DNA of 64,000 bases from Patescibacteria group bacterium (GTDB lineage Bacteria; Patescibacteriota; JAUYIX01; JBHPHK01), in the NCBI GenBank assembly GCA_042569365.1, contig JBHPHK010000003.1, forward strand, positions 3,047 to 67,046. Reading direction: 5' to 3'. Positions within the stretch are counted from its first letter, which is position 1, and every line of letters starts with the position of its first letter. The notes beneath the pieces were generated by a model that was not told the origin of the DNA, searched no databases, and saw only the letters and a list, made by a program, of their open reading frames with translations. Shown in pieces: positions 1-64,000 of this stretch. A program made the translations under genes and the position numbers.

Positions 1-219
1 AATAACGAAATTGAGCGCCTTGTCTTTGACTGGAATCGAGAAGTTTCCACGGAATGGGAACATCGGGTCCAGATTTATCCGGCGGTGACCGAAGCGATCA
101 GCTACAATTATTTCTTATTGATTCCACTGGCGGCTATTGGAGGCTTATTGATCGGACTGTTATTGCTGGCGGCCTTTCCAGTCAGACTTGATATATTAAG
201 TGAACTAGACCTTGTATGA
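1..219 (+). CDS. C-terminal fragment (72 codons) of a CDS starting upstream of the window; ends in a hydrophobic helix; function unknown
   Basis: Frame 1 is open from base 1 to TGA 217-219 (...NYFLLIPLAAIGGLLIGLLLLAAFPVRLDILSELDLV*). The stop overlaps the next ATG (ATGA). Absent from the ORF track because it has no start in the window. Confidence 0.4.
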   Translation, partial: NNEIERLVFDWNREVSTEWEHRVQIYPAVTEAISYNYFLLIPLAAIGGLLIGLLLLAAFPVRLDILSELDLV

Positions 220-1367
220 TAATCGGGATTGATGCACGCGCGCTCCAAGAACCAGTTCGGACCGGAGTCCCGACATATTTAGAACAAATCCTAAAAAGAA
301 TTATTCCGAAAGCCCCTAAGCATGAGTTTAGGCTTTTTGTGAATGCCCATGATCCGAGCAAAGGTGCGTGGCGCAAATCGCTAGACTTTCCTAATGTAAA
401 AATAATCGAAACGCGCTGGCCGCATAAACTTTTGCACGCAAGCATGCTTGTTTTTCACTGGCCCAAGCTTGAAAAATACCTGGGACAAGTAGATGTTTTG
501 TTTATCCCGACAATTTTTTTCACTAGCTTTAGGAAGAACACTAAAATTGTTCAGACTTTTCATGATTTGTCTTTTGAACGCTATGGTCAGGAGCTTTCTT
601 TCTTCGGAAATCTTTGGCATCGCGTCCTGCGTCCGAAAAAAGTAGCCATGCGCGCCGATCATATTTTGTCAGTTTCCGAGTCCACCAAGCAAGAGCTGAA
701 AAATCTATACAACATTAATCCGGCGAAAATAACGGTTACACACCTGGACGGGCATTCAGACGTCAGTACAATACAAGCCAAGAAGTCGCGCGAGCTGGCT
801 TGGCTCGAAGATGAGACACCTTTCTTTTTATCTGTAGGGACGCAGGAACCTCGCAAAAATATTCCAGCCTTGATCGAGGCCTTCGACCTTTATAAGCAGC
901 AAACTGATTCAAAAGCGCAATTAATCATTGCTGGCGGCAGTGGCTATAGTCCAGATGAATATATTGATGAAGTTGTCGCCAAGTCGCCTTATCGCAAAGA
1001 GATTTATCAGCTCGGCTACGTTTCTGATGAAGAGAAAAAATGGCTCTACGAAAATGCCACTGGCCTCGTTTTCACGTCTTTGTATGAAGGATTTGGTCTA
1101 CCACTTCTGGAGGCATTTTCTGCAGATATTCCTGTGCTTACATCATCAGTTTCTTCGTTGCCCGAAGTAGCACAAGAGGCTGCGTTGGTTGTGGATCCGT
1201 GGCGCGTAGACCAGATAGCGGAAGGGCTGGAGGGATTAGCAAATATGGCTGGCAAGCTGCGCGAACGTGGCCAGCAACAGAGGCAATTGTTCAGCTGGGA
1301 TAAGGCTGCTGATCAAACATTAGAAGTATTAATTAATCTTGGGGAAAATGGCGCACATCGGAATTGA
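216..1367 (+). CDS. Glycosyltransferase family 4 (GT-B, retaining type)
   Basis: 383 aa. MIIGIDAR N-terminus and a C-terminal YEGFGLPLLEAF motif typical of GT4. Confidence 0.8.
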   Translation: MIIGIDARALQEPVRTGVPTYLEQILKRIIPKAPKHEFRLFVNAHDPSKGAWRKSLDFPNVKIIETRWPHKLLHASMLVFHWPKLEKYLGQVDVLFIPTIFFTSFRKNTKIVQTFHDLSFERYGQELSFFGNLWHRVLRPKKVAMRADHILSVSESTKQELKNLYNINPAKITVTHLDGHSDVSTIQAKKSRELAWLEDETPFFLSVGTQEPRKNIPALIEAFDLYKQQTDSKAQLIIAGGSGYSPDEYIDEVVAKSPYRKEIYQLGYVSDEEKKWLYENATGLVFTSLYEGFGLPLLEAFSADIPVLTSSVSSLPEVAQEAALVVDPWRVDQIAEGLEGLANMAGKLRERGQQQRQLFSWDKAADQTLEVLINLGENGAHRN

Positions 1368-2481
1368 TGCACGTGAATACGGAACAGAAAAATGGAGCGG
1401 CATTGGGCGCTATGTTTCTTATCTCGTCAAAGAGATTTTAGAAAGCGAGAGTGAACATGATTTCACGATCTTTCTACCTGATCCGTACTATTCCAAACTT
1501 CTAAAAAAATACTCAGGCAGCAGCAAAGTCAACTTCAAAAAAGTTCCGGCATCGTACTACTCTTGGCGAGAGCAACTGATTCTGCCGTTCTATTTAAATG
1601 ACAAGACAATCGATCTCTATCATTTCCCGCATTTCAATGTGCCACTTTTTTTTAATAAACCTTTCGTGGCAACGATCCATGATGTAACGCCGCTAATATA
1701 TCCGGGACATAAAGATAAGCGCTACTTTAGGCAGCTGGCTTATAAGATTCTTATGAGCCGCGTAGTCAAAAAGTCTAAAGGTCTGATTATGATCTCGGAT
1801 TTCACTCGCCAAGAAACAGAGAAACATTTCCCGGGCGCAAAAGATAAGAACACAGTGATCCATGAAGCGATCGACCAGGCACAGTTTGCTCCGGTGCCGG
1901 ACACTGCTGAGCGCCAAGCGACTTTAAAGAAATACAATATCACCAAGCCGTTTCTTCTGTATGTCGGTGTCTGGCGCTATCATAAAAATCTAGTGCGTCT
2001 GATCAAGGCTTTCGAAAATATTAAAACAAAACTTCCCGAAGACTACCAACTGGTCTTAGGCGGTAAATCTGATCCAAAATATCCGAATGTCCAGGCCGCG
2101 ATAGATAAATCAAGCGTGAAGGAAGCGATCATTACCCCTGGCTTTATTGATGAAAAAGACTTGGCAGCTCTATATTCAGCAACAGCGCTGTTTGTTTTCC
2201 CGTCTTTATATGAGGGCGCCGGCTTACCGCCGCTTGAAGCATTGGCCTGCAAGGCAGTTGTAGCGGCCTCCTACGTAACCGCAACTCCGGAAACTATACA
2301 CAGGCAAGCGGTATTCTTCGATCCGCAGGATCTTGGTAGTATAGAGGAAGCCCTCCAAAGGGGATTAACTGATAAAAATCTACGTCTAAAGCTGCAAAAT
2401 GAGGGTTTTGCAGTGGCGCGTGAGCGTACCTGGAAAGACGTAGCCAATGACACCTTAAGTTATTATTCCCGCCTTTTATAA
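1348..2481 (+). CDS. Glycosyltransferase family 4
   Basis: YEGAGLPPLEALA motif. The ORF-track start 1339 is TTG; ATG 1348 gives MAHIGIDAREY, matching the N-terminus of the upstream paralog. Confidence 0.8.
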   Translation: MAHIGIDAREYGTEKWSGIGRYVSYLVKEILESESEHDFTIFLPDPYYSKLLKKYSGSSKVNFKKVPASYYSWREQLILPFYLNDKTIDLYHFPHFNVPLFFNKPFVATIHDVTPLIYPGHKDKRYFRQLAYKILMSRVVKKSKGLIMISDFTRQETEKHFPGAKDKNTVIHEAIDQAQFAPVPDTAERQATLKKYNITKPFLLYVGVWRYHKNLVRLIKAFENIKTKLPEDYQLVLGGKSDPKYPNVQAAIDKSSVKEAIITPGFIDEKDLAALYSATALFVFPSLYEGAGLPPLEALACKAVVAASYVTATPETIHRQAVFFDPQDLGSIEEALQRGLTDKNLRLKLQNEGFAVARERTWKDVANDTLSYYSRLL

Positions 2482-2504
2482 AGCAGAAATAATTTTGTAG
2501 GCGA

Positions 2505-4982
2505 ATGGATAGCGTCAGAGCGCGAAAGCCGAAATTAAAACTAAAAGAAAAGAGACAAACAAAAAAGCCCGCGGTGAAGGCTTCGATTTCGGGTGTCTCC
2601 AAAAAACAGCCTGTCCAAAAAGCATCAGTTCAAAAAGCGCCAGCAAAACGTGTCGCTAAAAATCTGCAAGTACCTGCAGTGCCAGTGCCTGCGGCTTTAG
2701 CTTTTGATGAAAGGGCGATCTTGGCGCACGCCGAAAAAGATTTGCAAGTAGACAGTCTGCAACGCTCCCTTAAAGAACGGGAGATCGAAAAAGTGCGTTA
2801 TGAAAGAAGTTTCCAACGAGAATTTGAAAAACGTCATCAACTGGAAGACTATGTCAAACAGTTGGAGCAACAGCTCGTTAAATATTTGAATCGCATCTCA
2901 GGTAAGAGTTTACGTTTAGTACCGGGCCTTTCTAAACCTAATGAAACCAAGCCTGAGTATAAAAAGGTTTCCAAAATGTGGCGTCAAAAAGTTACGCCCG
3001 CCAAAAAAGCACTTATTATTTTTATAATGATAGCGTTAAGCTTTGTGGGACTTGTGAGCGGCGCAGCATATTATCAAAAGGGTCGTATCACGAGTGATCT
3101 TGCGCTTGATTCTGCTAAAGAAGCCGTCGCTGGTCTTTTTACGGCTTTCGAAGCTTTATCAGAGGGGCAGTACGAAGAAGCAGATCTTGCGCTAAACGAT
3201 GCGAAAGATGATTTTATTCAGGCGCAAAATGATATTTCGTCGCTAGGAGATCTCCTGGTCGGCTTTGTGTCTCAGTTGCCGGGAGCGCGCGAACTTAAAG
3301 ACGGCCGCAATCTTCTAAAAGCGGGGGAGATCATTACAACTTCTGGGGAGCAAGCCTTAGAATATTGGCAACGTCTCCAAAGCGTAAAATTCCAAACAAA
3401 CTTTTTGAACACGCAAACAGCCGAGCAGCTTACTCTAGGTGAGGGAGAAGAGGACATGCAGAGTTTCTTGAATGATGTTGGCGCGGAGTGGCCGGCGATT
3501 GTTGCTGATTTAAGTGAAGCACTGGCATTAGTTTCCGATATTAAGATTGATTCGATTCCAACTGAATACCAACAGCAGTTTTACTTGCTGCAAAAGGCGT
3601 TGCCAGAACTGCGCCACAGAATCGAGACCTATCAGAATTTACCGAAAGTGTTGCAGACATTTTTTGCCCTTGAAGGAGAACCACAGAAGTATTTATTATT
3701 GTTCCAGAACTCAGCAGAGCTACGAGCAACTGGTGGTTTTATCGGAACGTATGGAGTCATGGACATGAAAGAAGGGGAGATCACTCAGCTTGACGTCAAC
3801 GGCATCTATGATCCTGATGGACTATTAGAGAGGCGGATTGTCGCGCCGGAAGGATTGTCGCGCATGATCGACCGACTCTTTATACGTGATGCCAACTGGT
3901 GGCCGGATTTCCCGACCTCTGCCCAGAAGGTTAAAGAACTATTCCAGGAAGTAAATTCAGCTCCTCTCGACGGAGTCATTGCGTTTACTCCGGCTATTAT
4001 TCAGGGCATGCTGAAGCTGGTCGGAGAACTTGAAGTGCCGGGCTATGATGTTGTGCTGACGGCGGATAATTTTATGCTGGAGACGCAGGTTCAGGTAGAC
4101 AAAGAGTACGACCGTGAGCTAAATAAGCCCAAGCAATTTTTGGCAGACGCGCTACCGCTGCTTCTTCAAGAAGTATTTGAACAAGAAGACAGCTTTGCCA
4201 AGTTGGCAGGGATTTTCGGAAAAGCGTTAGCGGAAAAAGACCTGCAGATATATTCAGAACATAAAGCGCTTAGTGATTTTGCGCGTACGCAAAACTGGGA
4301 CGGCGCTCTCAATCAAACATCCGATGACATTTTGATGATTGTTAATACTAATATCGAGAGCCAAAAGTCGGATCAGTTTATAAAACAAGCGGTCGAGCAT
4401 AAGGTAATGATTGACGAAAGCGGCGATGTTACCGAGTCAGTTAAGCTAACACGGCAACATACCGGAACAGATGAGTGGCCATCAGGAGACAATCACAGTT
4501 ATGCGCGCTTTGTTGTGCCGGCGGGCAGTCGTTTGATATCTGCTACGGGATTTGCAGACGAGCGTTTTGAATACACGAACCCTTGCGGAGAATGTGAACA
4601 GGATCCATTGATCACCAAAATGGAGGATGCTATGACGATTCATGAAGAGTCAGGAACGCATATTACTTCTTTCATGGACAGAAGCATCTTTGCCAATTGG
4701 ATCAGCGTCAAGCCGCAGTCGAGTGTAGAGGCTGAACTAGTGTATGAGCCTGATATTTCCGTGAAGCCAGCTAGTGTCTATGCGACTGGGCAGGGTTACA
4801 CTCTCGTTTTACAAAAACAGGCAGGCGCCAGTTCGATAGACTATGACTTGCTGATAGAATTTCCGGAAAGCTGGCAGGTTTCTTGGAATGTCGGCACGCA
4901 GCTTGAAGTTGAAGGAAATATCCTGCACTGGCGGGGGGATCTGACAAAAGATGAAATATTTGGTATTCTGTTTGCTCACTAA
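2505..4982 (+). CDS. DUF4012 domain membrane protein with a long Lys-rich and coiled-coil cytoplasmic N-terminal extension
   Basis: 825 aa. One TM helix (ALIIFIMIALSFVGLVSGAAYY) and the signature FQNSAELRATGGFIGTYG typical of DUF4012. Confidence 0.75.
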   Translation: MDSVRARKPKLKLKEKRQTKKPAVKASISGVSKKQPVQKASVQKAPAKRVAKNLQVPAVPVPAALAFDERAILAHAEKDLQVDSLQRSLKEREIEKVRYERSFQREFEKRHQLEDYVKQLEQQLVKYLNRISGKSLRLVPGLSKPNETKPEYKKVSKMWRQKVTPAKKALIIFIMIALSFVGLVSGAAYYQKGRITSDLALDSAKEAVAGLFTAFEALSEGQYEEADLALNDAKDDFIQAQNDISSLGDLLVGFVSQLPGARELKDGRNLLKAGEIITTSGEQALEYWQRLQSVKFQTNFLNTQTAEQLTLGEGEEDMQSFLNDVGAEWPAIVADLSEALALVSDIKIDSIPTEYQQQFYLLQKALPELRHRIETYQNLPKVLQTFFALEGEPQKYLLLFQNSAELRATGGFIGTYGVMDMKEGEITQLDVNGIYDPDGLLERRIVAPEGLSRMIDRLFIRDANWWPDFPTSAQKVKELFQEVNSAPLDGVIAFTPAIIQGMLKLVGELEVPGYDVVLTADNFMLETQVQVDKEYDRELNKPKQFLADALPLLLQEVFEQEDSFAKLAGIFGKALAEKDLQIYSEHKALSDFARTQNWDGALNQTSDDILMIVNTNIESQKSDQFIKQAVEHKVMIDESGDVTESVKLTRQHTGTDEWPSGDNHSYARFVVPAGSRLISATGFADERFEYTNPCGECEQDPLITKMEDAMTIHEESGTHITSFMDRSIFANWISVKPQSSVEAELVYEPDISVKPASVYATGQGYTLVLQKQAGASSIDYDLLIEFPESWQVSWNVGTQLEVEGNILHWRGDLTKDEIFGILFAH

Positions 4983-4990
4983 AGAAATTC

Positions 4991-6595
4991 ATGAAAATCC
5001 TGGCACGTGCCCAAAAAACTATTCTATCAGCGGCTGTAATCATCGGTGTTTCCTCACTGGCAAGTCGTCTTTTAGGACTAGTACGTGACCGCATACTCGC
5101 GGACAGTTTTGGCGCAGGGCAGCTTCTTGACGCCTATTATGCCGCTTTTCGTATCCCGGACTTTGTTTTCAATATTTTAGTGGCGGGAACCATCGCAGCC
5201 GCTTTTATCCCGGTTTTTTCTAAGCTTTATAATAAGGTCAATCGCGATAAGGCCTGGCAGCTGACAAACTCAGTCCTGACGGTAATCGGAATATGTTTGA
5301 TGGGTCTCGGTGTCGCGCTTTATTTCGTGGCGCCGTACGTTGCCCGATATATCACGCCGGGCTTTGATCCGGAGACGATCAATATGATGATCTGGATGAC
5401 GAGGATTATGCTGCTTTCGCCAGTGATATTTGGAATCAGCAGCATCATCGGCTCGGTCCTAAACGCGCTGCAACGTTTTGTGGCGTATGCGATAGCGCCC
5501 ATATTTTACAATCTCGGTATCATCGTTGGTGCGTTATGGTTTGTGCCGCTGTGGGGACCGCTTGGCTTGGCATACGGTGTTGTACTAGGTGCAATTCTCC
5601 ACCTGCTTATTCAGATTCCGAGCATGGCCGGTACTGGGTGGCGCTTTAAATTCCAGCTTGGACGTGATCTTCCTGAGACGAAGAAAGTGGCAAAGCTCAT
5701 GCTGCCGCGCATTATTGGCGGCGCCGCGACTCAGATCAACTTGATCGTGTCGACCGGAGTTGCCTCAACGCTTGTAATCGGAAGTGTAGCCGTCTTCAAC
5801 TTCGCCAACAATCTCCAAAGTTTCCCGCTTGGCATCTTCGGCATTTCTTTTTCTGTAGCCGCTTTTCCGGCAATGGCCCATGCCGTAGCCAGGGCGCGCA
5901 ACAGCGAATTTGTCGAAAAATTATCTAAGACATTCCGCCAAGTTCTGTATTTGATTGTTCCGGCTAGTATTTTCATTATCCTGCTGCGCGCACAAATCGT
6001 GCGTCTGATCCTGGGAACTGGTGCTTTCGACTGGGAGGACACGGTTTTGACCGCAGCCACATTAGGCTTTTTTGCAGTTTCATTATTTGCTCAGAGTACA
6101 ATTCCGCTTCTGGCCAAGGCTTTCTATGCATTGCATGACACGAGGACGCCGGTGATAGTCAGCATTTTTAGTATGGTCCTCAACGTCATTTTGACTGTTG
6201 TCCTCGGAAAAACTATGGGAGTTGAGGGTATCGCTCTTGCGTTTTCTATCGCTGCCGGCCTAAATATGCTTTTTCTCTTGGGTCTTCTTCGCATGCGCGC
6301 GGGGGACATGCAGGACAAGCAAATAATCATCTCTGCTTTCAAGACTTTAATTATTTCACTCGTGGCCGGCATAGCGCTTTACGGCTCGCTATATTTCTTC
6401 GATATATTTGTCGATACGCACACCTATACCGGACTGCTTCTGCAAACATTAGGCGCAGGCTTAGTCGGTATCGCCATCTACTGGCTCGGCAGTTTTATAT
6501 TTAAAAATGAAGAGGTACCGATCGGACAGTTTATTCGTACGTTAGTCAACAAGCGTCGCAATGGAAAAAATATAAACATAAATGACCAGCCATAA
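4991..6595 (+). CDS. murJ: Lipid II flippase MurJ (MviN)
   Basis: 534 aa, polytopic. N-terminal SRLLGLVRDRILADSFGAG..DAYYAAFRIPDF motif characteristic of MurJ. Confidence 0.85.
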   Translation: MKILARAQKTILSAAVIIGVSSLASRLLGLVRDRILADSFGAGQLLDAYYAAFRIPDFVFNILVAGTIAAAFIPVFSKLYNKVNRDKAWQLTNSVLTVIGICLMGLGVALYFVAPYVARYITPGFDPETINMMIWMTRIMLLSPVIFGISSIIGSVLNALQRFVAYAIAPIFYNLGIIVGALWFVPLWGPLGLAYGVVLGAILHLLIQIPSMAGTGWRFKFQLGRDLPETKKVAKLMLPRIIGGAATQINLIVSTGVASTLVIGSVAVFNFANNLQSFPLGIFGISFSVAAFPAMAHAVARARNSEFVEKLSKTFRQVLYLIVPASIFIILLRAQIVRLILGTGAFDWEDTVLTAATLGFFAVSLFAQSTIPLLAKAFYALHDTRTPVIVSIFSMVLNVILTVVLGKTMGVEGIALAFSIAAGLNMLFLLGLLRMRAGDMQDKQIIISAFKTLIISLVAGIALYGSLYFFDIFVDTHTYTGLLLQTLGAGLVGIAIYWLGSFIFKNEEVPIGQFIRTLVNKRRNGKNININDQP

Positions 6596-8393
6596 CAATA
6601 AACAAAACCAGATTCGCAACGTAGCCTTGATTGCGCATATTGACCATGGTAAATCCACTTTGGCCGATCGTTTGATCGAAAAGACTGGCGCCGTCGCGGC
6701 AAGGGAAATGAAAGAACAGCTGCTGGACCAGATGGATCTTGAGCGCGAACGGGGGATCACGATCAAATTGCAGCCGGTACAGCTCGAGTATTCTTCATCA
6801 AAGGGAGGAAACAAGAAGTATATTTTAAATGTTATTGATACGCCGGGACATGTCGACTTTTCATATGAAGTTTCGCGGACGTTGGCGGCGGTTGAGGGCG
6901 CGATCCTAATTGTGGATGCGGCGCAGGGTATTCAGGCCCAAACGCTTGCTCATCTTTATGTGGCGCTTGAAAGAAACCTAACCATCATTCCGGTACTCAA
7001 TAAAATAGATCTGCCGGCAGCCGACCCGGATCGTGTTGCCAATGAAATCGTTAATATTATCGGAGGAAGTGCCGAAGATATTATTCGTGTTTCTGCAAAG
7101 ACCGGAGAGAATGTCGAAGAGTTACTTGAAGCGATTGTCGCGCGCGTACCGGCTCCCGGAGGAGATCCAGACAAGCCCTTGAGGGCGCTTGTGTTTGACT
7201 CTGCCTACAATACATATCAGGGCGTGATTGCGTATGTACGCGTCATAGACGGTGCTTTAGGCAAAAACGATAGCTTAACGCTTATGCAGAGCGGTATGAC
7301 GACTGAAGCGCATCAGGTTGGCGTCCTTAAACCTAAAATGCTAGAAAAACCTCAGTTAGCAACAGGGCAAACGGGATATATTGTGACGGGATTAAAAGAC
7401 GTGCGTGAAGCACGTGTCGGTGAAACGGTTTCTCACACAAAAAATCTTGCCGCAAAAGCACTGCCGGGATACCAGCAAATCCAGCCCAATGTTTTTGCAG
7501 GAATCTTTACAGACAATCCAGATGACTACCCTGAGCTGACCGAGGCGTTAGCCAAGCTTCAGCTCAATGATGCTTCGCTTTCATATGAAGGAATCTCTTC
7601 TCCAACAGGAGGCGCCGGCTATCGCATAGGAGCCTTGGGCCTGCTGCATCTCGACATCATCCAGGAGCGCCTCAAGCGAGAGTTTGACTTAGAACTTATC
7701 ACAACCTCACCGAGCGTAACTTACCAGGTCATCACGACTACTAACGAAAAAATCACAGCCCGCATCCCATCGGAGCTCCCAGACCCTACTGTAATCCAGG
7801 AGATCCAAGAGCCGTGGGTAGCGCTCGAAGTCATTACGCCCTCAGACTATTTGGGAAACATAATGCAGATCCTGCAAGATCGCCGTGCTATCCAGACTGG
7901 CACAGAGTCTATCGATGACCGTCGCTTGATCGTTCACTATGAAATCCCGCTCGCCGAAATCATCGGGGGACTGTACGACACTCTCAAAAGTGCATCGCGT
8001 GGCTTTGCTTCCATGAACTACAGTTTTAAAGAATATCGCATGGGGGATCTAGTTAAGCTTGATGTGCTGGTGGCTGGAGATCCCATCGAAGCTTTTGCAC
8101 GCATCGTACCGCGCATCCAAACACAAAGAATAGGAAGGCAAATCGTCGAAAGACTAGCAGAGCTCATCCCGCCGCAAATGTTTGCGGTGCCAGTCCAGGC
8201 AGCAGTCGGCGGAAAGATTATTGCCCGTGCCAATATTAAAGCGCAGCGCAAAGACGTTACCGCCAAGCTCTACGGTGGAGACGTAACTCGCAAAAGAAAG
8301 CTCCTCGAAAAACAAAAAGCTGGTAAGAAAAAGATGCGCGAAAAAGCCGGTGGCATTAATATACCATCAGATGTTTATCGTAAGATGCTTTAG
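6582..8393 (+). CDS. lepA: Translation elongation factor 4 (LepA)
   Basis: 603 aa. GTPase motifs AHIDHGKST, DTPGHVDF and NKID, plus the LepA C-terminal region. Overlaps the murJ stop by 14 nt. Confidence 0.95.
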   Translation: MTSHNNKQNQIRNVALIAHIDHGKSTLADRLIEKTGAVAAREMKEQLLDQMDLERERGITIKLQPVQLEYSSSKGGNKKYILNVIDTPGHVDFSYEVSRTLAAVEGAILIVDAAQGIQAQTLAHLYVALERNLTIIPVLNKIDLPAADPDRVANEIVNIIGGSAEDIIRVSAKTGENVEELLEAIVARVPAPGGDPDKPLRALVFDSAYNTYQGVIAYVRVIDGALGKNDSLTLMQSGMTTEAHQVGVLKPKMLEKPQLATGQTGYIVTGLKDVREARVGETVSHTKNLAAKALPGYQQIQPNVFAGIFTDNPDDYPELTEALAKLQLNDASLSYEGISSPTGGAGYRIGALGLLHLDIIQERLKREFDLELITTSPSVTYQVITTTNEKITARIPSELPDPTVIQEIQEPWVALEVITPSDYLGNIMQILQDRRAIQTGTESIDDRRLIVHYEIPLAEIIGGLYDTLKSASRGFASMNYSFKEYRMGDLVKLDVLVAGDPIEAFARIVPRIQTQRIGRQIVERLAELIPPQMFAVPVQAAVGGKIIARANIKAQRKDVTAKLYGGDVTRKRKLLEKQKAGKKKMREKAGGINIPSDVYRKML

Positions 8394-8405
8394 CGCGCTA
8401 TTTTC

Positions 8406-8513
8406 TTAATATAGCAAAACCGGCAGCAGAAATGTTACAATTACACCAAGTGCGACTAGCCCCACAAAAACAGTCAGAGCAATTCGTCTTTTATCCCAAT
8501 ATTTTTTTGCCAT
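8406..8513 (-). CDS. Candidate small membrane protein (35 aa)
   Basis: ATG...TAA ORF below the track cutoff: MAKKYWDKRRIALTVFVGLVALGVIVTFLLPVLLY (basic N-terminus plus one TM helix). It fills an otherwise empty 124-nt gap. No SD. Confidence 0.25.
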   Translation of the reverse strand: MAKKYWDKRRIALTVFVGLVALGVIVTFLLPVLLY

Positions 8514-8517
8514 AAGA

Positions 8518-9126
8518 ATGTCCAGTTACTTTACTCAAAATTTACAGGAAGATGAGATCGTTGTAAAGATGATCCGCAAACATCCGATCGGCAGCCTCAA
8601 GTGGTTCATCATCGGATTAGTGCTTATTGTCCTGCCGTTCGCGCTTATAAAGTATCTACTCGCCTCAGGCTGGGGGACGCTTATTTTCGTTGCGCTGATC
8701 ATACTCGCTCTGCTATACGCATTCCTGGCTTTCTTGCGCTGGTATTTTGACTCGGTGATTATTACTGATCGCCGCGTCATCAATATTGACCAAAAAGGAA
8801 TTTTTCAACGCGAAGTCAGGGAGATCGCCTATGACAAAATCGGGGACGTCGGTTATGGTGTGAAGGGCGTCTTAGCCACATCGCTTAATTTTGGTTCGCT
8901 TACCTTAACGCTCACAGACGAAAAAATTATACTAGAAAAGCTTCCAAAACCCGGCCAGCTCGCAGAAACTCTCAAAAACCTGATCACGCATTACCATAAA
9001 GAGCACGGCAAAGGAGAGATGACAGCCACCGATCTGGTTAAAATTATACAAAAAGCATCGGGAGAAAAAGAGGACGAAGACACAGAATCTCACTCAGAAG
9101 ACGAAACAGAAGAAAACGAAGAATAG
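8518..9126 (+). CDS. Membrane protein with a bacterial PH (YdbS/YdbT-like, DUF304) domain and an acidic tail
   Basis: 202 aa. Two TM helices followed by IITDRRVINIDQKGIFQREV..FGSLTL, the pattern of bPH_2 domains. Confidence 0.6.
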   Translation: MSSYFTQNLQEDEIVVKMIRKHPIGSLKWFIIGLVLIVLPFALIKYLLASGWGTLIFVALIILALLYAFLAFLRWYFDSVIITDRRVINIDQKGIFQREVREIAYDKIGDVGYGVKGVLATSLNFGSLTLTLTDEKIILEKLPKPGQLAETLKNLITHYHKEHGKGEMTATDLVKIIQKASGEKEDEDTESHSEDETEENEE

Positions 9127-9131
9127 GAATT

Positions 9132-9166
9132 AAAAAACCCTCGCATGATGCAAGGGTTTTCTTTTA
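9132..9166. terminator. Bidirectional intrinsic terminator between convergent genes
   Basis: AAAAAACCCTCGCATGATGCAAGGGTTTTCTTTT: an imperfect hairpin flanked by an A-run and a T-run. Confidence 0.55.
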
Positions 9167-9172
9167 GAACAT

Positions 9173-9502
9173 TTAAGTTGTCTCAGGTCTGTTTGCGAGA
9201 AATGTCTGATAGAGAACAGTCAGCACATCGATGACTAACAGAATGACGAGCGTTATGATGCCATAGCCGCATGTCAGTATGTTACGATGTCCGGCGGAAA
9301 TAAAATCAGGCAATAAATTCGCAGAGAGCAGAATCTGTCCAACGGCAAGTAGCGTAACTCCGAAAAGAAACCAAAATTCATAGGCACGCACATACTCTTT
9401 TCTAAGAGCTCTTGAAAAACAGATTAAGCAAGTAAGGATTATTAGAATATCCAAAGCCATGAACTGCCCACTGGTGAGTATTGGTAGATCAAACACGTAC
9501 AT
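9173..9502 (-). CDS. Hypothetical 4-TM membrane protein
   Basis: The ORF-track start is 9565. The internal ATG 9502 is preceded by GGAGGTG 5 nt upstream (minus strand: accagaGGAGGTGttATG). Confidence 0.5.
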   Translation of the reverse strand: MYVFDLPILTSGQFMALDILIILTCLICFSRALRKEYVRAYEFWFLFGVTLLAVGQILLSANLLPDFISAGHRNILTCGYGIITLVILLVIDVLTVLYQTFLANRPETT

Positions 9503-9603
9503 AACACCTCCTCTGGTTGAAGCTATTGCAGATAGGTTAAAGAACAACTTTACAGCATACCGCATCTATATATTATGTAAAGAGAAAGGCGTAAATATAT
9601 TTC

Positions 9604-9632
9604 TTGAATAAAAATACGCATTACGTTAAACT
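9604..9632 (+). promoter_or_regulatory. Sigma70-type promoter for the ftsB-like gene
   Basis: TTGAAT-N17-TAAACT. The -10 ends 11 nt before ATG 9644. Confidence 0.45.
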
Positions 9633-9643
9633 GACTTAAGTAT

Positions 9644-10066
9644 ATGCGTATAACATCTAAGGCCCGTCTTGAAAACGGGCAAAAAAACACCTCTAGCAAA
9701 AGATCATTTTTCGCATCGCGTTGGTTTATTATTACTGGCGTGCTAGTGTTGATGTTCGTGGTTGTCGCGTTCTCTCGCGAACTATACCGCAAAACTCAGC
9801 TCACTAACGAAATCGATCGGATTGCCGGAGAAATTGATGACTTACGCATTGGCAATGAGGAGCTTTCTGCTCTGATTGATTATTATCAAACGGAAAGCTA
9901 TCAGGAACTGAGTGCTCGTGAACACTTAGGGTTAACGACACGCGGCGAAGTAGTCATCTCGATCCCAAACGATCAGAACACTGAGGCGGTAGAAGCGGAA
10001 GAGGTGGACTACGCCAACGATCCTGAAACTTCTAATATCGATAAATGGTGGAACTATTTCTTTTAG
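9644..10066 (+). CDS. Septum formation initiator family protein (FtsB/DivIC-like)
   Basis: 140 aa. N-terminal TM helix, then a coiled coil, then ..AREHLGLTTRGEVVI, typical of DivIC/FtsB. Confidence 0.6.
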   Translation: MRITSKARLENGQKNTSSKRSFFASRWFIITGVLVLMFVVVAFSRELYRKTQLTNEIDRIAGEIDDLRIGNEELSALIDYYQTESYQELSAREHLGLTTRGEVVISIPNDQNTEAVEAEEVDYANDPETSNIDKWWNYFF

Positions 10067-10091
10067 TCACCAACATTAACTAACTAATCTT

Positions 10092-11174
10092 ATGTTTGCT
10101 TGGAAAAGCTTAAAAAGTAAAGGCAAGAAAAAAACTGACAAGAAAGGCCGCGGTAAATTTTATGGTTTACTGTCTGCCGGAGTTGTTGTCGGAATTTTGG
10201 TTGTCTTCGGCGTAGTTATTTATGCAACTGGCGCTACAAATACATTTGTCCGCGGCGTTACTAAAGTATTGCCTTACCCAACGATTTTTGTGAACGGTGT
10301 GCCTAGTACGTACAATTCTTTTGCGTATTCGGTAGCATCTCTGGAAGAGGCTTTCGAAAAACAGGAGGGGATCAACTTTTCTGATCCTTCCCAGGAGTCT
10401 TTCAAGACAGAAGTGCGCGAAAGCGTTTTGACTCACTTGGTTGAAGATCGCTTGGTGCGTCAGCTCGCAGCACAATACGGTGCGGTAGTTACACAGGAAA
10501 AAATTGATACTGTCATGCAGACGATTACCGGTGCTGACAACGAAAATCTCGAAGCTGTCGAGACCGAACTGGACGAGAAATACGGCTGGACCCTCGATGA
10601 TTATGTCAGTGAGGTTGTAATCCCGTCTTTATATCGTGAAGAGCTGCAGAAAATGGTTGTTACAGATGAAGAACTCAACAGCGAAGCTTACGCTAAGGCA
10701 CTAGAGGTTCTAGAGAAAGTCCAAGTTCCCGGCAGTGATTTTGGTGCAATCGCGAAAGAGTATAGCGAAGGTCCATCAGCAGAAAACGGGGGAGACCTTG
10801 GAACAACTGAGCCCGGCGCTTTCGTGCCAGAGTTCGAGGAAGCTGCTCGCGCATTAGAGCCGAGTGGAATATCTGGAATCGTGAAGACTCAGTATGGTTT
10901 TCATATTATCAAAGTGGTAGATAGGGATGGCGACTCTATGCACACTCGCCATATCTTGATCCAGGGCTTAGATTTTGAGAACTGGTTTTATGAGAAGCTT
11001 CAAAACGCCGTTATCTGGCTGCCGCTGTTTGGTTACAGCTGGGAACCAGAGCTCGGCATAGTCCAGGCGCGTGAAAAAGACACCGGACTTGAAGAGGGCG
11101 ACTGGATCACTGGAGACACAGAGACGACGGAAGCAGTTGATGCTACAGAAACAGCCGAAGACTCAGCAGAATAA
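10092..11174 (+). CDS. Membrane-anchored parvulin-type peptidyl-prolyl isomerase (PrsA/SurA-like)
   Basis: 360 aa. N-terminal TM helix and a PpiC domain motif GGDLG..FVPEFEEAA..G.SGIVKTQYGFHIIKV. Confidence 0.8.
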   Translation: MFAWKSLKSKGKKKTDKKGRGKFYGLLSAGVVVGILVVFGVVIYATGATNTFVRGVTKVLPYPTIFVNGVPSTYNSFAYSVASLEEAFEKQEGINFSDPSQESFKTEVRESVLTHLVEDRLVRQLAAQYGAVVTQEKIDTVMQTITGADNENLEAVETELDEKYGWTLDDYVSEVVIPSLYREELQKMVVTDEELNSEAYAKALEVLEKVQVPGSDFGAIAKEYSEGPSAENGGDLGTTEPGAFVPEFEEAARALEPSGISGIVKTQYGFHIIKVVDRDGDSMHTRHILIQGLDFENWFYEKLQNAVIWLPLFGYSWEPELGIVQAREKDTGLEEGDWITGDTETTEAVDATETAEDSAE

Positions 11175-11191
11175 TTTAATAAAACAAGAAG

Positions 11192-11218
11192 CACCCTCTC
11201 ACGCGAGGGTGTTTTTTG
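11192..11218 (+). terminator. Intrinsic terminator after the PPIase gene
   Basis: CACCCTC-tcacgc-GAGGGTG followed by TTTTTT. Confidence 0.8.
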
Positions 11219-11219
11219 T

Positions 11220-11294
11220 TGGAGCCGACGGTGAGATTCGAACTCACGACCTACACGTTACGAATGTGTTGCTCTACCCCTGAGCTACGTCGGC
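11220..11294 (-). tRNA. tRNA-Thr (anticodon CGT), CCA encoded
   Basis: The reverse complement reads GCCGACGTAGCTCAGGGGTAGAGCAACACATTCGTAACGTGTAGGTCGTGAGTTCGAATCTCACCGTCGGCTCCA. Acceptor stem GCCGACG/CGTCGGC, T-loop GTTCGAATC, anticodon loop TTCGTAA. Confidence 0.9.
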
Positions 11295-11319
11295 CGATTA
11301 AATATTATGACTCTAGATC

Positions 11320-11347
11320 ATTGTACTGCAATAAGTATATTTTTCAA
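11320..11347 (-). promoter_or_regulatory. Promoter for tRNA-Thr (minus strand)
   Basis: The minus strand reads TTGAAA-N16-TACAAT, about 25 nt upstream of the mature tRNA 5' end. It sits back-to-back with the plus-strand promoter at 11351. Confidence 0.55.
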
Positions 11348-11350
11348 CTC

Positions 11351-11359
11351 TGTTATACT
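11351..11359 (+). promoter_or_regulatory. Extended -10 element (TGtTATACT) ending 9 nt before ATG 11369
   Basis: TG at 11351-11352, TATACT at 11354-11359. No SD between the -10 and the ATG. Confidence 0.45.
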
Positions 11360-11368
11360 TAAAGAGTT

Positions 11369-11671
11369 ATGGCAACTAAATTTGCTCAAAAAGTTTATAG
11401 GGCGCTTGCTAAGGTTCCAAAAGGGAAAGTGACAACTTATGGAAAGTTGGCGCGGATAGCTGGGAGTCCAGGTGCAGCGCGTGCTGTAGGCAGTTTAATG
11501 CGCAATAATCAGCATCCTGAAATTTATCCGTGCTATAAAGTGGTCTTAAGCGATGGGCGCGTCGGGTCTTACAGTGGGCCAGGCGGTCAGGCTAAAAAAA
11601 TAAAATTACTGCGGCGTGATGGAATAGTAATCGAATCCGGCCGGATAAATAAGCTAGACCAGTTTGTATAA
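11369..11671 (+). CDS. MGMT-family protein (methylated-DNA-protein-cysteine methyltransferase DNA-binding/active-site domain only)
   Basis: 100 aa. VPKGKVTTYGKLA...AVG.....N...I.YPCYKVV..DG..G.Y matches the Ogt/Ada C-terminal domain, but the PCHR motif reads PCYK. Confidence 0.7.
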   Translation: MATKFAQKVYRALAKVPKGKVTTYGKLARIAGSPGAARAVGSLMRNNQHPEIYPCYKVVLSDGRVGSYSGPGGQAKKIKLLRRDGIVIESGRINKLDQFV

Positions 11672-11699
11672 AACAACCTTTTTATTTATCATTTGAAAA

Positions 11700-11708
11700 T
11701 GGTATAAT
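11700..11708 (+). promoter_or_regulatory. Extended -10 promoter (TGgTATAAT) for the PIN / zinc-ribbon / prfB unit
   Basis: Perfect TATAAT at 11703-11708 with TGn immediately upstream. Weak -35. Confidence 0.5.
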
Positions 11709-11733
11709 ACTTGATGAACGAGGCGTTTTTCTT

Positions 11734-12171
11734 ATGGCTGCTTTACGCATAATTATCGATACGAATATACTAATTGGCTCTGCTATGGATGAGGATAGTG
11801 CCGAGGCGCGTCTTATTCGTCTAGTTTTAGCGGGCTATTTGAAGCCTCTGATCACCAATAGAATTCGCCGTGAAAATACGAAAATAATCAGGCGTAAATT
11901 CCGCAATGAAGATCCGGAAGCACGCAAAACTTTAGAACGCGTCTTCCTGGAAGCAGAAGAGGTCCAGCAAAAGTCCAATTTGCGAGGTATTACCGAAGAC
12001 CGCGATGATGATAAGTTTATAGAAGCGGCAGTTGACGGAGACGCAGACTATATCATCACCAACGATCATCATCTCTTAGATCTGCATAATATTGAAGGCA
12101 CCGAAATTCTGACAGCACGAGATTTCCTGCAAGCATATTTCGATATTAACCCTAACTTAAAAAACATTTAA
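11734..12171 (+). CDS. PIN-domain protein (putative toxin-antitoxin-type PIN nuclease family)
   Basis: 145 aa. IIDTNILI at the N-terminus, and DDKFIEAAVDGDADYIITNDHHLL typical of the stand-alone PIN family. Confidence 0.7.
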   Translation: MAALRIIIDTNILIGSAMDEDSAEARLIRLVLAGYLKPLITNRIRRENTKIIRRKFRNEDPEARKTLERVFLEAEEVQQKSNLRGITEDRDDDKFIEAAVDGDADYIITNDHHLLDLHNIEGTEILTARDFLQAYFDINPNLKNI

Positions 12172-12179
12172 TCTCCCAT

Positions 12180-12719
12180 ATGGCATTCTTCAACTTTTCA
12201 CCTAAACGTAAAAATATTAAAGCCGACAGTAGTAATGAACGGCGCTTGAAAATCAACGAGCCGGTCACGGCCGCACCCGGATCTAATCTGTATTGCCCTG
12301 GTTGTCATTCAGTTTATTATAAAAAAGCCTGGCATAACAATCCGCAGCTGTTTGAAGAGGTGTCGCAGGATTCAAATAACGCTCAGCAATGTCCCGCCTG
12401 CCAACGCATCAAGGATAACACTCCGCTGGGCATTTTGACTTTAGAAAATATCGAAGATGCAGAGCATCGCCAAATGCTGATCAATACCATTGAAAACATT
12501 GGAGAACGAGCCCAGGCGCGTGACTCTCAGGAACGTATTATGAAGATAGAAGAAACTGGCAATAAGTTGGAGGTTTACACGACCGAAAACCAACTTGCGG
12601 CCGGCATCGGACGCCAGATTAAAAAAGCGTTTGGTGGCAAGCTTCAGATAGACTTTTCACAACAGCGCCATCATGACAGTCTGGCACGTGTTACCTGGAA
12701 ACACACCCCCAAAAATTAA
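12180..12719 (+). CDS. Hypothetical zinc-ribbon protein (CPGC...CPAC); resembles NMD3-related bacterial proteins from memory only
   Basis: 179 aa. Two CxxC pairs 36 residues apart. The stop overlaps the prfB ATG (TAATG). Confidence 0.4.
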   Translation: MAFFNFSPKRKNIKADSSNERRLKINEPVTAAPGSNLYCPGCHSVYYKKAWHNNPQLFEEVSQDSNNAQQCPACQRIKDNTPLGILTLENIEDAEHRQMLINTIENIGERAQARDSQERIMKIEETGNKLEVYTTENQLAAGIGRQIKKAFGGKLQIDFSQQRHHDSLARVTWKHTPKN

Positions 12720-13823
12720 TGGCGACTTTAGCTAAACAAATCGAAGAATTGCTTGCGCGGATTAAGTCCACGCGAGACTGTCTTTGACCTAAGTCAGCAA
12801 AAGCAAAAACTTCTAGAACTGCAAGAGCAGATGACCGCTGCTGGCTTTTGGGATGATCAGAAAAAAGCGCAAACAGTAAGTCGCGAAGCAGCACGCTTAG
12901 AGGAAACATTGCAGCTCTGGGAAGGACTAGAGAAACAGAGTCAGGACTTGCAAGATATATCTAAACTGGCCGAAGGGGAAAAAGATGCTGAACTTACAAA
13001 GGAGGCGGAAGAAAAGCTAAAGGAGCTTAAAAAAATGTTTGAAGAGAAAGAGGTTGAAGCTCTCTTAAATGAGCCATATGATCAAAACAATGCTATCGTT
13101 GCGCTGCACGCTGGGACAGGCGGCACCGACGCGCAGGATTGGGCTGAAATGCTGATGCGCATGTACTTACGTTTTGCAGATAAAGAAAAGCTGAAAATTA
13201 GCGTAGCCGAAGTATCCAGTGGTGAAGAAGCGGGGATTAAGAGCGCAGTTTTACATGTCAAAGGAGATTTGGCGTACGGCAAACTGAAAGCTGAGAATGG
13301 AGTGCACCGGCTCGTGCGTCTCTCGCCATTTAACGCGGACCAATTGCGCCAAACTTCATTTGCGCTTGTAGAAGTTTTACCAGAGATAGGGGACGTCGCC
13401 GAAATCGAAATCCAGCCTGATGAACTGCGGGTTGATACTTATAGAGCAAGCGGTAAGGGAGGACAGCATCTCAATAAAACCGACTCAGCGGTTCGGATTA
13501 CCCATATGCCGACCGGTCTGGTGGCGGCGAGCCAAAGCGAGCGCAGCCAAGCTCAAAACAAAGAACAAGCCCTTACGATTTTGCGTTCCAAGCTACACCA
13601 GAAATATGAACAAGAAAAACAGCAGGAAAAACAAAAAATTCGCGGTGAATATACAGAGGCTGTTTGGGGCAATCAGATCCGATCCTACGTCTTACATCCG
13701 TATAAAATGGTTAAAGACCACCGTACAAAGTATGAGACAGCGAACGCTGAGAATGTTCTGGACGGGGACTTAGGCAAATTTATTGAAGCCTATCTACGCT
13801 GGAGGGCTAAATGCGCAATTTAG
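12719..13823 (+). CDS. prfB: Peptide chain release factor 2, made by a programmed +1 ribosomal frameshift
   Basis: Frame 0 reads ATG 12719...TGT CTT TGA (stop 12785-12787). The +1 frame continues GAC CTA AGT... to 13823. The product carries SPF (RLSPFN) and GGQ (SGKGGQHLN) motifs. The ORF-track start 12753 is an artefact of the shift. Confidence 0.9.
12782..12788 (+). promoter_or_regulatory. prfB +1 frameshift site CTT TGA C
   Basis: Identical to the canonical autoregulatory RF2 slippery site (CUU UGA C). Confidence 0.9.
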
Positions 13824-13892
13824 GCCAGAAAACACTAGTGAAGTTCTAGAAGACCGGTTATAATGTATAAACACGCTAAAATATAAAAATTC

Positions 13893-14573
13893 GTGATTAA
13901 ACTCGAAAAGGTTACAAAAAAATACGGCGACGATGCGCCCGCGCTAGACAGTCTGGATCTAACTATTGAGTCAGGCGAATTTTTGTCTATTGTTGGGCAG
14001 AGCGGAGCAGGGAAGTCTACTCTTGTACGCTTATTGATAGCGGAGGAACGACCAACGGACGGTACGATTGTAATAGACGACTGGCAGGTCGATAGTATCT
14101 TGCCAAATAACATTCCATTTTTTAGGCGGCAGATAGGTGTTGTCTTCCAAGATTTCAAATTATTGCCCAATAAAACTGTATCCGAAAACACCTCATTTGC
14201 TCTCGAGGTTCAAGGTATGCCCGATAATAAAATAACTATAGAAGTCGAACGAGTCCTAGAGATGGTTGGTCTATCAGGAAAAGCGTTGGCTTTCCCAGAG
14301 CAACTGTCTGGCGGAGAACAACAGCGTGTCGCGATTGCGCGCGCACTCGTACACCAGCCAAAGATTCTTATCGCAGATGAGCCAACTGGTAATCTTGACT
14401 TACTAAATTCCTGGGAGATCATGCAGCTGCTTTTGCGGATTAACGAGATCGGCACAACGGTGATTATGGTGACCCACAACGCGGATGTCGTAAACGAGCT
14501 GCGCAAGCGAGTGGTCACATTGGATCAGGGTAAAATAGTCCGCAACCAAAAAGTGGGCCGCTACAAACTTTAA
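13893..14573 (+). CDS. ftsE: Cell division ATP-binding protein FtsE
   Basis: 226 aa, GTG start. Walker A GQSGAGKST, ABC signature LSGGEQQRVAIARAL, Walker B ILIADEPTGNLD. Located immediately upstream of ftsX. Confidence 0.9.
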   Translation: MIKLEKVTKKYGDDAPALDSLDLTIESGEFLSIVGQSGAGKSTLVRLLIAEERPTDGTIVIDDWQVDSILPNNIPFFRRQIGVVFQDFKLLPNKTVSENTSFALEVQGMPDNKITIEVERVLEMVGLSGKALAFPEQLSGGEQQRVAIARALVHQPKILIADEPTGNLDLLNSWEIMQLLLRINEIGTTVIMVTHNADVVNELRKRVVTLDQGKIVRNQKVGRYKL

Positions 14574-14578
14574 ATATT

Positions 14579-15508
14579 ATGTCTAACTACCGCGTACAAG
14601 TACCAAGATTGTTCCGCTATGGACTCCAGAACTTCTGGCGCAATATTGGCCTATCGATTGCCACAACATTTGTGATGGTCTTGACGCTCTTGATGATCGG
14701 CACGCTGGTTTCCTTGAATCTCGTAGCCAATGACGCGATCTCTTCAGTTGAAGAGCGCATCGACATTACAGTGTATTTGGATCCGGTCTTAACGGAGGTG
14801 CAGGTTATTGAGCTGCAGGCTGAGATCGAGCAGTTCACAGAAGTCAGCAGCGTTAAATACATCACCAAGGAAGCCGCGCTCGATATTTTCACAGAAGCAC
14901 ACGTCGGCAATGAAATCATCAGTGCTTCACTTGAAGAGCTTTCCGATAATCCTCTCGAGGCATCGCTGGTCGTTAATGCGACTCGCACGGACTCATATGA
15001 AGAGCTGAGCAAGAGGTTGGAGAATCATGCTCTGGCGAGCTTTTTTACCAGAATAACTTATGAGGATAACCGCGATATTATCCAGCGCTTAGAGAAGACG
15101 ACTAGCTGGGCAAGGATTGCCGGTATTACCATTAGCGGAATCTTTGCCGTGATTGCTCTACTTGTGATTTACAATACTGTGCGCCTGACGATATTTTCGC
15201 GTCGTGAAGAGATATCGATCATGAAGCTTGTGGGCGCGACCAATAGTTTTATTCGTGCTCCGTTTTTGATCGAAGGAACGTTGTACGGCTTGGTAGCTGC
15301 CTTGATTTCATTTATTGTACTGTATCCGTTTTTGCGGGGACTCTCTCCGAAAATCACAGAGTTTATCGGCGCACAAAGCGAGATGAGCTTCACCTTCTTT
15401 GCGAGTAACTTTATATTGTTGCTCGGTTTGATGCTGGTGATTGGTATGGTGATCGGAATTATTAGCAGTGCCGTGGCGATCAAGCGTTATTTGCGTAAAA
15501 TTTCCTAG
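14579..15508 (+). CDS. ftsX: Cell division permease-like protein FtsX
   Basis: 309 aa. TM1, a large extracytoplasmic loop and three C-terminal TM helices, with the EISIMKLVGAT motif. Confidence 0.85.
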   Translation: MSNYRVQVPRLFRYGLQNFWRNIGLSIATTFVMVLTLLMIGTLVSLNLVANDAISSVEERIDITVYLDPVLTEVQVIELQAEIEQFTEVSSVKYITKEAALDIFTEAHVGNEIISASLEELSDNPLEASLVVNATRTDSYEELSKRLENHALASFFTRITYEDNRDIIQRLEKTTSWARIAGITISGIFAVIALLVIYNTVRLTIFSRREEISIMKLVGATNSFIRAPFLIEGTLYGLVAALISFIVLYPFLRGLSPKITEFIGAQSEMSFTFFASNFILLLGLMLVIGMVIGIISSAVAIKRYLRKIS

Positions 15509-15509
15509 C

Positions 15510-15538
15510 TTGAAAAGTTTACTTATTTGCGCTAAGGT
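15510..15538 (+). promoter_or_regulatory. Promoter for tRNA-Gln
   Basis: TTGAAA-N17-TAAGGT, about 25 nt upstream of the tRNA. Confidence 0.55.
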
Positions 15539-15563
15539 ATTGCAAGCGCAGAATTATTTACAT

Positions 15564-15637
15564 TGGGGCGTAGCCAAGCGGTAAGGCACCGGGTTCTGGT
15601 CCCGTGATCGTAGGTTCGAATCCTACCGCCCCAGCCA
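15564..15637 (+). tRNA. tRNA-Gln (anticodon CTG), CCA encoded
   Basis: TGGGGCGTAGCCAAGCGGTAAGGCACCGGGTTCTGGTCCCGTGATCGTAGGTTCGAATCCTACCGCCCCAGCCA. Acceptor stem TGGGGCG/CGCCCCA, anticodon loop TTCTGGT, T-loop GGTTCGAATCC. Confidence 0.9.
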
Positions 15638-15659
15638 ATTTTGTAACGAATAGTAAAAC

Positions 15660-16250
15660 ATGCAGCCACCCGCAAACACACTAGTTATTGACGTTGAGAC
15701 ACAAAAAAGTTTTCAAGAAGTCGGCGGACAACGGTTTCCAGAGAAACTGATGATTTCTGTTGCAGGAGTTTATTCTTATAGCAGAGATGAGTACCGAGTC
15801 TTTGAAGAATCGGAAATGCCCCTGCTCGAGAAATGGATCAAGGAGGCAGACCTAATAGTCGGTTTTAATATTATTCATTTTGATCTGCCGGTCATGGCAC
15901 CGTATTTTGAGATCGATACAACAAAACTTCCGACCCTAGATATTATGGCAGAGATAGTAGATAAGCTCGGGCACCGTGTTACGCTTGCTAGCGTAGCCCA
16001 GGCTACGCTTCATGAAGGTAAAACCGGAGACGGCCTGGAAGCAATTAAGCAGTTCAAAGAAGGGCGAATAGACGAGCTTAAAAAATACTGTGAAAATGAT
16101 GTGCGGATCACTAAGGGATTATTTGACTATGGCTTGAAGGAAAAGCATCTCAAGATAACCAATCTTTCCAAGGCCACGGACGACATTGTAGAGTTTAATT
16201 GGTTGCAGGAAGAAGAGAAGGACCAAACAGAGCAGATCTCATTGCTTTAG
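15660..16250 (+). CDS. RNase H-like / DnaQ-fold 3'-5' exonuclease domain protein
   Basis: 196 aa. Acidic motifs LVIDVETQ, GFNIIHFDLPV and KKYCENDV in DEDD-like order. Confidence 0.55.
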   Translation: MQPPANTLVIDVETQKSFQEVGGQRFPEKLMISVAGVYSYSRDEYRVFEESEMPLLEKWIKEADLIVGFNIIHFDLPVMAPYFEIDTTKLPTLDIMAEIVDKLGHRVTLASVAQATLHEGKTGDGLEAIKQFKEGRIDELKKYCENDVRITKGLFDYGLKEKHLKITNLSKATDDIVEFNWLQEEEKDQTEQISLL

Positions 16251-16298
16251 GTATCAGTGCAATAATAAATATTATTGATGTTAAGGATTGAATTTATC

Positions 16299-16327
16299 TT
16301 GACAGAGAGAATTTATTGTGATAGAGT
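16299..16327 (+). promoter_or_regulatory. Promoter for the lipoprotein gene at 16443
   Basis: TTGACA-N17-TAGAGT with TGa immediately upstream of the -10. Leaves a leader of about 110 nt ending in ccaAAAGGAGGtaagtcaaATG. Confidence 0.55.
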
Positions 16328-16442
16328 ATGCTGTTGTCAGCTCTAAGTAAATGCATTTAAGAGCATATCGTGGAACTGATAATATGCAAATTAACAAACA
16401 CAACTGATTTGACCTAATCCAAGCCAAAAGGAGGTAAGTCAA

Positions 16443-17327
16443 ATGAAACTCAGATTATTATTTCTCTTTGTGGTTGCTTTTTTAAGTCTGGCGTTGCTTT
16501 CTGGCTGCATAAGAGCTGGAAAAAACACAGTAACGGGCCCCTCTGATTTTATTGGAGGACAAGTAATTGATACACCCGGAAAGATCACCGCAGGATCTCA
16601 TGCTGGAATGAGCACTATCGCTTTGTGGGTTGAAGAAGAAAGTGCTACACGCTTTTCTGAACTCATATTTGAAGGAGCTCCCGGATCAGAGGATTGTATC
16701 GGCAGTTATAGAATTAGTGGGGGGATTAGCGACGAACCAATCCAGGATGGTCTTTGGCTAGTAAGCTTCAATACTACCAATCTTTTAGATCTCCATTCTG
16801 ACACTCGCTGGCGACACACCTTTATCGATCCTTTGACACATGATCGACTGGGAACCGCACTAATTACATTACCGTCCGCATACACTGTCTATGATGAGAG
16901 TACCTTTGCTTTGAGATATTCTTATGAAAGATATCAGCAAGGCCTTGGTATACTTTGTCCTCCTGAAAACTTAAGTGTATTCACGGTGGACGGCGGCAGC
17001 AGTTATGATGTAACGCAGTTCAGTTTGATGGTCGAAACTGGCGATGAATTCAAGTATACAACAGTACGATTAATGGATCCGACCGGAATTCTGCCACCGT
17101 ACGACATACCAGTGCAATACAACAATACGACGCCCAAAGACTTTCAAACAGGCTGGTGGTATATGGCATTCAGAGCGTTGCCCGACGCTGAAATCGACAG
17201 GCGTTGGCAGTTTGACTTTCTGGATGGCATGGGCGAGATACTAAACCCATCACGACTAGAGATCAGAACAACCGATATGGTCACTATTGTAGATGGTCAC
17301 TTCGCCCTTGTAGAGCATGTGCCCTAA
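16443..17327 (+). CDS. Lipoprotein with two tandem beta-sandwich-like repeats (distant member of the RWxFxF family at 26751 and 27737)
   Basis: 294 aa. Signal peptide with lipobox LLSG|C and a strong SD. Repeat motifs GLWLVSFN..DTRWRHTFIDP and GWWYMAFRALPDAEIDRRWQFDFLD..HFALVEH. Confidence 0.6.
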   Translation: MKLRLLFLFVVAFLSLALLSGCIRAGKNTVTGPSDFIGGQVIDTPGKITAGSHAGMSTIALWVEEESATRFSELIFEGAPGSEDCIGSYRISGGISDEPIQDGLWLVSFNTTNLLDLHSDTRWRHTFIDPLTHDRLGTALITLPSAYTVYDESTFALRYSYERYQQGLGILCPPENLSVFTVDGGSSYDVTQFSLMVETGDEFKYTTVRLMDPTGILPPYDIPVQYNNTTPKDFQTGWWYMAFRALPDAEIDRRWQFDFLDGMGEILNPSRLEIRTTDMVTIVDGHFALVEHVP

Positions 17328-17334
17328 ATATAAC

Positions 17335-17390
17335 AAACGGTTCTCGTAATTATTCTATGTAATATAGAAGAATACGAGAACCGTTTTTTA
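17335..17390 (+). terminator. Strong intrinsic terminator
   Basis: AAACGGTTCTCGTAATTATTCT...AGAAGAATACGAGAACCGTTTTTT, a long near-perfect hairpin plus a T-run. Confidence 0.85.
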
Positions 17391-17401
17391 ATTGTCTTAA
17401 T

Positions 17402-17430
17402 TTGAGGCAAGTAGCATTATCGACTATAAT
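17402..17430 (+). promoter_or_regulatory. Promoter for the 17457 / 17644 / lgt unit
   Basis: TTGAGG-N17-TATAAT. Confidence 0.55.
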
Positions 17431-17456
17431 AGAGTTAAGGCTATTAAATAATACGC

Positions 17457-17654
17457 ATGAAAAACACGATTCAATTCGCCTGGGTCTCCGTACTGGCGGG
17501 TATCTGGCTTATAATTGCACCATTTATCTTAAGCTATTCTGATAGAGGCGCGACAACAAATGACATCATTATTGGTGCTGTGATCATCGTAATTGGTCTA
17601 GTGACGTTATCCGGAGAACGATATATTGAAGGCAAACAAGACGATGACAAATAA
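17457..17654 (+). CDS. Small two-TM membrane protein (SPW-repeat-like)
   Basis: 65 aa: WVSVLAGIWLIIAPFIL...NDIIIGAVIIVIGLVTL. Confidence 0.4.
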   Translation: MKNTIQFAWVSVLAGIWLIIAPFILSYSDRGATTNDIIIGAVIIVIGLVTLSGERYIEGKQDDDK

Positions 17655-18030
17655 ACCTTCTGACCAGAAATTTGCATTTCCCTCTTGGTTGAAGGTGGTT
17701 TTTACTATTGCTCTAATAGTCTTTCTGGGAACATTAATAATGTGGCCACTCGTAAGGATGGCAAAAGAGGGGATTGTCCGGTCCCAGGAAACTGACTCAG
17801 ATCTCGTCAATGAACTGCGGGAAGCAAGGCCTCTAGGTGTTGATGAGAATGATCTATCAGCACAAGTGAATTCTACTGATACAGAAGAGTGGAGCGATCA
17901 AGATGAAGACGGGCTCTCAGATCAGGAAGAGGAAACGATCGGCACAGACCCACAAAACCCAGACACAGATGATGACGGCTACAGTGATTTGGTAGAAGTA
18001 AATAGCGGCAATAATCCGCTCCAACTCTAA
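17644..18030 (+). CDS. Membrane-anchored acidic protein with thrombospondin type-3-like Ca-binding repeats
   Basis: One TM helix, then DQDEDGLSDQEEETIGTDPQNPDTDDDGYSDLVE (DxDxDG repeats). ATG 17644 is preferred over 17626; either start is possible. Confidence 0.5.
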   Translation: MTNKPSDQKFAFPSWLKVVFTIALIVFLGTLIMWPLVRMAKEGIVRSQETDSDLVNELREARPLGVDENDLSAQVNSTDTEEWSDQDEDGLSDQEEETIGTDPQNPDTDDDGYSDLVEVNSGNNPLQL

Positions 18031-18827
18031 TGCCAGGAACTTCAGCGCTTCAGCTTGGCAGTTTGGAATTTAGTTATTACGGGATCATGATCGCGCTCGG
18101 CATTTTGGTCGCATATCTCATCGCACTTTATCGTGCACAGTTTTTCCCAAAGATCAATATGCGCCAAATCGAGACCGCATTTTTAATTGCGCTGCCGCTC
18201 GCGTTTATTGGTGCCAGGCTTTATTACGTCATATTTGAGTGGAGTTACTATTCAGCTCACTTAGGCAAGATATTTGCTATCTGGGAGGGTGGACTAGCGA
18301 TCCATGGGGGACTTATCGGAGGCTTAGCTGGTCTGGCGATCTATACCGCTGTTAAAAAGATCAAGCTAGCCAGGGTATTAGACTTTGCAGTGCCATCTAT
18401 AGTCTTAGCTCAAGCGATCGGTCGATGGGGGAACTTCTTTAATCAAGAGGCGTTTGGTGGGCCATCGGATCTGCCCTGGGCAATCCCGATCGAGCTCCAA
18501 AATCGCCCAGCAGAATTCATCTCTGCGGCGACGTTTCACCCCACCTTTCTCTATGAATCGATCTGGAATCTCTTAGTCTTCGCGCTTCTGTTTTGGCTGG
18601 CCTTTCGGGCGCGGGACCGCAAATGGCGCGTGGGAGTCATCGCGGCTGTTTATCTGATCGCATATTCTACTGGTCGTTTCTTTATCGAAGGCTTGCGAAC
18701 AGACAGTCTTTATCTGGGCAGTCTGCGTGTAGCGCAGCTCGTCAGTCTACTATTGATCATAGGTGGAGTTATTTTCCTGTATTGGCCTCAGATTAAGAAT
18801 AAACTCAAGAACAAGAAGAATATTTGA
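18030..18827 (+). CDS. lgt: Prolipoprotein diacylglyceryl transferase
   Basis: 265 aa. Motifs IWEGGLAIHGGLIGG and GRWGNFFNQEAFG characteristic of Lgt. Confidence 0.9.
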   Translation: MPGTSALQLGSLEFSYYGIMIALGILVAYLIALYRAQFFPKINMRQIETAFLIALPLAFIGARLYYVIFEWSYYSAHLGKIFAIWEGGLAIHGGLIGGLAGLAIYTAVKKIKLARVLDFAVPSIVLAQAIGRWGNFFNQEAFGGPSDLPWAIPIELQNRPAEFISAATFHPTFLYESIWNLLVFALLFWLAFRARDRKWRVGVIAAVYLIAYSTGRFFIEGLRTDSLYLGSLRVAQLVSLLLIIGGVIFLYWPQIKNKLKNKKNI

Positions 18828-18881
18828 CGAGAGTCTTCCTAAACGGCAAAATTAAAAGAACTAAATATTTAACAATAAATC

Positions 18882-19121
18882 ATGGCTGATAAAACAATTA
18901 CTATCTACACAAGTCCCACATGCGCTTACTGCCAGCAGGCGAAAGCTTATTTTGATGAAAAGGGCATATCCTATGAAGATAAAGATGTTACAGAGGACAC
19001 TAAATTTGCGGATGAATCAGTCGAGAAAAGCGGTCAGTTTGGCGTGCCGGTAATCGAAATTAACGACGAGATAATCGTTGGCTTTGATAAAGAAGCACTG
19101 GAAAAGAAATTAGCCGAATAA
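18882..19121 (+). CDS. Glutaredoxin-like (NrdH/YruB-type) thiol-disulfide oxidoreductase
   Basis: 79 aa. IYTSPTCAYCQQAK CxxC motif and the GVPVI..ND..IVGFD glutaredoxin-fold pattern. Confidence 0.75.
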   Translation: MADKTITIYTSPTCAYCQQAKAYFDEKGISYEDKDVTEDTKFADESVEKSGQFGVPVIEINDEIIVGFDKEALEKKLAE

Positions 19122-19129
19122 ATATCAAA

Positions 19130-19522
19130 ATGCCACGCATAGAACACGAGCCTAAAGCCATCGCCATTATCGGCGCATCCAGAGATAGAACCAAAGCCGG
19201 CAATAAAGCCGTGCGCGGTTTTCATCGGCGAATGTGGAATGTGTATCCGGTCAATCCCCAGGCACTCTCGGTGGAGGGGATTAAGGCATATCCCGACATT
19301 GATTCAATACCGGGCGAGGTTGATATTACGGCGGTCTATGTAGGGCCGGAAGTCAGTCTTTTGCTGCTGGAGGAAATGGCCGCCAAGGGTGTCAAGAAAA
19401 TATATTTCAGCCCCGGTGCGGAGCACGAGGCTGTCTTTGAAAAAGCGCACGAGCTTGACATGATTCCAATTTCTGCTTGCCCGTTGCAGCTGATCGGCGA
19501 GAATATTAATAATATAGAGTAA
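19130..19522 (+). CDS. CoA-binding domain protein (YccU/YneT-like)
   Basis: 130 aa. IAIIGASRDRTKAGNKAV...YPVNP...V.G.KAY N-terminal Rossmann pattern of CoA_binding_2. Confidence 0.7.
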   Translation: MPRIEHEPKAIAIIGASRDRTKAGNKAVRGFHRRMWNVYPVNPQALSVEGIKAYPDIDSIPGEVDITAVYVGPEVSLLLLEEMAAKGVKKIYFSPGAEHEAVFEKAHELDMIPISACPLQLIGENINNIE

Positions 19523-19965
19523 TGCTCATAAGTCACAAGCCCCTTGAATTTGACGCTGATTTGCCGCACATCCTAGGCAACGCTTTTTATAATCTTGAAG
19601 AAGTCCCAGATTTAAAATCATACGATAAAATTGTTCTCGAATTCTGGCGCCTGGGGTGCCGCAAGTGCCATCAAAGCCTGGAAGAGTTTCAGCGCTTGAG
19701 TGAGCGATCGACTGAAAAGATATTGTTCTTAACAGTGCATTATCCCGAAATGCCATTTGAGAAAAGTCCGCAATTACTGGAAGATTTCATAAAGGAAAAC
19801 AATATTCATGTGCCGATCTTAGTAGATCAGGACGGCTGCACCGCAAGAAACTTCGGCGTCAATATTCATCCGACAAGAATAGTGCTAGAGCGCGATAAAG
19901 GCTACAAATTAGCCTCCTGGGGGAGTAAGTTGTATGGGGAAATAGCAGGATTAATAGAGTCATAA
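19522..19965 (+). CDS. Thioredoxin-fold redoxin (TlpA/AhpC-TSA-like)
   Basis: 147 aa. VLEFWRLGCRKCHQ CxxC motif and ..PILVDQDG....FGV...PTRIVLE typical of TlpA-like proteins. Confidence 0.65.
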   Translation: MLISHKPLEFDADLPHILGNAFYNLEEVPDLKSYDKIVLEFWRLGCRKCHQSLEEFQRLSERSTEKILFLTVHYPEMPFEKSPQLLEDFIKENNIHVPILVDQDGCTARNFGVNIHPTRIVLERDKGYKLASWGSKLYGEIAGLIES

Positions 19966-20003
19966 AACTGACAAAAAACATTATATAGCGCCAGAAGACG
20001 AAC

Positions 20004-20032
20004 TTGACAGTTCAGACGGTTTATGATACGAT
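20004..20032 (+). promoter_or_regulatory. Promoter for the GT4 gene at 20094
   Basis: TTGACA-N17-TACGAT with TGa upstream of the -10. The TTG used as the ORF-track start (20004) is the first part of this -35 box. Confidence 0.55.
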
Positions 20033-20093
20033 TCAATGTCATTTTGAAGTACATATTTCGAATGGCGCACCTAAGCCAAATTCATCTATTTAT

Positions 20094-21248
20094 ATGCGTA
20101 TCGCATTTATAGGACAAAAAGGCATCCCTGTCACGCAAGGTGGCGTGGAGCGACATACAGAAGAGTTGGCAATCCGCATGGCTAAACGAGGCCATGAGGT
20201 ACGAGTTTACACACGCCCTAGTTATACAGATCCCAAACTAAAGGAGTATAAAGGAGTGAAACTAGTAAGCTTGCCATCGATTAACACCAAGAACTTGGAT
20301 GCGATTTCACACACTTTCAATTCTATTGTTCACCTGATTTTCCATCCAACAGATGCGGTGGTCTTCCAGGCGATCGGCCCAAACTCTCTAAACTGGCTAG
20401 TGCGTATTTTCCGCCCATCGATTCGTGTCTTAGGCATGTTCCATTGTCAGGACTATTTCCACGAGAAGTGGGGACGTCTGGCTCGTATGACGCTGCGTAT
20501 CGGAGAATGGAGTTTAAACAAATTTAGTCACGTTATCTTTGTGACTAGCAAGATTCTACAAAATCGTGTCTTAAATCTACACGGACGCAAAGCAGTGCAT
20601 TTGCCAAATGGCGTGCCCCGTCCGGCTCAGATAGATCCAAAGATCGAAAAAGAAACGCTGGCTAAGTTTGACTTAACGCCTGATGAATATCTGGTAGTCG
20701 TTACGCGCCTAATCGCGCATAAAGGCGTCCACTATATTCTCGAGGCTTTTAAAGATATTAAAACTGACAAGAAGTTAGTTATTGTTGGAGGCACATCCTT
20801 TACTGACGATTACGTCAAAAGACTGCAAGACTTCGCTAAAGAAGATCCACGCGTTGTATTTACAGACTTCCTCACTGGCGATGCTTTGCAGGCTGTCTTC
20901 CGCAATGCCTACCTCTTTGTACACTCAAGTGATGCCGAAGGTCTTCCAATTAACGTTTTGGAGGCGATGAGTTTTGGCATGGCGCCAATCTTGTCAGATA
21001 TTCCAGAGCACCTGGAAACTTCCGGCGGGCACGCCTTTTTCCATAAACAAGGAGATGTTGCTGATCTGCGCAATATGATCGAGCATCTCTTAAAGCCTGA
21101 AAACAAAAAAGAGCTCGACTCTGTTGGCCAAAAAGCCCAAGAGTACGTGGTTAAAAACCATGACTGGGAAAACCTGACAGATCGAGTAATCGAAAATATT
21201 GTGTTGCCTGGACAACATTCTGTAGCGGCACAAGAAAAAACAATTTAA
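20094..21248 (+). CDS. Glycosyltransferase family 4
   Basis: The ATG 20094 product starts MRIAFIGQKGIPVTQGGVERHTEELA (a typical GT4 N-terminus) and has SSDAEGLPINVLEAM near the C-terminus. Confidence 0.8.
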   Translation: MRIAFIGQKGIPVTQGGVERHTEELAIRMAKRGHEVRVYTRPSYTDPKLKEYKGVKLVSLPSINTKNLDAISHTFNSIVHLIFHPTDAVVFQAIGPNSLNWLVRIFRPSIRVLGMFHCQDYFHEKWGRLARMTLRIGEWSLNKFSHVIFVTSKILQNRVLNLHGRKAVHLPNGVPRPAQIDPKIEKETLAKFDLTPDEYLVVVTRLIAHKGVHYILEAFKDIKTDKKLVIVGGTSFTDDYVKRLQDFAKEDPRVVFTDFLTGDALQAVFRNAYLFVHSSDAEGLPINVLEAMSFGMAPILSDIPEHLETSGGHAFFHKQGDVADLRNMIEHLLKPENKKELDSVGQKAQEYVVKNHDWENLTDRVIENIVLPGQHSVAAQEKTI

Positions 21249-21296
21249 TCATGCCTCCTTATGTCGGGCACCACAATGGTGTGCCTGGTTCGGACA

Positions 21297-21346
21297 AGCC
21301 CCGCGATCTTCAATCTTTATTGAACGCGGGGCTCTTTATTTGTGCA
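21297..21346 (+). terminator. Intrinsic terminator
   Basis: AGCCCCGCG-(19 nt)-CGCGGGGCT followed by CTTTATTTG. Confidence 0.65.
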
Positions 21347-21418
21347 GTAAATTAAAACTTGACGAAATGTAAATTTTGTGTTATTCTACAACGTTTCCTA
21401 TAATAGATATAGAACAAT

Positions 21419-22768
21419 ATGACTAAAGACAAATACAGCCTCAAAGGACTATTCAAATCGGAGCAGAAGTGCTACCGCGTTTTTGGTGTCACGATCTGTG
21501 AGGGTAGGCTAATGATCCTGGGATTATTTGCTTTAGCATTGATTATACTCATATCTGTAGCACCTTTCGGGCAGCGCTATCTAGCCTCTATCCGCGAAAC
21601 AGTCGTCGAGACGCAAACAGAACCCAGCACTCAGGAGGAGTGGTATTTTTCAGCATTAACAGCGCCACAGCAATTTGAACACGCAAGGCACTGGGTTGCG
21701 TACTTCGTAGGTCCTCACCAGGGGACTCCTGTCGAAGCTACACTTTCACAATTTGACGTAGGTTGTTTTGGATGGCATGAAGGATCAATCGGCAACCCTT
21801 TGACCTGTAAATATGTATCTACCAACTTGGCTCAAACCTGGATGCCAAACTATGCATCTGAAATCCAGCCGATTATTAATGCTGGCGGCACGATCGGTTC
21901 TGATCAGGTTTTCGGCGGTTATGTTATGAATCCTGGCAACCAAGCTTGGCAGAACTATGTTTTAGACACTTTAATCCCGTGGGTCATAATCAACGGCACT
22001 GACGGTCTCTTCCTGGACACATTTGGTTTCTTCGACATACCGGAATATTACGGATACCGCAATGCGGCGATCCAATTCCTAGGGCGTATTCACAACCGCT
22101 TCCCTCAATATTTCCTAATCATGAACGAGGGCGACTATCTATTTCCTGAGGCTGCTGGATACTTAGACGGATTTGTATTCCAAAATTTCCGCTTAAACAC
22201 GCAAGGCCATCAGTGGAATCCGTTTCCATATCCTGGCCAAACGGAAGCTGTCCAGCGCGTTGCTGGAACAGATGTTAAATTGCTCACTCTGGAAGCGACT
22301 TATCCTACCAATCAAGCCAACGAACAGCTGGCTTATGATACCGCCTGCACACTTGGGATGCTGCCGGCCTTTGAGTCCATATTAGATGCAAACTATGTAT
22401 CAACGCTGCCATTAAATTCTCTGTGTTCTGTTAGTCTGCTCAATGTCGGAGATGTTATCCGTCCGCCGCGAGATCTAGGTAACGGCGTTACGATTCTGAG
22501 AGACATTCTTGGCGTCGATCCAAATCTTTTTGCATTCGATGATGACGAGGTAGTAAATGACGATAATCCAAACACAAATACAGAAACAACTGAAGAGGAG
22601 GGGAATGTAGAAACAGTCCCGGCACGCAAGGTCGTTCTGCCGCTGGAAAATACAAACGTATTCAAATTTTCTGAAAGTCTGCGTACGCATATCCTAAAAT
22701 ATCTAACCGGCCCGCTAGCGCGCTACAAATGGCCGCGAATTATCCTGGAAACAGAACACGCTTTTTAA
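21419..22768 (+). CDS. Membrane-anchored hypothetical protein; possible TIM-barrel glycoside hydrolase (GH114/TM1410-like)
   Basis: 449 aa. N-terminal TM helix. NPGNQAWQNYVLDTLIPWVIINGTDGLFLDTFG and FLIMNEGDYL..YLDGFVFQNF resemble the GH114-type pattern. Pattern-level match only. Confidence 0.4.
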   Translation: MTKDKYSLKGLFKSEQKCYRVFGVTICEGRLMILGLFALALIILISVAPFGQRYLASIRETVVETQTEPSTQEEWYFSALTAPQQFEHARHWVAYFVGPHQGTPVEATLSQFDVGCFGWHEGSIGNPLTCKYVSTNLAQTWMPNYASEIQPIINAGGTIGSDQVFGGYVMNPGNQAWQNYVLDTLIPWVIINGTDGLFLDTFGFFDIPEYYGYRNAAIQFLGRIHNRFPQYFLIMNEGDYLFPEAAGYLDGFVFQNFRLNTQGHQWNPFPYPGQTEAVQRVAGTDVKLLTLEATYPTNQANEQLAYDTACTLGMLPAFESILDANYVSTLPLNSLCSVSLLNVGDVIRPPRDLGNGVTILRDILGVDPNLFAFDDDEVVNDDNPNTNTETTEEEGNVETVPARKVVLPLENTNVFKFSESLRTHILKYLTGPLARYKWPRIILETEHAF

Positions 22769-22792
22769 TCACTTTTGTTTAGTCTCTAGATT

Positions 22793-22801
22793 TGCTAAAC
22801 T
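22793..22801 (+). promoter_or_regulatory. Extended -10 element (TGcTAAACT) ending 9 nt before ATG 22811
   Basis: TG at 22793-22794, TAAACT at 22796-22801. No SD. Confidence 0.45.
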
Positions 22802-22810
22802 GCACTCACT

Positions 22811-23551
22811 ATGCGCCAAATTTTAAAGAAATACATTCAATTTTGGGAAGTTTCCCTGATTATTATATTGCTAGTGACAGCGGGTACTTTTTTTGTGAGC
22901 ATTGTTTTGCCGTCTGAGTATCAAAGCGAGTCAACCGTCTTGATTGTCCAAAAGCAGTCCAGCCTAGATCTTTTTAACGCAGCCAAGGCGTCGGAATACG
23001 TTTCAACAATTTTAGGAGAAGTTGTATATACCGACCAATTTATAACTGAGGTCATCAAGAACGACACAACTTTAAGTAATAACTTGCCACCCGACATCGA
23101 GCAGCGCAGTCGTGCCTGGGATAATTATTTGAGCTTAGCGCAGGTTGAAGGCGCCGGTATCTTACATTTTTCTTTCTCCTCATCTGATCCTGCTTTAGCG
23201 CAGCGTTATATGCAAGGCGTTGTTAATACTTTGCTTACGAACGCTGCACAATATCATGGTCGTGGTGCAGAAGTCGAGTTGCATGTCATCGACAATCCGA
23301 CTTTGGATGTGCAGCCTGTGCGTCCGCGTGTCTTTATGAATACGCTTGTCGGCTTTATTTCCTCATTGATTCTGGTCGGCATCCTATTTTATCTGGAAGA
23401 TATTTATAATATCCAACTTTTCCGCTGGAGCAAAAGGCGCGAAGAAGAATACTATGCGCCAGAAGAACAAACAGCTCTTGAAGCTCCCGATGTTGTCGAA
23501 GAACAGCAGGCGATCGAAGATTGGCTTAAAAGTGGCGAAAAAAAGCAGTAG
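22811..23551 (+). CDS. Wzz-like polysaccharide chain-length determinant / co-polymerase protein
   Basis: 246 aa. TM helix near the N-terminus followed by PSEYQSESTVLIVQ, and a second TM helix near the C-terminus (PCP topology). Confidence 0.5.
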   Translation: MRQILKKYIQFWEVSLIIILLVTAGTFFVSIVLPSEYQSESTVLIVQKQSSLDLFNAAKASEYVSTILGEVVYTDQFITEVIKNDTTLSNNLPPDIEQRSRAWDNYLSLAQVEGAGILHFSFSSSDPALAQRYMQGVVNTLLTNAAQYHGRGAEVELHVIDNPTLDVQPVRPRVFMNTLVGFISSLILVGILFYLEDIYNIQLFRWSKRREEEYYAPEEQTALEAPDVVEEQQAIEDWLKSGEKKQ

Positions 23552-23596
23552 AGGGCAGTAAAAACTGTCAGCTTAATAACAGAAGAGATCCGTTTG

Positions 23597-23623
23597 AACC
23601 CCTTGACAAAAAAGGGGTTTTAT
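23597..23623 (+). terminator. Terminator hairpin that overlaps the next -35 box
   Basis: AACCCCTT-gacaaaa-AAGGGGTT followed by TTAT. The TTGACA of the next promoter spans the stem-loop junction. Confidence 0.55.
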
Positions 23624-23631
23624 GCTAAGTT
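23603..23631 (+). promoter_or_regulatory. Promoter for the 23821-25967 operon
   Basis: TTGACA-N17-TAAGTT with TGc upstream. Leaves a leader of about 185 nt and AAGGAGG 8 nt before ATG 23821. Confidence 0.55.
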
Positions 23632-23820
23632 GGAATATCCTAAAAGGGATAGCCGTGCTCGTGTTCGCCGCTAGAGCCTATCTGAAATAAATAGTTTTTA
23701 GCGGAGGGTACGAAACGTTTAACGAAACCGTGTTCATTCACATCGTAATCAAATTAACCTAACCAATGTCTGCTTTGCGGCAGGCAGCGTGTCAAAAGTC
23801 AATATAAGGAGGACACTGAC

Positions 23821-24723
23821 ATGAAACGTATTACTGCTTTTCTTTTCGTTCTGCTTATCGCGCTTTGCGCGGGAAGCTTCACCGTTACCGTTGTTCAGGC
23901 CGATGAGATCAAACCGCGTGCTGACAACAGCCACACGGAATTCATCGATCTGCGCTACATCGAGGAAGGTTACAAAGAAGGTGACCTTGACCAGATGGGG
24001 CGAGTCGATCTGGACGCATTGTATGTGTCCTTATCGAACACCAGCAACGGGTACGACTACCAGGAAGTCCGCGCCGGATACATTAAAGGATTCGGCAACT
24101 GGGGCCTCGGTCTCAGTGGACGCTACACCAACCCCGAAGACAGCGATTTTCAGGAAGCTCAGATCGGCTTCATGGTGACTTACTTAAAGCGCTTTGAAAC
24201 CGGCTGGTTCCAGTTCATCACCGACAACTACGTCGGAGTGGACGGAGGCTCGGGATTCCAACATTCCGAAAACCTCCTGCTGTTCGGTAAATGGTTCGGT
24301 CTTGAAGAGAATGCCGTACGTTTTGGCATTAACGGCCAGGCGTACTACATCCTCGATCCCAACAACGAAGGGGAATTCCCCGGAGGAAATTGGGAATCCG
24401 AATCCGTTACAACCGGCGGGCGCCTTGAAGGGCTCGTAAACTTCAACCAGGCTCTCTGGGATGCACTCGTGTACTGTGAGTATGTGAATGTGCAGACCGA
24501 CGGCGAGTCCACCATGGACACTGGCGAAGTTTATCCCTTCGATGAAACTCAGACGTACTTTCGGTACGGCCTGGGATTCAGATATTGGTGGTACGGCAAA
24601 CGCAATGCCACCTGGTTCAAAGTTACTGCTGGCCCTGAAACCGTAACCGACAAAGGTCCCCTCGGGGACTCCTCCGGAATCCATGCCGAACTCGGTATTG
24701 GCGTGATTTGGGGAGGAAAGTGA
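23821..24723 (+). CDS. Secreted aromatic-rich, beta-strand-rich protein (beta-barrel/porin-like pattern); function unknown
   Basis: 300 aa. Signal peptide with VQA|DE cleavage. About 10 amphipathic alternating segments (IGFMVTYL, WFQFITDNYVGV, VRFGINGQAYYIL, TYFRYGLGFRYWW, HAELGIGVIW). Confidence 0.55.
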   Translation: MKRITAFLFVLLIALCAGSFTVTVVQADEIKPRADNSHTEFIDLRYIEEGYKEGDLDQMGRVDLDALYVSLSNTSNGYDYQEVRAGYIKGFGNWGLGLSGRYTNPEDSDFQEAQIGFMVTYLKRFETGWFQFITDNYVGVDGGSGFQHSENLLLFGKWFGLEENAVRFGINGQAYYILDPNNEGEFPGGNWESESVTTGGRLEGLVNFNQALWDALVYCEYVNVQTDGESTMDTGEVYPFDETQTYFRYGLGFRYWWYGKRNATWFKVTAGPETVTDKGPLGDSSGIHAELGIGVIWGGK

Positions 24724-24740
24724 CAAAGGAGGTCACACTT

Positions 24741-25967
24741 ATGAAGAAACTTCTCAAAGTGACCTCAGTGGTCACAATCGTCCTGCTTCTCATTCCGGCC
24801 ATCGCTATCGCCGTCACTTACGATGACGAAGCGATTACACAGTACCGGGAAGAGCTGAGGAATGGTGGAGAAATCCACTTGGTTCAGTTTGATAGCTTCT
24901 GTACGTTCGTCAGAGATGGCGATCTGAAAGATGTTATCGACAGGGCCATGGCCATTCTTCAGGAACTGCATGCCCGTAAAAAGGCGGCAGCGAAAGGTCT
25001 GATCTCGAAAGAAGACGCCATCCTCATACTTGTAGGGTGGGCGGACACGAATCAGGTCACTGCTTCGAAGAGTTCAAGGCACGCGAATCTTACGGATGAG
25101 AAATTTCCGTACAATTCGCGGGTGTATGAGCGTGTTGGCGAGACGGTAGACAACAACAACGAGTTGTCCTATCTGAGAGTCATGCGCGCATATAGCATCA
25201 TGAGAGTAGTCGGCATCGAAGATGACGACCTCAGATTGATTGCTGCGAAACCCGGCGGGGAGACCGACAAATTCTCCAAAAGCGATCTGGCCAAAAACCG
25301 GACCGTGACCGCCACCTTCGTAACGCCGAAGTGCCAGGATTTCGATGACGATCAGGACGGGCCTTGCTTCCGCGAGATCCCCATTCCTGACGAAGTCATG
25401 AAACCGACTGACGACGGCGAGTCGATCAAGGTAACCAACCTTGCTCCTGGACCCGGTGCTGAAAATCTGACGCCCGATGTGCCGAAAGGCTACACGGCTC
25501 AGGACTCAGGCTGGCTCTATGAGCTCTACATCAACGGCAACACCGTGGTGTACGAGATCAAGCTCGACTCGTCCTACACTGGCAAACCCGGGCCGCTTCC
25601 TGAGTATCATGCGGTGGATCGTATCTGTTGGTACGGCACCCCTGATTGCAGGATGAAGCTTTGGTACAAGGATGCTCTCAGTACTGAGAAAAGGACGGAT
25701 GGCTACAAGGCTGTCTTTCCGATGCCTCCTTCAAAACGGTTGCAGATTCAGCACTACTTCAACGTGTTCAGCAGAGATGCTAAGCACAAGAAAGTAGAGA
25801 TCTGGTACGGTATCGGATCTGAAAACCTGGATGTGAAACCCGGTCTCACGGTTATCGAGCACTGGTACTACCGATCTGGTCGCGACATGGGAGCTTGCTT
25901 CGCAGTCGTCGATCTTATCCAGCGCCACGAACTCGACAGCCTGAACTGTGTCAGACAAAAACGTTAA
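24741..25967 (+). CDS. Secreted protein with an OmpA/MotB-like peptidoglycan-binding domain plus a Cys-containing C-terminal module
   Basis: ATG 24741 is preceded by AAGGAGG (the track start 24708 is TTG inside the upstream gene). VQFDSF..., ILILVGWADTNQ, NNELSYLRVMRAYSIM and AKNRTVTATFV follow OmpA_C motif order. Confidence 0.55.
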   Translation: MKKLLKVTSVVTIVLLLIPAIAIAVTYDDEAITQYREELRNGGEIHLVQFDSFCTFVRDGDLKDVIDRAMAILQELHARKKAAAKGLISKEDAILILVGWADTNQVTASKSSRHANLTDEKFPYNSRVYERVGETVDNNNELSYLRVMRAYSIMRVVGIEDDDLRLIAAKPGGETDKFSKSDLAKNRTVTATFVTPKCQDFDDDQDGPCFREIPIPDEVMKPTDDGESIKVTNLAPGPGAENLTPDVPKGYTAQDSGWLYELYINGNTVVYEIKLDSSYTGKPGPLPEYHAVDRICWYGTPDCRMKLWYKDALSTEKRTDGYKAVFPMPPSKRLQIQHYFNVFSRDAKHKKVEIWYGIGSENLDVKPGLTVIEHWYYRSGRDMGACFAVVDLIQRHELDSLNCVRQKR

Positions 25968-25998
25968 TTTACCCTCAAAAAAATCCTCATAGAGGTAA

Positions 25999-26029
25999 GG
26001 GCCGTTCATCATAGAGCGGCCCTTTTTTC
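25999..26029 (+). terminator. Intrinsic terminator
   Basis: GGGCCG-ttcatcatagag-CGGCCC followed by TTTTTT. Confidence 0.75.
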
Positions 26030-26040
26030 TTACCTACGAA

Positions 26041-26069
26041 TTGACGCTCTAAATGCCAGATGGTAATAT
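26041..26069 (+). promoter_or_regulatory. Promoter for the lipoprotein gene at 26126
   Basis: TTGACG-N17-TAATAT with TGg upstream. AGGAGG lies 5 nt before the ATG. Confidence 0.6.
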
Positions 26070-26125
26070 GTAAGACCGATTTCAAGAACTATTAACGTAA
26101 CTTACAAACTATCTAGGAGGTTGCT

Positions 26126-26662
26126 ATGCGCAATCGTGTGTATTATGGGTTTCTGATCCTGTTTGTCTGTGTGTTGTTTTCGGGCTGCAGCTTTCATAAT
26201 TTGAAAGCACGCGGTTCCGCAAATACGACAGACACAGTGCGGCAGAGAACAGAATTCAGCAGGGAAACACCTGTCGAAAAGCAGGAGATCGTTGACTCCA
26301 TTGTCATCGATGACGACGGTTGGATTTGGTACGGCGGTTATGAGTACTTTGACCAGGTCAAAGCGTTCGTTCTGCCAGGCGTAAGAAAACCGGTCAAGAC
26401 CATTTCTTGCGAGCTCATCGAGAAGCAAGATGACTGGTATATTATGCGCTTCAAGCTTCCAAAAGATCGTCAGTACTGTTGTTTCAACTTCTACAATTCC
26501 AAGACAGGAAATTGGCAGGGGCTAAACCCGGAAGGAGAAACCAACAAAACCCTGGGCGACATCTTCATGATTAAACAATGGTTTAATCGTGGTGGTAAAG
26601 ACATGGGCAGTTGCTACTCAGTACAATCTCGCTTTGAAAAAGGCAGACTTGCAGATTATTAA
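26126..26662 (+). CDS. Lipoprotein sharing its C-terminal module with the 24741 protein
   Basis: 178 aa. Signal peptide plus LFSG|C. C-terminus IKQWFNRGGKDMGSCYSV versus IEHWYYRSGRDMGACFAV in the upstream protein. Confidence 0.55.
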   Translation: MRNRVYYGFLILFVCVLFSGCSFHNLKARGSANTTDTVRQRTEFSRETPVEKQEIVDSIVIDDDGWIWYGGYEYFDQVKAFVLPGVRKPVKTISCELIEKQDDWYIMRFKLPKDRQYCCFNFYNSKTGNWQGLNPEGETNKTLGDIFMIKQWFNRGGKDMGSCYSVQSRFEKGRLADY

Positions 26663-26681
26663 ATCTGCGAAAAAGAATCAA

Positions 26682-26713
26682 AAAAGACCGGTTGAACCCA
26701 ACCGGTCTTTTTC
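26682..26713. terminator. Intrinsic terminator (symmetric A/T flanks)
   Basis: AAAAAGACCGGTTG-aacc-CAACCGGTCTTTTT. Confidence 0.8.
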
Positions 26714-26750
26714 AATTGTCCCAATCCATACAATCCGCTAAACTATATCT

Positions 26751-27602
26751 ATGTACTGGAATTCATCAAAAACACTCGGAGTCTCTATATTCACATTTTT
26801 ATTATTGCTGATTTTGGCGATCCTTTTGTACTGGCGCCAAGATCTCTGGCTAAACGTCCTCTCTCCATCGAGTGGGGGAGTTCAGTTGGAAGGAATTATT
26901 TCGGGGAATACGGCAAATCTGGAATTAAGGATAGAGTCAGGCTCTGAACCCCAATTTACGCAAGTAATATTTTATGGACCTCAGGATTCCTGCATAGAAG
27001 CGTACACATTGAAGGCAGACGAAACAAAACAATTAGCAGCCGACCAGCCTGGTTGGTGGCGCATTATTTTTGACATACCTAAGGATGCTGCCGTCTCAGA
27101 TCGCTGGCGTTTTGGTTTTGTGAATCCAGATTCGGGAGAGTGGATTGATGAGGAATCTATTGACGTAGATAGCGCAGCGATGGAAGTTTATGAAGGCGCT
27201 TTTGCGTTTACAGAATATATTGGCTCTCCGGGCCTACCCTGTGCTGTCGTGCAAATCGATGAGTCTTTAGAAGGGACAACTGAAAAGCTAACTGTAGTTA
27301 TCCAGGCAGAATCCCAAACGGAAGCTAAGTACACGCAGGCGAAATTCTTTGCGCCGGGGTCTCTTGATCTGATTACGAAGGATGTTTTTGCCAGCGAAGC
27401 GAAGCTCTCTGAAGATAAGAAGACCTGGACTATTACTTTTGACCTGCCGGAAAATCTCAATGTGGAAGAGCGCTGGGCTTTCGGATTTTCAAATCCAAAT
27501 ACAGGCCTATGGCTCTGGCCTGATCGTTTGGAGATCGAAACGGATGACGTAGTCTTATATAACAATAATTTCGCGTTCACAGAGTATTGTGAGTGCCAAT
27601 AA
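26751..27602 (+). CDS. Membrane-anchored/secreted protein with two tandem beta-sandwich-like repeats (RWxFxF family)
   Basis: 283 aa. N-terminal hydrophobic anchor. Repeats end ..WWRIIFDIPKDAAVSDRWRFGFVNPDSGEW...GAFAFTEYIG and ..WTITFDLPENLNVEERWAFGFSNPNTGLW...NNFAFTEYCECQ. Confidence 0.55.
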   Translation: MYWNSSKTLGVSIFTFLLLLILAILLYWRQDLWLNVLSPSSGGVQLEGIISGNTANLELRIESGSEPQFTQVIFYGPQDSCIEAYTLKADETKQLAADQPGWWRIIFDIPKDAAVSDRWRFGFVNPDSGEWIDEESIDVDSAAMEVYEGAFAFTEYIGSPGLPCAVVQIDESLEGTTEKLTVVIQAESQTEAKYTQAKFFAPGSLDLITKDVFASEAKLSEDKKTWTITFDLPENLNVEERWAFGFSNPNTGLWLWPDRLEIETDDVVLYNNNFAFTEYCECQ

Positions 27603-27624
27603 GGCGTTATATTAAACTTTCAAA

Positions 27625-27650
27625 ACAGCCTTGACAACGGGCTGTTTTTA
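27625..27650 (+). terminator. Terminator hairpin whose loop carries the next -35 box
   Basis: ACAGCC-ttgacaacg-GGCTGT followed by TTTT. Confidence 0.6.
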
Positions 27651-27659
27651 TGATAGGTT
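27631..27659 (+). promoter_or_regulatory. Promoter for the lipoprotein gene at 27737
   Basis: TTGACA-N17-TAGGTT with TGa upstream. The leader ends aaccaAAAGGAGGataatcctcATG. Confidence 0.5.
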
Positions 27660-27736
27660 TACCTATTCGACATCGAGCTAGATGATGGCGAATACGCACT
27701 ATTACAAACGAAAAAACCAAAAGGAGGATAATCCTC

Positions 27737-28546
27737 ATGAAAAACGTTCTGATTATCTGTCTGATCGTGCTCACTTCCGTTGTACTCATCGGCTGTAGTG
27801 GAGGAAGTTCCTCCACAGATCCTGGCGGCGGTGGCGATGGTACGGACCTCGGCACAATCACAGAGCTCTATGGCGACAGCGTTCAGCTTCGCCTGGATAT
27901 TGAGCCCTATGCCGAGACCGTATTTACAGTACTGCATCTCTTCGGGTTGAACAGTTGTTCGGCTCCTCTGGAAATTGAAGCTACCTCGCAGACTCCATTC
28001 TCCGATGGCGGATGGACGATGATCTTCGATATTCCTGCCGGGGTTGACCTGTCAGACCTCTGGCGTTTCAACTTCACGGATAATTCCGGCACTCTCTGGC
28101 TGAACGAAGGACTCTGCACCATCCATGCTACTGGCGTGGAAAGTTGGGGAAGTGCTTTTGCTTTCTCAGCCTACGTCGGCAACGAGGGTGATTGCTACAA
28201 CCTTCAGATTGAGGTTTCAGGAACTCCCACCAGAGTCGTCCTGAATCTCGATAACGGAGAGCTGGTCAATCCCATGTATACTCAGATTAACCTCTGGGTA
28301 CCGGGAGCCAGGCTGGAAGTGTTCAGCATGCAGGCTACAAGTCTCGTTAACCTCGGCGACGGAAAATGGGAGATCGTATTTGATCTGCCTACCGAAGCCG
28401 ATGTGGTGCAACGCTGGATGTTCGGATTTGAAGATCCGGGATCCGGTGCCTGGCTGCCGATCAGTGATGATGTCGTAACTTCCGGCTCCATCGTGATCTA
28501 CGGCGGCAATTTCGTCTTCCGCGAGTACTGCGGTTGCGTTCCTTAA
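27737..28546 (+). CDS. Lipoprotein with two tandem beta-sandwich-like repeats (RWxFxF family)
   Basis: 269 aa. Lipobox LIG|C followed by a Gly/Ser linker. Repeats ..GWTMIFDIPAGVDLSDLWRFNFTDNSGTLW...SAFAFSAYVG and ..KWEIVFDLPTEADVVQRWMFGFEDPGSGAW...GNFVFREYCGCVP. Confidence 0.6.
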   Translation: MKNVLIICLIVLTSVVLIGCSGGSSSTDPGGGGDGTDLGTITELYGDSVQLRLDIEPYAETVFTVLHLFGLNSCSAPLEIEATSQTPFSDGGWTMIFDIPAGVDLSDLWRFNFTDNSGTLWLNEGLCTIHATGVESWGSAFAFSAYVGNEGDCYNLQIEVSGTPTRVVLNLDNGELVNPMYTQINLWVPGARLEVFSMQATSLVNLGDGKWEIVFDLPTEADVVQRWMFGFEDPGSGAWLPISDDVVTSGSIVIYGGNFVFREYCGCVP

Positions 28547-28583
28547 GACTTTCTGCCCCCATCCCTCCCTTCCGTTCCCCAAA

Positions 28584-28626
28584 AGCCCCCATCGTTCTAA
28601 ACAGAACTGTGGGGGCTCTTTTCTTC
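28584..28626 (+). terminator. Intrinsic terminator
   Basis: AGCCCCCA-(18 nt)-TGGGGGCT followed by CTTTTCTT. Confidence 0.7.
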
Positions 28627-28659
28627 CTATTTCATGTTATTATATATAAAACAAACACG

Positions 28660-30120
28660 ATGAAACTCAGTAAACAGACAACAGCAACGATTTTTGTGAC
28701 GATTTTGATCGGCATTTTTACGTTGCTTTTTTTCTGGATAAATCCGCCGATTTACCTGTATTTGCTGTTTTTTGCGATAGCATTTTTATTTATCGCGCGT
28801 TATCCGCTCAGTGGACTTTTAGCGGCAATCTTTTTAACACTTGTTTTTGGTCAGCAATTCGCCCTGCAGCCGTTAGTGACGGAAACCGGCAACTACTTAC
28901 TTTATCCTTTAGATATTTTACTGATCTTAACTGCACTTGCAGCTGTCTTGCAGCGCCGCAAATGGTGGCCTAAAGCCAAGAAGGAATGGCGCTGGCTGAC
29001 ACCGCTTATCAACATTTTCATTATCGTTATCACAGCTAATATGCTTTGGTCGTTTTATGCTGGTACCGATACGATCCTAGCGCTTAGTGCTTTCAAAAAC
29101 TATGCAGTCTACGGTCTGTTGTTTTTCCTGGGCGTAGTCTTGCTACGCAGCTGGAAAGATATATCCAAACTATTGCGCACGATCTTGATGTCAGGATTGG
29201 CAGCCGGCATTATCCTGCTGATCAACCTGGTGCGAGGCGTAGGCTTCTTGGTAGAGTACAATCCTATCACGACCAGTGGCACACGTTATCTAGCCGGTAT
29301 TCATGCGTGGGCTTTGGTGCTCGCGCTTATCATCAGCCTGGCCTACTTAGCCTACCGAATGAAAGTCTGGCGCCATTTCCAAATCCCAATCGTTCTCGGG
29401 CAAATCGTCGGGCTTGGTATTTCGTTGTTCCGTCATCTCTGGCTAGTCATAGCATTTATTGGCGCAACGCTTATCGCCTGGATGCCTCTAGACATCAAAC
29501 GCCGCTTCATTAATTTTGCGGGACGCTTTCTAGTACTAATTGCTATTGGAGGCCTTTTTACTTTTTATATCAGTGCCTTTATTCCAAACTGGAACTTAAA
29601 CCTGGCTACCGAAGATTACTTACAGCCATTCGTGGAGCGCGTTACAACAATCAACTTGAATCCTGAAGAAGAAAGTGCCCAATTCCGTCTCAAGTCGTGG
29701 GAATCAGCCTGGAATGCCTTCCTGGAAAATCCTATTTTAGGAAACGGACTAGACGCAAAATTAGGGATCGAGATAAATGATTTCAAACAAACGATTGAAG
29801 CGCGCGATGTTCACAATTCCTTTTTGACAATACTCGTAGAGACAGGATTGATAGGCTTACTACCGCTACTCGCGTTGATTATATTGTTGCTCACCAGAGG
29901 CCGCAGAGCATTAAAGCAGGCGACTAAGCATCAAGGCACGATCATGGCTTTATTGCTTTGTCTAATCGCATTTGTCTTGGGAGCTAACTTTGGTGTGTAT
30001 TTCGAAACCAATATGACTGGTATCTTTTTCTGGATCTTAGCTGCGGGCCTTTTTGCAGCTGTTCAGCTGAGTGATAAAGCGCCAGCAGAAAGCCAAGCTA
30101 ACGAACAATCAAGCCAATGA
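28660..30120 (+). CDS. O-antigen ligase / Wzy_C-family polytopic membrane protein
   Basis: ATG 28660 lies downstream of the terminator; the track start 28534 spans that terminator. About 11 TM helices with a large loop (..RLKSWESAWNAFLENPILGNGLD..HNSFLTILVETG) typical of the O-antigen ligase family. Confidence 0.7.
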   Translation: MKLSKQTTATIFVTILIGIFTLLFFWINPPIYLYLLFFAIAFLFIARYPLSGLLAAIFLTLVFGQQFALQPLVTETGNYLLYPLDILLILTALAAVLQRRKWWPKAKKEWRWLTPLINIFIIVITANMLWSFYAGTDTILALSAFKNYAVYGLLFFLGVVLLRSWKDISKLLRTILMSGLAAGIILLINLVRGVGFLVEYNPITTSGTRYLAGIHAWALVLALIISLAYLAYRMKVWRHFQIPIVLGQIVGLGISLFRHLWLVIAFIGATLIAWMPLDIKRRFINFAGRFLVLIAIGGLFTFYISAFIPNWNLNLATEDYLQPFVERVTTINLNPEEESAQFRLKSWESAWNAFLENPILGNGLDAKLGIEINDFKQTIEARDVHNSFLTILVETGLIGLLPLLALIILLLTRGRRALKQATKHQGTIMALLLCLIAFVLGANFGVYFETNMTGIFFWILAAGLFAAVQLSDKAPAESQANEQSSQ

Positions 30121-31706
30121 AAGTAAGCGTATTAATAGTTAACTATAATTCACGAGAATATCTAGCACAAAACCTGGTAGAGTTATTTGCTTCAAAAAAG
30201 CCAGCGTATCTTGATACCGAAGTAATTGTCGTTGATAACAATTCGAGCGATGGAAGCGTTGACTATCTACGGCAGCAATTTCCTGAAGCACAAGTTGTGT
30301 CGCAGACGACAAACACAGGATTCGGCGCGGGCATAAATCGTGCTGCCCAGGAAGCGACGGGCGCGTATTATTATCTTCTGAATCCGGACGCTAAAACTAC
30401 CTGGCAGGAGATCGGAAAAGTGGTGAAATATCTAAAAGATGATCGAGAGGTCGGCATTGTCGGCAGTAAAATCCTAGGGTTCGTCGGGGAAAATCAGGGA
30501 TCCTTCGGAGATTTTCCCAGTGTTGGAACTGAAATTATGGAGAGCTTCAATTTTTCAAAAATAGGAGGCGGGCATCTGATCTGGCCACGCGTTTACAACA
30601 GAAAACTTTTCAATACTACCCGGACAGTTGATTGGGTTGGGGGAGCGGGTCTTGCGATTCGTTCCAAGCTGTTTGATCGCCTGAACGGATTCGATGAAGA
30701 CTTTTTCCTCTACTTTGAAGACATTGATTTATGTAAACGCATGTGGGAGATAGGCTACAAAGTGGTTTATTATCCTAAAAGCGTGGTGAGGCATATTCAG
30801 GGCGCCAGCGGCGCAAACAATTCCAATGTCTATCGCAATGGGCGTTCTCAATATATTCAGAAGCATTTCAAGGGCGCAAGCAGGGCGATTGGTAAGTGGC
30901 TTTGGCCCGCTTCCACTAAAGATAAATCTTCGCAGACATCAAAACAAAAGCCGGAATTGGCATACACGCGCTATAGGTTTGAGCCAGGTGCGATGAGCCG
31001 CCTTAATTATTTTTTGAAGGAGATTGGGAAAAACAAGAAGCATATCCTAGAGATCGGAGCAGGGTCGGGCAATATCACCTTGCCGCTGGTAAGGATAGGG
31101 CATACAGTGACCGCTTTAGAGCCCCATGAACCTACTGCCTCAAAGCTAAAAATCTATGAGCGTATCTTTTCATTAAAAGTAGTTACAGAAACAATAGAAA
31201 ACTTTGCACAGAGCCACGAGGCGCAGTACGACTATATTATTGTCAGTGAGGTGTTAGAGCATCTGGAGGATCCCACTGAAGTAGTGAAGCAAATGAAGAA
31301 GCTGTTAAAGCCTGATGGTAAGATCTTAGGGTCAGTGCCGGCGCGCAATTCTCTAGATGAGATTGGTCGCTGGTTTTTGGTGAAAAATCCTTTAGGACGC
31401 GCGCTCAAAACGCCGCTCAAGACATATATCCTAGAGCGCGGAGTACAGTCAGCTGCCGAAAGTCCGCACATTCAATTTTTCTCACTCAGCAGATTGAAAA
31501 AATTGTTTACAGACAACAATCTAAAGATAGTAGATCTTCAGACTAGCTCAGTCTTTTTTAGAGAGGCGTACTATGTCTTTGGAAGGTTTTTCATGCGCCG
31601 GGGAGGTCGAATATTTATGATGAAGGACAGATTGGACCGCAGACTTAGCAGAAGCTGGCCTAATTTATTTGGCGCTGGATGGATGTTTACTATAAATAAG
31701 AAATAA
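30117..31706 (+). CDS. Fusion protein: GT2 glycosyltransferase (N-terminal) plus class I SAM-dependent methyltransferase (C-terminal)
   Basis: 529 aa. VLIVNYNSREYL..VVDNNSSDGS..NTGFGAGIN..FLYFEDIDLC (GT2), then ILEIGAGSGNITLPL...YIIVSEVLEHLEDP (methyltransferase motifs I and post-II). Confidence 0.8.
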   Translation: MKVSVLIVNYNSREYLAQNLVELFASKKPAYLDTEVIVVDNNSSDGSVDYLRQQFPEAQVVSQTTNTGFGAGINRAAQEATGAYYYLLNPDAKTTWQEIGKVVKYLKDDREVGIVGSKILGFVGENQGSFGDFPSVGTEIMESFNFSKIGGGHLIWPRVYNRKLFNTTRTVDWVGGAGLAIRSKLFDRLNGFDEDFFLYFEDIDLCKRMWEIGYKVVYYPKSVVRHIQGASGANNSNVYRNGRSQYIQKHFKGASRAIGKWLWPASTKDKSSQTSKQKPELAYTRYRFEPGAMSRLNYFLKEIGKNKKHILEIGAGSGNITLPLVRIGHTVTALEPHEPTASKLKIYERIFSLKVVTETIENFAQSHEAQYDYIIVSEVLEHLEDPTEVVKQMKKLLKPDGKILGSVPARNSLDEIGRWFLVKNPLGRALKTPLKTYILERGVQSAAESPHIQFFSLSRLKKLFTDNNLKIVDLQTSSVFFREAYYVFGRFFMRRGGRIFMMKDRLDRRLSRSWPNLFGAGWMFTINKK

Positions 31707-31708
31707 TC

Positions 31709-32950
31709 ATGCGTATACTTCAGATCAACAAATTTTATTTTCGTGGAGGGATTAGTGGGGGAGTCGGAACATATCTCTTTGAGCTTAATGCTCTGCTGGA
31801 AAAACAAGGGCACGAGATTATCCCTTTTGCGATGGAGCATCCCGACAATGTGGAAACGCCGTACGCAAAATACTTTGTGTCGCAGAAGGATTTTTCGCGT
31901 CCGCGTCTTTCTTTGTCGACGGCGCTGCGCGCGCTTTATTCTCGCGAAGCGGTGCGTAAAATAACAGCCCTAGTCAAGGAAACTAAGCCGGATATTGCGC
32001 ATGTGCATATTATCTATCATCAGATTTCACCTTCGATCTTGAAGGCGCTGAAGCGCTTAGGTGTCCCGATCGTGATGACCATGCACGACTACAAAACTTT
32101 TTTCCCAACTCCTGCTCCCATGGCCGACTCTCAGTCAGTTGCAAACCCTGACAACTATTCGCCGTGGCGGTTTATCTGGGGACGTGCTATTAAAAATTCC
32201 ATTCTTGCGAGTGGTTTTGCTGTTTTTGAAACATGGCTGCATAAAGCCATGGGTCTTTATCGCAAAACTGTTGATACTTATATTGCGCCGAGTCATTTCG
32301 TAGAGGATCAGATAATTGCCTTGGGTGCACCAGCAGAACGCGTCACGTATTTGCCGCATTTTATTCGTTGTACTGAGGGGCAATCGTCAGAATCCAGTGA
32401 GGATCCTTATTATGTGAACATCGGACGTCTTTCTCCAGAAAAAGACATAATGACATTAATCAGGGCGCATCAAGTTAGCCAAACTAAACTGACTCTTCGT
32501 ATTGCAGGGACGGGCTCAGAGGAAGAGCGACTTCATAAATTTGTTGCTGAGAATAATATCAAGGGCGTAGAATTTGTGGGCGAGCAGGATCGTGTGGGCG
32601 TAGAAAAGTTGTTTCGGAACGCCCGTTTTGCCGTGGTGTCCTCGAAGTATCATGAAACATTTGGCTTAACAGTCCTGGAAGCATATTGTCAGGAAGTGCC
32701 TGTGATTGCTTCGCGAGTGGGAGGCTTGCCGGAACTAATTGAGTCAGGGAAAACAGGTTTATTGTATGACGTAGGCGACGTTGCAACACTTGCAGATAAT
32801 ATTAAACGCCTCTCAGGCGATGCTATTCTCGCGCAGCAGTGGGGAATAGCCGGTCGTAAACTTGTAGCACAGTACGCTCCAGAACGCCACATAGCGTCTC
32901 TAGAGAACGTTTATCGCGCAGCACAACATAACACAACGCCAGACAATTAA
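31709..32950 (+). CDS. Glycosyltransferase family 4
   Basis: 413 aa. MRILQINKFYF..GG N-terminus and ETFGLTVLEAYCQEVPVIASRVGGLPELI C-terminal motif. Confidence 0.8.
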   Translation: MRILQINKFYFRGGISGGVGTYLFELNALLEKQGHEIIPFAMEHPDNVETPYAKYFVSQKDFSRPRLSLSTALRALYSREAVRKITALVKETKPDIAHVHIIYHQISPSILKALKRLGVPIVMTMHDYKTFFPTPAPMADSQSVANPDNYSPWRFIWGRAIKNSILASGFAVFETWLHKAMGLYRKTVDTYIAPSHFVEDQIIALGAPAERVTYLPHFIRCTEGQSSESSEDPYYVNIGRLSPEKDIMTLIRAHQVSQTKLTLRIAGTGSEEERLHKFVAENNIKGVEFVGEQDRVGVEKLFRNARFAVVSSKYHETFGLTVLEAYCQEVPVIASRVGGLPELIESGKTGLLYDVGDVATLADNIKRLSGDAILAQQWGIAGRKLVAQYAPERHIASLENVYRAAQHNTTPDN

Positions 32951-33037
32951 AGGTTACATACCAGAAAATCACTTGGGTAAACTTGAATATCTCTATAAAA
33001 AATTAGTTAAAACAGAACAGTTGCAGTCCTAACAATT

Positions 33038-33046
33038 TGCTATAAT
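33038..33046 (+). promoter_or_regulatory. Extended -10 promoter (TGcTATAAT) upstream of 33086
   Basis: Perfect TATAAT at 33041-33046 with TGn upstream. No good -35. Confidence 0.5.
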
Positions 33047-33085
33047 ATAACTGTTACATAACTAACATATTAATTATTCACCAAT

Positions 33086-34255
33086 ATGCCAGGACCTGAA
33101 GGGCCACCTATTCCAGATAAAGAACGTCAAGACTTGACGGGTGTTGATAATGAGGAAGAAGCAGATGCCGCCTTAGATGCTCTGGAAGATGAATTCGAAA
33201 GAGACATGTTGGAATATATGAAAAAAAGTGCAAGTGGAGAGGCATCACCTGAAGAGAGACAATCTTTAAAAAATCAAATGAAAAAGAAATTTGTGGACGG
33301 CATACGAGAACAAATACAGGCTGAGGCGAGTGAAGAATCAGAAGCGACAGAAGTTATAAAAGCTGCCGAAATTACCGAAGAAAAGGGAGAGAGTACAGAG
33401 GGTGGAGAGGCTGAAGCTGCAGTTACGAGGAAGGACCAAAAACGCATGGTTAAGGAATATGGTCGTCATTCAGATTCTTTCATGGAAAAGTTCAATGAAC
33501 TTGATAATGCGCGTGATATAGATACGTTTGAATCGGCTCTGATGGATCTACGTTTAAACAATGAGCTTATTACTGAACATAGATTTGATGGTGAAACCGG
33601 CGAGGAGCTTGATCCTGGCTGGGAAGTTAAACTACAACTTGCTCAAGCTAGGGATCGGGGAATACTAAGTGAAGAAGAATACACTAGTGATTTACAGGAT
33701 ATTCAAGACGATATCGACAGACAGTTGCGAGAAGGGAAGATTAAAGATAAAATTGAGCAGACTGAACAATTAGAGAAAAATGAAGTTTTATCTTCGGAAC
33801 AACTGGAAGCGCTTGTAGAAAAGTTTGATAAGAGAGTAGCAAAGGCTTGGGGGGATGTGTTATTTGAGAGAAATAATGCGCTACAGGAAATAATACGCGG
33901 TAAAGATTCCCGGGGTGAATTTGAACATCGTACTAATATCTTTAGCGACGGTGAATATATATATGAAGCATTTGCGGAAACATATAGTGATGATCGACAA
34001 GATGAATGGCGAGTAATCAGAACTAAGCGAGAGGATTTGATAAATCCACCGCGCGAGAAAATATTAGCAGTGCACATTTACGAGAGCGGAACTAGCGCCA
34101 CTGTACAATCTGACACACAGCGATTAAGCGGGAGCGAATCACGCAAAATAATTGAAGCTTATGATGCGAGTATGCAGGATAGTTCTATAACGATGGAGCA
34201 GGGCATTAAAGATACAGCAGAAAAGTTTAATCGGTCATGGGAACAGAGTCAGTAA
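33086..34255 (+). CDS. Hypothetical highly acidic, coiled-coil-rich cytoplasmic protein
   Basis: 389 aa. No signal peptide. Glu/Asp/Lys-rich with no motif I recognise. Confidence 0.45.
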   Translation: MPGPEGPPIPDKERQDLTGVDNEEEADAALDALEDEFERDMLEYMKKSASGEASPEERQSLKNQMKKKFVDGIREQIQAEASEESEATEVIKAAEITEEKGESTEGGEAEAAVTRKDQKRMVKEYGRHSDSFMEKFNELDNARDIDTFESALMDLRLNNELITEHRFDGETGEELDPGWEVKLQLAQARDRGILSEEEYTSDLQDIQDDIDRQLREGKIKDKIEQTEQLEKNEVLSSEQLEALVEKFDKRVAKAWGDVLFERNNALQEIIRGKDSRGEFEHRTNIFSDGEYIYEAFAETYSDDRQDEWRVIRTKREDLINPPREKILAVHIYESGTSATVQSDTQRLSGSESRKIIEAYDASMQDSSITMEQGIKDTAEKFNRSWEQSQ

Positions 34256-34379
34256 TAGACTTGATTTTATCAGTATTTTGTTGTGGAAAAGGTGCCAGTG
34301 GTAAAAAAACACGCTTTTTGTTACGTTTAAGTAAACTATCAAAAAGGAAAATATTGAATTATTGAATTAAGACATACAA

Positions 34380-36176
34380 ATGCGCAAATTTTTCATATTA
34401 TTTGTCGGTGTTGCTGTGGTAATGCAATTCACATGGATTGGCTATGTGGCGGCTGCGGGCACTGTATCAGATAGCGATTGGACCGGCAAGATCGGTACTG
34501 ATCTTGAAGAGACAGACAAGCTCAAATTGGATCTTGAAGACACAGCCTCTGAGAAGTTGGCTTCTTTTGCGATCGGTGATGCCTTAGATACTAATGAAGT
34601 AACTGGGGGAGCAAGCGCGAGACTTAGTACGGGTAAAATTGCGCGAGCCTGGGCGCTTAGCGCAGCAGATGCTGTGAAGATGCGCGTTCACAATGGTGCA
34701 ACTAGCATTTTAGATACAGAGGTTTTAGATTTTGATGTTTTAACTCCGATTGGTGGAGCAAGCTGCGCAGTTGCATTAAGTAATGTCACAGTAGCACCGC
34801 GTAATGATGGAGGTTATGTCGTGGTTACAGATTACTATGAAAGCGGAAGGTCAACACCAACGGTCACTTGTGGCGGCATTGGTAATAGAGACACTTTTAC
34901 TGTTGCTGCGATTTATGATGGCAATTTTGATCCGATCGATGAAGTAATTGATGTTAACTCTGCTGTCTGCACTGAAACTTTGGATTCGAAGTCGTGTAAA
35001 GTGAATAACAACGGAGGCAATATTGGTGTCTTCAGCGACAATAGCTTTGTGATCGTGTGGGTTGATACGAAAGATACTAGCGGTACACAGGTTTATGCTC
35101 AGCATTATGGAGCTAATGGTCATGCTATCGGAAGTCCAATTGGTATCGATGAAGATCTGGGTGCCGGCGAAGATGAAGAGTATCCGACAGTGCAAGTTTT
35201 AAATAACGATAATTATGTTGTGGCCTGGGATTCGTATACAGATCGTGGTGATGTATATTTTCAGATGATGGAGAGCGATGGCGATAAGATTGGCAGCAAT
35301 GTTAATGTTACAAATGTAACCTCGGCAGGCGAGTATGGCTATTATCCTGATCTGGCCCTGCAAAGCGATGGTGATTTTATCTTGAGTTACGCTTATGGTG
35401 CAGGTTCTGATTGGCCCGCACTCGTTGAGATTTATAGTGAAGCAGGAGTATTAAAAGAAGGCCCAGTCGCTGTCGATGGCACGAGTGGTGAGGATCAATG
35501 GAACATAGACGTTGCAGTCGGCGAGAATGATGAGTTTGTGGTAGCCTACCATGATTATAAATACTCTGGCACAGATTACGACATTGCGATATCACGCTTT
35601 GATGCTGATGCTAATCAATTAGACACGCCAGTGCGAGCGGTTAGTGACTACGATGACTCTAATGGTTACCCCTCGCTTGCGTACGGTGGCAATGACGACT
35701 ATTGGCTTACTTGGTGGGCAGCGTCAGACAATAATGCTTACACACTTAAATGGGGTCGTGACTACTTGCCGAGTGGTGAATATGTGTCTGATACGTTTAC
35801 GATTCCTGAGGGCAATGCCTGGACCAGCGCAGACTGGACAGCGGATGTTCCTGTAGGTACAACATTCACAGTCGAGGTTGATACAAACGGCGACGGCACA
35901 TATGAAGAGGTAACCAATGGTGAGGATCTCTATGGCTCATCTCTTGATACCGAGCCAAAAGAGAGTACTGAGCTAACATACCGTTTAGCCTTTGCGACTA
36001 CGGACGGCGATGCAACTCCGGAGCTAAGTTTGATCAGCTTTGGCTATGAAGATCTGCTTGTACTCGTTGGTTCTAAGTCTTCGCTGCCGTTATCTCTCGC
36101 GTTTATCTCAGGTCTGCTGATAACTGGCCTCTGGTATTCCCGGAAGGACATATTGGCCAGAGTGAAGACTAAATAA
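34380..36176 (+). CDS. Secreted repeat protein (beta-propeller-like FVVxW repeats) with a C-terminal hydrophobic anchor
   Basis: 598 aa. Signal peptide. Recurring blocks SFVIVWVDT, NYVVAWDSY, DFILSYAYG, EFVVAYHDY and DYWLTWWAA about 45-60 aa apart. C-terminus SSLPLSLAFISGLLITGLWYSRKD. Confidence 0.5.
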   Translation: MRKFFILFVGVAVVMQFTWIGYVAAAGTVSDSDWTGKIGTDLEETDKLKLDLEDTASEKLASFAIGDALDTNEVTGGASARLSTGKIARAWALSAADAVKMRVHNGATSILDTEVLDFDVLTPIGGASCAVALSNVTVAPRNDGGYVVVTDYYESGRSTPTVTCGGIGNRDTFTVAAIYDGNFDPIDEVIDVNSAVCTETLDSKSCKVNNNGGNIGVFSDNSFVIVWVDTKDTSGTQVYAQHYGANGHAIGSPIGIDEDLGAGEDEEYPTVQVLNNDNYVVAWDSYTDRGDVYFQMMESDGDKIGSNVNVTNVTSAGEYGYYPDLALQSDGDFILSYAYGAGSDWPALVEIYSEAGVLKEGPVAVDGTSGEDQWNIDVAVGENDEFVVAYHDYKYSGTDYDIAISRFDADANQLDTPVRAVSDYDDSNGYPSLAYGGNDDYWLTWWAASDNNAYTLKWGRDYLPSGEYVSDTFTIPEGNAWTSADWTADVPVGTTFTVEVDTNGDGTYEEVTNGEDLYGSSLDTEPKESTELTYRLAFATTDGDATPELSLISFGYEDLLVLVGSKSSLPLSLAFISGLLITGLWYSRKDILARVKTK

Positions 36177-36193
36177 ATCTTTCAAATGAAAAG

Positions 36194-36223
36194 AAAACAG
36201 AGGACTAGACCCTCTGTTTTTTG
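36194..36223. terminator. Bidirectional terminator between convergent genes
   Basis: AAAACAGAGG-actagac-CCTCTGTTTTTT. Confidence 0.75.
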
Positions 36224-36233
36224 TTCTGCCGAC

Positions 36234-37193
36234 TTATAAAATACTGCCGATAATCTCTGGATGACCACATAAGAATTCGCCGGCGGACATACTGGATTTG
36301 CCCTCGAGCTTGAGCTGGGAAATTGCGATGCGTCCATCGGCTGTGCCTACTGCGAGAGTGTTGTTTTCCTCGGCAGCTACTTCACCGGACTGTAGAGTTC
36401 CACCGGGATGTACATGCATACCTTCGATCACGAGCCGTTTATTGTTATAAAATGTATGCATGCCCGGCCAGGGTTGATAGGCGCGAAATTTACGCTCGAT
36501 GGTCTCGGCATTTTCTTGCCAATCAACAATACTTTCACGCTTTTTGATCTGTTTGGCTACAGTTGCGCCATCTTCTGGCTGAGGCACGGCTTTTAATTCA
36601 CCTTCTAGAATATTAGGAAGCTTAGTATTTAAAAGATTTGAGCCAAGCTGGGAAAGAGTCTTGAAAAGCTCGGGACTTGTTTCGGTTCCATTCAATTTGA
36701 CTATGGATTGCGCAAAAATTGGCCCAGTATCTAAACTTGGTTCTATTTGCATTAGGGTAACGCCCGTCTCTGTGTCTCCTGCAGTTATCGCTGCTTGGAT
36801 AGGCGCTGCGCCACGCCAGCGAGGCAGAAGCGAGGCATGAACATTTAAAAAGCCTAGGCGCGGGACATCTAGGATCTCTGCTGGCAAGATGTTTCCGTAG
36901 GCGACTACAATTGCGATGTCTAGATCTAAGGATTCAAGATACTTCTTTTCTTCTTTTAGATTGCCGGAAAACTTTTCCGGCTGGCGAATGTTGTTCGGAG
37001 AAATGCCAAGTCGAAGAGCTGCTTCCTTGACGGGAGAGGGGAGTAGCTCGCTAGAACGACCACGGGATTTATCAGGATTAGTATAAACGGCCGCGATGTC
37101 ATAACCGGCTTTAACTAGTCCTTCCAAAGCGGGTACAGCAAAATCTGGCGTGCCCAAGAAAGCGAGTTTGTATTTTTTAAAATCGAATGCCAT
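36234..37193 (-). CDS. fmt: Methionyl-tRNA formyltransferase
   Basis: 319 aa. FLGTPDFAVP N-terminus and NVHASLLPRWRGAAPIQ motif. Located downstream of def. Confidence 0.9.
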   Translation of the reverse strand: MAFDFKKYKLAFLGTPDFAVPALEGLVKAGYDIAAVYTNPDKSRGRSSELLPSPVKEAALRLGISPNNIRQPEKFSGNLKEEKKYLESLDLDIAIVVAYGNILPAEILDVPRLGFLNVHASLLPRWRGAAPIQAAITAGDTETGVTLMQIEPSLDTGPIFAQSIVKLNGTETSPELFKTLSQLGSNLLNTKLPNILEGELKAVPQPEDGATVAKQIKKRESIVDWQENAETIERKFRAYQPWPGMHTFYNNKRLVIEGMHVHPGGTLQSGEVAAEENNTLAVGTADGRIAISQLKLEGKSSMSAGEFLCGHPEIIGSIL

Positions 37194-37637
37194 TTATTTA
37201 TCAAAATAATCGATGCACAGGATGCCGTTGAGATGGTCGATCTCGTGCTGTAGGATGCGCGCTTCCAGTCCTTCCGCCTCTATTTCAATTGGCTGACCAG
37301 TGCGGTCAAGAGCGTGTACTTTGACGTGTGCAGCGCGGTCTACCTTACCTTGCAGTCCAGGGGCTGAAAGGCAGCCTTCATCATCTAAAATTTTATCTTC
37401 AGACTTTTCGATAATTTCTGGGTTGATCAGGGCAATATCCTCTTCATGAAGATGAGCGATCGCAATACTTTCGGTGCGCCCTATTTGGGTCGCCGCCAGT
37501 CCGATGCCTTGGTTTTTGTGCATCGTTTCGATCATATCGTCGATCAGCTGCTGGATCTCCGGTAGCGTCGGGTCGGCCACTTTTTCTGTTTTAATGCGAA
37601 CACGAGGGTCGCCTTCAAATACGATTGGTCTTTGCAT
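37194..37637 (-). CDS. def: Peptide deformylase
   Basis: 147 aa. The three PDF motifs GIGLAATQIG, EGCLS and HEIDHLNG. Confidence 0.9.
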   Translation of the reverse strand: MQRPIVFEGDPRVRIKTEKVADPTLPEIQQLIDDMIETMHKNQGIGLAATQIGRTESIAIAHLHEEDIALINPEIIEKSEDKILDDEGCLSAPGLQGKVDRAAHVKVHALDRTGQPIEIEAEGLEARILQHEIDHLNGILCIDYFDK

Positions 37638-37662
37638 AGAAGTTAGTGCTAGTAGTCTAGTA

Positions 37663-39636
37663 TTATAGCGTAGATACGGGGTCTACATCAATTTTCCAGG
37701 TATTGGGCACTGAATGGAAAAGTGCACGTAAATCTTTTTCAGTTCCGTTCAGTAAGATCTGCCAGATATATTTACCGCGCAGGCGCGGAATAAAGCCGGA
37801 CGTTGGTCCTAAAATCTGGGTCGTTTTACTGTTGTTTTTCTCCAGTTGCTCTATCAGTTTTTGGGAAAGTTCCAGAGCTTTCTGCTCACCGTCGGAATCT
37901 GACTTGGTCATTAAGGTTAGCAAGGCCAGCTTGGTGAAGGGGGGATATTTCATTTCCCGCCGTTCTTTGATCTCTTTATCGTAGAAAAGCTCGAAGTCGT
38001 GCTGGGCAGCGGCCTGGATGGCAAAATTTTCGGGTTGATAAGTCTGTACGATGACTTGGCCCGGACTATCACCGCGACCGGCTCGCCCCGCCACTTGAGT
38101 GAGAAGCTGGAAGGCGCGTTCCTGGCTGCGGTAGTCTGGAAAGGTAAGTGCAGTATCTGCGAGGACTACGCCAACTAAATCAACTTGCGGGATGTCCCAG
38201 CCCTTTGTAATCATCTGGGTGCCTATCAGAATATCGATCTCTCCTTTTTTAAGTGCTGAAAAAAGCTTGTGGTGTGCGTCTTTGTTTTGCATGGTATCGC
38301 TGTCCATGCGCGCGATGTGCACTCCTGGGAAAGCATTGACCAGTGTTTTCTCTACAGTCTGTGTCCCGAGGCCTAATTTTTTGATCTCAGTGTTTTGGCA
38401 TTCAGGGCAACGACTTGGCAAGTGTTCATTTTGGCCGCAGTGATGGCAGCGTAACGATTCGCCTCCGTAGCTCTGGTGATAGGTGAGTGGAAGTAGACAT
38501 TTATCACAACTAAACACAAAACCGCATTTGGTGCAGATAATACTTGAGGCGGCGCCACGTCTATTTAGGAACAGCAGGATTTGTTTGTTGGCATCGAGCG
38601 TATCAGCGATAGCTGACTGCAGGTGCTCGGAAAATATCCCGCGCGTCCCTGTACGTTCCACTTGCCGAAGGTCTATCACAGTCACTGGCGGTAGGGGACG
38701 CTGTTCGATTCGTTCACTCAGAGTCAACAACTCAAAATCTTCGGTATCTTTTGCGCGATAATAGCTAGTAATATTTGGAGTGGCGCTACCCATGATCAAG
38801 GTAGCCGGCCAAAAATCTGCCAGCTTCTCTGCCACAAGTCGTGCATCATAAAGCGGAGTAAGGTCATACTGCTTATAGCTATCATCATGCTCTTCGTCGA
38901 CAACGATCAGGCCCAAATCGTGAAAAGGCAAGAGCGAAGCAGAACGGGGACCAACGATTACACATGGCTCACCAGCGCCGATCTTTTGCCAGATATTAAA
39001 ACGCTCACTAGCCGACATTCCGCTATGCCAAAAATATACTTGCTCAGGGAAGCGGGCGCTGATTCGGTCGTGTTCCTGGGCGGTCAGGGCAATCTCAGGC
39101 AATAAAAACAAAACCTGCTTGTCAGCATTCAAGGCATTTTCAATAGCGTTAAAGTATATCTCCGTTTTACCACTGCCAGTAATGCCATGCAATAAGAACT
39201 TGCCAGAATTTTTCTTCAAATTGGTTTCAATCTTATCCCACGCCTTCTTCTGGTCTGTGGTCAAGAGATGAGGCTTTTCCGGCGGGTCCAGCTTGATGTC
39301 GCTAGTGTCTTGGCGCGGTCGTTTTAGTTCACGCGGAAGCATCGCGGCTAAGACCTGGCCGTAAGAGCCTTGATAATAGTCTGCGATCCACTTAAGAAGG
39401 TCACGTGTAGGTTTTTCAAAAGTCGGCGCCTCGACAGCTTCAATAATTTCTTTCAACTTTGACTTCGGTGTCTTAGTGTCCTCCTCTTCATCCCAGACAA
39501 GGCCGCGTAAATTTCGTTTACCAAAAGGAATCCGCACCAAAGTGCCCGGCTTGATCTGTTTAGTCGACAAATAGGAAAAAACCTGGGTATTGCCCAGCTG
39601 CGTTTTGGTTTCTGGAATAACTCCGAGGCGGTACAT
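37663..39636 (-). CDS. priA: Primosomal protein N' (replication restart helicase PriA)
   Basis: 657 aa. Walker A GITGSGKTE, DEEHD box, Cys-rich zinc insertion (CTKCG..CDKC..CHHCG..CPEC), helicase C-terminal motifs. Confidence 0.9.
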   Translation of the reverse strand: MYRLGVIPETKTQLGNTQVFSYLSTKQIKPGTLVRIPFGKRNLRGLVWDEEEDTKTPKSKLKEIIEAVEAPTFEKPTRDLLKWIADYYQGSYGQVLAAMLPRELKRPRQDTSDIKLDPPEKPHLLTTDQKKAWDKIETNLKKNSGKFLLHGITGSGKTEIYFNAIENALNADKQVLFLLPEIALTAQEHDRISARFPEQVYFWHSGMSASERFNIWQKIGAGEPCVIVGPRSASLLPFHDLGLIVVDEEHDDSYKQYDLTPLYDARLVAEKLADFWPATLIMGSATPNITSYYRAKDTEDFELLTLSERIEQRPLPPVTVIDLRQVERTGTRGIFSEHLQSAIADTLDANKQILLFLNRRGAASSIICTKCGFVFSCDKCLLPLTYHQSYGGESLRCHHCGQNEHLPSRCPECQNTEIKKLGLGTQTVEKTLVNAFPGVHIARMDSDTMQNKDAHHKLFSALKKGEIDILIGTQMITKGWDIPQVDLVGVVLADTALTFPDYRSQERAFQLLTQVAGRAGRGDSPGQVIVQTYQPENFAIQAAAQHDFELFYDKEIKERREMKYPPFTKLALLTLMTKSDSDGEQKALELSQKLIEQLEKNNSKTTQILGPTSGFIPRLRGKYIWQILLNGTEKDLRALFHSVPNTWKIDVDPVSTL

Positions 39637-39645
39637 ACGACGCGC

Positions 39646-40461
39646 CTATTTATGAGGCGACAAATCTACTGTCAGATAACCCGTACCAAAAGGCGACTCG
39701 TAGCTCAAGAGATGAGGCTTAATATCAGGATCAGAAACTTTAGCAGCCGCCCACGCAACACAAAGCGCGCGTAGTCCAGTCTCACCGATCTTCTTAGCCC
39801 AAGTGGAATCTAGATTTCTAATCGCGGCTGGGTTGTTGTCACGCAAAGCCTCAATAATAGTAATATCAAAATGTTCAGACTGTTCCAGGTACTCAGCTGA
39901 GGCAGCCGGCATCTTGTTGGCCAGGTCAGTCGATGCGATCAGGGCGATCTTCTCGGGACGCGCATGCAGGGTGTGGCCGAGCATCTCGCCCGCTAGCCAG
40001 TGTTCCGAAAAATTATTTTCGGAATGCTCCATCATTATGATCTGAGGCAAATCATCAGTCTTCTGGCAACAGCCAATGATCATCAGCGTAATAAACGTGA
40101 AGGGACTGATGGAAGTTTCGTGCTGCGTAGTCGTTGGGATACCCAGACTCTTAGCGTTGCGGCGGATTTCCTCTACTAGATCCTGATGATTATGGAAAAC
40201 TAAAGCGGTCTCTTCATCTCCAAACGCGGCGAGATTACCTGAAAGCTGGTCAGAGTTCGCAAAAACCAGCGTATCGAGATTATGGTTCTCGGGACGCGGT
40301 GGCTGGACAACAGCAACAATCTCAGGCTTAATTGCCTGAATTTTAGCTCTTAGGCTATCAAGTGATTGCCTGGTAATATCAGTTTTCAGTTTGTGGTCTT
40401 CTGAAGCGCTTGGCAAAAGTTCAGGAGCATGGGGCGCAACAGCAATAAAATCTAAACTCAT
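39646..40461 (-). CDS. Hypothetical protein; possibly class III extradiol dioxygenase (LigB)/MEMO-like fold
   Basis: 271 aa. N-terminal IAVAPHAPELL pattern and length resemble the LigB superfamily. Weak assignment. Confidence 0.35.
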   Translation of the reverse strand: MSLDFIAVAPHAPELLPSASEDHKLKTDITRQSLDSLRAKIQAIKPEIVAVVQPPRPENHNLDTLVFANSDQLSGNLAAFGDEETALVFHNHQDLVEEIRRNAKSLGIPTTTQHETSISPFTFITLMIIGCCQKTDDLPQIIMMEHSENNFSEHWLAGEMLGHTLHARPEKIALIASTDLANKMPAASAEYLEQSEHFDITIIEALRDNNPAAIRNLDSTWAKKIGETGLRALCVAWAAAKVSDPDIKPHLLSYESPFGTGYLTVDLSPHK

Positions 40462-40470
40462 AGTGTTTAT

Positions 40471-40479
40471 ACTATAGCA
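40471..40479 (-). promoter_or_regulatory. Extended -10 element (minus strand TGcTATAGT) ending 9 nt before ATG 40461
   Basis: The minus strand reads cgTGcTATAGTataaacactATG. No SD. Confidence 0.5.
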
Positions 40480-40517
40480 CGATAAATCCGGTTTTTAACA
40501 GTGCTTTTCCCTATATG

Positions 40518-40526
40518 TGTTAAGAT
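40518..40526 (+). promoter_or_regulatory. Extended -10 promoter (TGtTAAGAT) for thpR
   Basis: TG at 40518-40519, TAAGAT at 40521-40526, 18 nt before ATG 40545. Confidence 0.45.
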
Positions 40527-40544
40527 TTAAGAAACGCAAAAACT

Positions 40545-41129
40545 ATGCCCTCAAATAAAAAACAAGAGAAAAAAAGAATATTCGTAGCTGTGCAGATTCC
40601 CGCAGTTGTCAAAAAAGAGGTCAAAGAACTAATAGGCCAGGAATTACTAAAAAATAAGGACATCAAGCTAGTTCGTCCTGAAAACTGGCATCTAACTCTA
40701 CAGTTTTTAGGGGATCTTTCTGATAAAGAAGTGAAGGGTGCCAAAAAAGCCTTGAAGGCGCTTGCCGAGAGCTATAAATTATTTAATCTTTATGTGGAAA
40801 GCTTGGAGCTTTATCCGCGTGAGAATATGCCGCGCGTGGTGGCTTTGCAGCTAAAAGACCATTCTGCCTTGATGGATGTCCAGGCGGCGGTAGCTAAAGC
40901 TCTAGAGAAATGGACCAGTCCAGAAGCTGCCAAGCAGCAATTTCGTCCGCATATTTCGATTCTGCGCCTCAAGCCGGACGTAGATATAGCCGAGGTGCAA
41001 GAACTTCTAGCCGAACCCTACGAGCGGCGCTTTGAGGTGCCAGATATTGTCTTGTATTCTTCTGTCTTGGAGGAAACAGGAGCGGTACACACTGAGGAAG
41101 CTCGCTTTGAGCTCTTGCCGGACGAATAA
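40545..41129 (+). CDS. thpR: RNA 2',3'-cyclic phosphodiesterase (2H family, LigT/ThpR)
   Basis: 194 aa. Two HxT/S motifs: WHLTLQFLG and PHISILR. Confidence 0.8.
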   Translation: MPSNKKQEKKRIFVAVQIPAVVKKEVKELIGQELLKNKDIKLVRPENWHLTLQFLGDLSDKEVKGAKKALKALAESYKLFNLYVESLELYPRENMPRVVALQLKDHSALMDVQAAVAKALEKWTSPEAAKQQFRPHISILRLKPDVDIAEVQELLAEPYERRFEVPDIVLYSSVLEETGAVHTEEARFELLPDE

Positions 41130-41385
41130 TATTTATTGAAAATCATGAAGAGGTCCGAATAAATAAGATATGACTCGAAAATTACCCGTCTGCAATGTAT
41201 TCTGATGTTCCGGTCTTTCGAGGAGTAGCTTATTTATGAGGATTGAAGAGTTGCTCGATTTCTTCTCAAAAAACATCTTCTGCGAATCTTGTTGGCTATC
41301 AAACAGGTTAACAGCATTCTTGAGGATGTTTTTTGAGAGACAAGGTTTTTAAGAAATACCATCCGTAATGAGAAATCAGGTAGTG

Positions 41386-41418
41386 AAAAAGCCGCCAGTT
41401 AGACCAGCGGCTTTTTTT
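41386..41418. terminator. Bidirectional terminator
   Basis: AAAAAGCCGC-cagttagacca-GCGGCTTTTTTT. Confidence 0.6.
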
Positions 41419-41428
41419 GGATTCGATA

Positions 41429-41683
41429 TTAATCATGAGGACCGTACGTTCGCGATGAAAGCTGCGAGAACGTATTCTTGGCTCCCAGATTAAGTTGTTT
41501 GAGGAGGTTGGGATTATTATCCCAGACCTGATTGATTCGACGCCTGGCTTCTTTCTCGTCAGCGCATTCCCTGAACATTCTCATCGAGAAGTCAAAGAAT
41601 GCCTGCGGGCCTGAGATTTTCGGCTTGGCATCATTGTCTTCTCGTTCCTCTGACGAGGACTTAAAGAGTGAGCGTTGGATCAT
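41429..41683 (-). CDS. Hypothetical 84-aa protein
   Basis: AGGAG lies 6 nt upstream of the ATG (minus strand aaaAGGAGacgtacATG). Located 12 nt downstream of the transglycosylase gene. Confidence 0.4.
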   Translation of the reverse strand: MIQRSLFKSSSEEREDNDAKPKISGPQAFFDFSMRMFRECADEKEARRRINQVWDNNPNLLKQLNLGAKNTFSQLSSRTYGPHD

Positions 41684-41695
41684 GTACGTCTCCTT

Positions 41696-42565
41696 TTAAG
41701 AAGGCATGTATTTTCCAGGCTTGCCGGAGATTTTTTCAGCTTTATGGCAAATATGCCAGGCGTAGTTTTCGCCTTCGCCGTAGTAATGCAAGGCCCACCA
41801 CAAGGTTCCGTGTTTTTTCTGCAAGATAGACACGTAGTTTGCGGTGGAATGGATCGCATCAGCTAGTTCGAAGGGGTTTCTTTTTCCGTCATGATTGCCG
41901 TCTACTGCGTAGTGCAGCCACCACGTTGGTTTGAATTGAGTCAGGCCAATTGCTCCAGAAGAGGAGCTTTTGACTTGATTGATATCCAGACCGTTTTCAT
42001 GGCAGATCTTGCGAAGAGATCTGAGATGACCGGGCGCATTTGCAAGTTCAATTACCGCTAAATGCTTGCCGAGCTTTTTCCCTTCATCCGTTTCCTGTTT
42101 GAAAAGCGCTTTCAGGATGTCTTCCGGAACGCCAAACTTTCTTGAGGCGCTCTTGAAGATCTGATCACGCGTCGGCTGTTTCAGATCTCGGATGGTTGTG
42201 TAGTACAACCGTTCGTCATCTGATACCACCTTCTTTTTTGGCTGAGATTTCGGCTTTTTGGCCGGCTTCTCAGTAGGTTTCTCGGGCTCAGGGATCACTG
42301 TTCTGGCCGGTGTCTTCTTATCCAGCTGGTATTGCTGGTAAGCGTCGATGGCCTCCATGCCGTGGAGAAACGTCCTGTAGCTGATGCCACTGATGACAAC
42401 AAACGCGAGACAGAGAACGAAAGCGGCGAATGCTAATCGCAGATACCGTTTCCGGAGCGAGTATACAAGATGCGCACCCAGAACGGCGGCACAGGCTGCT
42501 GTAATTATGGAAATCACAACAGGCACTGTTAGGCAGAAAAATAAATCCGAATTAGTTAAAGACAT
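41696..42565 (-). CDS. Membrane-anchored lytic murein transglycosylase (MltB/SLT_2-like)
   Basis: ATG 42565 is preceded by GGAGG (minus strand aaaaaGGAGGacatcATG); the track start 42655 is an unsupported N-terminal extension that overlaps the gltX ORF-track extension (42617). Motifs SGAIGLTQFKPTWW and DGNHDGKRNPFELADAIHSTANYV. Confidence 0.75.
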   Translation of the reverse strand: MSLTNSDLFFCLTVPVVISIITAACAAVLGAHLVYSLRKRYLRLAFAAFVLCLAFVVISGISYRTFLHGMEAIDAYQQYQLDKKTPARTVIPEPEKPTEKPAKKPKSQPKKKVVSDDERLYYTTIRDLKQPTRDQIFKSASRKFGVPEDILKALFKQETDEGKKLGKHLAVIELANAPGHLRSLRKICHENGLDINQVKSSSSGAIGLTQFKPTWWLHYAVDGNHDGKRNPFELADAIHSTANYVSILQKKHGTLWWALHYYGEGENYAWHICHKAEKISGKPGKYMPS

Positions 42566-42664
42566 GATGTCCTCCTTTTTGTAAAGTTGCACGCATTTAG
42601 CTGCCCCATGCACTAAATGACTCAAAATAATAGCATAAAATGCACTTCTCGTCAACTTAAGATG

Positions 42665-42673
42665 TGTTACAAT
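42665..42673 (+). promoter_or_regulatory. Extended -10 element (TGtTACAAT) ending 9 nt before gltX ATG 42683
   Basis: TG at 42665-42666, TACAAT at 42668-42673. No SD. Confidence 0.5.
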
Positions 42674-42682
42674 ACTGACAGT

Positions 42683-44050
42683 ATGAAAAAGCCCTCAAAA
42701 CAAGTTAGAACGCGTATTGCACCGTCTCCGACGGGATTGCTGCATTTTGGTACTTTGCGTACCGCGCTGTTTAATTATCTCTTTGCCAAGAACAATGGGG
42801 GAGAGTTTATTGTGCGCATTGAGGATACAGATAAGGAACGTTCTAACGCCGCTTTCGAAAAAAACATTTTGGACGGGATTGCCTGGGCGGGTCTTGAGTG
42901 GGATGAGGGTCCGGATAATCCTGGCAAGTTCGGACCGTATCGCCAGTCAGAGCGGGGGAGTGTCTATGAAAAATATTTCAAGATTTTGCAGGATTCCGGG
43001 CAGGCTTATGAAAAAGAGGGCGCGCTTCATCTGAAATTGCCGGAAGACATCAAGGAACTGACTATAAAAGACTTGATCAGGGGAGAGGTAACTTTCGATA
43101 TTACTCAGTTAAACGACATTGTCATCCGAAAGTCAGACGGTACGCCGACGTTTATGTTTGCGAATGCCTTAGATGACGCACTGATGGAGATCTCGCATGT
43201 GATCCGTGGAGAGGATCATCTTTCCAATACGCCCAAGCAGGTGATCATTTACCGGGCGTTAGGATTTGAGCCACCCGAGTTTGCGCACCTGCCACTGATC
43301 TTAAATCCAGATCGCAGCAAGATGAGTAAGCGCGCCGGTGACGTCGATGTAGACGCCTATATCCAGAAAGGCTATCTCCCGGAAGCTTTAATCAACTTTA
43401 TGGTTTTCCTGGGCTGGAATCCTAAGACGACTGAGGAGATCTTTTCACTTGCCGAGCTAGAAAAACGTTTTGATATCGCACAAGTCAACAAAGCGGGCGC
43501 CGTTTTTGACATCAAAAGACTAAACTACTTGAACAACAAATATGTCAATGAACTTTCCGAGGATGATTTCGTTACTTATTGTAAAAATCCTTTGCTAAAA
43601 GCTGGTTTGGTCGAAGAGAACGATTTCACAAACAAAAAAGACCGCGAGTATCTGGGGAAAATCTTAGATGTCATCAAAGACCGCACGGAAAATAACGAAG
43701 AGATCGCAGAGCAGGTCCAATTTTTCTTCAAGCCGGCAGAAGATTACGACGCCTCCAAAGTCATCTGGAAAAAGAGTGACAAGGATGAGACGATCAAAGC
43801 TTTGGCGGCAGCCGCGGAAGAGTTAGAGAAATTATCTGCAGCACAATACACCCACGAAAATATCGAGAAAGCTTGGCGGGCAAGATTAGAAAAAGAGGGG
43901 ATCGAAGCAGGTTCGTTTTTATGGCCGGTGCGCTATGCGCTTTCCCATGAAGATCGTTCTCCCGGCGCTTTCGAAATGGCGGCAGTTTTAGGAAAAAAAG
44001 AGTCCATGCAGAGAATCAAGGAAACGATTTCTAAGTTGGAGAAGAGTTAA
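42683..44050 (+). CDS. gltX: Glutamate--tRNA ligase
   Basis: MKKPSKQVRTRIAPSPTGLLHFGTLRTAL (HIGH-type motif), KMSKR, class I GluRS length. The track start 42617 extends the ORF upstream across the extended -10 element (42665-42673). Confidence 0.9.
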   Translation: MKKPSKQVRTRIAPSPTGLLHFGTLRTALFNYLFAKNNGGEFIVRIEDTDKERSNAAFEKNILDGIAWAGLEWDEGPDNPGKFGPYRQSERGSVYEKYFKILQDSGQAYEKEGALHLKLPEDIKELTIKDLIRGEVTFDITQLNDIVIRKSDGTPTFMFANALDDALMEISHVIRGEDHLSNTPKQVIIYRALGFEPPEFAHLPLILNPDRSKMSKRAGDVDVDAYIQKGYLPEALINFMVFLGWNPKTTEEIFSLAELEKRFDIAQVNKAGAVFDIKRLNYLNNKYVNELSEDDFVTYCKNPLLKAGLVEENDFTNKKDREYLGKILDVIKDRTENNEEIAEQVQFFFKPAEDYDASKVIWKKSDKDETIKALAAAAEELEKLSAAQYTHENIEKAWRARLEKEGIEAGSFLWPVRYALSHEDRSPGAFEMAAVLGKKESMQRIKETISKLEKS

Positions 44051-44180
44051 AGAAAAGGCGCTTTACTGATCACATTTTTTGTGGTACGATATGTCACTGA
44101 AAAGAGGCTAATTTTGCGTCCAAATATGATTAGGACCTGATTTAAGCCCCTTTGAGAAGCCCTATAATCGCTTATAACCC

Positions 44181-45521
44181 GTGTTTCTCATCAAGATGAG
44201 ACAAAGAGACGATATACAGAAAACTAGCCTTAAAAAGGCGCCTATTTTGTTTGGTAAAAAACGGAATTTTTACACATTTATAGCCGTTGCTGGCTTGGCG
44301 ATCATGCTGGTTGTCGGCGGTTTTGTGACGGCTCCCAGATTGCAGGCCTCATCGATAAACGACCTCACTAACGATATTAATTCGCTGACTGATGATGTGT
44401 CGGCACTGGAAGCAGAAATTGCGGCGTTGCAGGCTAATATCGCTGGCAAGCAAATGGAGATCAGGACTCTTGCCAACGAGATTTCAATATTAGACCAAAC
44501 TATTGGCCGTTTGCGCCTACAGATCCAGGCCACGGAGAAAAAAATCGAGCTAACAACAGCAGAGATCGACCGTCTCAAGCTTGAGATTCGTTCAACTGAA
44601 GAAGAGCTTGCCCAACAGCAAGAGAGTTTGATTGAGTTTATCCGCGAGCTTTATGTGCTGGATCAAGTGTCACCGCTCCAGGCTCTACTGGCCAATCAAA
44701 GTTTATCGGAATTTCTAGACCAATCCCAGCAGCTTCAATCGATTCAGGCAAGAGTGCGCGAAGTTCTGGAACAAATAAAAGAGAAACGCTTAGCACTTGA
44801 GACAAAGCGCAGAAGCGAGATTGCCAAACAAGATGATTTAACCAAGCTAAAAGGAGACCTAGATCTCCAACGCCATAACGAAGAAAACTCACGCAAAGCT
44901 AAGAACGATCTTCTAGCAAGAACTAAAGGTGAGGAGAATCAATACCAGACGCTTCTGGCTGCATCTCAAAGAAAACAAGACGAGATATATTCTACAATTG
45001 GCGCCCTTGAAGATGAGCTGCGCCAACAGCAGGCACTGTTAAATATTGATCTAAATGCGCCGAATCCGATCCCGGGCCTGCTGGATTGGCCTTCGGGGGG
45101 GATTATTACGCAGGAATACGGTTGGACGCCTTTTGCGCAAAGTGGTGCCTATGGAGGCAATCCGCACAACGGAATGGACATTTCAGCCGGATACGGATCT
45201 TCGATCAAATCAGCGGCTAATGGAGAGGTGGTAGCACGAGGTAGCAACGGCAACTACGCCTACGGAAACTGGGTGGCTATCCGCCATACATTTGCAAACA
45301 ACTTCAGCCTCGTAACGCTCTATGCCCACATGATCTCATATAGAGAGGTGAACGTTGGTCAGCACGTCAGCCAGGGCCAGACAATCGGCCATGAAGGCTC
45401 GACCGGTTATTCAACAGGGCCTCACTTGCACTTCGGAGTTTACACACAATTTGCGACGAGCAGTCAGTCGTATGGTCTCTTGCCGTACGGCATCACAGTC
45501 AATCCAAGAAACTATCTTTAG
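44181..45521 (+). CDS. M23 family metallopeptidase with an N-terminal coiled coil (EnvC-like peptidoglycan endopeptidase)
   Basis: 446 aa. TM helix, about 250 aa of heptad-rich sequence, then HNGMDISA...GNWVAIRH...HLHFGV M23 motifs. The start could be GTG 44181 or ATG 44196. Confidence 0.8.
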   Translation: MFLIKMRQRDDIQKTSLKKAPILFGKKRNFYTFIAVAGLAIMLVVGGFVTAPRLQASSINDLTNDINSLTDDVSALEAEIAALQANIAGKQMEIRTLANEISILDQTIGRLRLQIQATEKKIELTTAEIDRLKLEIRSTEEELAQQQESLIEFIRELYVLDQVSPLQALLANQSLSEFLDQSQQLQSIQARVREVLEQIKEKRLALETKRRSEIAKQDDLTKLKGDLDLQRHNEENSRKAKNDLLARTKGEENQYQTLLAASQRKQDEIYSTIGALEDELRQQQALLNIDLNAPNPIPGLLDWPSGGIITQEYGWTPFAQSGAYGGNPHNGMDISAGYGSSIKSAANGEVVARGSNGNYAYGNWVAIRHTFANNFSLVTLYAHMISYREVNVGQHVSQGQTIGHEGSTGYSTGPHLHFGVYTQFATSSQSYGLLPYGITVNPRNYL

Positions 45522-45631
45522 TGTTTGTTTAGTAAAAATAACTTAATAAAGCTAATTTTGCTGGTTTGGTGAACAGTATAGTTGTTCATGATATTGGTAT
45601 TTTCTAGAAAATAATTCACAGTGGAAAACGC

Positions 45632-45660
45632 TTGACAAATTCTTCCAAATAGGTTATACA
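45632..45660 (+). promoter_or_regulatory. Candidate promoter for the DUF11 gene
   Basis: cTTGACAAA -35 box with a weak -10 (TATACA) at 17-nt spacing. Confidence 0.35.
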
Positions 45661-45777
45661 TAGAACATCCCTTAAAGGGGCGGGCATGAGGAGTTATTTA
45701 AGTAGCGCTGCAATATTCCCGTTACCTAAATTGCTAATTCCTCAGCGCTCGAGAAAATTAATCTAACGTAAAACAAT

Positions 45778-46845
45778 ATGATAAAATCGCTAATAAAAAG
45801 TAGGGGACTAGTAGCGGCACTTGTGATCGCACTAAGTGCAGCACTACTTCCTCTAGCTGCGGCTCGCGCTGATGCGCCAGCTTTCTCGGCACAAACAGCT
45901 AATCCAATGCCTGGTGATACTTACACTTACGTCGTTGACTATACAAACGATACTGGTGAAGCACTCTTGGCATTCGATGTCGACGTTACTGTAAATACTG
46001 CTGGGTGGACACTTATTAGTGCCACACAGGGTACCTCTCCTGGTACATTGACACCATTAGTTAGTGGAAACACTTTGAAGTTCCGTGGTGGAGCTTTAGC
46101 TATTGCTGCCACTGACAGTATGAGCTTTACAGTTCGTGTTAACGATCCAGTTCTTGATGGAACCAACTTAACCTTTGGTGAAATTTTGACTTCTGCTTTG
46201 ACAGAAAGCTTCAATACCGTTGAAACATACGGCTCAGGAGTTTCTATGCAGATTCATCTGGCTGCTTTGGTTGTAGGTCTCACAGCAGATGACGCTACAC
46301 TCGATGCTGGTCTGACGACTCGTTACCGCTTAAGCGTTGAAAACGTAGGTTCACGAGATGCTTCAAGTTTGGTTTATACAGCAAACCTTTCTAGTCGCCT
46401 GTCTTATGTCCCTGGTTCAGCACAATGGAATGGCGCTCCTTTTGGAGATCCAACAATTGTTGGTAGCCAATTAACCTGGAATGCAGCAAGTCTTGCCGCT
46501 TTCTCAGGTCCACAGGAATTGTCATTCTCAGTACTTGTTTCCGATGCAACACTAGACACTGAAACATTGCAAAATGTTACTGCTGGTGTGATCGGTAATC
46601 AGGGTGTTATCCCTGTAGCAATCTTAGCTGACATGTCAGCTTACGTGGCTGCAGACACAGATCCAACCGACGCGGTTGGTCGCGACCTGACAATTCGCCC
46701 GTTGGCAATTGATGTCACAGGTGGTGGTACTGGAACAGATGACGGTACCTTGCTCGAAACTGGTGTTCCAGCCTTCGCTGCTCTTGCATTCTCTTTGATG
46801 ACTGCAGGTGCTGCCGCTGGTTACGCATTAAGGCGACGCAACTAA
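45778..46845 (+). CDS. Surface protein with DUF11-type repeats and a C-terminal sortase-like sorting signal (LLETG)
   Basis: 355 aa. Signal peptide (..AAARA|DA). PGDTYTYVVDYTNDTGEAL..DVDV.. and RYRLSVENVGSRDAS fit DUF11 repeats. C-terminus LLETG plus a hydrophobic stretch plus RRRN. Confidence 0.65.
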   Translation: MIKSLIKSRGLVAALVIALSAALLPLAAARADAPAFSAQTANPMPGDTYTYVVDYTNDTGEALLAFDVDVTVNTAGWTLISATQGTSPGTLTPLVSGNTLKFRGGALAIAATDSMSFTVRVNDPVLDGTNLTFGEILTSALTESFNTVETYGSGVSMQIHLAALVVGLTADDATLDAGLTTRYRLSVENVGSRDASSLVYTANLSSRLSYVPGSAQWNGAPFGDPTIVGSQLTWNAASLAAFSGPQELSFSVLVSDATLDTETLQNVTAGVIGNQGVIPVAILADMSAYVAADTDPTDAVGRDLTIRPLAIDVTGGGTGTDDGTLLETGVPAFAALAFSLMTAGAAAGYALRRRN

Positions 46846-46895
46846 GTGCTCGACACTTTTGAGTAAACGCAGTTAGACAATTTTAATGTCTAGTG

Positions 46896-46924
46896 AAAAA
46901 TCCCTTGTTTGAGGGGTTTTTTAT
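46896..46924 (+). terminator. Weak intrinsic terminator
   Basis: TCCCT-tgtttg-AGGGG followed by TTTTTT. Confidence 0.45.
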
Positions 46925-46948
46925 TATTTCCAAAAAAGGCAAAAAGAC

Positions 46949-46977
46949 TTGACAAAAACGCAAAATAATGCTAAAAA
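46949..46977 (+). promoter_or_regulatory. Promoter for beta-helix gene 1
   Basis: cTTGACAAAA-N-TGcTAAAAA. Near-identical in layout and sequence to the promoter at 49260. Confidence 0.5.
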
Positions 46978-47073
46978 GTAATGTACTCTTTGACACGGTG
47001 TCTTAGTGTACTATGGAAAAAACAGCTATTTGACAATCCCTATAAACAATCCCTACACACGGAGGACGAAACA

Positions 47074-49101
47074 ATGAAGAAAACTCTGGTTTTTCTCGCA
47101 ACCCTGGCAATTTTGGTGCTGGTGGGACCCACAATGGTGTGGAGCCAACAGCTTCAGAAACATGACCTGAACAGTGAATTTACCGCGAATCGTGCGGAGT
47201 ATGTCCTGGCACAAAGGGGAGTCACGTCTGCTTTTTTTAACCTCTTCGGAAGTCTTGATGAGCGGCAGACGATCCTGGCCGGGAAAATCTGTTTGGAATT
47301 CGAAAATGCCCAAATCGACAGTTTCCTGCAAGCACAGAGAGACGGTTTGATTCCGGCACATGCAGTAATTCCAATGCCGAAAATGCTTTCGGTGCAAATC
47401 ATCGATACGGCCGTGGCTATCAAAGCTGCTGGTCGTGACACACCCAATCCTGATTTGCAGGCGGCCGGCGGTGCTGATAAGCAACTGGCAGGTAGCTTTA
47501 CTCGTCTGGTACTTGCCAGCGGTGAAACTGCCGTAACGGTTGAATACCCGAACGACTGTCCAGGTCTAACATTCCAAGAATGTATGGACGCAAACGAGCC
47601 TGTAGCGGAAGCAGCGGATCAGGATCTTGTAATCATTATTACAGAGCCTAATCCCTTTACCGCTACTACCAAGAGCAGCTACAAGCTCGGCGCCTATGGC
47701 GGCACGATTATCCGTGCCATCAACGGCGGAACTGGAATCAAGTGGACTTACCTTAAATTCCAGTTTGACCATCAGGCGATTTTTGCCAAGTACGGCAAGG
47801 ATTACTCTGGTGCGGTCATCGATCCCGAAGTTAACGGGGCCACGTTCTGCATCGCCGCAGATCTGGGTGCGAACATTATAGTTGAAAACGTCATGCAGGC
47901 CAATGTTGGTGCGACCTCGGCATCCCAGTTTCGGTTCAACAACGTGATTTTCACGAATGTGAACTATGAAACGCAGGATGTGCGAGCCATCGATATTCCG
48001 CAGTTAGCTGCGGGGCAGGTGATTGACTTTACTAACGTCACTGTTAGCGGAGTCAACGCCGGTGACGGTATCGCAATCTACGATGCTACTAACGACGGGA
48101 CGTTTGTTGGTGATAATGTAAGAGTATCCGGAGCCTTTAACCAAGGTTTCTATGCGACTTGCAGTACTTACCTTACGAAGTCTCGTTTCGGCGGAAATTC
48201 TCCAGGCGTGTTTGTTGCAGGAGACTGTAGCGACGCATCGCTGGTGAAATTCTATACTAGCAATAGCATCTTCGATGGCAACGGCCACGGCATACTCTTG
48301 TTTAGTGTCTCAAATGATCCGACAGTTGGCATTTCAATGCCGACGGGTGATAGAGCCTCAATCGAGAATTGTCGCATCCGTTCCAATGGAACGGATGGAA
48401 TCCACACAGACTACTGTGCGAATGTCAATCTCTACGGCAATAACATTGCCCAGAACTTGAATGGTATCTCGTACAATAGCTCGTCTGGGATGATTCATCG
48501 CAACATTTTTACGCAGAACACGTATAATGTCGCGGTAGGATCGTCTCTGGCCGACACCTGCGTTGATTACGGCGTTCCAAATCTCGGTGACGTCACTTTC
48601 TGCGGTTGGAATAGCATCACCAGTAGCCCGGGATCAACTACGCCTACAGTCGATGGCGGATTGATCTGGCTCGATCCAACGGGCGGCGCTACGCTTACTG
48701 CTCACGCAAACTGGTGGGGCGCGTCTGCACGTGACGATCTCGCGACGTATTTCCATCTTGGAGCAGGCTCAAGTGTTGAACTTGATCCGGCGACAACCGG
48801 GAACGTCGAAGTCGGCAAAGGACTTGTTAGTCCTTTAATGTCTGGCGCGGTTGGCGAGCTGGAACTTACCAAAAACGTCGACGGTCTCAATATCGACATT
48901 GTCGATCTGAACTGGACCGATCCACCCACTACAGCCTACGTACGGTGGGGGAATGATCCGTCAACTGTTCGTGCCTCAGGCACGCTGGATCCTATGACCA
49001 ATGGTTTCCTGCAGCAGTTGATTGACGGAGTAGAGACTCTCTACTACGTACGCGTGGATACAGAGCCTTACATCAATCCTGATGAGGCAACTTGTCCGTA
49101 A
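47074..49101 (+). CDS. Large secreted right-handed parallel beta-helix protein (paralog 1)
   Basis: ATG 47074 is preceded by GGAGGA; the track start 46981 lacks support. Signal peptide. Beta-helix repeat stretch NCRIRSNGTDGIHTDYCANVNLYGNNIAQNLNGISYN..., and the LTAHANWWG motif common in NosD-like beta-helix proteins. Confidence 0.65.
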   Translation: MKKTLVFLATLAILVLVGPTMVWSQQLQKHDLNSEFTANRAEYVLAQRGVTSAFFNLFGSLDERQTILAGKICLEFENAQIDSFLQAQRDGLIPAHAVIPMPKMLSVQIIDTAVAIKAAGRDTPNPDLQAAGGADKQLAGSFTRLVLASGETAVTVEYPNDCPGLTFQECMDANEPVAEAADQDLVIIITEPNPFTATTKSSYKLGAYGGTIIRAINGGTGIKWTYLKFQFDHQAIFAKYGKDYSGAVIDPEVNGATFCIAADLGANIIVENVMQANVGATSASQFRFNNVIFTNVNYETQDVRAIDIPQLAAGQVIDFTNVTVSGVNAGDGIAIYDATNDGTFVGDNVRVSGAFNQGFYATCSTYLTKSRFGGNSPGVFVAGDCSDASLVKFYTSNSIFDGNGHGILLFSVSNDPTVGISMPTGDRASIENCRIRSNGTDGIHTDYCANVNLYGNNIAQNLNGISYNSSSGMIHRNIFTQNTYNVAVGSSLADTCVDYGVPNLGDVTFCGWNSITSSPGSTTPTVDGGLIWLDPTGGATLTAHANWWGASARDDLATYFHLGAGSSVELDPATTGNVEVGKGLVSPLMSGAVGELELTKNVDGLNIDIVDLNWTDPPTTAYVRWGNDPSTVRASGTLDPMTNGFLQQLIDGVETLYYVRVDTEPYINPDEATCP

Positions 49102-49158
49102 CGCTTCTTCATCTCCAAAAATGAGCATATTACGTGCTCCTACGTAGGGAATCCTATA

Positions 49159-49203
49159 GGGGGTAAGAACTTCATATGAAGCTCTCTTGCCCCCTATTTT
49201 TTT
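49159..49203 (+). terminator. Intrinsic terminator
   Basis: GGGGGTAAGAACTTCATATGAAGCTCTCTTGCCCCC followed by TATTTTTTT. Confidence 0.75.
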
Positions 49204-49259
49204 ATCCAAATATTTTCTCTTCCACTTAAATTTCGCGCGAATTATTAAGATAAATAACC

Positions 49260-49289
49260 TTGACAAAAGATCAAAAATAGTGTAAAAAT
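49260..49289 (+). promoter_or_regulatory. Promoter for beta-helix gene 2
   Basis: cTTGACAAAA-N-TGtAAAAAT. The leader ends caccaAAAAGGAGGacgattATG. Confidence 0.5.
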
Positions 49290-49392
49290 AAACATCAATC
49301 TCCTGCGCCTGTTTTCAGGTATAATGGGGTTGAGAAAACAGTTGAAATGATCTTTTAGAACTAAATACCAAACACCAAAAAGGAGGACGATT

Positions 49393-51957
49393 ATGAAAAC
49401 GTCTATTCTTCTCAAAGCAGTGCTCATGGCACTGATACTGGTGGTTATGGCACCTATTTTCTGGTGTCTAGACACTGCCAGTGATGACTGTACTCTCGAC
49501 GACTCGATTCGGGCACAAGAAATTCTGTGTGACAGGGGAGTAAAAGACGCTTTCTATGACCTCTTTGGAGGTCTCAATGAGCGCCAAACGCTTCATGCTG
49601 CGCAGATCTGCCTGGACTTCGAACAGGAACAGCGAATACGTTCTGAAGCCGCTTTCAAAGCTGGCTTAATTACGCAAATTCCTACGCCTGTTGCACTCAA
49701 CATGCAAATCATCGACACAGCCGCTGCAATTAAAGCTACTGGTTCTGGAAATCCGAATGTGGAACTTCAGAATACCAATAGCAGCAAAGACAAATGGCTG
49801 GCCGGCATTTTTATCCGATTATTACTTGATGGTGGCGAAACCGCTATCGTCAGGCACTACCCGGGTGACTATGTGAGTGGCGGAACCAAAGTGGCCTATC
49901 TACCATTCCAACAAGCAATCGATGCACTCGAACTCGAAGGTGAAGCAGAGGACAAGGATGTGGTTTTGATTGTAACGGAAGCGAACCCATTTACAGCCAC
50001 TGCTAAAATAGCCTGTGAACCGGGCGCCCACGAGGGCGTGGTGATCAGAACCGTCAACGGCGCAACTGGAATCAAATGGTTTGATCTTCGGTTCGAGTAT
50101 GACCAGGCAGCAAACATTGCCAAGTACGGTAAAACGTTTATGCCCATCATCGACGCCTCGGTCAATGCCGCGACATTCTGTATCACAACAGACTTGAACT
50201 GCAATGTCCGAGTCTCCGGCGTGGATCTTGTCAACGAAGGTGATACGTCTGCAGTGCAATTTCGCTTCTGCAACGTGTACCTGGATGACATTACCAGTTC
50301 GGCGCAGCTCACAACCTTTATTGATATTCCGGACCTCCTAGCGGGGCAGGTTATTGACTTTAAGGATGTGAGGATCAATGGAGTAGCGTCTGGAAGAGGA
50401 ATTCACATTTATGATTCCGATCTAGATGGAACATTCATTGGTGAAGGACTGAACATTAGCGGCACGTTTTCACTGCCGATCCACACGTGGTGCAATACTA
50501 GTATTACCAACTCTAACGTGAGTGGTAATAATGGTGGAGGCATCCGCGTAGATGGATACAGCATGAGCTGTGCTAATACCAATGTCGCTGTGAATCTCGA
50601 TAATGTAGTTATCGATGGCAACAGTTCAGTTGCGCTGATGCTTAGTTTTGTGCAAGACGATGCTGGACTTGGAGAAACCATGCCTAGTGGCGCTAGCGCA
50701 ACTGTTGCGAACTGCAGAATCAGGAGTAACGGTGGCGGTGCCGGTGCAATGATCGACGGCTGTGGCCCCATAAACTTCTGGCGAAACAACATTGGTAAAA
50801 ACAATGTTGGTATCGTCATGGAAGAAACGGCGGGTGACTTCGCACAGAACATTATCACGCAAAATGATAAGGGAATAGTCACGAATACGATTTCGGATGC
50901 CGTGTGGTGTTCACAAGGCCTTGACACGCCGGTTCCCAATTTGGGAGACGACACCTGGTGCGGAGTGAATATCATTGCCGATACGACCAGCCGGCTCATC
51001 GACAACAATTTGAACACCATGCTGACGGCCCACGGCAACTGGTATGGTGATAGTGCTCTGCCTAACCCGAGTGTTTACATGGAAGGCAACGTGGATCTGG
51101 GTACTTCGCTTCCTAATCCGCCTAAAGCAGGCGCGGTAGGGGAGATCGAACTGTCTTTCAATCCTGACGGCGTTAATATCGACATTGTCGATATTAATTG
51201 GGCAGATCCACCGCCTGGCAGTGCCGAAGTCTACTATGGCACCGACCCCTCTCAGGTCAGTGCTTACACTACAGCATTTGGTGTAATGGTAGACGGGCTA
51301 TATCAGTATCCGGTGGACGATGGTAACGTGACGACTTTCTTCAAACGGAAGGAAATCGAGCCTTACTTCGACCCGGACACCGACCCGTGTCCAGGTGACA
51401 CCCAGAGTATTGGAACGCTTCAATACATCGATGGCGTCAAGTCATATGATCCGGATGGTGAAGTCTGGTATATCCAGTGGAAATTCAGCAGTGCTGATGA
51501 TCAAGCTCTCTACGCTGATGGTCCTGCCCGTGCCGGGTACGCCTATTGGTTTGGGGCATTGGAAGAAAAGGGGCAGGCTGTGTTTCCGCTGACGGACATA
51601 AGTCCAGGTGTAGAAATTGAGTTCTGGGATCAGTTGGACCCAAGCAATCCAGTCTATCTGACAGGAAACGTTGTGGTGAAAACTGGCAATCTCAATCTTC
51701 CCTTTAATGGTGTTTACCATTGCGGGGAGTGGGATGGACTGACTCGAACAGAGTGTGAAAGCTTTGTTCCCATCAGTCTGACCGGAAGCACTGAAGTACC
51801 GCTTAACAATCAGCATTCCTTCTTCTTAAATGAAGGAAATCTGCCCTCCTTAGATGGTGACTATGTTATCATCGAGTTGGCAGATGGCATGCTTTTCAGT
51901 GAGCCAATGATTAACTGGACAAGTTCAGGGGTCATGCACATCAACGTGACATTCTGA
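49393..51957 (+). CDS. Large secreted right-handed parallel beta-helix protein (paralog 2, with an extra C-terminal domain of about 180 aa)
   Basis: 854 aa. Colinear with the 47074 protein (shared blocks NPFTAT, GIKW, AKYGK, LAAGQVIDF, NCRIRSNG, VPNLGD, LTAHGNWYG, AGAVGEIEL, NIDIVDINWADPP, EPYFDPD). Confidence 0.65.
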   Translation: MKTSILLKAVLMALILVVMAPIFWCLDTASDDCTLDDSIRAQEILCDRGVKDAFYDLFGGLNERQTLHAAQICLDFEQEQRIRSEAAFKAGLITQIPTPVALNMQIIDTAAAIKATGSGNPNVELQNTNSSKDKWLAGIFIRLLLDGGETAIVRHYPGDYVSGGTKVAYLPFQQAIDALELEGEAEDKDVVLIVTEANPFTATAKIACEPGAHEGVVIRTVNGATGIKWFDLRFEYDQAANIAKYGKTFMPIIDASVNAATFCITTDLNCNVRVSGVDLVNEGDTSAVQFRFCNVYLDDITSSAQLTTFIDIPDLLAGQVIDFKDVRINGVASGRGIHIYDSDLDGTFIGEGLNISGTFSLPIHTWCNTSITNSNVSGNNGGGIRVDGYSMSCANTNVAVNLDNVVIDGNSSVALMLSFVQDDAGLGETMPSGASATVANCRIRSNGGGAGAMIDGCGPINFWRNNIGKNNVGIVMEETAGDFAQNIITQNDKGIVTNTISDAVWCSQGLDTPVPNLGDDTWCGVNIIADTTSRLIDNNLNTMLTAHGNWYGDSALPNPSVYMEGNVDLGTSLPNPPKAGAVGEIELSFNPDGVNIDIVDINWADPPPGSAEVYYGTDPSQVSAYTTAFGVMVDGLYQYPVDDGNVTTFFKRKEIEPYFDPDTDPCPGDTQSIGTLQYIDGVKSYDPDGEVWYIQWKFSSADDQALYADGPARAGYAYWFGALEEKGQAVFPLTDISPGVEIEFWDQLDPSNPVYLTGNVVVKTGNLNLPFNGVYHCGEWDGLTRTECESFVPISLTGSTEVPLNNQHSFFLNEGNLPSLDGDYVIIELADGMLFSEPMINWTSSGVMHINVTF

Positions 51958-52022
51958 CGTCTTCTCCTGAATTGGGGAGTAATCTTACTTCTCAATTCTA
52001 CTTACTAACCCAGGGGGTTGGA

Positions 52023-52064
52023 ACTTCTTTCGAAGTTTCAACCCCCTTTTTCTTTTACATAATT
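52023..52064 (+). terminator. Strong intrinsic terminator
   Basis: GGGGGTTGGAACTTC-ttt-cGAAGTTTCAACCCCC followed by TTTTTCTTTT. Confidence 0.85.
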
Positions 52065-52233
52065 TATGCTTAGATGAAGCAAGAGGGGAGTCACAGTATT
52101 TTGCCTCCTTCTGATGCTCCCTTCTAAGCGTTGCATTCTCTGATTTCGTAAGGCATGGCAGTGCCTTACTCCTCCTTCACCTCCTAGAATCAGTTAATGC
52201 TTTCGCTTGTTCACGCCTATCCCGAGGTGGAGT

Positions 52234-52272
52234 TTCATCCGAGACTCCACCTCCTTTTATATGGGTTAATAA
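52234..52272 (+). terminator. Terminator-like hairpin inside the gene-free region (or an SD-sequestering hairpin if read on the minus strand)
   Basis: GAGGTGGAGT-ttcatccgag-ACTCCACCTC followed by CTTTTATAT on the plus strand. Confidence 0.4.
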
Positions 52273-52449
52273 ACAATTTACGCGTCAAAGAAACACTCTA
52301 AGATACACCAAACTCAGATAAATCATATATAGAGCTTCGCATAAGGTACATTGTGCGACACAACATATATAGTTTCTGGGGCGTATTCTCCTACGTCCCC
52401 CGCCGAATAGGTATGTCGAGTTTGTTTATTTGTAATTACTCCATAACAA

Positions 52450-53136
52450 CTAGAGATTTATCTTAGGAGGTAGAGAATCTTGGGTATCCTGATATCTCTT
52501 CGGGTCATCAATAGTGTGAAAAGGACCATCGTATACATAGGCGTAAACAAGTTTTTTGGCAGCAAGTGAGGGGAATACATCAACTTCCAACGAACTTTTT
52601 GTGTTTTCGGGTATATGGGCGAATATGTCAGGTTCACACATGTATGGTCCCCCAACAGACACCCAGCCAGGTTCTGACCCAACTTTCTCTGTAAATTTAG
52701 TAACGCACATCGAATCCTCTGAAAACTCAACAAATCCATAGTCAGTAGAATCTTTCAGGTACTTCACTGGAAAAGTGACGACCCCTCCCCTCTCCAAGTG
52801 AAATTTTTTAAGAGCGTCCATGTCGATCCGCTTAATCTCATCAGCATTGGACACGCAAAATGTCTCGCTAATCTCATCACGCATAAGATCCAATGCTCCA
52901 CCCGTTCCGCGTTGCTCGGACTCCCCTATTATCGTGAAGTCATACTGAGTTTGTAGGGGCTCATATTGTTCAACAAAAACATTTTTCGTAATAACTATAA
53001 CGTCGTGCCCGCTGAGCTGTTCCAATAAATACGAAATCACCGGCCTACCGTTGATCGGCATCATCGGCTTGGAAATGGTTTTAGTGAGCGACTTGAGGCG
53101 TTCGCCCGATCCGCCTGCGAGAAGAATGACTTTCAT
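52450..53136 (-). CDS. Sugar-phosphate nucleotidyltransferase (NTP_transferase family)
   Basis: 228 aa. MKVILLAGGSGERLKSLTKTISKPMMPINGRPVI, the G-x-G-x-R-L signature of sugar-1-P nucleotidylyltransferases. Confidence 0.75.
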   Translation of the reverse strand: MKVILLAGGSGERLKSLTKTISKPMMPINGRPVISYLLEQLSGHDVIVITKNVFVEQYEPLQTQYDFTIIGESEQRGTGGALDLMRDEISETFCVSNADEIKRIDMDALKKFHLERGGVVTFPVKYLKDSTDYGFVEFSEDSMCVTKFTEKVGSEPGWVSVGGPYMCEPDIFAHIPENTKSSLEVDVFPSLAAKKLVYAYVYDGPFHTIDDPKRYQDTQDSLPPKINL

Positions 53137-53144
53137 TACTCACA

Positions 53145-53153
53145 ATTATAGCA
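53145..53153 (-). promoter_or_regulatory. Extended -10 element (minus strand TGcTATAAT) ending 8 nt before ATG 53136
   Basis: The minus strand reads ggtcTGcTATAATtgtgagtaATG. No SD. Confidence 0.5.
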
Positions 53154-53167
53154 GACCAAATCATCAT

Positions 53168-53208
53168 AAAGAAAAGAAACGAGCCCGGCGGTTAATGCCA
53201 CCGGGCTC
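53168..53208 (-). terminator. Intrinsic terminator for the 53336-53980 gene
   Basis: The minus strand reads GAGCCCGG-(12 nt)-CCGGGCTC followed by GTTTCTTTTCTTT. Confidence 0.7.
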
Positions 53209-53335
53209 TATTGCTAACGTGTACGAACTTGCCCATTGCAGGCTTGGAGGAGGATGTAAGCTTAGCAAGAGTAATGGGGAGAGAGAAGGGTTATCGCTCT
53301 TACTATTCTGTAGCTTACTTATATTATACAAAATA

Positions 53336-53980
53336 CTACTCAAAACAGCTAGACGGTTCTCGGCCCGTGCTTTCTGCCTCCTCTCTACTATCAAAATAGA
53401 CACGGTTTTCTTCTTTGATGCGATCTGCGAAAGAGCAATTCTCAACGGGATGATAGAGCTTACTGTTTTTACTGGCTACAAAACCTTTAGAGGATGAAGG
53501 ATTTATAGCAGACGCACATTCAGCATCTGTCGGTTCAGGAATGATTTGACTGGGCGTAAACAAAAAACGATAGACTAGCTTGTCAGACCGAAGCGCAAAC
53601 TTAAAGAGTCCATCCTCAAGCTCCACGGCATTCGCTTGAAAAGTATCGCTCTCAATATCTAGAACGCGTGAATCTGAATAATACAGCGCAGCTTCTCCTA
53701 GGAGTGTTCCGGATATTTCTTGAGAGTCCATATCATAATTTAAAACCACCTCTATCTCTTCAGGCACATCTTCTGCAAAGTTAGAGACAGTCTCAGGAGG
53801 CTTCAGGAAAAATAATATTAACAAAAGCGCAAATAAAACAATGATCAGAGCTCCCAGAGTCAGGCCCAGAAAAAACACGTTTTTGCGAGTGTACAAAAAT
53901 TCCGAGATACCATTCCCCTTTTTAGGTTTCTGATTTACCTTCAGGGACTTGCTAATTTTCCCAAAATATGTTTTCATCAT
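53336..53980 (-). CDS. Membrane-anchored hypothetical protein with a C-terminal sunset/Ada-metal-binding-like motif
   Basis: 214 aa. One TM helix. C-terminus SKLYHPVENCSFADRIKEENRVYFDSREEAESTGREPSSC resembles the YHxxxC...N..F.S..EA motif. Confidence 0.45.
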   Translation of the reverse strand: MMKTYFGKISKSLKVNQKPKKGNGISEFLYTRKNVFFLGLTLGALIIVLFALLLILFFLKPPETVSNFAEDVPEEIEVVLNYDMDSQEISGTLLGEAALYYSDSRVLDIESDTFQANAVELEDGLFKFALRSDKLVYRFLFTPSQIIPEPTDAECASAINPSSSKGFVASKNSKLYHPVENCSFADRIKEENRVYFDSREEAESTGREPSSCFE

Positions 53981-54016
53981 ATGATACTATTTAACCTGAT
54001 CACACATTAAATAATT

Positions 54017-55333
54017 ATGAAAAAGGCAACGCTAGCTTACGGATTCGTTTTTGGCCGTTCTCCCCTGCTTTCACTGGCAGAGTTGGAGAATTTTTTGGCG
54101 CGTGAAAATATGGACGTGGAATGGCTAGCGGCTAGCAAGCAGGGCGCTTTGGTTAGAAATATTGCTATGAACGATCCACAAGCTCTTCTAGACAAACTAG
54201 GAGGCTCTGTGCGCGTCGTAGAGGTGTTAGATCGGATATCACTACCCGATCTTAAGAATTTCAACATACCGCTCACAGAAGCGCTGCAGGCCGATATCAT
54301 GACTCGTGATTATCTCGGTGAAACTGACAAAAATAAGATCACTTTTGGTTTCTCAACATTCTATATGGACGAGACTCCTAAGAACCTGCAACGTGATGTG
54401 ACCGCTTTTTTGCGCCAGCGCGCTCGCAAGATCAAGCAGGATTTGAAGAGCCGCAAGCGTTCTAGTCGTTTCGTACAGACGGTCAAGATGGATGCCAGTC
54501 TTTCCAGTGTGCAGCTTAGAAAGCAAGGTATTTTTAATAAAAATGGTCTCGAGTGGTGTGTGTTTTTCTCTGGCGAACAGGCTTATATCGGTCGCACGAT
54601 CGCGGTCCAGGATTTTGAAAGCTACGGCAAACGCGACTATGAGCGTCCGTATCGAAATCCAAAAGTAGGAATGCTTCCTCCAAAGATTGCGCAGATGATG
54701 CTCAATATGACAGGCAAACCAGAGGGCGCGAAGATCCTCGATCCATACTGCGGTCTTGGAACAGTTATTCAGGAAGGATTAATGATGGGATATTCAGTGT
54801 CGGGCTCAGATATTGATGGCAAGCTAGTCGAGCAGTCCAAGGCTAATCTGGACTGGCTGAAAGAAAATTACGCGGATAAAGTTGTTACAGAATACGGCGT
54901 AGCTAAGGGCGATGCTCGTAAAGTCAGCGCCAAGCTCAAAAAAGAAAGCATCGATGCGATTGTAACCGAGTCCTTCCTTGGGCCGGCTTATTCTGTTCTC
55001 CCCTCTTCTGAAAACATCGACGATAATTTCAGGAAAATAAATCGCCTGCACGCACAGGTGTTGACCAGCATCCGGCAAGTCTTAAAAACAGATGGCGTGG
55101 TCGTGTTGATCCTTCCTTTCTACAGAAATCCCCGAAACCCGCAGGAAACAGCTGTTTTCCCCTATCTTGACAATATTTTAGAAGTTGGGTATAGTGTACG
55201 TCAGCCTATCAGTAAGGCACTTCAAGGGGTTTCAGGTATCACAATTCCTGAGCGCGGAACTTTGTTTTATGCACGTCCGCAGCAGATTGTGGGCCGCGAG
55301 ATCGTTATCTTGGAACGCAAGGAAAGAAACTAA
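54017..55333 (+). CDS. Putative SAM-dependent RNA methyltransferase (UPF0020/Trm11-like catalytic domain)
   Basis: 438 aa. ILDPYCGLGTVIQEG (motif I) and ..DAIVTESFLGP in place of the usual DPPY motif IV. Confidence 0.55.
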   Translation: MKKATLAYGFVFGRSPLLSLAELENFLARENMDVEWLAASKQGALVRNIAMNDPQALLDKLGGSVRVVEVLDRISLPDLKNFNIPLTEALQADIMTRDYLGETDKNKITFGFSTFYMDETPKNLQRDVTAFLRQRARKIKQDLKSRKRSSRFVQTVKMDASLSSVQLRKQGIFNKNGLEWCVFFSGEQAYIGRTIAVQDFESYGKRDYERPYRNPKVGMLPPKIAQMMLNMTGKPEGAKILDPYCGLGTVIQEGLMMGYSVSGSDIDGKLVEQSKANLDWLKENYADKVVTEYGVAKGDARKVSAKLKKESIDAIVTESFLGPAYSVLPSSENIDDNFRKINRLHAQVLTSIRQVLKTDGVVVLILPFYRNPRNPQETAVFPYLDNILEVGYSVRQPISKALQGVSGITIPERGTLFYARPQQIVGREIVILERKERN

Positions 55334-55348
55334 TCTATTTAAACACAT

Positions 55349-55633
55349 ATGTCACACGTTAAAGCTGGTGGTTCAACACAAAATATTAAGGATTCCCAAG
55401 GTCAGCGCCTAGGTGTCAAAGTTTACGGCGGCCAGAAAGTAAAGGCCGGCGGTATCATTGTACGTCAGCGCGGTACAAAGTTTCGTGCCGGTGAGAATGT
55501 CCGTATGGGTAAAGACGATACCCTTTGGGCGAAGACTGACGGGGTTGTAAAATTCTTCCGTAAAAAGGTAAAGAAATTTAACGGCAACCTGAAGACAGCT
55601 AAGTTTGTTACAGTCGAACCCGCTAAAAAATAA
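55349..55633 (+). CDS. rpmA: 50S ribosomal protein L27
   Basis: 94 aa. [46 protein letters not shown] is the canonical L27 sequence. Confidence 0.95.
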
Positions 55634-55645
55634 TTTAAATAAATG

Positions 55646-55672
55646 AAAACCGCCTGCAGGGGCGGTTTTTTA
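55646..55672 (+). terminator. Intrinsic terminator after rpmA
   Basis: AAAACCGCC-tgcagg-GGCGGTTTTTT. Confidence 0.8.
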
Positions 55673-55674
55673 GA

Positions 55675-55703
55675 TTGTCAGTTTAGTATTCTGGTGCTAG
55701 AAT
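55675..55703 (+). promoter_or_regulatory. Promoter for the membrane-protein gene at 55784
   Basis: TTGTCA-N17-TAGAAT with TGc upstream. Confidence 0.55.
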
Positions 55704-55783
55704 ATAATACTTCGATTATATCTATATTCGGAGCAAACTCTTTAAAAAAACTATCAGACATACGAATATAAGGAGGTATGTTT

Positions 55784-56107
55784 ATGATCCGGAGATCAGA
55801 AAAACTAAAAATGATCAGACTGTTTAAAGCTATTACCTTTTTAATAGCTACGGGCTCGATTGGAATTGTGATAGCTGCATGCATTTTTTCGGTGGCGATT
55901 ACCAGCAAAACATTAACGCTCCAAAATATGGTTATTCTTTATGGATCATCCATTTTGGTGTATTTATCAGTTGGTCTGGTGGCAATCGGCTGGGTTGTAA
56001 AATCATATATGGCACTTCTCCCATATGGTGATTTAGTCTTTGAGCAGGAATCAGAGAAATCGCCTGGCCATCCGATAAGTCAGGAAGCGCCCGAACCTTC
56101 TTGTTAA
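55784..56107 (+). CDS. Hypothetical 3-TM membrane protein
   Basis: AAGGAGG at 55770-55776 is only 1 nt from the track ATG 55778 but 7 nt from ATG 55784, so the second ATG is preferred. Confidence 0.45.
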   Translation: MIRRSEKLKMIRLFKAITFLIATGSIGIVIAACIFSVAITSKTLTLQNMVILYGSSILVYLSVGLVAIGWVVKSYMALLPYGDLVFEQESEKSPGHPISQEAPEPSC

Positions 56108-56124
56108 TTCCAGCATTTTTAATC

Positions 56125-56156
56125 AAGAGCGTACCATTACGGTGCGCTCTTTTCAT
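56125..56156 (+). terminator. Intrinsic terminator
   Basis: AAGAGCGTACC-attac-GGTGCGCTCTT followed by TTCATTTT. Confidence 0.65.
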
Positions 56157-56186
56157 TTTAAAAACTTAAATGAGCGTTTTTATGGA

Positions 56187-56215
56187 TTGACAAAAGCCCT
56201 CTTATCTGCTAAGGT
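56187..56215 (+). promoter_or_regulatory. Promoter for the SWEET-like gene
   Basis: TTGACA-N17-TAAGGT with TGc upstream. The 85-nt leader ends aaccaAAAAGGAGGtttacggccATG. Confidence 0.6.
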
Positions 56216-56299
56216 AAACCATCCTGCTTAGGATAGGATAAGTTCTTTAAAAACCCCGCAACAGTAACCCGCTCAAAACCAAAAAGGAGGTTTACGGCC

Positions 56300-56965
56300 A
56301 TGGAGTTTGCAGAATTTCAGAACTTCGGATGGAATACGCTCACGTTCAGTTTCCTGGCCACCATCCTCTTTGGTGTCTTGGGAGCTTTGGGGTTGGTGGA
56401 TCAGATCAAGAAAATCTGGAGAAATCGCTCAGGAGAATCGGCGTCTGTGACGTTTGCGATTATCTTCGTAGCTTTTTTTATCGCATCCTTCATCTACGGC
56501 ATTGACAAGCACAGCCTTGCTCTTATTTTACAGGGGAGCATTTTTCGAACCGTTTTCTTTCCGCCCATTTTATATGGTTTGTGGAGATTCAAGGGCTATA
56601 CTTTGTTTGAAAAAATAGTAGCCTTTCTGTGTTCGTCTGCGATTGTTTATATGCTTACTTTGGATGACTTGAAAATCAAAGGCTATATTTTCCTGGGACT
56701 GGGTTTACTTGGTGTTTTAGCAACACTCAAACAAGCTTGGGAAATATGGAAAACTAAAAGCTCCGGAGTTGTTTCAATCAAGCTCATGTTGATCATACAT
56801 GCCAGCTCCGATTTTTGGCTGATTTATGGGATAGCACTACGTGATCACATGATTAAGTACATGTCGCTCGGCTATTTCATTGCCAATACCCTGGTTATCG
56901 TGTTTTGGTTTAAATATCGGACAAAATCTCCGGTAGCTACCATACCAAACAACATTTCATTGTAA
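56300..56965 (+). CDS. 7-TM membrane protein with two PQ-loop/SemiSWEET-like repeats (SWEET-like 3+1+3 architecture)
   Basis: 221 aa. Repeat 1 is GLVDQIKKIWRNRSGESASVTFAIIFVAFFIASFIYGI. Repeat 2 is ATLKQAWEIWKTKSSGVVSIKLMLIIHASSDFWLIYGI. Seven hydrophobic segments. Confidence 0.5.
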   Translation: MEFAEFQNFGWNTLTFSFLATILFGVLGALGLVDQIKKIWRNRSGESASVTFAIIFVAFFIASFIYGIDKHSLALILQGSIFRTVFFPPILYGLWRFKGYTLFEKIVAFLCSSAIVYMLTLDDLKIKGYIFLGLGLLGVLATLKQAWEIWKTKSSGVVSIKLMLIIHASSDFWLIYGIALRDHMIKYMSLGYFIANTLVIVFWFKYRTKSPVATIPNNISL

Positions 56966-56998
56966 AAAACCGCACTCTCTCATGGGCGCGGTTTTTTC
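56966..56998. terminator. Bidirectional terminator between convergent genes
   Basis: AAAAAACCGCAC-tctctcat-GGGCGCGGTTTTTT. Confidence 0.7.
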
Positions 56999-57010
56999 AT
57001 ACCTTCAAAA

Positions 57011-58213
57011 CTATTTCAAAAGTTCGATTGCTTTAGCGAGCTGCGGATCGCGGCCGGCATTGTAGTCTTCTTCAGTTAGAATGACTTCTACATCTGGCAC
57101 GACACCTTTCTTATCAATAAGCTCTCCACCAGGCGTCAGCCATTGGGCTACCGTATATCGCAGGAGAGATCCGCTATTGCCAACAGATTGGATATTCTGG
57201 ACAGAGCCCTTGCCAAATGTTGTGACACCCACTAATGCTTTCGAACGATTATTGTCGCGCAAGGCGCCCGCCAAAATCTCAGCAGCTGAGGCGCTGCCCT
57301 CATCGATTAAGACCACGACTGGAATGTCATGGAGAGAGTTGTTTCCGTTGGAGCGGTATTCTTTCTGTTCGCCTGTACCAAAACGTTGAGTAGTCACCAG
57401 GCTGTTTTCCGGCAAGAACGCCGAGGCTACGTCCACGGATGCATCCAAGAATCCTCCTGGATTGCCGCGCAAGTCTAGGACTAGTTTCTGCATACCCGCT
57501 TTCTCAAGATCGCGCACGGCTTTATTGAAATCACCGGGCGTGTCTTCTCCAAAACGAGTCAGATTGATAACAGCTATGCCATCATCAAGCATTTCAGTTT
57601 GGACGCTGTCCACCTCGATCTTGGTCCGCTCAATCTCGATACTCACCGCTTCTTCTGAGGCAGTGTGCATCACAGTTAGTTTAACAACAGTCCCCTTCTT
57701 TCCGCGAATCAGATCAACTGCGTCATAGACCGACATGCCGGCAGTAGAGGTATCATCAATTCCTAAAATAATATCTCCGGTGCGGATGCCCGCTTTCTCA
57801 GCTGGCGAGTCTGGCAGCGGCGAAATAACAGTCAAAACATCATCGCGGATGCCAATCTCGATGCCGACCCCTTCGAACTCTCCGTCCAGTTCAGATTCAA
57901 ATAAACTTGCCTCTTCAGGTGTAAAAAAGCTGGAGTTCAGGTCTCCCAGGGACGCTACAAGGCCTTTAATTGCTCCGTAGAGCGCGTCTGAGGCGCCAAT
58001 AGGTTGATCTATGTACTCTTTATCCAAAACGTCGTAAACCTCCCAGAAAAGGTTGAAATCTGTGTCAGTGCTCGTGCGCCTGATCAAAGGCTGGCCGGTT
58101 TCTTGTGCTATCGAATAGCGGGACCATAGGTAGCCGCCGGTAAACGATATGATAACGATGATAATTACAAAATAGACTGATTTTGCATTCTTCCACTTCA
58201 GATTCGGGGACAT
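57011..58213 (-). CDS. S41 family C-terminal processing peptidase (CtpA/Prc-like) with a PDZ domain
   Basis: 400 aa. N-terminal TM helix, PDZ (SPAEKAGIRTGDIILGID), catalytic region LDLRGNPGG...DEGSASAAEILAGAL...FGKGSVQ. Confidence 0.85.
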   Translation of the reverse strand: MSPNLKWKNAKSVYFVIIIVIISFTGGYLWSRYSIAQETGQPLIRRTSTDTDFNLFWEVYDVLDKEYIDQPIGASDALYGAIKGLVASLGDLNSSFFTPEEASLFESELDGEFEGVGIEIGIRDDVLTVISPLPDSPAEKAGIRTGDIILGIDDTSTAGMSVYDAVDLIRGKKGTVVKLTVMHTASEEAVSIEIERTKIEVDSVQTEMLDDGIAVINLTRFGEDTPGDFNKAVRDLEKAGMQKLVLDLRGNPGGFLDASVDVASAFLPENSLVTTQRFGTGEQKEYRSNGNNSLHDIPVVVLIDEGSASAAEILAGALRDNNRSKALVGVTTFGKGSVQNIQSVGNSGSLLRYTVAQWLTPGGELIDKKGVVPDVEVILTEEDYNAGRDPQLAKAIELLK

Positions 58214-58220
58214 ATTTTAT

Positions 58221-60158
58221 TTAAGGATTAACTGTAAGATTAAAGTTGCGACGCAAGATAGAATCCATTATAAAATGAGATCCGGACCATTCGCCGTCTG
58301 AGTTTGTGCTGCCAAGTGCTTTGCCTTTTTCAGGCAGCTCAATATTTAAAGATATGCCGGCTTCGGGCAGACCTAATTGCTTCTCCCATAATAATTGATA
58401 GTTACCAGCTTGATAAGTCTGTGCCACAAACGGTGGAAGCAAATAGTTGATGGAGACTGTTTTCGATTTGTTACGGGCGACATTTACAAATCCGCCAACG
58501 ATCGTGTGGTATTCGCCATACTCGACAGTCGGCTCTGAGTCAAAATTAGTGGCTACCACCTTTTGAATATCGCGCGGAAGATAGACTCGCAGGTAGGTAT
58601 GATAGTCCGAAATAAATAAAGGATTACCGCCCGGGTTGGTATAAGTAATTTCTAGCTCAGAGAATAAATCGTCTGTAGCTGTCACGGTTACGCTATAGTC
58701 ATAGTCGCGCTTTAAGACGGAGTCAGTTTTATAGGCGGCGAGGTTGGCGTCCACTATCTGGATGAAATCTTGGTTGACACCGATCTCTAGTTTACCGGCC
58801 CATCCCAAGTCTTCAGTGCTGTACTGTAGTGCGGGGTTGCCTGGGAAGGCAAATAAGAAATGACCCTCTTCGATCGCAGAGCTAAAGGCTTGTGCAAGGG
58901 TTAGGTAGTTTTCGGGCTTGACTGATAAGATTCGTTCGAGAATAAGCTGGTAAAGCTCGTTGATGATTGCTTTGCGATCCTCTTTAAGAATGCCGTGTTT
59001 TTCATAATCGATCTCTACGAACTGCTCGATTGCCATTGTGATATTGCTTGCAGTGAGGGTTCCGATTGGTTCTAAGGTAACAGAACCAATCACCTCCATT
59101 AACTTCTCTACAAAAGTTGGCGTAAACGACATCATTCCCTGATAAGGCAACGCATCCTCATCAAGAGCCTGCTGATAAAGAGACATAGCAAGTGCTGCTG
59201 TCACCGGAAAGTCAGGATTCCAGCTGATATCACGCAGGTGCCACTGCGGGTCGCCGAAAGCATCAGCGATAGGCTGCGGTGCGGGAGGCGTGCTCTCTAT
59301 TCTGGCATCTACATTGAAAACGTCTTCCGATACAAATTTCTTCAAGTGACCGCCCTCGATAGTCAGGTTGCCAATATTGCCGATGAAGCCGCCAGTCGGC
59401 CGCAGTTCATAATTATTTTGGATAAGTACAAGGTACTGGAGGGGCACTTCAACTTCTCCATAGAAGGCCGGGCTCAGTTGCCCCAGGCCCGCTAAGAGCT
59501 TCATGAGCGGAACGAGCTTGTCGAATTGTTCTAGGACAGTATCGCGGGCGTCTGCCACGAAATCCATAGGCTCGCGGTAGCGGATTGTGTCGATTTGCTT
59601 CTCAATTGCCTCTAACTTATTATAGACTTCCTCTAACTCATCTTTATTATCAAAAAGAATCTTAAGAGCTGCATCTTGTTGAAGATCTGTGGAGTTAGAA
59701 TTTAAAATAGGCGCTCCCAGGTCGATGAATCTCTTGGCGATGACCAGAAGTCTGCTTCCCTGCTCTGTTAAGATGTTGGCATTATCAAAAGTATTACCCA
59801 GACCAGGGATGGCACCGATCCAGCTGATTAATCCCAGTCCTTGCTGGGTTTTTAGGAGATCGACCTCAACTTCAGTTAGCTGTGTTTGGAGAGCATTGAT
59901 GTTGTCCAGATTTTCGATATCTGATCCCAGGGTTGAGAGTTTAGCTTGCGCGCCGGAAAGGCCGTTGTAGATAAAAAGACCGCTGATGCCGAGATAGCCC
60001 AGGAAAATCAGAATTACCAGCAATATACCGCCAAAAATCCACCATTTACGTCCACGAGACTTTTCTTGGTAAGAAAAATCATTGGAATAGTTATATCCCA
60101 CTCCGTTTTGCGGTTGGTTTTCAGTATTATAATAATTAGGTGTTTCTAGGGTATCCAC
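58221..60158 (-). CDS. DUF4012 domain membrane protein (second paralog)
   Basis: 645 aa. One TM helix and the signature IQNNYELRPTGGFIGNIG. Confidence 0.75.
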   Translation of the reverse strand: MDTLETPNYYNTENQPQNGVGYNYSNDFSYQEKSRGRKWWIFGGILLVILIFLGYLGISGLFIYNGLSGAQAKLSTLGSDIENLDNINALQTQLTEVEVDLLKTQQGLGLISWIGAIPGLGNTFDNANILTEQGSRLLVIAKRFIDLGAPILNSNSTDLQQDAALKILFDNKDELEEVYNKLEAIEKQIDTIRYREPMDFVADARDTVLEQFDKLVPLMKLLAGLGQLSPAFYGEVEVPLQYLVLIQNNYELRPTGGFIGNIGNLTIEGGHLKKFVSEDVFNVDARIESTPPAPQPIADAFGDPQWHLRDISWNPDFPVTAALAMSLYQQALDEDALPYQGMMSFTPTFVEKLMEVIGSVTLEPIGTLTASNITMAIEQFVEIDYEKHGILKEDRKAIINELYQLILERILSVKPENYLTLAQAFSSAIEEGHFLFAFPGNPALQYSTEDLGWAGKLEIGVNQDFIQIVDANLAAYKTDSVLKRDYDYSVTVTATDDLFSELEITYTNPGGNPLFISDYHTYLRVYLPRDIQKVVATNFDSEPTVEYGEYHTIVGGFVNVARNKSKTVSINYLLPPFVAQTYQAGNYQLLWEKQLGLPEAGISLNIELPEKGKALGSTNSDGEWSGSHFIMDSILRRNFNLTVNP

Positions 60159-60210
60159 AAAACATATTATAACCTATTTTTCCAGACTTTATTAGGGAAT
60201 AATCAACAAA

Positions 60211-60258
60211 TAAAAAACAGCATCGATGAGGATTAGAACCTACAATGAATGCTGTTTT
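60211..60258 (-). terminator. Candidate terminator for the 60292-60537 gene
   Basis: The minus strand reads AACAGCAT-(25 nt)-ATGCTGTT followed by TTTTTATTTG. The loop is large. Confidence 0.4.
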
Positions 60259-60291
60259 GGTGTTTTTGAGAGTTTTGCTTAGCTGAACAAG

Positions 60292-60537
60292 TCAGCAGTT
60301 CACATAGAAGAGTACAATGAGTAAGATGATCACAAGTGACCAGCCAATAACCGGAGGGCCTATTGGATGACGAAGATGGTCATCGTATTTGGGAACTCCG
60401 GGCTCTTTGGGCTCTTCAGAACGCGGCCTTAAGGGTTCATTGGGATTTTTCCCGCAGTGGCAGCAGACCAGTGTTTGCTCTTCTGTTTCCGACATTTTGA
60501 TCATTTTTTTGCAGTGCGGACAGAAAAAAGAAATCAT
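60292..60537 (-). CDS. Small zinc-ribbon protein with a C-terminal TM helix
   Basis: 81 aa. CPHC...CCHCG, then a Pro-rich linker, then WSLVIILLIVLFYV. Confidence 0.4.
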   Translation of the reverse strand: MISFFCPHCKKMIKMSETEEQTLVCCHCGKNPNEPLRPRSEEPKEPGVPKYDDHLRHPIGPPVIGWSLVIILLIVLFYVNC

Positions 60538-60627
60538 CGTGTGCCTCCCTTGGAAAGGATGATTGGTTTTAAAAGAACTGGGAAGTATAGCTTAAAAAAA
60601 TGCATCTGTCAATGCATTTTTATTATA

Positions 60628-61425
60628 TTAATAATCGTTGCGTACTTTACGCGACGGACTTCCTAGATATTTCATGAAGTACTTCCCACCGCTTTTGAGG
60701 TGGATCCAGGCCAGTTTGCGGTTCTTGCGGCTTTCGCGGCGGTGATGGTGTGCCACAGTTACGTGCGGATAGTAGTGTACTCGCCAGCCAGCGCGCCAGA
60801 AACGGCGGCACCAGTCCATATCTTCCATATACATAAAATAGCGTTCATCCATTTCACCGACCTGTTCAATGGCGCGGCGGCGAACCAGAATACAGCCTCC
60901 CACGACCCAGTCAACGTTTTGGGATTGGTCAAGATCTTGATCTTTCATTAGAAAACGATTGACGCGTTTTTGGCCCAAGCCCGTTTTACCAAGCGGGGTT
61001 CTCTGCAGAACCACATCTAGAGGTCGCTGGAATCGTCTTGCAGAATCCTGAGGCGTGCCGTCAGGATGCACCAAGCGCGGCGCAATCAAGGCGATGTCAT
61101 TATTCTCTGGGCGTTCCAGCTCTTCAATAAGCTTGTGTAAGACGCCTGAATTGATGACGATGTCGGGGTTTATGAAAAGAAGATTATCATTTTTTGCATT
61201 GGTAATACCCATATTAACGCCGCGACCAAAGCCGGCATTGATTGGCGACGCAACGAGTTTGATCTGCGAGAACTCCTTCTTAAGCATGGCGACAGAATCG
61301 TCGGGCGAATTATTATCAACCACAATAATATCATCCACTTCTGGATGTGTTTTTGCGATAGACTCTAAGCACTGTCTAAGTAAATCGCGAGTATTATAAT
61401 TAATGATAACGATTGAGATGTTCAT
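60628..61425 (-). CDS. Glycosyltransferase family 2
   Basis: 265 aa. ISIVIINYNTRDLL..VVDNNSPDDS..NAGFGRGVN..FMYMEDMDWC. Confidence 0.8.
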   Translation of the reverse strand: MNISIVIINYNTRDLLRQCLESIAKTHPEVDDIIVVDNNSPDDSVAMLKKEFSQIKLVASPINAGFGRGVNMGITNAKNDNLLFINPDIVINSGVLHKLIEELERPENNDIALIAPRLVHPDGTPQDSARRFQRPLDVVLQRTPLGKTGLGQKRVNRFLMKDQDLDQSQNVDWVVGGCILVRRRAIEQVGEMDERYFMYMEDMDWCRRFWRAGWRVHYYPHVTVAHHHRRESRKNRKLAWIHLKSGGKYFMKYLGSPSRKVRNDY

Positions 61426-61429
61426 AGTA

Positions 61430-62482
61430 TTAATAGAATCGTTTGCTGCTTGAGAAAAGCTGGGCTATTTCTTTCCAGTCAGCTTTTCTGGTCTCCATGA
61501 TTTTGCGGCGCTTTGTGAGTATTATGCCTGTTTTTGCGAGGGCTGAAAACAAGCTCAGGAAGGCCTTGGGTTCAAAAAAGATTTGATAGGCAATCAGTAG
61601 TTTTTCACGCACGACGAGGTAAATGAAATCCTTCCAAAAATGCGGGCAGCGTTCGTTTTTCCAGAAGAGCCAATAGTGGTTGCGGGTGGACATGCGTCGC
61701 AAGAATAAAGATTGCTGTTGGCGGTTTTCTCGAAAGCCTGCAAAACCTGACTTGGTTTTACCTTTAAGGTGGCGTTCGTGTCCAGCGACTGCCTCAGGGA
61801 CAAAGCGTGACTTCCAACCGCGGTGTTGGAGGCGCCAGGCAAGGTCAATATCTTCTAAATATGCAAAAAAATCATTATCGAAGTATTCGCCGTGGTTTTC
61901 ATAGACGTCTTGCAAGGCAGCGGTCCGATATATCGGCACGGCACCAGAAGGTCCCAGAATATCCAGCTTATCGTCGTACTGGCCCTGGTCTTGTTCTCCC
62001 TGTCCCCTGTCTCGATAGCGCCGGGAGCGGAAAATTTCTATACCCGTGCTGTCGAAGCGATCTGTAAAGCGGTTTTCTTTAAAATCGTAGGTATACAGTT
62101 TACAGGCGGCAGAGCCAAGCTCGGGATTAGCCTCCATGACAGCTACTAGCTTGTCGATGAAATCCGGTTTTAAAACAATATCAAAGTTCAGTAGAACAAC
62201 ATACTCTCCTCTGGTTTGTGCCAGTCCAACATTGTGGCCGCCGGCATAGCCGAGGTTCTCGTCATTTTTTAGGTAACGAAATTCAGGATATTTCTCTTGC
62301 GCATATTCATAGGAACCATCATCAGAGGCATTATCGATAAACAAAACATCTAAATTGGGATAGGTTTGCGCCTTAATCGAGCCCAAAATAGAATCCACAT
62401 ATTTGCGATAATTCCAGTTTAAGAGATGAATCGAAACGAGAGGCTTGTTATTTGCGAGGGATTTCTCCATATTTTTGAACAA
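61430..62482 (-). CDS. Glycosyltransferase family 2
   Basis: 350 aa. VSIHLLNWNYRKY..FIDNASDDGS..NLGYAGGHN..FAYLEDIDLAWR. Confidence 0.8.
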   Translation of the reverse strand: MFKNMEKSLANNKPLVSIHLLNWNYRKYVDSILGSIKAQTYPNLDVLFIDNASDDGSYEYAQEKYPEFRYLKNDENLGYAGGHNVGLAQTRGEYVVLLNFDIVLKPDFIDKLVAVMEANPELGSAACKLYTYDFKENRFTDRFDSTGIEIFRSRRYRDRGQGEQDQGQYDDKLDILGPSGAVPIYRTAALQDVYENHGEYFDNDFFAYLEDIDLAWRLQHRGWKSRFVPEAVAGHERHLKGKTKSGFAGFRENRQQQSLFLRRMSTRNHYWLFWKNERCPHFWKDFIYLVVREKLLIAYQIFFEPKAFLSLFSALAKTGIILTKRRKIMETRKADWKEIAQLFSSSKRFY

Positions 62483-62633
62483 TAATGTTGTTCCAAACTT
62501 CTCGAAGTATATCTGATATATAGATTAAAATCAAGCCTTTTTAGTGACTTTAGGGGTTTTTGAATACTGCTAATAATAGGCTTAATAGAGCTATTATAGA
62601 CGCGTCTACGAAAGCAATATTTACCAAAAACTC

Positions 62634-62662
62634 TTGACAAAATATGACTTTTCGAGTACAAT
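62634..62662 (+). promoter_or_regulatory. Promoter for the amidase gene
   Basis: TTGACA-N17-TACAAT. Confidence 0.6.
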
Positions 62663-62718
62663 ACTCCGATTTTTCAAAGAGTTTGGAAATCAACCTAAAT
62701 CCTTAATTCTAGTCAAAT

Positions 62719-64000
62719 ATGACTTCCCTGGTAAAACAACTGAAGAAAGTCACAGAAAGCGTATCCGCTCGTAAGTTTATTGTGGCCGGAATTGTCATTG
62801 TGCTGGCGATTGCGCTGATCCAACCTAATGGTGATTGGTCCAATACTAGCTTGGGTAGTTTGATCAGTTTCCTGCGCGGCAAGTCTGAATTAAACATTCA
62901 GGATATTAGCGTTCAGCTCAGCGATTTGCAGGCGGTAAAGTCTGATGTGCAAAAGCGTTCTAAGGTTTTCAATCTCAAGGAAAGTTTCACTACTTTGATT
63001 ATCGAAGGTCAGTGGCAGACAGATGAAACCGGTCTAGAGCTTCGTTATCAGGACGCAGAGGGCGTCTGGTCTAAAGTTTATGCGCTGCAATTGGCGGATG
63101 GCGATGAAGGAATCGACGGCGTGCAGACTGCGCAATATACAGAGCCGTTCATCGTAAGCTCGGCGACCGCTTTTGAGTTGATCTGGGACACGACTGTTAA
63201 ACAAGCAGATAAGCTCAATATTCAGACAGTTGACCTAAGTGAAGGTCCGCAAATAAGCGCGCTTGATGCCAAATCTGTATCCGGTGTTATTACCCGTGAA
63301 CAATGGGGCGCGGATCCAGCCTGGATGACTTGGACTCCGCAATATTCAAATATTAAACTGGCGATTATTCATCATACGGCAGGTTCTGCAGATGCTGATC
63401 CGGCAGTGACAATGCGTAGTATTTATTTCTACCATGCTGTTACTCGCGGCTGGGGCGACATCGGATACAATTATGTAGTCGATCCGCAGGGACGCATCTA
63501 TGAAGGTCGCGATGGCGGCGACAATGTGATCGGCGCGCATGCGCTCGGTTTTAACACAGGTTCCCTGGGTATTTCCCTCATGGGTAATTATGAAAATGAT
63601 TCTGTAACGTCGGCAGCTACCAGTGCCATTGCAAATATCATCGGACAACGTTTTGGTCAGGAAAATATCGATCCGCGTGCGCGCATAAGCTTCAACGGAA
63701 AAACTCTTTATACGATTAGCGGCCACCGCGATACCAAAGCGACTGCCTGCCCTGGCGCCAACCTCTATGCGCAGTTGCCAAATATCCGTCATAAAGCGGC
63801 TTTGCTTGTTTCTGGTGCACTGCCGTATGCTGACGGTTCGTTCATCCGTGGTTCTGGTCCAACGGTCTATTACATCCAGAACGGAATTAAGCGCGCTTTC
63901 ACACACCCGGACACGTTTAAGTCTTGGAATCCAACAGGCATCATCAGCGCGCAGGATTATGAAATCGCGCTGTACCCTAGCGGCGTAAAAATGGGATTTG
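62719..64000 (+). CDS. N-acetylmuramoyl-L-alanine amidase (amidase_2/PGRP domain), 5' partial: runs off the window
   Basis: Open from ATG 62719 to the window end (427 codons); not in the ORF track because it has no stop in the window. TM anchor, then REQWGADPAW, IIHHTAG, RGWGDIGYNYVVDPQGRIYEGR, GAHALGFNTGSLGI and SGHRDTKATACPG. Confidence 0.8.
   Translation, partial: MTSLVKQLKKVTESVSARKFIVAGIVIVLAIALIQPNGDWSNTSLGSLISFLRGKSELNIQDISVQLSDLQAVKSDVQKRSKVFNLKESFTTLIIEGQWQTDETGLELRYQDAEGVWSKVYALQLADGDEGIDGVQTAQYTEPFIVSSATAFELIWDTTVKQADKLNIQTVDLSEGPQISALDAKSVSGVITREQWGADPAWMTWTPQYSNIKLAIIHHTAGSADADPAVTMRSIYFYHAVTRGWGDIGYNYVVDPQGRIYEGRDGGDNVIGAHALGFNTGSLGISLMGNYENDSVTSAATSAIANIIGQRFGQENIDPRARISFNGKTLYTISGHRDTKATACPGANLYAQLPNIRHKAALLVSGALPYADGSFIRGSGPTVYYIQNGIKRAFTHPDTFKSWNPTGIISAQDYEIALYPSGVKMGF

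Follow-up and report, generated by a model that had tools for sequence, protein, structure and literature searches.

Does one genome of the uncultured, ultra-small Patescibacteria (CPR) hold two kinds of translation start, and is one of them set aside for exported proteins? The initial annotation of the locus studied here (a stretch of 64 kb, hereafter the window) had proposed both, suggesting that the genome uses two initiation regimes and that the Shine-Dalgarno (SD) route is reserved for the surface proteome. The taxon of the window was assigned from its S41 peptidase, which is 100% identical to an NCBI protein of a Patescibacteria group bacterium; the next relatives are CPR proteins, at ~50% identity. 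Most of the 58 genes in the 64-kb window start translation without an SD, and the near-perfect SD found at 13 of the 58 is combined with a long leader and often with a consensus promoter.

SD strength was calculated as duplex energy against ACCUCCUUA (the window contains no rRNA gene, and the 16S tail of this host may differ from this sequence) for the 58 genes of this one window, whose calls and start codons were assigned by inspection. The values were bimodal: the 13 SD-led genes lie between −8.7 and −13.5 kcal/mol, the other 45 at −5.9 or weaker (median +0.6), and none between −8 and −6 kcal/mol. The anti-SD pairing of the non-SD genes is weaker even than that of control ATGs. All of the 12 SD sites originally listed are present with their motifs, purine runs from AGGAGG up to AAAAAGGAGGA that end 4-9 nt before the ATG, and the extended SD of this minority class has the consensus AAAAGGAGG. 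The list was incomplete, as it missed a thirteenth site, at 60537 on the minus strand (AAGGGAGG, −11.3 kcal/mol). The lack of an SD at murJ, lepA, prfB, ftsE, ftsX, lgt, gltX, rpmA, priA, def, fmt, the S41 protease and the glycosyltransferases was confirmed. This clean split supports the coexistence of two initiation regimes in one genome. The SD-led units are the following:

9173..9581, minus strand: SD-led unit with a promoter-like TTTACA-16-TATGCT (9554-9581) and a predicted leader of ~45 nt; gene 9502, SD AGAGGAGG (9507-9514), ATG 9502, 109 aa, 3 predicted TM segments
16299..17327, plus strand: SD-led unit with consensus promoter TTGACA-17-TGaTAGAGT (16299-16327) and a second candidate, TTAAGA-17-TGaTAATAT, nearer the gene; gene 16443, SD AAAAGGAGG (16426-16434) within gCCAAAAGGAGGt, ATG 16443, 294-aa lipoprotein, lipobox LSGC
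23603..26024, plus strand: SD-led two-gene operon with a consensus promoter (23603-23631), a predicted leader of ~180 nt and a terminator hairpin (25997-26024); gene 23821, SD AAGGAGGA (23806-23813), ATG 23821, 300 aa, signal peptide; operon-internal gene 24741 with its own SD, AAAGGAGG (24725-24732), ATG 24741, 408 aa, signal peptide
26041..26717, plus strand: SD-led monocistronic unit with promoter TTGACG-17-TGgTAATAT (26041-26069) and a hairpin (26676-26717); gene 26126, SD AGGAGG (26115-26120), ATG 26126, 178-aa lipoprotein (FSGC)
27631..28546, plus strand: SD-led unit with promoter TTGACA-17-TGaTAGGTT (27631-27659); gene 27737, SD AAAAGGAGGA (27719-27728) within aaCCAAAAGGAGGa, ATG 27737, 269-aa lipoprotein (LIGC)
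41429..42655, minus strand: SD-led two-gene operon with promoter TTGACG-17-TGcTATTAT (42627-42655); gene 42565, SD AAAAAGGAGGA (42570-42580), ATG 42565, membrane-anchored SLT_2 lytic transglycosylase; gene 41683, SD AAAAGGAGA (41689-41697), ATG 41683, 84 aa, export signal not found
47061..49101, plus strand: SD-led gene 47074, SD GGAGGA (47061-47066), ATG 47074, uncertain promoter TTGACA-16-TATGGA; 675-aa secreted right-handed beta-helix protein, paralog of 49393
49377..52047, plus strand: SD-led gene 49393, SD AAAAAGGAGGA (49377-49387) within caCCAAAAAGGAGGa, ATG 49393, strong terminator (52012-52047); 854 aa, secreted, with its own paralog as the only homolog found (ORFan)
55675..56107, plus strand: SD-led unit with promoter TTGTCA-17-TGcTAGAAT (55675-55703); gene 55784, SD AAGGAGG (55770-55776), ATG 55784, 107 aa, 2 predicted TM segments
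56187..56965, plus strand: SD-led unit with promoter TTGACA-17-TGcTAAGGT (56187-56215); gene 56300, SD AAAAAGGAGG (56281-56290) within aaCCAAAAAGGAGGt, ATG 56300, 221-aa polytopic membrane protein with an MtN3/PQ-loop (SWEET-like) domain
60292..60612, minus strand: thirteenth SD-led unit, promoter TTGACA-17-TATACT (60584-60612); gene 60537, SD AAGGGAGG (60544-60551), ATG 60537, 81 aa, Cys-rich N-terminus, C-terminal TM segment

It is extremely improbable that these sites are chance matches or a product of start codons being chosen after the SD. The start codons were picked by inspection, some ORFs reach upstream of the SD-led ATG (to 9565, 46981 and 42655), and NCBI places the SLT start differently (273 aa, as against 289 aa in the present gene calls). 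However, the alternative upstream starts fall upstream of, or inside, predicted promoters, and the NCBI protein length for 47074 fits the SD-led start. Only 1.2% of 1,799 control ATGs that are not starts reach −8.7 kcal/mol (binomial p = 1.4e-13), and AAAGGAGG-N4-9-ATG occurs 6 times in the window, each time at an SD-class gene, with 0.23 occurrences expected. When the entire window was searched for an SD followed by an ATG and an ORF of ≥30 aa, the 13 genes came back together with 8 further sites, of which six fall within annotated genes or antisense to them and two are short intergenic ORFs (38 and 50 aa).

The SD class was also found to be tied to strong promoters and long CA-rich leaders, as had been claimed. 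The strict promoter TTGACR-N14-TGNTANNNT occurs 8 times in the window (0.08 expected), and six of the eight full-consensus promoters drive SD genes. Seven SD genes (16443, 23821, 26126, 27737, 42565, 55784 and 56300) have a TTGACA-like box (TTGAC[AG] or TTGTCA) separated by 17 nt from TGnTAnnnT, and a separate scan for promoters and terminators placed the SD genes in separate units. Predicted leaders of the class span 40-180 nt. At least two non-SD genes, 20094 and 21419, lie behind full-consensus promoters, with predicted leaders of 54 and 24 nt, and a long leader is therefore not always paired with an SD. The near-identical leader ends described for four starts correspond to CCAAAA(A)GGAGG, whose only 4 occurrences on both strands are at 16443, 27737, 49393 and 56300; part of the A tract may just add base pairs to those formed with the 16S rRNA tail. 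C+A content is 68% in the 25 nt upstream of the SD, compared with 57% in an equal stretch before non-SD starts (p = 0.01) and 52% in non-SD first genes at −40 to −16 (p = 0.0005). The idea that these leaders act as unstructured CA-rich enhancers held for some of them only, since leader folding z-scores range from −2.5 to +1.5 and the start regions of the class (−30 to +30) fold about as random sequence does (−8.8 versus −10.4 kcal/mol, not significant), in contrast to those of non-SD genes (−5.4 kcal/mol; p = 8e-13 against random sequence).

How, then, do the other 45 genes start? In 5 of the 26 first genes without an SD, TGnTAnnnT is placed 8-9 nt ahead of the ATG (~0.06 expected from window-wide frequencies), and plain TAnnnT lies 6-11 nt upstream of ~7 more. 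The five starts, all without an SD, are:

11351..11371, plus strand: leaderless-type start of ogt, extended −10 box TGtTATACT, 9 nt, ATG
22793..22813, plus strand: contrast class, Wzz-like membrane protein, TGcTAAACT, 9 nt, ATG
40459..40479, minus strand: contrast class, LigB-family gene, TGcTATAGT, 9 nt, ATG
42665..42685, plus strand: contrast class, gltX, TGtTACAAT, 9 nt, ATG; divergent from the SLT operon, whose leadered SD promoter lies back-to-back with it
53134..53153, minus strand: contrast class, nucleotidyl-transferase gene, TGcTATAAT, 8 nt, ATG

Many non-SD first genes would be driven by extended −10 promoters without a good −35, located 6-11 nt before the start codon, a geometry from which the mRNAs are predicted to be leaderless or nearly so. 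Of the 21 operon-internal genes, 19 are without an SD; most of these lie within 25 nt of the upstream stop (gaps of −20 to +25 nt) and several overlap or abut it, prfB starting in a TAATG overlap. The gene rpmA, which is normally highly expressed, has no SD, so that an SD is not a requirement for strong expression here. The start regions of non-SD genes are rich in A, poor in G and unstructured; A occupies −6 in 32 of 45 (71%), which matches the A-3/A-6 reported as initiation determinants for SD-less Bacteroidia (PMC6847099). This make-up of the non-SD class (leaderless or short-leader first genes, operon-internal genes and A-rich unstructured starts) had gone undescribed in the initial annotation. 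Judged from these sequence features, SD-independent initiation is probably the default in the genome to which the window belongs.

The association of the SD class with export signals is real in the window, although the products are partly kin (47074/49393 and 16443/27737 are paralogs, and 24741 and 26126 have a common C-terminal domain). Membrane or secreted proteins of any kind make up 12 of 13 SD products and 18 of 45 non-SD products (Fisher p = 0.001), and signal-peptide-like N-termini are present in 7 of 13 and 3 of 45, respectively (p = 0.0005; 0.016 with paralog families collapsed), so that 7 of the 10 signal-peptide-like proteins of the window are SD-led. All three lipobox proteins are SD-led, and most non-SD membrane proteins have a signal anchor after a cytoplasmic N-terminus of 20-35 aa, not a cleavable signal peptide. 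Eleven of the 12 products originally listed either carry a hydrophobic segment at the N-terminus or are polytopic membrane proteins, the exception being that of 41683. These figures are what would be expected if leadered, SD-dependent initiation were mechanistically tied to the Sec/lipoprotein pathway, for example by setting the rate or timing of initiation for co-translational targeting, so that the SD class would be the surface proteome by design. We consider this unlikely. The notion of a route reserved for the surface does not accommodate the 18 envelope proteins made without an SD, which include 34380 and 45778 (classical signal peptides) and 26751, a tandem paralog of the SD-led lipoproteins 27737 and 16443, nor the 41683 product, which lacks an export signal. 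Among the 162 genes of eight other Patescibacteria loci, 8 are SD-led, and of these just one has a membrane-associated product; the remaining genes are SD-less, some with a −10 box 6-8 nt upstream, and include those for type IV pilin-like and signal-peptide proteins. Moreover, the orthologs L081:5533 and L092:7126, whose product is cytoplasmic, have AAAGGAGGCG in common at equal spacing at 40% protein identity, while the leaders have otherwise diverged, with indels. The strong envelope bias in the window could still reflect something export-specific.

The same comparisons bear on the possibility, which we likewise hold to be of low probability, that the SD genes came from SD-using donors or mobile elements and that the donor signals, a consensus sigma-70 promoter and an SD, are merely tolerated by the recipient. 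Set against the conserved syntenic backbones of L083 and L089, SD genes are insertions, entire operons share SD status (23821+24741, 42565+41683, L081:5533+5817 and L089:2485+2871), GC3 is slightly higher in SD genes than in the others (0.51 versus 0.46, p = 0.01), and one SD gene in L091 adjoins an integrase gene. However, no donor was found: a comparison with 5.8 billion proteins gave no homolog of the 49393/47074 family or of the SLT protein outside their own contig, and the transglycosylase domain gave the only phage-family hit. Paralogs within the lineage have all kept a strong SD at 23-42% identity, the SD is conserved between the above orthologs, whose leaders have otherwise decayed, and CCAAAA(A)GGAGG is common to four unrelated or anciently diverged genes, which argues for selection in place and not for leftover signals.

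If only the SD class depends on SD/anti-SD pairing, the whole class might be switchable, either by a change in how available the anti-SD is (heterogeneous ribosomes, as with bS21 in Flavobacteriia) or by an RNA that acts in trans to mask the SDs. One candidate for the latter was found:

52048-52300: candidate SD-masking RNA, a structured intergenic element with a CCTCC cluster and a fold

This is the only CCTCC cluster of the window (4 copies in 150 nt, compared with 31 in 64 kb). The predicted plus-strand fold (z = −7.0) would leave CCUCCU exposed in a loop of 14 nt and in a single-stranded stretch of 17 nt, and the terminator-like end hairpin reads CCACCUCCUUUU, which is exactly complementary to the class motif AAAAGGAGG. 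In Flavobacterium, ribosomes lacking bS21 are reported to translate the SD-led rpsU (PMC9976891 and PMC13000453). Such a regulon is nevertheless very unlikely: a search for a promoter of the element found none, there is no Rfam match to it, its minus strand folds too (z = −4.7) and would instead carry four AGGAGG motifs with tiny ORFs, and bS21 has been reported to be frequently absent in Parcubacteria (PMC9297842).

We therefore favour, with moderate confidence, the reading that the SD class consists of strongly expressed, independently transcribed accessory genes selected for SD-dependent initiation; transcription start sites, expression levels and anti-SD use are in each case what we infer from the sequence. 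The class follows a design opposite to that of the non-SD first genes, with a full sigma-70 consensus (−35 and extended −10), a predicted leader of ~40-180 nt and AAAAGGAGG 4-9 nt before the ATG, in what appear to be lineage-specific accessory genes with their own transcription units, two of them operons with an SD at every gene. Classical SD/anti-SD pairing would presumably recruit the 30S subunit to these mRNAs and offset the folding of their start regions, which equals that of average sequence, and from promoter geometry the combination of an SD with a strong promoter should give the most strongly expressed, separately controllable genes of the region. In an episymbiotic, genome-reduced lineage the accessory genes would be mainly those for lipoproteins, secreted beta-helix proteins and small membrane proteins, that is, envelope proteins, and the link between SD and export would therefore be a correlate of accessory, independently transcribed and highly expressed status; on the best reading, it is not a mechanistic rule. 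The two-class layout is real and of a broadly known kind, and is not a dedicated route for exported proteins.

We calculated the strength of the Shine-Dalgarno (SD) signal for the 58 protein-coding genes called in the window by duplexing the 17 nt that end 3 nt before each start codon with ACCUCCUUA. The resulting distribution has two clear peaks, which bears out the claim of the initial annotation that two regimes of translation initiation coexist here. Thirteen sites gave duplex energies of −8.7 to −13.5 kcal/mol, the remaining genes had values of −5.9 kcal/mol or weaker, and none of the 58 fell between −8 and −6 kcal/mol. The strong sites comprise the twelve listed in the initial annotation, whose SD motifs were all present at the starts to which they had been assigned (12/12), and a thirteenth, AAGGGAGG, which precedes the minus-strand gene starting at 60537 and was absent from that list. 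The housekeeping genes previously named as SD-less were all confirmed to lack an SD. A duplex energy of −8.7 kcal/mol or stronger was found for 1.2% of 1,799 control (non-start) ATGs vs 22% of the genes (binomial p = 1.4e-13), and the anti-SD pairing of the 45 non-SD genes was weaker even than that of the control ATGs. The two-class architecture is real.

GGAG is present in all 13 SD sites (GGAGG in 12/13), and their alignment on this motif yielded the consensus AAAAGGAGG. Each of the four columns preceding GGAG is occupied by A in 9–11 of 13 sites, G follows GGAG in 12/13, and the gap from the end of the purine run to the ATG is 4–9 nt. The arrangement AAAGGAGG-N4-9-ATG occurs six times in the window (0.23 expected), while the four occurrences of CCAAAA(A)GGAGG are confined to genes 16443, 27737, 49393 and 56300 (genes are named by the position of their start codon). 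The A run before the SD may be a simple extension of SD/anti-SD pairing. A possible weak 14th SD start, TTG 17626 (GGAGA, 9-nt spacing, −6.6 kcal/mol), is ambiguous. Small ORFs at 41236 (plus strand) and 49128 (minus strand), as well as three tiny ORFs within 52000–52290 (minus strand), were considered as additional SD-led genes and rejected, since they are short and have neither homologs nor context.

Genes of the SD class are frequently preceded by a consensus promoter, TTGACR-N14-TGNTANNNT, eight copies of which (0.08 expected) were identified on the two strands, all of them intergenic. The promoters assigned are as follows:

Promoters upstream of SD-led and non-SD genes (consensus, TTGACR-N14-TGNTANNNT)
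16443, plus strand, SD-led gene: consensus
23821, plus strand, SD-led gene: consensus
26126, plus strand, SD-led gene: consensus
27737, plus strand, SD-led gene: consensus
42565, minus strand, SD-led gene: consensus
56300, plus strand, SD-led gene: consensus
55784, plus strand, SD-led gene: TTGTCA variant
60537, minus strand, SD-led gene: TTGACA-17-TATACT
9502, minus strand, SD-led gene: TTTACA-16-TATGCT
20094, non-SD gene: consensus
21419, non-SD gene: consensus
ogt, Wzz-like gene, LigB, gltX and NTP-transferase gene, non-SD first genes: leaderless type

The count of seven SD genes with such promoters in the initial annotation is reached by including the TTGTCA variant of 55784. An independent scan for promoters and terminators found the SD-class promoters again and placed terminators after 24741–25967 and after 26126–26662, which are therefore separate units. 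In the SD class the −10 box is located 46–189 nt from the ATG, and the leaders are thus predicted to be approximately 40–180 nt long. The rule that a long leader always implies an SD was ruled out by 20094 and 21419, which have a consensus promoter and a leader and lack an SD.

The leaders had been described as CA-rich and likened to the unstructured translational enhancers of other bacteria. Their CA-richness was confirmed: base composition over the 25 nt before the SD is A 45%, C 23%, G 11% and T 21%, and the C+A content (0.68) exceeds that of two comparable non-SD regions (0.57 and 0.52; p = 0.01 and 0.0005, respectively). A uniform lack of structure was not, as the z-scores for folding lie between −2.5 and +1.5. 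C/A-rich enhancers located upstream of the SD reportedly occur in enterobacterial transporter mRNAs that are targets of the GcvB sRNA. The tracts in the window resemble these in being CA-rich (68% C+A), G-poor and placed directly before the SD of envelope-protein genes, and differ from them in that the leaders are not uniformly unstructured and in that no evidence of a G/U-rich regulator or of Hfq was found; it is their composition that makes them candidate enhancers.

The consensus promoter of 23821 (23603–23631) lies 189 nt before the ATG, which implies a leader of approximately 180 nt (window 23603–23820). This leader, in which a hairpin (GUCUGC...GCAGGC) immediately precedes the SD, is more stably folded than shuffled sequence (z = −2.5). 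It matched no Rfam family and may be a regulatory leader. Two promoter types stand back to back in the 117-nt divergent intergenic region 42566–42682: the consensus promoter, with a predicted leader, of the SD-led operon of the SLT gene (encoding an SLT_2 lytic transglycosylase; promoter 42627–42655, minus strand) and the extended −10, leaderless-type promoter of gltX (42665–42673, plus strand).

Among the non-SD genes, 5 of 26 first genes carry TGnTAnnnT exactly 8–9 nt upstream of the ATG, vs approximately 0.06 expected (the two patterns together occur 7 times window-wide vs approximately 4 expected which, with approximately 1,860 ATGs, gives approximately 0.002 per ATG). Plain TAnnnT is found 6–11 nt upstream of about seven further non-SD first genes, and more −10-type clusters at 14–18 and 24–28 nt from the start imply short leaders without an SD. 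The −35 boxes of the leaderless-type promoters are poor. Judging from promoter geometry, transcription of these genes would start at or near the start codon. Within operons, 19 of the 21 internal genes lack an SD, and their distance to the upstream stop codon is −20 to +25 nt.

The 20 nt preceding the non-SD starts contain 42% A and 11% G. Adenine is found at −6 in 32 of the 45 genes (71%), at −3 in 49% and at −13/−14 in 51–53%; adenines at these positions favour initiation in SD-less Flavobacterium (PMC6847099), and those at −6 and −3 agree with the “Kozak-like” start determinants of Flavobacterium and E. coli. The mean folding energy of the region from −30 to +30 is −5.4 kcal/mol for the non-SD genes vs −10.4 kcal/mol for random 60-mers of the window (p = 8e-13), and −8.8 kcal/mol, indistinguishable from random, for the SD class. 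The idea that the SD class has unstructured start regions was thus ruled out, the non-SD class being the unstructured one. The split represents a known trade-off, in which starts either are open and lack an SD or have ordinary structure for which an SD compensates; in the window it is unusually clean and bimodal. Genes without an SD whose starts are locally unstructured are said to occur in cyanobacteria, plastids and low-SD genomes, where, as in the window, non-SD starts are much less structured than SD-led ones within one genome. What has reportedly been described there is a continuum over all gene functions, in contrast to the sharp split found here, which follows promoter type and accessory envelope genes.

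The initial annotation had further proposed that the SD route is reserved for the surface proteome. A hydropathy scan identified membrane or secreted products for 12/13 SD genes vs 18/45 non-SD genes (Fisher p = 0.001), so that enrichment for envelope proteins stands, while exclusivity fails on the 18 non-SD envelope proteins. The SD-less genes of envelope type include murJ, ftsX, lgt, the genes for DivIC, a PrsA-like protein, the M23 and S41 peptidases and Wzy, and both DUF4012 genes. Signal-peptide-like N-termini (a hydrophobic core beginning within 6 residues plus a single segment) were found in 7/13 SD vs 3/45 non-SD proteins (p = 0.0005; p = 0.016 with paralog families collapsed), and all three lipobox proteins are SD-led. 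Two genes with classical signal peptides, 34380 and 45778, lack an SD, and no export signal was detected in the product of the SD-led gene 41683.

The most telling case against an SD-export rule is gene 26751, which lacks an SD, lies in tandem with its paralog 27737 (33% identity), an SD-led lipoprotein gene, and is a relative of 16443. Gene 26751 (window 26736–27602) has a start of the leaderless type, with TAAACT 6 nt before the ATG, and its product has an uncleaved signal anchor. In gene 27737 (window 27631–28546) a consensus promoter is followed by a predicted leader of approximately 70 nt with AAAAGGAGGA, and the product has a lipobox. With their opposite start types, the two genes form a natural pair for testing the purpose of the SD class.

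Besides the protein genes, the window contains two tRNAs (detected by Rfam) and no rRNA gene. Its content is typical of CPR bacteria: two DUF4012 proteins, many small membrane proteins without a Pfam match, murJ, lepA, prfB, ftsEX, lgt, priA-def-fmt, gltX, rpmA, a cluster of polysaccharide genes and an S41 protease. The latter shares 100% identity with the NCBI entry “S41 family peptidase [Patescibacteria group bacterium]”; its next best relatives in a search of 5.8 billion proteins share 44–52% identity and carry the names Uhrbacteria, Andersenbacteria, Parcubacteria, Moranbacteria and Minisyncoccota. A metagenome search with S41 retrieved four loci, all distant, and a search of genome contigs with Lgt gave, among the matches listed, identities of ≤50% from many phyla. 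The organism appears to represent a lone lineage of Patescibacteria without close sequenced relatives, and eight Patescibacteria loci around S41 homologs were used in place of such relatives for the comparison of leaders.

Several SD genes are accessory in character. The tandem paralogs 47074–49101 and 49393–51957 (42% identity) encode large secreted right-handed beta-helix proteins; no homolog of this family, or of the SLT protein, was detectable outside their own contig among 5.8 billion proteins, and the two paralogs are lineage-specific surface proteins. The SD genes are insertions relative to the backbones GT2-DUF4012-S41 and L27-methyltransferase of locus L083 and to the backbones fmt-def-priA and LigT-gltX-M23 of locus L089. 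A phage or mobile origin found no support in a PHROGs search, in which 9 of 10 SD proteins were unmatched and the SLT protein was matched only by its transglycosylase domain. GC3 is slightly higher in the SD genes (0.51 vs 0.46; p = 0.01). It is nevertheless unlikely that these genes are a simple relic of horizontal transfer, since the extended SD context is common to paralogs of 23–42% identity and to unrelated genes, which argues for selection in place.

The NCBI protein for the SLT gene (41696–42565, minus strand) has 273 aa and starts at GTG 42517, which lacks an SD; from the SD-led ATG 42565 the protein has 289 aa. The NCBI start is probably a mis-call that arose because the genome mixes different start signals.

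The eight comparison loci (GC 38% to 64%, 162 called genes) contain 8 genes with SD energies of −8 kcal/mol or stronger. Their remaining genes are like the non-SD class of the window, with a −10 box 6–8 nt upstream of some first genes. One of the eight SD genes encodes a membrane product, and the pilin-like and signal-peptide proteins of these loci have no SD. Two pairs of SD genes are adjacent (L081:5533+5817 and L089:2485+2871), as in the two SD operons of the window. The leaders of the orthologs L081:5533 and L092:7126 (40% protein identity) have diverged, with indels, yet both genes retain AAAGGAGGCG with identical spacing to the ATG. In genomes that are otherwise poor in SDs, the two represent an SD-led gene that has been conserved. 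This conservation is indirect evidence that the 16S rRNA of the organism studied here may carry an accessible anti-SD. The products (L081 5453–5820, L092 7046–7395) are small cytoplasmic proteins of 95 and 89 aa from Uhrbacteria-like genomes. The results for the comparison loci suggest that SD status is a selected, gene-specific and export-independent trait in this group.

The window has a single cluster of CCTCC, with 4 copies within 150 nt. It is located in an unannotated element, 52048–52300, between the terminator of 49393–51957 (followed by a gap of 492 nt) and the 3′-end of a nucleotidyl-transferase gene. Its plus-strand RNA has a predicted fold of −82.7 kcal/mol (z = −7.0), in which the CCUCCU motifs are unpaired, and has at its end a terminator-like hairpin with the sequence CCACCUCCUUUU, which is exactly complementary to AAAAGGAGG. 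The minus-strand RNA (z = −4.7) contains four AGGAGG motifs followed by ORFs of 10–18 aa. A search of the element for a promoter found none, and the Rfam scan, which returned the two tRNAs only, gave no match to it and nothing credible in 51900–52500. A CCTCC/GGAGG cluster in L082 proved to consist only of palindromic terminator hairpins, and motif clusters in L086 were not comparable. Possible roles of the element are those of an SD decoy, an sRNA that mimics the anti-SD, or a locus for small peptides; the plus-strand RNA, if expressed, could mask the SDs of exactly the SD class.

We consider it improbable that SDs have been kept only on accessory envelope and host-interaction genes to serve as a translational regulon of the surface proteome. 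In such a regulon, a change in SD/anti-SD pairing would switch the entire surface proteome together and leave housekeeping translation untouched, because core genes initiate without an SD. Candidate switches would be ribosome heterogeneity at the tail of the 16S rRNA or the 52048–52300 RNA with its unpaired CCUCCU motifs, including CCACCUCCUUUU. We lean, on balance, towards an SD class of strongly and independently expressed accessory genes that would depend on classical SD pairing, with a core whose genes would be leaderless, coupled or open-start. The envelope bias of the SD class would then arise because the accessory genes of such organisms are mainly envelope genes.

The closest known systems are the dual models of GeneMarkS-2 group C and the SD-less Bacteroidia. 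According to the sections of Lomsadze et al. (2018, PMC6028130) that set out group C (Actinobacteria, Deinococcus-Thermus), first genes are leaderless and the rest have an SD. The window shares with this group (i) a Pribnow-type −10 box 6–10 nt from the start codon of many first genes and (ii) a second gene set with a canonical SD, so that a dual start model is needed. It differs in that (i) 19/21 operon-internal genes, on which group C would have an SD, lack one, (ii) at least two genes have a leader and a consensus promoter without an SD, and (iii) the SD set consists of a small number of accessory genes that are specific to certain operons and lie behind consensus promoters. The groups discussed in those sections do not include Patescibacteria.

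SD-independent initiation in Bacteroidia (group B) has been described for Flavobacterium johnsoniae by Baez et al. (2019, PMC6847099), Jha et al. (2020, PMC7797042) and McNutt et al. (2023, PMC9976891). As there, most genes of the window (45/58) lack an SD, the start regions are rich in A and have little structure, adenines being found at −3, −6 and approximately −12 to −14, and few strong-SD genes stand against an SD-less background. In contrast, F. johnsoniae has a strong SD on essentially one gene, rpsU (which is not in the window), as against 22% of the genes in the window, and its mRNAs are mostly leadered, whereas many non-SD genes of the window look leaderless; the promoters of the window are, unlike those of Bacteroidia, of the sigma-70 −35/−10 type. 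The frameshift SD of prfB, which Bacteroidia retain according to PMC10798248, is also absent here. The prfB gene (window 12719–13823), whose start overlaps the upstream gene (TAATG), has a +1 frameshift site, CUU UGA C, at 12782–12788 after a first frame of 22 codons; the upstream sequence, cgcgagacugu, contains no SD-like run of the kind that usually acts as the stimulator. A survey of CPR ribosomes described a short bS1 and the frequent absence of bS21, including in Parcubacteria (PMC9297842). No paper dealing with leaderless mRNAs or SD usage in Patescibacteria turned up in the literature that we searched.

The known view of translation initiation stands, and a known mixture of mechanisms is extended by one lineage and one functional bias. 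A large part of bacterial diversity belongs to the Patescibacteria, in which gene expression is almost unstudied. If the architecture holds genome-wide, start-codon prediction in CPR bacteria would need a model with three classes of start (leaderless, coupled non-SD and SD-led); the mismatch between the NCBI and the SD-led start of the SLT gene is an existing example of this problem. A consensus promoter combined with a long leader and an extended SD would also serve as a cheap sequence marker of the most strongly or separately expressed accessory genes which, in episymbionts, are the best candidates for surface proteins that interact with the host, and the SD cassettes would provide ready-made expression signals for CPR genetic tools.

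Follow-up and report, generated by a model that had tools for sequence, protein, structure and literature searches.

Five extended -10 elements that end 8-9 nt before ATG start codons on a contig of an uncultured Patescibacteria (CPR) bacterium probably function as -35-independent promoters, from which leaderless or near-leaderless mRNAs would be made. The contig was analysed over a stretch of 64 kb of the genome (hereafter the window), which has a GC content of 45.7%. For these elements (sites 1-5 in Table 1), we propose that the housekeeping sigma factor would use the motif TGnTAnnnT and that RNA polymerase, presumably starting about 7 nt after the -10 hexamer, would begin transcription 0-3 nt before the AUG. 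The resulting mRNA would therefore be leaderless or nearly so and would have no Shine-Dalgarno (SD) sequence, and it would presumably be translated by the route that is known for leaderless mRNAs and depends on the 5' end and the AUG. The word leaderless is used here in a predictive sense, as derived from the sequence. The strong sites in the window number only five, and the leaderless mechanism itself is already known.

Candidate promoters next to start codons

A sequence-only reading of the window had listed six such motifs, whose positions and distances to the start codons all proved exact (Table 1). The start codons themselves are sound. The same six are used in the NCBI annotation, where all six proteins are encoded on one 83-kb contig of a 'Patescibacteria group bacterium' with proteins MFC1632682-MFC1632730 and locus tags ACFL1U_, and the gltX product has 455 aa with an identical start, and Pfam domains begin at residues 2-18 in the products of all six genes. 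As had been claimed, there is no SD between box and start, since not even a 4-mer of AAGGAGG occurs within positions -20 to -4 at any of the six sites. The -35 regions are indeed weak, with 2-3 of 6 matches at sites 1, 2, 3 and 5; the exception is site 4 with 4 of 6 (TTAAAA-16-TATAGT with TG). The TG lies one base upstream of TAnnnT at sites 1-5 (TG[T/C]TA...T), so that a nearly constant TGn extension is correct for these five sites but not for site 6 in front of ftsE, where the -35 matches also drop to 0-2 of 6. Furthermore, the idea that each box is the only good -10 element of its unit is wrong in the case of ftsE, where a better TATAAT lies farther upstream; from this element, a leader of about 21 nt that lacks an SD would result. 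The description of the downstream genes as core genes suits gltX and ftsE only, and not the genes for the MGMT-family protein, the Wzz-like protein, the LigB-fold hypothetical protein and the NDP-sugar synthase.

Table 1. Candidate -10 elements and neighbouring features in the window (positions count from its first nucleotide)
Feature	Positions	Strand	Distance to start codon	Gene	Predicted transcription start
Site 1, extended -10 TGTTATACT	11351-11359	+	9 nt before ATG 11369	MGMT family (11369-11671)	about 11365-11366
Site 2, extended -10 TGCTAAACT	22793-22801	+	9 nt before ATG 22811	Wzz-like membrane protein (22811-23551)	A22808
Site 3, extended -10 TGTTACAAT	42665-42673	+	9 nt before ATG 42683	gltX (42683-44050)	A42680
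Site 4, extended -10 TGCTATAGT	40471-40479	-	9 nt before ATG 40461	LigB-fold hypothetical (39646-40461)	A40464
Site 5, extended -10 TGCTATAAT	53145-53153	-	8 nt before ATG 53136	NDP-sugar synthase (52450-53136)	
Site 6, weak candidate TAAAAT	13877-13882	+	10 nt before GTG 13893	ftsE	
TATAAT (consensus), alternative ftsE promoter	13859-13864	+	28 nt before GTG	ftsE	
Additional candidate TATAAT without TGn	60166-60171	-	7 nt before GTG 60158	DUF4012 (58221-60158)	
Additional candidate TAAACT without TGn	26739-26744	+	6 nt before ATG 26751	hypothetical membrane protein	
Terminator-like hairpin upstream of site 1	11196-11209			end of + strand gene	
tRNA-Thr near site 1	11220-11294	-			
Promoter TTGACG-17-TATTAT near gltX	42655-42627	-		divergent SD-led gene	
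Divergent TGTTAAGAT box near site 4	40518-40526		18 nt before ATG 40545		
Intrinsic-terminator-like hairpin and T-tract	53171-53208	-		gene upstream of site 5	

All five genes behind the strong sites start with ATG and are the first of their transcription unit, being either divergent from the upstream gene or at least 42 nt away from it. The intergenic region at site 2, which comprises just these 42 nt, has no predicted terminator. The divergent intergenic regions measure 117 nt at site 3 and 83 nt at site 4, and neither contains another good -10 element on the same strand. The LigB-fold gene at site 4 heads a run that continues with ORFs 37663-39636, 37194-37637 and 36234-37193; from their sequence we take the first (657 aa) to encode a PriA-like protein, and the other two are presumably def and fmt, respectively. 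From the end of the terminator-like hairpin upstream of site 5, the distance is 17 nt to the TGn box and 20 nt to the -10 hexamer, which confines the site-5 start to at most about 34 nt from the ATG. Sites 1 and 2 share a further upstream motif, CTCTAGAT; its spacing differs between them, and it was judged to be a chance occurrence. The gene of the additional candidate at 60166-60171 had been considered as ftsH; this assignment was dropped, as NCBI names the product a DUF4012 protein.

A pyrimidine-purine step, mostly C-A, occupies positions 6-7 downstream of the box at three of the four window sites with a 9-nt gap (at site 2 it is a CA dinucleotide) and at 8 of 11 such sites when the window and other Patescibacteria are pooled. 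The distance of the boxes places the expected mRNA start 0-3 nt before the ATG; strictly, however, the 9-nt gap predicts 2-3 nt and not zero. A leader of 2-3 nt is likelier than a true zero because this gap exceeds the 6-8 nt that separate the -10 element from leaderless genes in Mycobacterium tuberculosis (PMC6028130). Moreover, all six predicted 5' ends are less stably folded than their own shuffled versions (z +0.6 to +1.6).

The motif TGNTANNNT is not generally enriched in the window (124 found vs 122.5 expected), yet it is positioned. Within 100 nt upstream of the 58 genes there are 25 copies, five of which lie at a gap of 8-9 nt (binomial P = 1.8e-4; P = 0.008 once all 2-nt bins are corrected for). 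Shuffling of the proximal 40 nt gave an expectation of 0.16 at this gap and none of 20,000 shuffles reached five, while in a separate series of 5,000 shuffles the observed count was reached in no 2-nt bin. A box at gap 8 or 9 precedes 7 of the 1,854 ATG triplets on both strands of the window, and five of these seven are gene starts (hypergeometric P = 3.5e-7); none of the 216 decoy ORFs in the window is preceded by such a box. The gaps of the extended -10 boxes are bimodal (8, 9, 9, 9 and 9, followed by 16-39), and no box occurs at gaps 0-7 or 10-15 before a window gene. Other profiles were less informative. The plain TAnnnT hexamer scores five times at gap 9 but also five times at gaps 26 and 53, and it is therefore unconvincing without TGn. 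A two-hexamer sigma-70 scan recovered site 4 only. In one 20-kb stretch it counted 51 promoter-like sites vs 29.8 expected, and in the other the numbers were 28 vs 27.6; for these reasons it says little about -35-independent promoters.

Recurrence in other Patescibacteria

Scans of genomes and metagenomes with GltX and a protein search returned no relative with more than 48-49% identity, and all window proteins tested were singleton clusters. Orthologous promoters are therefore not comparable, as the nearest GltX is 48% identical. The positional signal was also evaluated in 64 other Patescibacteria loci, with 468 genes after de-duplication; these loci belong to distant relatives (GltX identity up to 48%) and have a GC content of 29-47%. 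In this replication set, the range of 8-10 nt named in the sequence-only reading contains 17 boxes vs 3.5 expected (P = 2e-7), in line with its view that the spacing exceeds chance. The peak itself lies at 6-9 nt: TGNTANNNT occurs 8, 7, 8 and 7 times at gaps 6, 7, 8 and 9, respectively, over a background of 1.16 per gap, giving 30 boxes vs 4.7 expected (P = 5e-15). No peak was seen in 1,185 decoy ORFs.

Of the 30 matches, all but one precede an ATG, and an SD-like 4-mer is present in just one of them. Their -35 matches exceed those of controls (P = 7e-4), with an enrichment of TTGnnn at a distance of 16-18 nt. We read the N-termini that follow as typical beginnings of housekeeping proteins (AspRS, MurD, MurG, Era, L27 and Def). 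At aspS in three related loci, TTGATT, TGnTAAnAT, the 9-nt gap and the ATG are conserved, whereas the flanks vary. Against the promoter reading, ten of the 30 matches sit less than 40 nt past an upstream gene, and at least one of these ten (L007) lies inside what we take to be conserved def coding sequence. It also counts against this reading that gltX orthologues of other, distant CPR do not consistently share the upstream arrangement.

Start architectures and alternative readings

A near-perfect AAGGAGG SD is found at 11 window genes, and the remaining 47 are SD-less. The sequence-only reading had offered these promoters as the reason for the missing SD at most core genes. This does not hold, because only five of the 47 SD-less genes, or about nine under looser criteria, have the leaderless-type architecture. 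About 22 of the SD-less genes are operon-internal. At least seven more extended -10 boxes precede SD-less starts at a distance of 16-39 nt, from which short leaders that lack an SD are predicted. As most SD-less genes are of these types, leadered and internal cistrons must still be able to initiate independently of an SD. Judged from the gene starts, the organism uses at least three architectures, namely AAGGAGG-led, leaderless-type and, in the majority, SD-less leadered or operon-internal starts. In the replication set, an SD-like 4-mer precedes 12% of the 468 genes vs 8% by chance. An association of the SD with secreted proteins as a general rule was rejected, as it did not replicate in other CPR loci.

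The alternative that survives best, which we nevertheless regard as unlikely, accepts the boxes as real but holds that longer transcripts from upstream promoters or read-through supply most of the translated mRNA, the start-proximal promoters being minor or regulatory. These transcripts would be translated SD-independently like those of the other approximately 40 SD-less genes, and the prevalence of operon-internal or short-leadered genes among the latter means that such a leadered route exists anyway. The short gap at site 2, with no predicted terminator, and the upstream TATAAT at ftsE fit this alternative as well. However, a strong terminator directly precedes site 5, and sites 3 and 4 lie in divergent regions that offer no second good -10 element on their strand. 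Moreover, the spacing of 8-9 nt in the window and 6-9 nt elsewhere points to selection on the distance to the ATG, a constraint that would not apply to a generic internal promoter.

It is much less probable that the motif is not a promoter but a translation-initiation signal, such as the A/T-rich non-SD signals of Bacteroidota, or the binding site of a regulator. The 'group B' genomes of GeneMarkS-2 do have A/T-rich non-SD motifs at a distance of about 9 nt from starts (PMC6028130), and TAnnnT alone peaks just weakly in the window. Against this, a TG one base upstream of the hexamer is specific to promoters (sigma-70 contacts), and the TTGnnn enrichment of the replication set lies where a -35 element would be sought. 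The strong box also occurs at 5 of 36 first genes vs 0 of 22 internal genes in the window, a difference that is only suggestive (Fisher P = 0.08). Furthermore, a ribosome-binding site is not expected 16-39 nt before the starts of other units, where the same motif is found as promoters would be. Least probable of all is a chance product of A/T-rich upstream sequence or of start choice. In its favour are the overall motif density, which is as expected, the small number of sites (five) and the choice of the bin after data inspection. Against it stand the ATG-anchored count (P = 3.5e-7) and the shuffles, none of which reached the observed number. The peak also recurs in an independent sequence set and is absent from decoy ORFs, and NCBI called the starts independently, in agreement with the Pfam coordinates.

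Implications and comparison with known systems

Beyond the five promoters, a broader picture can be drawn tentatively and with somewhat less than even confidence. The CPR may be a phylum that largely does without SD guidance, in which many housekeeping operons would rely on an extended -10 element abutting the AUG and produce mRNAs that are leaderless or carry leaders of 1-3 nt, AAGGAGG being reserved, in the organism studied here, for compositionally distinct, lineage-specific secreted or membrane proteins. If true, the CPR would be a low- to mid-GC group using genetic code 11 with frequent predicted leaderless starts, and a two-tier regime of translation initiation would operate in ultra-small cells. 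Leaderless initiation is often discussed as ancestral or stress-related. If used routinely alongside very short SD-less leaders, it would be in keeping with the extreme genome streamlining and the reduced ribosomes of the CPR. There are also practical consequences, since start-codon prediction in CPR metagenome bins hinges on the assumed initiation model: if a considerable minority of operons is leaderless and most genes are SD-less, SD-based callers would mis-place starts in a very large uncultured phylum. The combination of TGnTAnnnT, a gap of 6-9 nt and ATG would, if true, also provide concrete promoters for the genetic tools under development for Saccharibacteria. Our literature search found no description of leaderless starts or SD usage in Patescibacteria. 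An RNA-seq-inferred set of 188 start sites for Nanosynbacter lyticus TM7x (PMID 35975994) is cited in PMC12641261.

GeneMarkS-2 recognises leaderless genes by a Pribnow box that lies about 10 nt from the start, and in its group C (Actinobacteria and Deinococcus-Thermus, including M. tuberculosis and D. deserti) a quarter to half of the operons are leaderless (PMC6028130). As in group C, the first genes of operons are preceded by a Pribnow box at about 6-10 nt without an SD, and leaderless-type and SD-led genes occur side by side in one genome; in the window, the share is about 14-25% of 36 units. However, the spacing in the window is 8-9 nt and not the 6-8 nt of M. tuberculosis, and the window boxes carry the TGn extension. 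Group C genomes with code 11 are nearly all high-GC (10.1101/2022.07.25.500264), in contrast to the GC contents of the window and of the other Patescibacteria loci. Also classed as group C are genomes of Mycoplasma, which are reduced and low in GC and have 30-60% predicted leaderless transcripts (10.1101/2022.07.25.500264). Shared with these are small, streamlined genomes of low to mid GC, -10-dominated promoters close to the start and a limited use of SD sequences. Mycoplasma uses genetic code 4, whereas the source organism reads TGA as a stop codon, as concluded from prfB, which carries a CTT TGA C frameshift site; the lineages are unrelated.

Sigma-70-type promoters with an extended -10 (TGn) element are represented by galP1 of E. 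coli and are common in Gram-positive bacteria. The extended -10 is also included in a list of promoter elements (PMC12641261). In common with these promoters, the window sites have, judging from the DNA alone, a TG one base before TAnnnT, a poor or absent -35 and an expected start about 7 nt downstream at a pyrimidine-purine step. The RNA polymerase and the sigma factor of the source organism are not encoded in the window. The textbook leaderless mRNA is that of the phage lambda cI gene transcribed from PRM. Here too, the -10 element would lie immediately before the AUG and the mRNA would start at or adjoining the start codon. However, lambda cI is one isolated regulatory example, and its host uses SD sequences, whereas the arrangement described here recurs over housekeeping and accessory genes.

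Promoter-like -10 boxes upstream of six start codons

The window has a GC content of 45.7% and is part of an 83,044-bp contig from an NCBI 'Patescibacteria group bacterium' MAG. Translation from ATG 42683 yields a GltX protein with 100% identity to MFC1632716.1; the second-best GltX among 5.8 billion proteins shares 48% identity. Scans of genomes and metagenomes found nothing above 49% identity, and their best matches came from Paceibacterota, Parcubacteria, Saccharibacteria and similar groups. Thus, the host is a CPR bacterium without a close sequenced relative. TGA must be a stop codon in this host because prfB carries a CTT TGA C frameshift site.

The six motifs that the sequence-only reading had linked to leaderless mRNAs match exactly in motif, strand and distance. 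The start codons are reliable: the Pfam domains of the six products open at residues 2-18 (for instance, NTP_transferase at residue 2, and LigB profile position 4 aligned to residue 8), and the NCBI contig annotation holds all six proteins with precisely the same N-termini. No SD-like 4-mer was found between -20 and -4 at any of the six sites. The TGn extension is present at sites 1-5, all of which read TG(T/C)TA...T, but is lacking at site 6 (ftsE), where a consensus TATAAT also contradicts the claim of an only good -10 element. The -35 boxes are indeed weak at sites 1, 2, 3 and 5 (2-3/6) and at site 6 (0-2/6), whereas site 4 scores higher (4/6). Moreover, the description as core genes applies to gltX and ftsE and not to the remaining four.

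Coordinates of promoter elements and start codons (gap, nt between box and start codon)
Feature	Position	Strand	Start codon or gene	Gap
Site 1	11351-11359	+	ATG 11369, MGMT-family	9
Site 2	22793-22801	+	ATG 22811, Wzz-like	9
Site 3	42665-42673	+	ATG 42683, gltX	9
Site 4	40471-40479	-	ATG 40461, LigB-fold	9
Site 5	53145-53153	-	ATG 53136, NDP-sugar synthase	8
Site 6, TAAAAT	13877-13882	+	GTG 13893, ftsE	10
Consensus TATAAT	13859-13864		GTG 13893, ftsE	28
Further TGnTAnnnT box	189-197		216	
Further TGnTAnnnT box	11700-11708		11734	
Further TGnTAnnnT box	21379-21387		21419	
Further TGnTAnnnT box	28635-28643		28660	
Further TGnTAnnnT box	33038-33046		33086	
Further TGnTAnnnT box	40518-40526		40545	
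Further TGnTAnnnT box	53982-53990		54017	
Strong terminator hairpin and T-tract	53208-53171	-	ends 17 nt before site-5 TGn box	
SD-led starts			16443, 23821, 24741, 26126, 27737, 41683 (-), 42565 (-), 47074, 49393, 55778, 56300	
aspS promoter region	L004:1934-2018		aspS	9
aspS promoter region	L025:2797-2881		aspS	9
aspS promoter region	L016:4140-4224		aspS	9

A positional signal in the window and in related loci

The extended -10 motif TGNTANNNT is not enriched overall in the window (124 observed versus 122.5 expected); its signal is positional. Upstream of the 58 window genes, which were derived from ORFs and codon scores with curated starts, 25 copies lie within 100 nt, with gaps of 8, 9, 9, 9, 9, 16, 18, 18, 21, 25, 26, 31 and 39 nt and 12 more at 52-90 nt; none occurs at gaps 0-7 or 10-15. 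The five copies in the 8-9 bin correspond to a binomial P of 1.8e-4 (0.008 when corrected for all 46 two-nt bins). When the proximal 40 nt were shuffled, 0.16 copies were expected at this gap and 0/20,000 shuffles reached five; a maximum of five in any 2-nt bin was likewise never reached in 5,000 shuffles. A count anchored on all 1,854 ATG triplets of both strands, which requires no gene model, found a box at gap 8/9 for seven, five of them annotated gene starts (hypergeometric P = 3.5e-7); the other two begin ORFs of 8 and 20 codons. The 216 decoy ORFs inside window genes also lack a box at gap 8-9. Chance is a very unlikely source of the spacing, as had been proposed.

The pattern was replicated in 64 Patescibacteria-like loci fetched with GltX, whose 468 de-duplicated genes were given starts mechanically by the longest ORF. 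At gaps 0-12, TGNTANNNT occurs 2, 3, 0, 2, 2, 2, 8, 7, 8, 7, 2, 1 and 2 times, where the background is 1.16 per gap; this amounts to 30 copies versus 4.65 expected at gaps 6-9 (Poisson P = 5e-15). The peak predicted at 8-10 nt is also present (17 versus 3.5, P = 2e-7). Among the 30 matches, 29 precede ATG, and an SD-like 4-mer occurs in only one; at 16-18 nt upstream, the -35-like matches exceed those at control positions (mean 3.27 versus 2.56, P = 7e-4). Decoy ORFs taken from these loci (1,185) show no peak (1, 0, 0 and 1 at gaps 6-9), so neither stops inside the motif nor the start-calling rule is its source. Judged by eye from their N-termini, the products presumably include AspRS, MurD, MurG, Era, L27, Def, a Lon-like protease and GltX. 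In three related loci, the aspS promoters keep a TTGATT -35, TGnTAAnAT, a spacing of exactly 9 nt and the ATG, while the flanks diverge. The boxes of what we take to be murD lie 7 nt from the start in three loci and 9 nt in one. SD-like 4-mers (-20 to -4) precede 12% of the 468 genes versus 8% in shuffled upstream regions, and the frequency of strong 5-mer SDs (7%) is similar to that of leaderless-type extended -10 boxes (6.4%).

Predicted transcript starts and Shine-Dalgarno use

Bacterial start sites are centred 7 nt past the -10 (PMC12641261). By this rule, sites 2-4 are predicted to give 5'-A-N-U-AUG mRNAs with a 3-nt leader, and sites 1 and 5 leaders of 2-4 and 1-3 nt, respectively. Of the 11 pooled 9-nt-gap sites, eight carry a pyrimidine-purine step, mostly C-A, at positions 6-7 past the hexamer (in the window, cACT-ATG, cAGT-ATG and cACT-ATG). 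The site-5 hexamer lies 20 nt past the end of a terminator, which limits its start site to within about 34 nt of the ATG. The intergenic regions that hold sites 3 and 4 (117 and 83 nt) are divergent and also contain the partner promoter, and upstream of site 1 a terminator-like hairpin is followed by a minus-strand tRNA-Thr. Such surroundings agree with separate transcription units. In 6/6 cases, the predicted 5' ends are less structured than their own shuffles (z +0.6 to +1.6); this is a weak argument, since initiation regions generally share the property. We infer, as the best-supported reading, that RNA polymerase would act at sites 1-5 on -35-independent extended -10 promoters, whose transcripts would probably be leaderless or near-leaderless and translated in that form.

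Several neighbouring features were recorded. Region 40462-40544 has back-to-back extended -10 boxes for ATG 40461 (gap 9) and ATG 40545 (gap 18). In region 42566-42682, the gltX box opposes a minus-strand TTGACG-17-TATTAT promoter serving an SD-led SLT-domain transglycosylase. Back-to-back with the site-1 box is a good minus-strand TTGAAA-16-TACAAT promoter (11320-11347), located some 25 nt upstream of tRNA-Thr (11220-11294). The 8-mer CTCTAGAT has only four copies on both strands of the window; two of them (11311-11318 and 22784-22791) lie upstream of sites 1 and 2, 33 nt and 1 nt from the -10, probably by coincidence.

SD use is sharply split: a near-perfect AAGGAGG precedes the ATG by 5-9 nt in 11 genes, and 47 have none. 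Among 36 first-in-unit genes, nine are SD-led, five have the strong leaderless signature and about four are weaker candidates, with a plain -10 hexamer 6-7 nt from the start or otherwise weaker (the DUF4012 gene at 60158, the gene at 26751, ftsE and possibly the gene starting at 53977/53980). At least seven more SD-less starts have a TGnTAnnnT box 16-39 nt upstream; the predicted leaders of about 9-32 nt are unusually short, and these genes cannot be explained by leaderless initiation. About 22 operon-internal genes likewise lack an SD. Leaderless starts therefore cover no more than a fifth of the SD-less genes, so they do not explain why most core genes lack an SD; leadered mRNAs and internal cistrons must additionally be served by an SD-independent route.

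The SD-led genes differ in other respects. Hydrophobic N-termini (signal peptide, lipoprotein or TM) occur in 10/11 versus 16/47 others (Fisher P = 0.0013), GC3 is 0.52 versus 0.455 (P = 0.003), and most products have no Pfam family. A link between SDs and secreted proteins was not seen in the other Patescibacteria loci. A strong SD precedes each of two adjacent genes for large secreted proteins (47074-49101 and 49393-51957). The first product has right-handed beta-helix/NosD-like Pfam matches and the second none. Long similar N-terminal stretches were seen by eye, and the two look like tandem paralogues. prfB (12719-13823), whose ATG overlaps the upstream gene's stop codon, encodes release factor 2 with a classical +1 programmed frameshift at 12782-12788; its reading begins MATLAKQIEELLARIKSTRDCL at ATG 12719, then CTT TGA C. 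No SD-like stimulator was found 5' of the shift site (local sequence ACGCGAGACTGT), which fits a host that seldom uses SD pairing.

Comparison with known leaderless systems

In sum, the sequence-only observation was confirmed and its interpretation supported in part. The mechanism is already known and will not surprise specialists; what is useful, and can be tested, is the pattern that seems to span the phylum and what it means for calling start codons in CPR bins. Our literature search found no papers on how Patescibacteria use SDs or on leaderless starts in this phylum; for Nanosynbacter lyticus, an RNA-seq-inferred start-site set exists, as cited in PMC12641261. An established sign of leaderless transcription, a Pribnow box some 10 nt ahead of operon-first genes, is what GeneMarkS-2 uses for its 'group C', to which 90% of Actinobacteria and 97% of Deinococcus-Thermus belong; M. 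tuberculosis shows it in 25-50% of operons, with the box 6-8 nt from starts (PMC6028130). Among group C genomes, those with code 11 are nearly always high-GC, and the low-GC members are code-4 Mycoplasmas (MetaGeneMark-2 preprint 10.1101/2022.07.25.500264). The host described here has mid GC, unlike nearly all of the former, and uses TGA as a stop codon, unlike the Mycoplasmas.

Follow-up and report, generated by a model that had tools for sequence, protein, structure and literature searches.

What does the largest gene-free gap in 64 kb of a tightly packed patescibacterial genome contain, and might it encode a regulatory RNA? RNA-based regulation is almost uncharted in Patescibacteria (CPR), which have tiny genomes and few regulators. 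To our knowledge, trans-acting small RNAs (sRNAs) have not been described in this group, and searching the literature on Patescibacteria for sRNAs yielded no relevant paper. We analyzed a 64-kb window (the whole stretch of DNA examined here) from an uncultivated Patescibacteria genome, in which an earlier note had drawn attention to a region dense in CCTCC/GGAGG motifs and hairpins. All the features that it described are present, although every one of its coordinates exceeds the true position by about 10 nt; the positions given here have been corrected throughout (Table 1).

The gap, its surroundings, and its coding potential

Measured stop to stop, the gap spans 492 nt (51958-52449), or 402 nt counted after the first terminator (T1). 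It is, as had been claimed, the largest true noncoding gap in the window. An 863-nt gap at 62483-63345 is only apparent and holds a plus-strand ORF from 62720 that runs off the window. The flanking genes are convergent, encoding a beta-helix protein (49393-51957, plus strand) and a nucleotidyl (NTP) transferase (52450-53136, minus strand), and downstream of the element the plus strand carries only the antisense of the latter. The element sits within a lineage-specific island (45778-53136) whose flanking blocks are syntenic in relatives. Indeed, relatives' loci recovered through the S41 peptidase, a conserved protease whose nearest counterpart is only 48 to 52% identical, retain the conserved blocks and lack the island carrying the element. 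Searches with the NTP transferase and with the beta-helix protein recovered the queries and a single paralogue but no other homologue; a scan of genome contigs with the NTP transferase recovered relatives only, at ≤33% identity, and an exact-protein look-up of contigs for the flanking proteins gave no match.

Such a setting favors a region with no dedicated function, i.e., a spacer in a fast-evolving surface-protein/glycosylation island, whose hairpins would stem from recombination and whose CCTCC motifs would be a relic or chance. Its second terminator (T2) would then be a back-up that keeps any remaining read-through of the beta-helix operon from entering the NTP-transferase gene in antisense. 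We regard this as a serious, if somewhat unlikely, explanation, and the size of the gap, the largest in 64 kb of an otherwise tightly packed genome, argues against it.

The gap is noncoding. Stops occur in all six frames, and the only frame with a single stop gave a codon-usage log-likelihood ratio of -0.17, in the off-frame range, versus +0.24 ± 0.09 for real genes; this value, that of the frame shared by micro-ORFs 1 and 3 (Table 1), lies below 99.9% of real in-frame windows. A 51-amino-acid (aa) stretch of the shared frame had 0 matches among 1.84 billion representatives, Pfam and NCBIfam scans of the frame translations (stops masked, both strands) gave no match, and none of six small ORFs (20 to 37 aa) occurred in a protein collection that holds the flanking proteins. 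A degraded gene remnant, which the earlier note had named as the explanation that would undo its own proposal, was rejected, as tblastn of the window ORFs, the Pfam/NCBIfam scans, the 51-aa search, and the codon-usage score were all negative. Besides, no hydrophobic membrane-helix peptide of the kind seen in type I toxin-antitoxin systems was found, the three micro-ORF products and a 32-aa peptide (MQRLEG...) being short and charged. In one minus-strand frame the stops after the first TAA are all TGA; an alternative code with TGA as a sense codon was rejected, since code 11 gives long ORFs in the remainder of the window. We also rejected a MITE: roughly one 11-nt inverted repeat such as that at 52002-12/52262-72 is expected by chance in 470 nt (estimate), and no second copy lies in the window. 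A phage database yielded no match to the region and the surrounding 12 kb, and two sequence patterns gave 0 matches in viral contigs.

Table 1. Features of the gap, with positions in the 64-kb window
Feature	Position	Strand	Description	Value
T1	52012-52057	+	Intrinsic terminator of the beta-helix gene; 16-bp stem followed by TTTTTCTTTT	-27.7 kcal/mol; z = -6.3
Candidate structured RNA	52066-52262	+	~197 nt; H1, H2, H3, and T2; 5' end undefined	Fold statistics (see text)
H2	52082-52125	+	10-bp stem AGAGGGGAGU/GCUCCCUUCU with two G-U pairs; apical loop GCCUCCUUCU with CCUCC at 52104-08	-18.1 kcal/mol
H3	52126-52208	+	Interrupted 26-bp hairpin	-28.8 kcal/mol; z = -5.45
T2	52224-52262	+	Intrinsic-terminator-like hairpin; 13-bp stem, loop AUCC, tail CUUUUAUAU	-23.4 kcal/mol (plus strand); -20.1 kcal/mol (minus strand)
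AT-rich spacer	52263-52449	-	Probably 3' UTR of the NTP-transferase gene	z = -1.1 to -2.3
Micro-ORF 1	52194-52238	-	MKLHLGIGVNKRKH, 14 codons; preceded by AUAAAAGGAGGU, a consensus Shine-Dalgarno (SD) context, at a spacing of 11 nt	SD1 unpaired p = 0.20
Micro-ORF 2	52124-52156	-	MPYEIRECNA, 10 codons; nearest GGAGG 14 nt upstream, beyond the usual 4 to 9 nt	
Micro-ORF 3	52038-52094	-	GTG start; VTPLLLHLSINYVKEKGG, 18 codons; GAAGGAGG 9 nt upstream	SD4 unpaired p = 0.13

Motif clustering and the minus strand

The CCTCC density is unusual, as had been proposed. Exact copies lie on the plus strand at 52104-08, 52171-75, 52180-84, and 52250-54 (given earlier as starting at 52114, 52181, 52190, and 52260), accompanied by CTCCC at 52117-21 and TCTCCT at 52387-92. 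Four same-strand copies in 151 nt form a unique maximum in the window, the maximum elsewhere being two. The pentamer cluster was matched in 32 of 1,000 first-order Markov simulations (window-wide, p ~0.03), and random placement of the observed pentamer counts gave 0.026 (window-wide). Three copies of the heptamer CCTCCTT, which reads AAGGAGG on the minus strand, lie in the region versus 13 elsewhere, counting both strands of the window, and random placement gave P ~0.002 for this cluster. From the two values together, the clustering exceeds chance, though not overwhelmingly. The pentamer statistic is compatible with an inert spacer, as is the fact that one relative's convergent gap is also made of CCUCC/GGAGG hairpins, whereas the heptamer statistic speaks against it. 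No further copy of the region was found in the window.

Among the 13 heptamers outside the region, seven are the SD sites of real genes, which is in favor of reading the motifs from the minus strand. In that case, read-through from the NTP-transferase gene would yield an RNA with four consensus SD sites (SD1 to SD4), either driving the three micro-ORFs or binding the 30S subunit or the 16S rRNA 3' end unproductively, as a stand-by site, a stabilizer, or a sponge in the manner of STAB-SD. The flanks match real sites in that AUAAAAGGAGGU followed by AUGAAACUC (Met-Lys-Leu) resembles the gene starts AUAUAAGGAGGU and CCAAAAGGAGGU...AUGAAACUC, and the minus strand is purine-rich (60%), as mRNAs are here. 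Furthermore, CUCCACCUC (52232-52224) can pair with either SD1 or SD2 (GGAGGUGAAG) and could couple both, an alternative pairing seen in the repeat analysis (I10 and D3). On this strand the AT-rich spacer contains the hairpin GGGGACGUA-GGAGAA-UACGCCCC (52399-52377) as well as an imperfect, AU-rich hairpin with GAUUUAUCUGAGUUU after it; since none of this amounts to a convincing terminator after the NTP-transferase gene, read-through on the minus strand is plausible.

Nevertheless, we consider a functional minus-strand RNA unlikely. The micro-ORFs described earlier do exist, but their SD sites are sequestered or misplaced, their codon usage is noncoding, and they have no homologue, so that the claim is weakened. 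The spacings of the four sites are 11, none, 14, and 9 nt, versus 4 to 9 nt in the genome's genes. Both sites with a usable start, SD1 and SD4, are base paired (SD1 in a -20 kcal/mol hairpin), whereas for SD2 and SD3, which are accessible, no start codon lies 3 to 13 nt away, the sole ATG being at 14 nt; an accessible SD with a start codon at 4 to 9 nt was thus not found at any of the four. As pointed out earlier, the SD site and codons 2 to 5 of micro-ORF 1 lie within a hairpin, which is that of T2. That two of four sites have a start in range is expected by chance (estimate, start-codon frequency of ~3/64). The peptides are not otherwise recognizable. Micro-ORFs 1 and 3 share a frame with one TAA between them, and micro-ORF 3 ends in T1. 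No promoter was detected on the minus strand immediately upstream of the region.

STAB-SD elements, e.g., the cryIIIA 5' stabilizer of Bacillus thuringiensis, sit in a 5' UTR and protect the downstream mRNA. Similarly, SD2 and SD3, which lack a usable start, could bind the 16S rRNA 3' end without translation, whereas the minus strand downstream here is just the antisense of another gene.

The earlier note had also suggested a CsrB/RsmZ-type RNA, transcribed from the minus strand and sequestering a CsrA-like protein via GGA motifs in hairpin loops. Like CsrB, RsmY, and RsmZ, the minus strand contains GGA and is rich in hairpins, and GGA occurs in hairpin loops at 52391 (GUAGGAGAAU) and at 52240 (CUCGGAUGAA), the latter being close to the known CsrA SELEX core, GGAUG. 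In contrast to those RNAs, GGA is barely enriched (12 in 402 nt versus 7.3 expected) and mostly outside hairpin loops, with just 3 within them. No Csr/Rsm family of Rfam matched at E ≤ 10, and a csrA-like ORF was not found within the 64-kb window. We therefore dropped this suggestion as hardly credible.

Plus-strand fold, terminators, and promoters

The region 52066-52262 is exceptionally structured on the plus strand. Its minimum free energy (MFE) of -74.0 kcal/mol compares with -45.7 ± 3.9 kcal/mol for shuffled sequences (z ~ -7), and its ensemble diversity of 9.6 with 43 ± 13, none of 200 shuffles being as low; the probability of the MFE structure is 8%. The minus strand folds far less sharply, with an MFE of -66.8 kcal/mol and a diversity of 23.5, a value reached or undercut by 8.5% of shuffles. 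A separate strand comparison of the candidate RNA gave z = -5.7 (plus) versus -3.9 (minus), and with the terminator left out (52060-52223) the values were -4.9 and -2.4, respectively. Between them, H2, H3, and T2 contain about five G-U pairs, which on the minus strand turn into A-C mismatches. Fold energy is unreliable for choosing the strand, however, since a gap bearing a minus-strand tRNA likewise scored better on the plus strand. As to an inert spacer, a fold this stable beyond the terminators, both in H3 and in 52060-52223, argues against it.

The motifs are specifically kept unpaired, which is also at odds with an inert spacer. In the plus-strand ensemble three of the four CCUCC tracts (52104, 52171, and 52180) are unpaired with p = 0.98 each, whereas the GGAGG complements on the minus strand reach just 0.13 to 0.62. 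The first tract lies in the apical loop of H2 and the other two in a 17-nt internal loop of H3 (52170-52186, UCCUCCUUCACCUCCUA), below an apical stem-loop formed by the GTAAGGCA/TGCCTTAC hairpin (52148-52169). The CCUCC tracts complement the genome's AAGGAGG(U) SD consensus, and the three exposed pyrimidine tracts, GCCUCCUUCU, UCCUCCUU, and UCACCUCCU, resemble the 16S rRNA 3' end.

T2 consists of a hairpin proper (52224-52253) and the tail CTTTTATAT, which reaches 52262. Its 3' arm and tail, CACCUCCUUU, equal the canonical 16S rRNA 3' end over 10 identical nt, bearing out the mimicry noticed earlier. T2 is on a par with the hairpins that end genuine genes in this genome. Strong hairpins of the terminator type were few in the 40 kb scanned; besides T2, those listed lie at the 3' ends of long ORFs, and no comparably strong one lies away from such an end. 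Two points weigh against the plus-strand reading: the U-tail of T2 is equally complementary to the A-rich flank that real SD sites typically have, and at 27724-27736 the SD hairpin of a real gene scores as an antisense "terminator."

The 5' arm of T2, GAGGUGGAG, has an alternative partner, CUUCACCUC at 52175-83, which would allow a cis-acting plus-strand attenuator. Here CUUCACCUC, acting as an antiterminator, would vie with CUCCACCUC for pairing to the 5' arm of T2 and tune antisense transcription into the convergent NTP-transferase gene, whose antisense is all that the plus strand holds downstream. The direct repeat CTTCACCTCCT/CTCCACCTCCT, both copies of which are complementary to GAGGTGGAG at 52224-32 (D3 and I10), is consistent with such a switch. 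In the ensemble, however, the T2 stem has a pairing probability of ~1 and the terminator form wins completely; with no promoter, no known ligand or leader-peptide logic, and no Rfam riboswitch match, attenuation appears very improbable.

Promoters of this genome, including those of both tRNAs, follow the textbook TTGACA-N17-(TGn)TAnnnT. From 50975 to 53818 the plus strand contains no TTGACA-N16-18-TAnnnT; the closest approach, GTTTCA-17-CATAAT, matches at 8 of 12 positions and lies inside T1. As T1 is very strong, read-through past it should be rare. A promoter on neither strand is what an inert spacer would show.

A candidate anti-Shine-Dalgarno sRNA and its possible counterparts

The plus-strand anti-SD RNA with a terminator, the first of the three readings that the earlier note had listed with no preference among them, is the best supported: the fold, the three exposed tracts, and T2 agree with it, whereas no promoter was found. 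We tentatively judge it most likely that 52066-52262 is an orphan plus-strand structured sRNA of ~200 nt whose CCUCC loops would pair with SD regions. Such an RNA might be made independently, or it might arise from the 3' UTR of the beta-helix gene upstream, through read-through or through processing. It would display its three tracts in the apical loop and the 17-nt internal loop, while the fourth 16S-like copy would form the 3' arm and tail of the terminator. The exposed CU-rich tracts may pair with the purine-rich SD regions (genome consensus AAAAGGAGGU) of target mRNAs and thereby block 30S binding, as LhrC and RsaE/RoxS do in Firmicutes. The motif cluster, the lack of coding potential, the fold statistics, the accessibility of the motifs, and the quality of the terminator are established here; the transcribed strand, expression itself, and this mechanism we infer. 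The main weakness of this reading is that the element is without the canonical promoter used elsewhere in the genome.

Searches for relatives and targets were negative. At the gathering thresholds of Rfam 15 the whole window yields just two tRNAs, and at E ≤ 10 the segment 51950-52500 gave only spurious eukaryotic snoRNA and miRNA matches far under the thresholds. In line with the earlier note, Rfam and ARAGORN showed no tmRNA, RNase P, SRP, or 6S RNA, and likewise no riboswitch or ribozyme; RsaE/RoxS, LhrC, and the other curated sRNA covariance models of Rfam 15 did not match either. Neither nhmmer of the region against 18 loci fetched from relatives nor blastn found anything. A metagenome search for the pattern CCTCCTTCACCTCC-N30-60-CCACCTCCTTT returned five matches, all in Gly-rich or low-complexity coding DNA, and these were set aside as chance. 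When translation-initiation regions of the window were scored with RNAduplex, no specific target stood out, nor could any be separated from background. Since there are neither relatives nor a visible promoter, we say of the element that it may be a regulatory sRNA.

Functionally, rather than by homology, the candidate resembles sRNAs with CU- or C-rich loops, in that SD-complementary tracts are held in loops and a Rho-independent terminator is present; a promoter of its own is lacking. LhrC1-5 of Listeria monocytogenes are likewise small and structured, and each has three redundant CU-rich sites, to which correspond here three CCUCC tracts in loops, plus a fourth in the terminator. Unlike LhrC1-5, with which it shares no sequence or covariance-model similarity, the candidate carries CCUCC(UU), a longer anti-SD copy, in place of UCCC, is about twice as long, occurs just once in the window, has no identified promoter, and belongs to Patescibacteria instead of a Firmicute. 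RsaE/RoxS has multiple C-rich regions that pair with SD sequences (PMC4409812). In RsaE/RoxS and in FsrA, RNAIII, and SprD, too, loop-exposed C-rich regions pair with SD sequences (PMC4409812, PMC4132741), and a Rho-independent terminator ends both RsaE/RoxS and the candidate. RsaE/RoxS is, however, conserved across Firmicutes with an Rfam model, which the candidate fails to match.

If the sRNA is real, it would suggest that the SD-occluding strategy of Firmicute CU-rich loops is also present, or has arisen independently, in the CPR radiation, and it would offer a handle on translational control in uncultivated symbionts. At present it stands as a single-genome candidate, useful in practice as something to look for when metatranscriptomes are mapped. 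Rather improbably, the element might act as a general SD competitor instead of regulating a few targets: a trans-acting RNA in which the 16S rRNA 3' end is copied four times at nearly full length (with up to 10 identical nt, CACCUCCUUU) would titrate ribosome-binding sites and set global translation capacity, or a mirror-image minus-strand RNA with four consensus SD sites would sponge 30S subunits. Either version, if true, would represent a novel form of global translational control in organisms whose regulatory repertoires are minimal.

Finally, the gap resembles the tandem intrinsic terminators found at convergent gene pairs in that T1 and T2 are both strong plus-strand hairpins with a U-tract, and the two have short similar segments in common (D2 and D4), which would fit an inert spacer. 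It differs from such tandems in that the two stems lie ~175 nt apart, with extensive structure and many motifs in the intervening spacer.

The gap and its coding potential

With 492 nt from stop to stop, the gap between a beta-helix gene and an NDP-sugar nucleotidyltransferase (NTP-transferase) gene (Table) is the longest genuine one in the window; a seemingly larger one at 62483-63345 is apparent only, as it holds a plus-strand ORF extending past the window edge. All of the features listed for the gap in the earlier note were present, although its coordinates were uniformly ~10 nt too high.

Table. Features of the gap and its edges
Feature	Position	Strand	Description
Beta-helix gene	49393-51957	+	stop is one edge of the gap
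T1	52012-52047	+	intrinsic terminator, -27.7 kcal/mol; ends beta-helix gene
Element	52066-52262	+	candidate RNA
H2	52082-52125	+	10-bp stem; apical loop carries CCUCC
H3	52126-52208	+	interrupted 26-bp hairpin, -28.8 kcal/mol, z = -5.45
T2	52224-52253	+	terminator-like hairpin, 13-bp stem, -23.4 kcal/mol, then CUUUUAUAU; tail CTTTTATAT
GTAAGGCA/TGCCTTAC hairpin	52148-52169
CCTCC	52104, 52171, 52180, 52250	+
Micro-ORFs (n = 3)	52194-52238, 52124-52156, 52038-52094	-
NTP-transferase gene	52450-53136	-	stop is the other edge of the gap

Every frame of the gap contains stops. One minus-strand frame runs from micro-ORF 1 across a TAA into a 51-codon stretch that has micro-ORF 3 at its end; its codon-usage score of -0.17 is typical of off-frame sequence (real genes, +0.24 +/- 0.09; a score this low is seen in just 0.1% of real in-frame windows). 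This frame matched nothing in Pfam, NCBIfam, or 1.84 billion representative proteins, and none of six small ORFs (20 to 37 aa) was found in a protein collection containing the neighbour proteins. The element is neither a gene nor a gene remnant: a degraded gene, which the earlier note had named as a possible source of the motifs, is contradicted by the off-frame codon usage, the lack of Pfam and NCBIfam matches, and the lack of a remnant of any window ORF in the gap.

Motif cluster and predicted fold

The four same-strand CCTCC motifs within 151 nt are the unique maximum of the window, although the window-wide probability of such a cluster is only ~0.03 (1000 Markov simulations; likewise with random placement). 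Three of them extend to CCTCCTT (AAGGAGG on the minus strand), a heptamer with 16 occurrences in the window when both strands are counted, of which 7 are the Shine-Dalgarno (SD) sequences of real genes, 3 are here, and 6 are elsewhere; three within 150 nt has a P of ~0.002. The tracts (GCCUCCUUCU, UCCUCCUU, UCACCUCCU, and CACCUCCUUU) match 7 to 10 nt of the canonical bacterial 16S rRNA 3' end, ...GAUCACCUCCUUUCU-3', and the gene starts of this genome carry the complementary (A)AAAGGAGG(U), 4 to 9 nt from ATG. Another dense cluster, 5 CCTCC and 4 GGAGG in ~100 nt, was seen in the convergent rplU/recR gap of a Parcubacteria relative (GCA_964644035.1; loci L016/L017, 3712-3809), where the motifs build nested CCUCC:GGAGG hairpins and are all paired, unlike those of the element.

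The plus strand of 52066-52262 folds at -74.0 kcal/mol (shuffles, -45.7 +/- 3.9) with an ensemble diversity of 9.6 (shuffles, 43 +/- 13), a value reached by 0 of 200 shuffles, whereas the minus strand folds at -66.8 kcal/mol (shuffles, -48.5 +/- 3.8) with a diversity of 23.5 (44.7 +/- 14.2), which 8.5% of shuffles equalled. Three CCUCC tracts, two of them in the 17-nt internal loop of H3 (UCCUCCUUCACCUCCUA), are predicted to be unpaired on the plus strand (p = 0.98), whereas the complementary GGAGG is unpaired on the minus strand at p = 0.13 to 0.62 only. The other intergenic gaps of the window have z values of +0.9 to -5.7, and the gap with a minus-strand tRNA likewise scored better on the plus strand, so that fold energy alone cannot fix the strand. 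Strong plus-strand structure was also found in the convergent gap 41130-41428 (z = -5.15), where a terminator-like hairpin, GCCGCCAGTTAGACCAGCGGC, and then TTTTTTT stand at the end (~41392-41418) and a possible 24-codon ORF begins with ATG at 41237.

A minus-strand SD array or set of micro-ORFs, the latter proposed in the earlier note, is unlikely. Its SD flanks do match the consensus and one frame opens with Met-Lys-Leu, but the SDs having start codons are sequestered, the accessible ones lack start codons, and the frame is non-coding by codon usage.

Transcription signals and choice of strand

Within the 40 kb scanned, T2 is among the few strong terminator-like hairpins, and the others listed are at the 3' ends of long ORFs. 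Viewed from the opposite strand, however, the A-rich flank of a real SD resembles the U-tail of T2. Such mimicry occurs at 27724-27736, where the SD of the gene at 27737 lies in a 5-bp hairpin (GAGGATAATCCTC) whose reverse complement, together with the A-rich flank, scores as an antisense "terminator"; caution is needed in calling terminators near SD-like sequences.

Promoters of this genome are of a near-perfect sigma-70 type, TTGACA-N17-(TGn)TAnnnT (e.g., 16299-16327, 23603-23631, 56187-56215, and 62634-62662), and both tRNA genes have the same type with TTGAAA-N16/17. No such promoter was found on either strand of the gap. The best plus-strand candidate, GTTTCA-17-CATAAT, lies inside T1, and on the minus strand TTGACG at 52288 is 21 nt from TATAAA. 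Downstream of the NTP-transferase gene no convincing terminator was found on the minus strand, so transcription of that strand could run on into the motif region. At its other end, a strong minus-strand intrinsic terminator (53181-53208) separates this gene from a 214-aa gene at 53336-53980. The NTP-transferase gene thus forms a separate transcription unit, for which a promoter-like sequence, TTCTTT-17-TGnTATAAT, lies at ~53145-53173.

Judging from these sequence features, we tentatively read the element as a plus-strand small RNA, which would account jointly for the sharp fold, the loop position of three anti-SD-like tracts, the presence of a terminator, and the missing coding signal. The anti-SD-like tracts and the terminator of the plus-strand RNA in the earlier note were recovered. 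Its weak points are the lack of a promoter, the strong terminator upstream, and the lack of conservation. It is doubtful that the region, in its variable island, is no more than an inert spacer with tandem terminators: the absent promoter and the island context are consistent with this, but H3, the sharp fold, and the heptamer cluster are left unexplained. An alternative pairing, CUUCACCUC:GAGGUGGAG, suggests an attenuator of antisense transcription into the NTP-transferase gene, although the ensemble is dominated by the terminator.

Known RNAs and genomic context

At Rfam gathering thresholds only the two tRNAs were detected in the window, and ARAGORN gave no match in the gap, in agreement with the earlier remark that tmRNA, RNase P, SRP, and 6S signatures are missing. 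At E <= 10, Rfam returned only spurious sub-threshold matches, and the CsrB-like sponge that had been suggested for the minus strand is not supported. No similar sequence was found elsewhere in the window, in a phage database, in two pattern scans of IMG/VR, or by nhmmer in loci fetched from relatives; all five matches of a JGI metagenome pattern scan were low-complexity coding DNA. The element is outside every curated RNA family, a real, unusual, orphan structured non-coding element.

Direct mechanistic precedent for the plus-strand small RNA is provided by LhrC, with three redundant CU-rich sites, one within the terminator (PMC4132741), and by RsaE/RoxS, whose C-rich regions pair with SD sequences (PMC4409812). 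Most plausibly, the candidate RNA would act like these CU-rich-loop, SD-occluding small RNAs of Firmicutes; that the element encodes an RNA competing globally for SDs or for 30S in this CPR bacterium is improbable.

The window is chromosomal (lepA, murJ, priA, gltX, and two tRNAs). Among 5.8 billion proteins, the NTP transferase and the beta-helix protein had no homologues except themselves and one paralogue, and even the conserved S41 peptidase is just 48 to 52% identical to its best relatives (Uhrbacteria, Andersenbacteria, Moranbacteria, and Parcubacteria). Relatives keep the blocks S41...L27-methyltransferase-~200 aa and M23-gltX with differing DNA in between; therefore, the element lies within a lineage-specific island (45778-53136), flanked by gltX-M23 and methyltransferase-L27-S41, where synteny-based comparison is impossible. 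The island encodes a DUF11 protein, two paralogous right-handed beta-helix proteins (42% identical), and the NDP-sugar synthase.

An 11-nt inverted repeat (TTACTAACCCA/TGGGTTAATAA, 52002-52012/52262-52272) exactly brackets T1 through T2 (271 nt); we did not count it as mobile-element evidence, because the number of such repeats is near chance and no second copy was found. The two contigs L016 and L017 share their called genes up to ~13.1 kb and then diverge beside rpmA. The ~20 small ORFs that L017 has there, with NinG, RNase_H_2, and dGTP_diPhyd_N domains among them, suggest that a phage-like element has inserted into a CPR genome.
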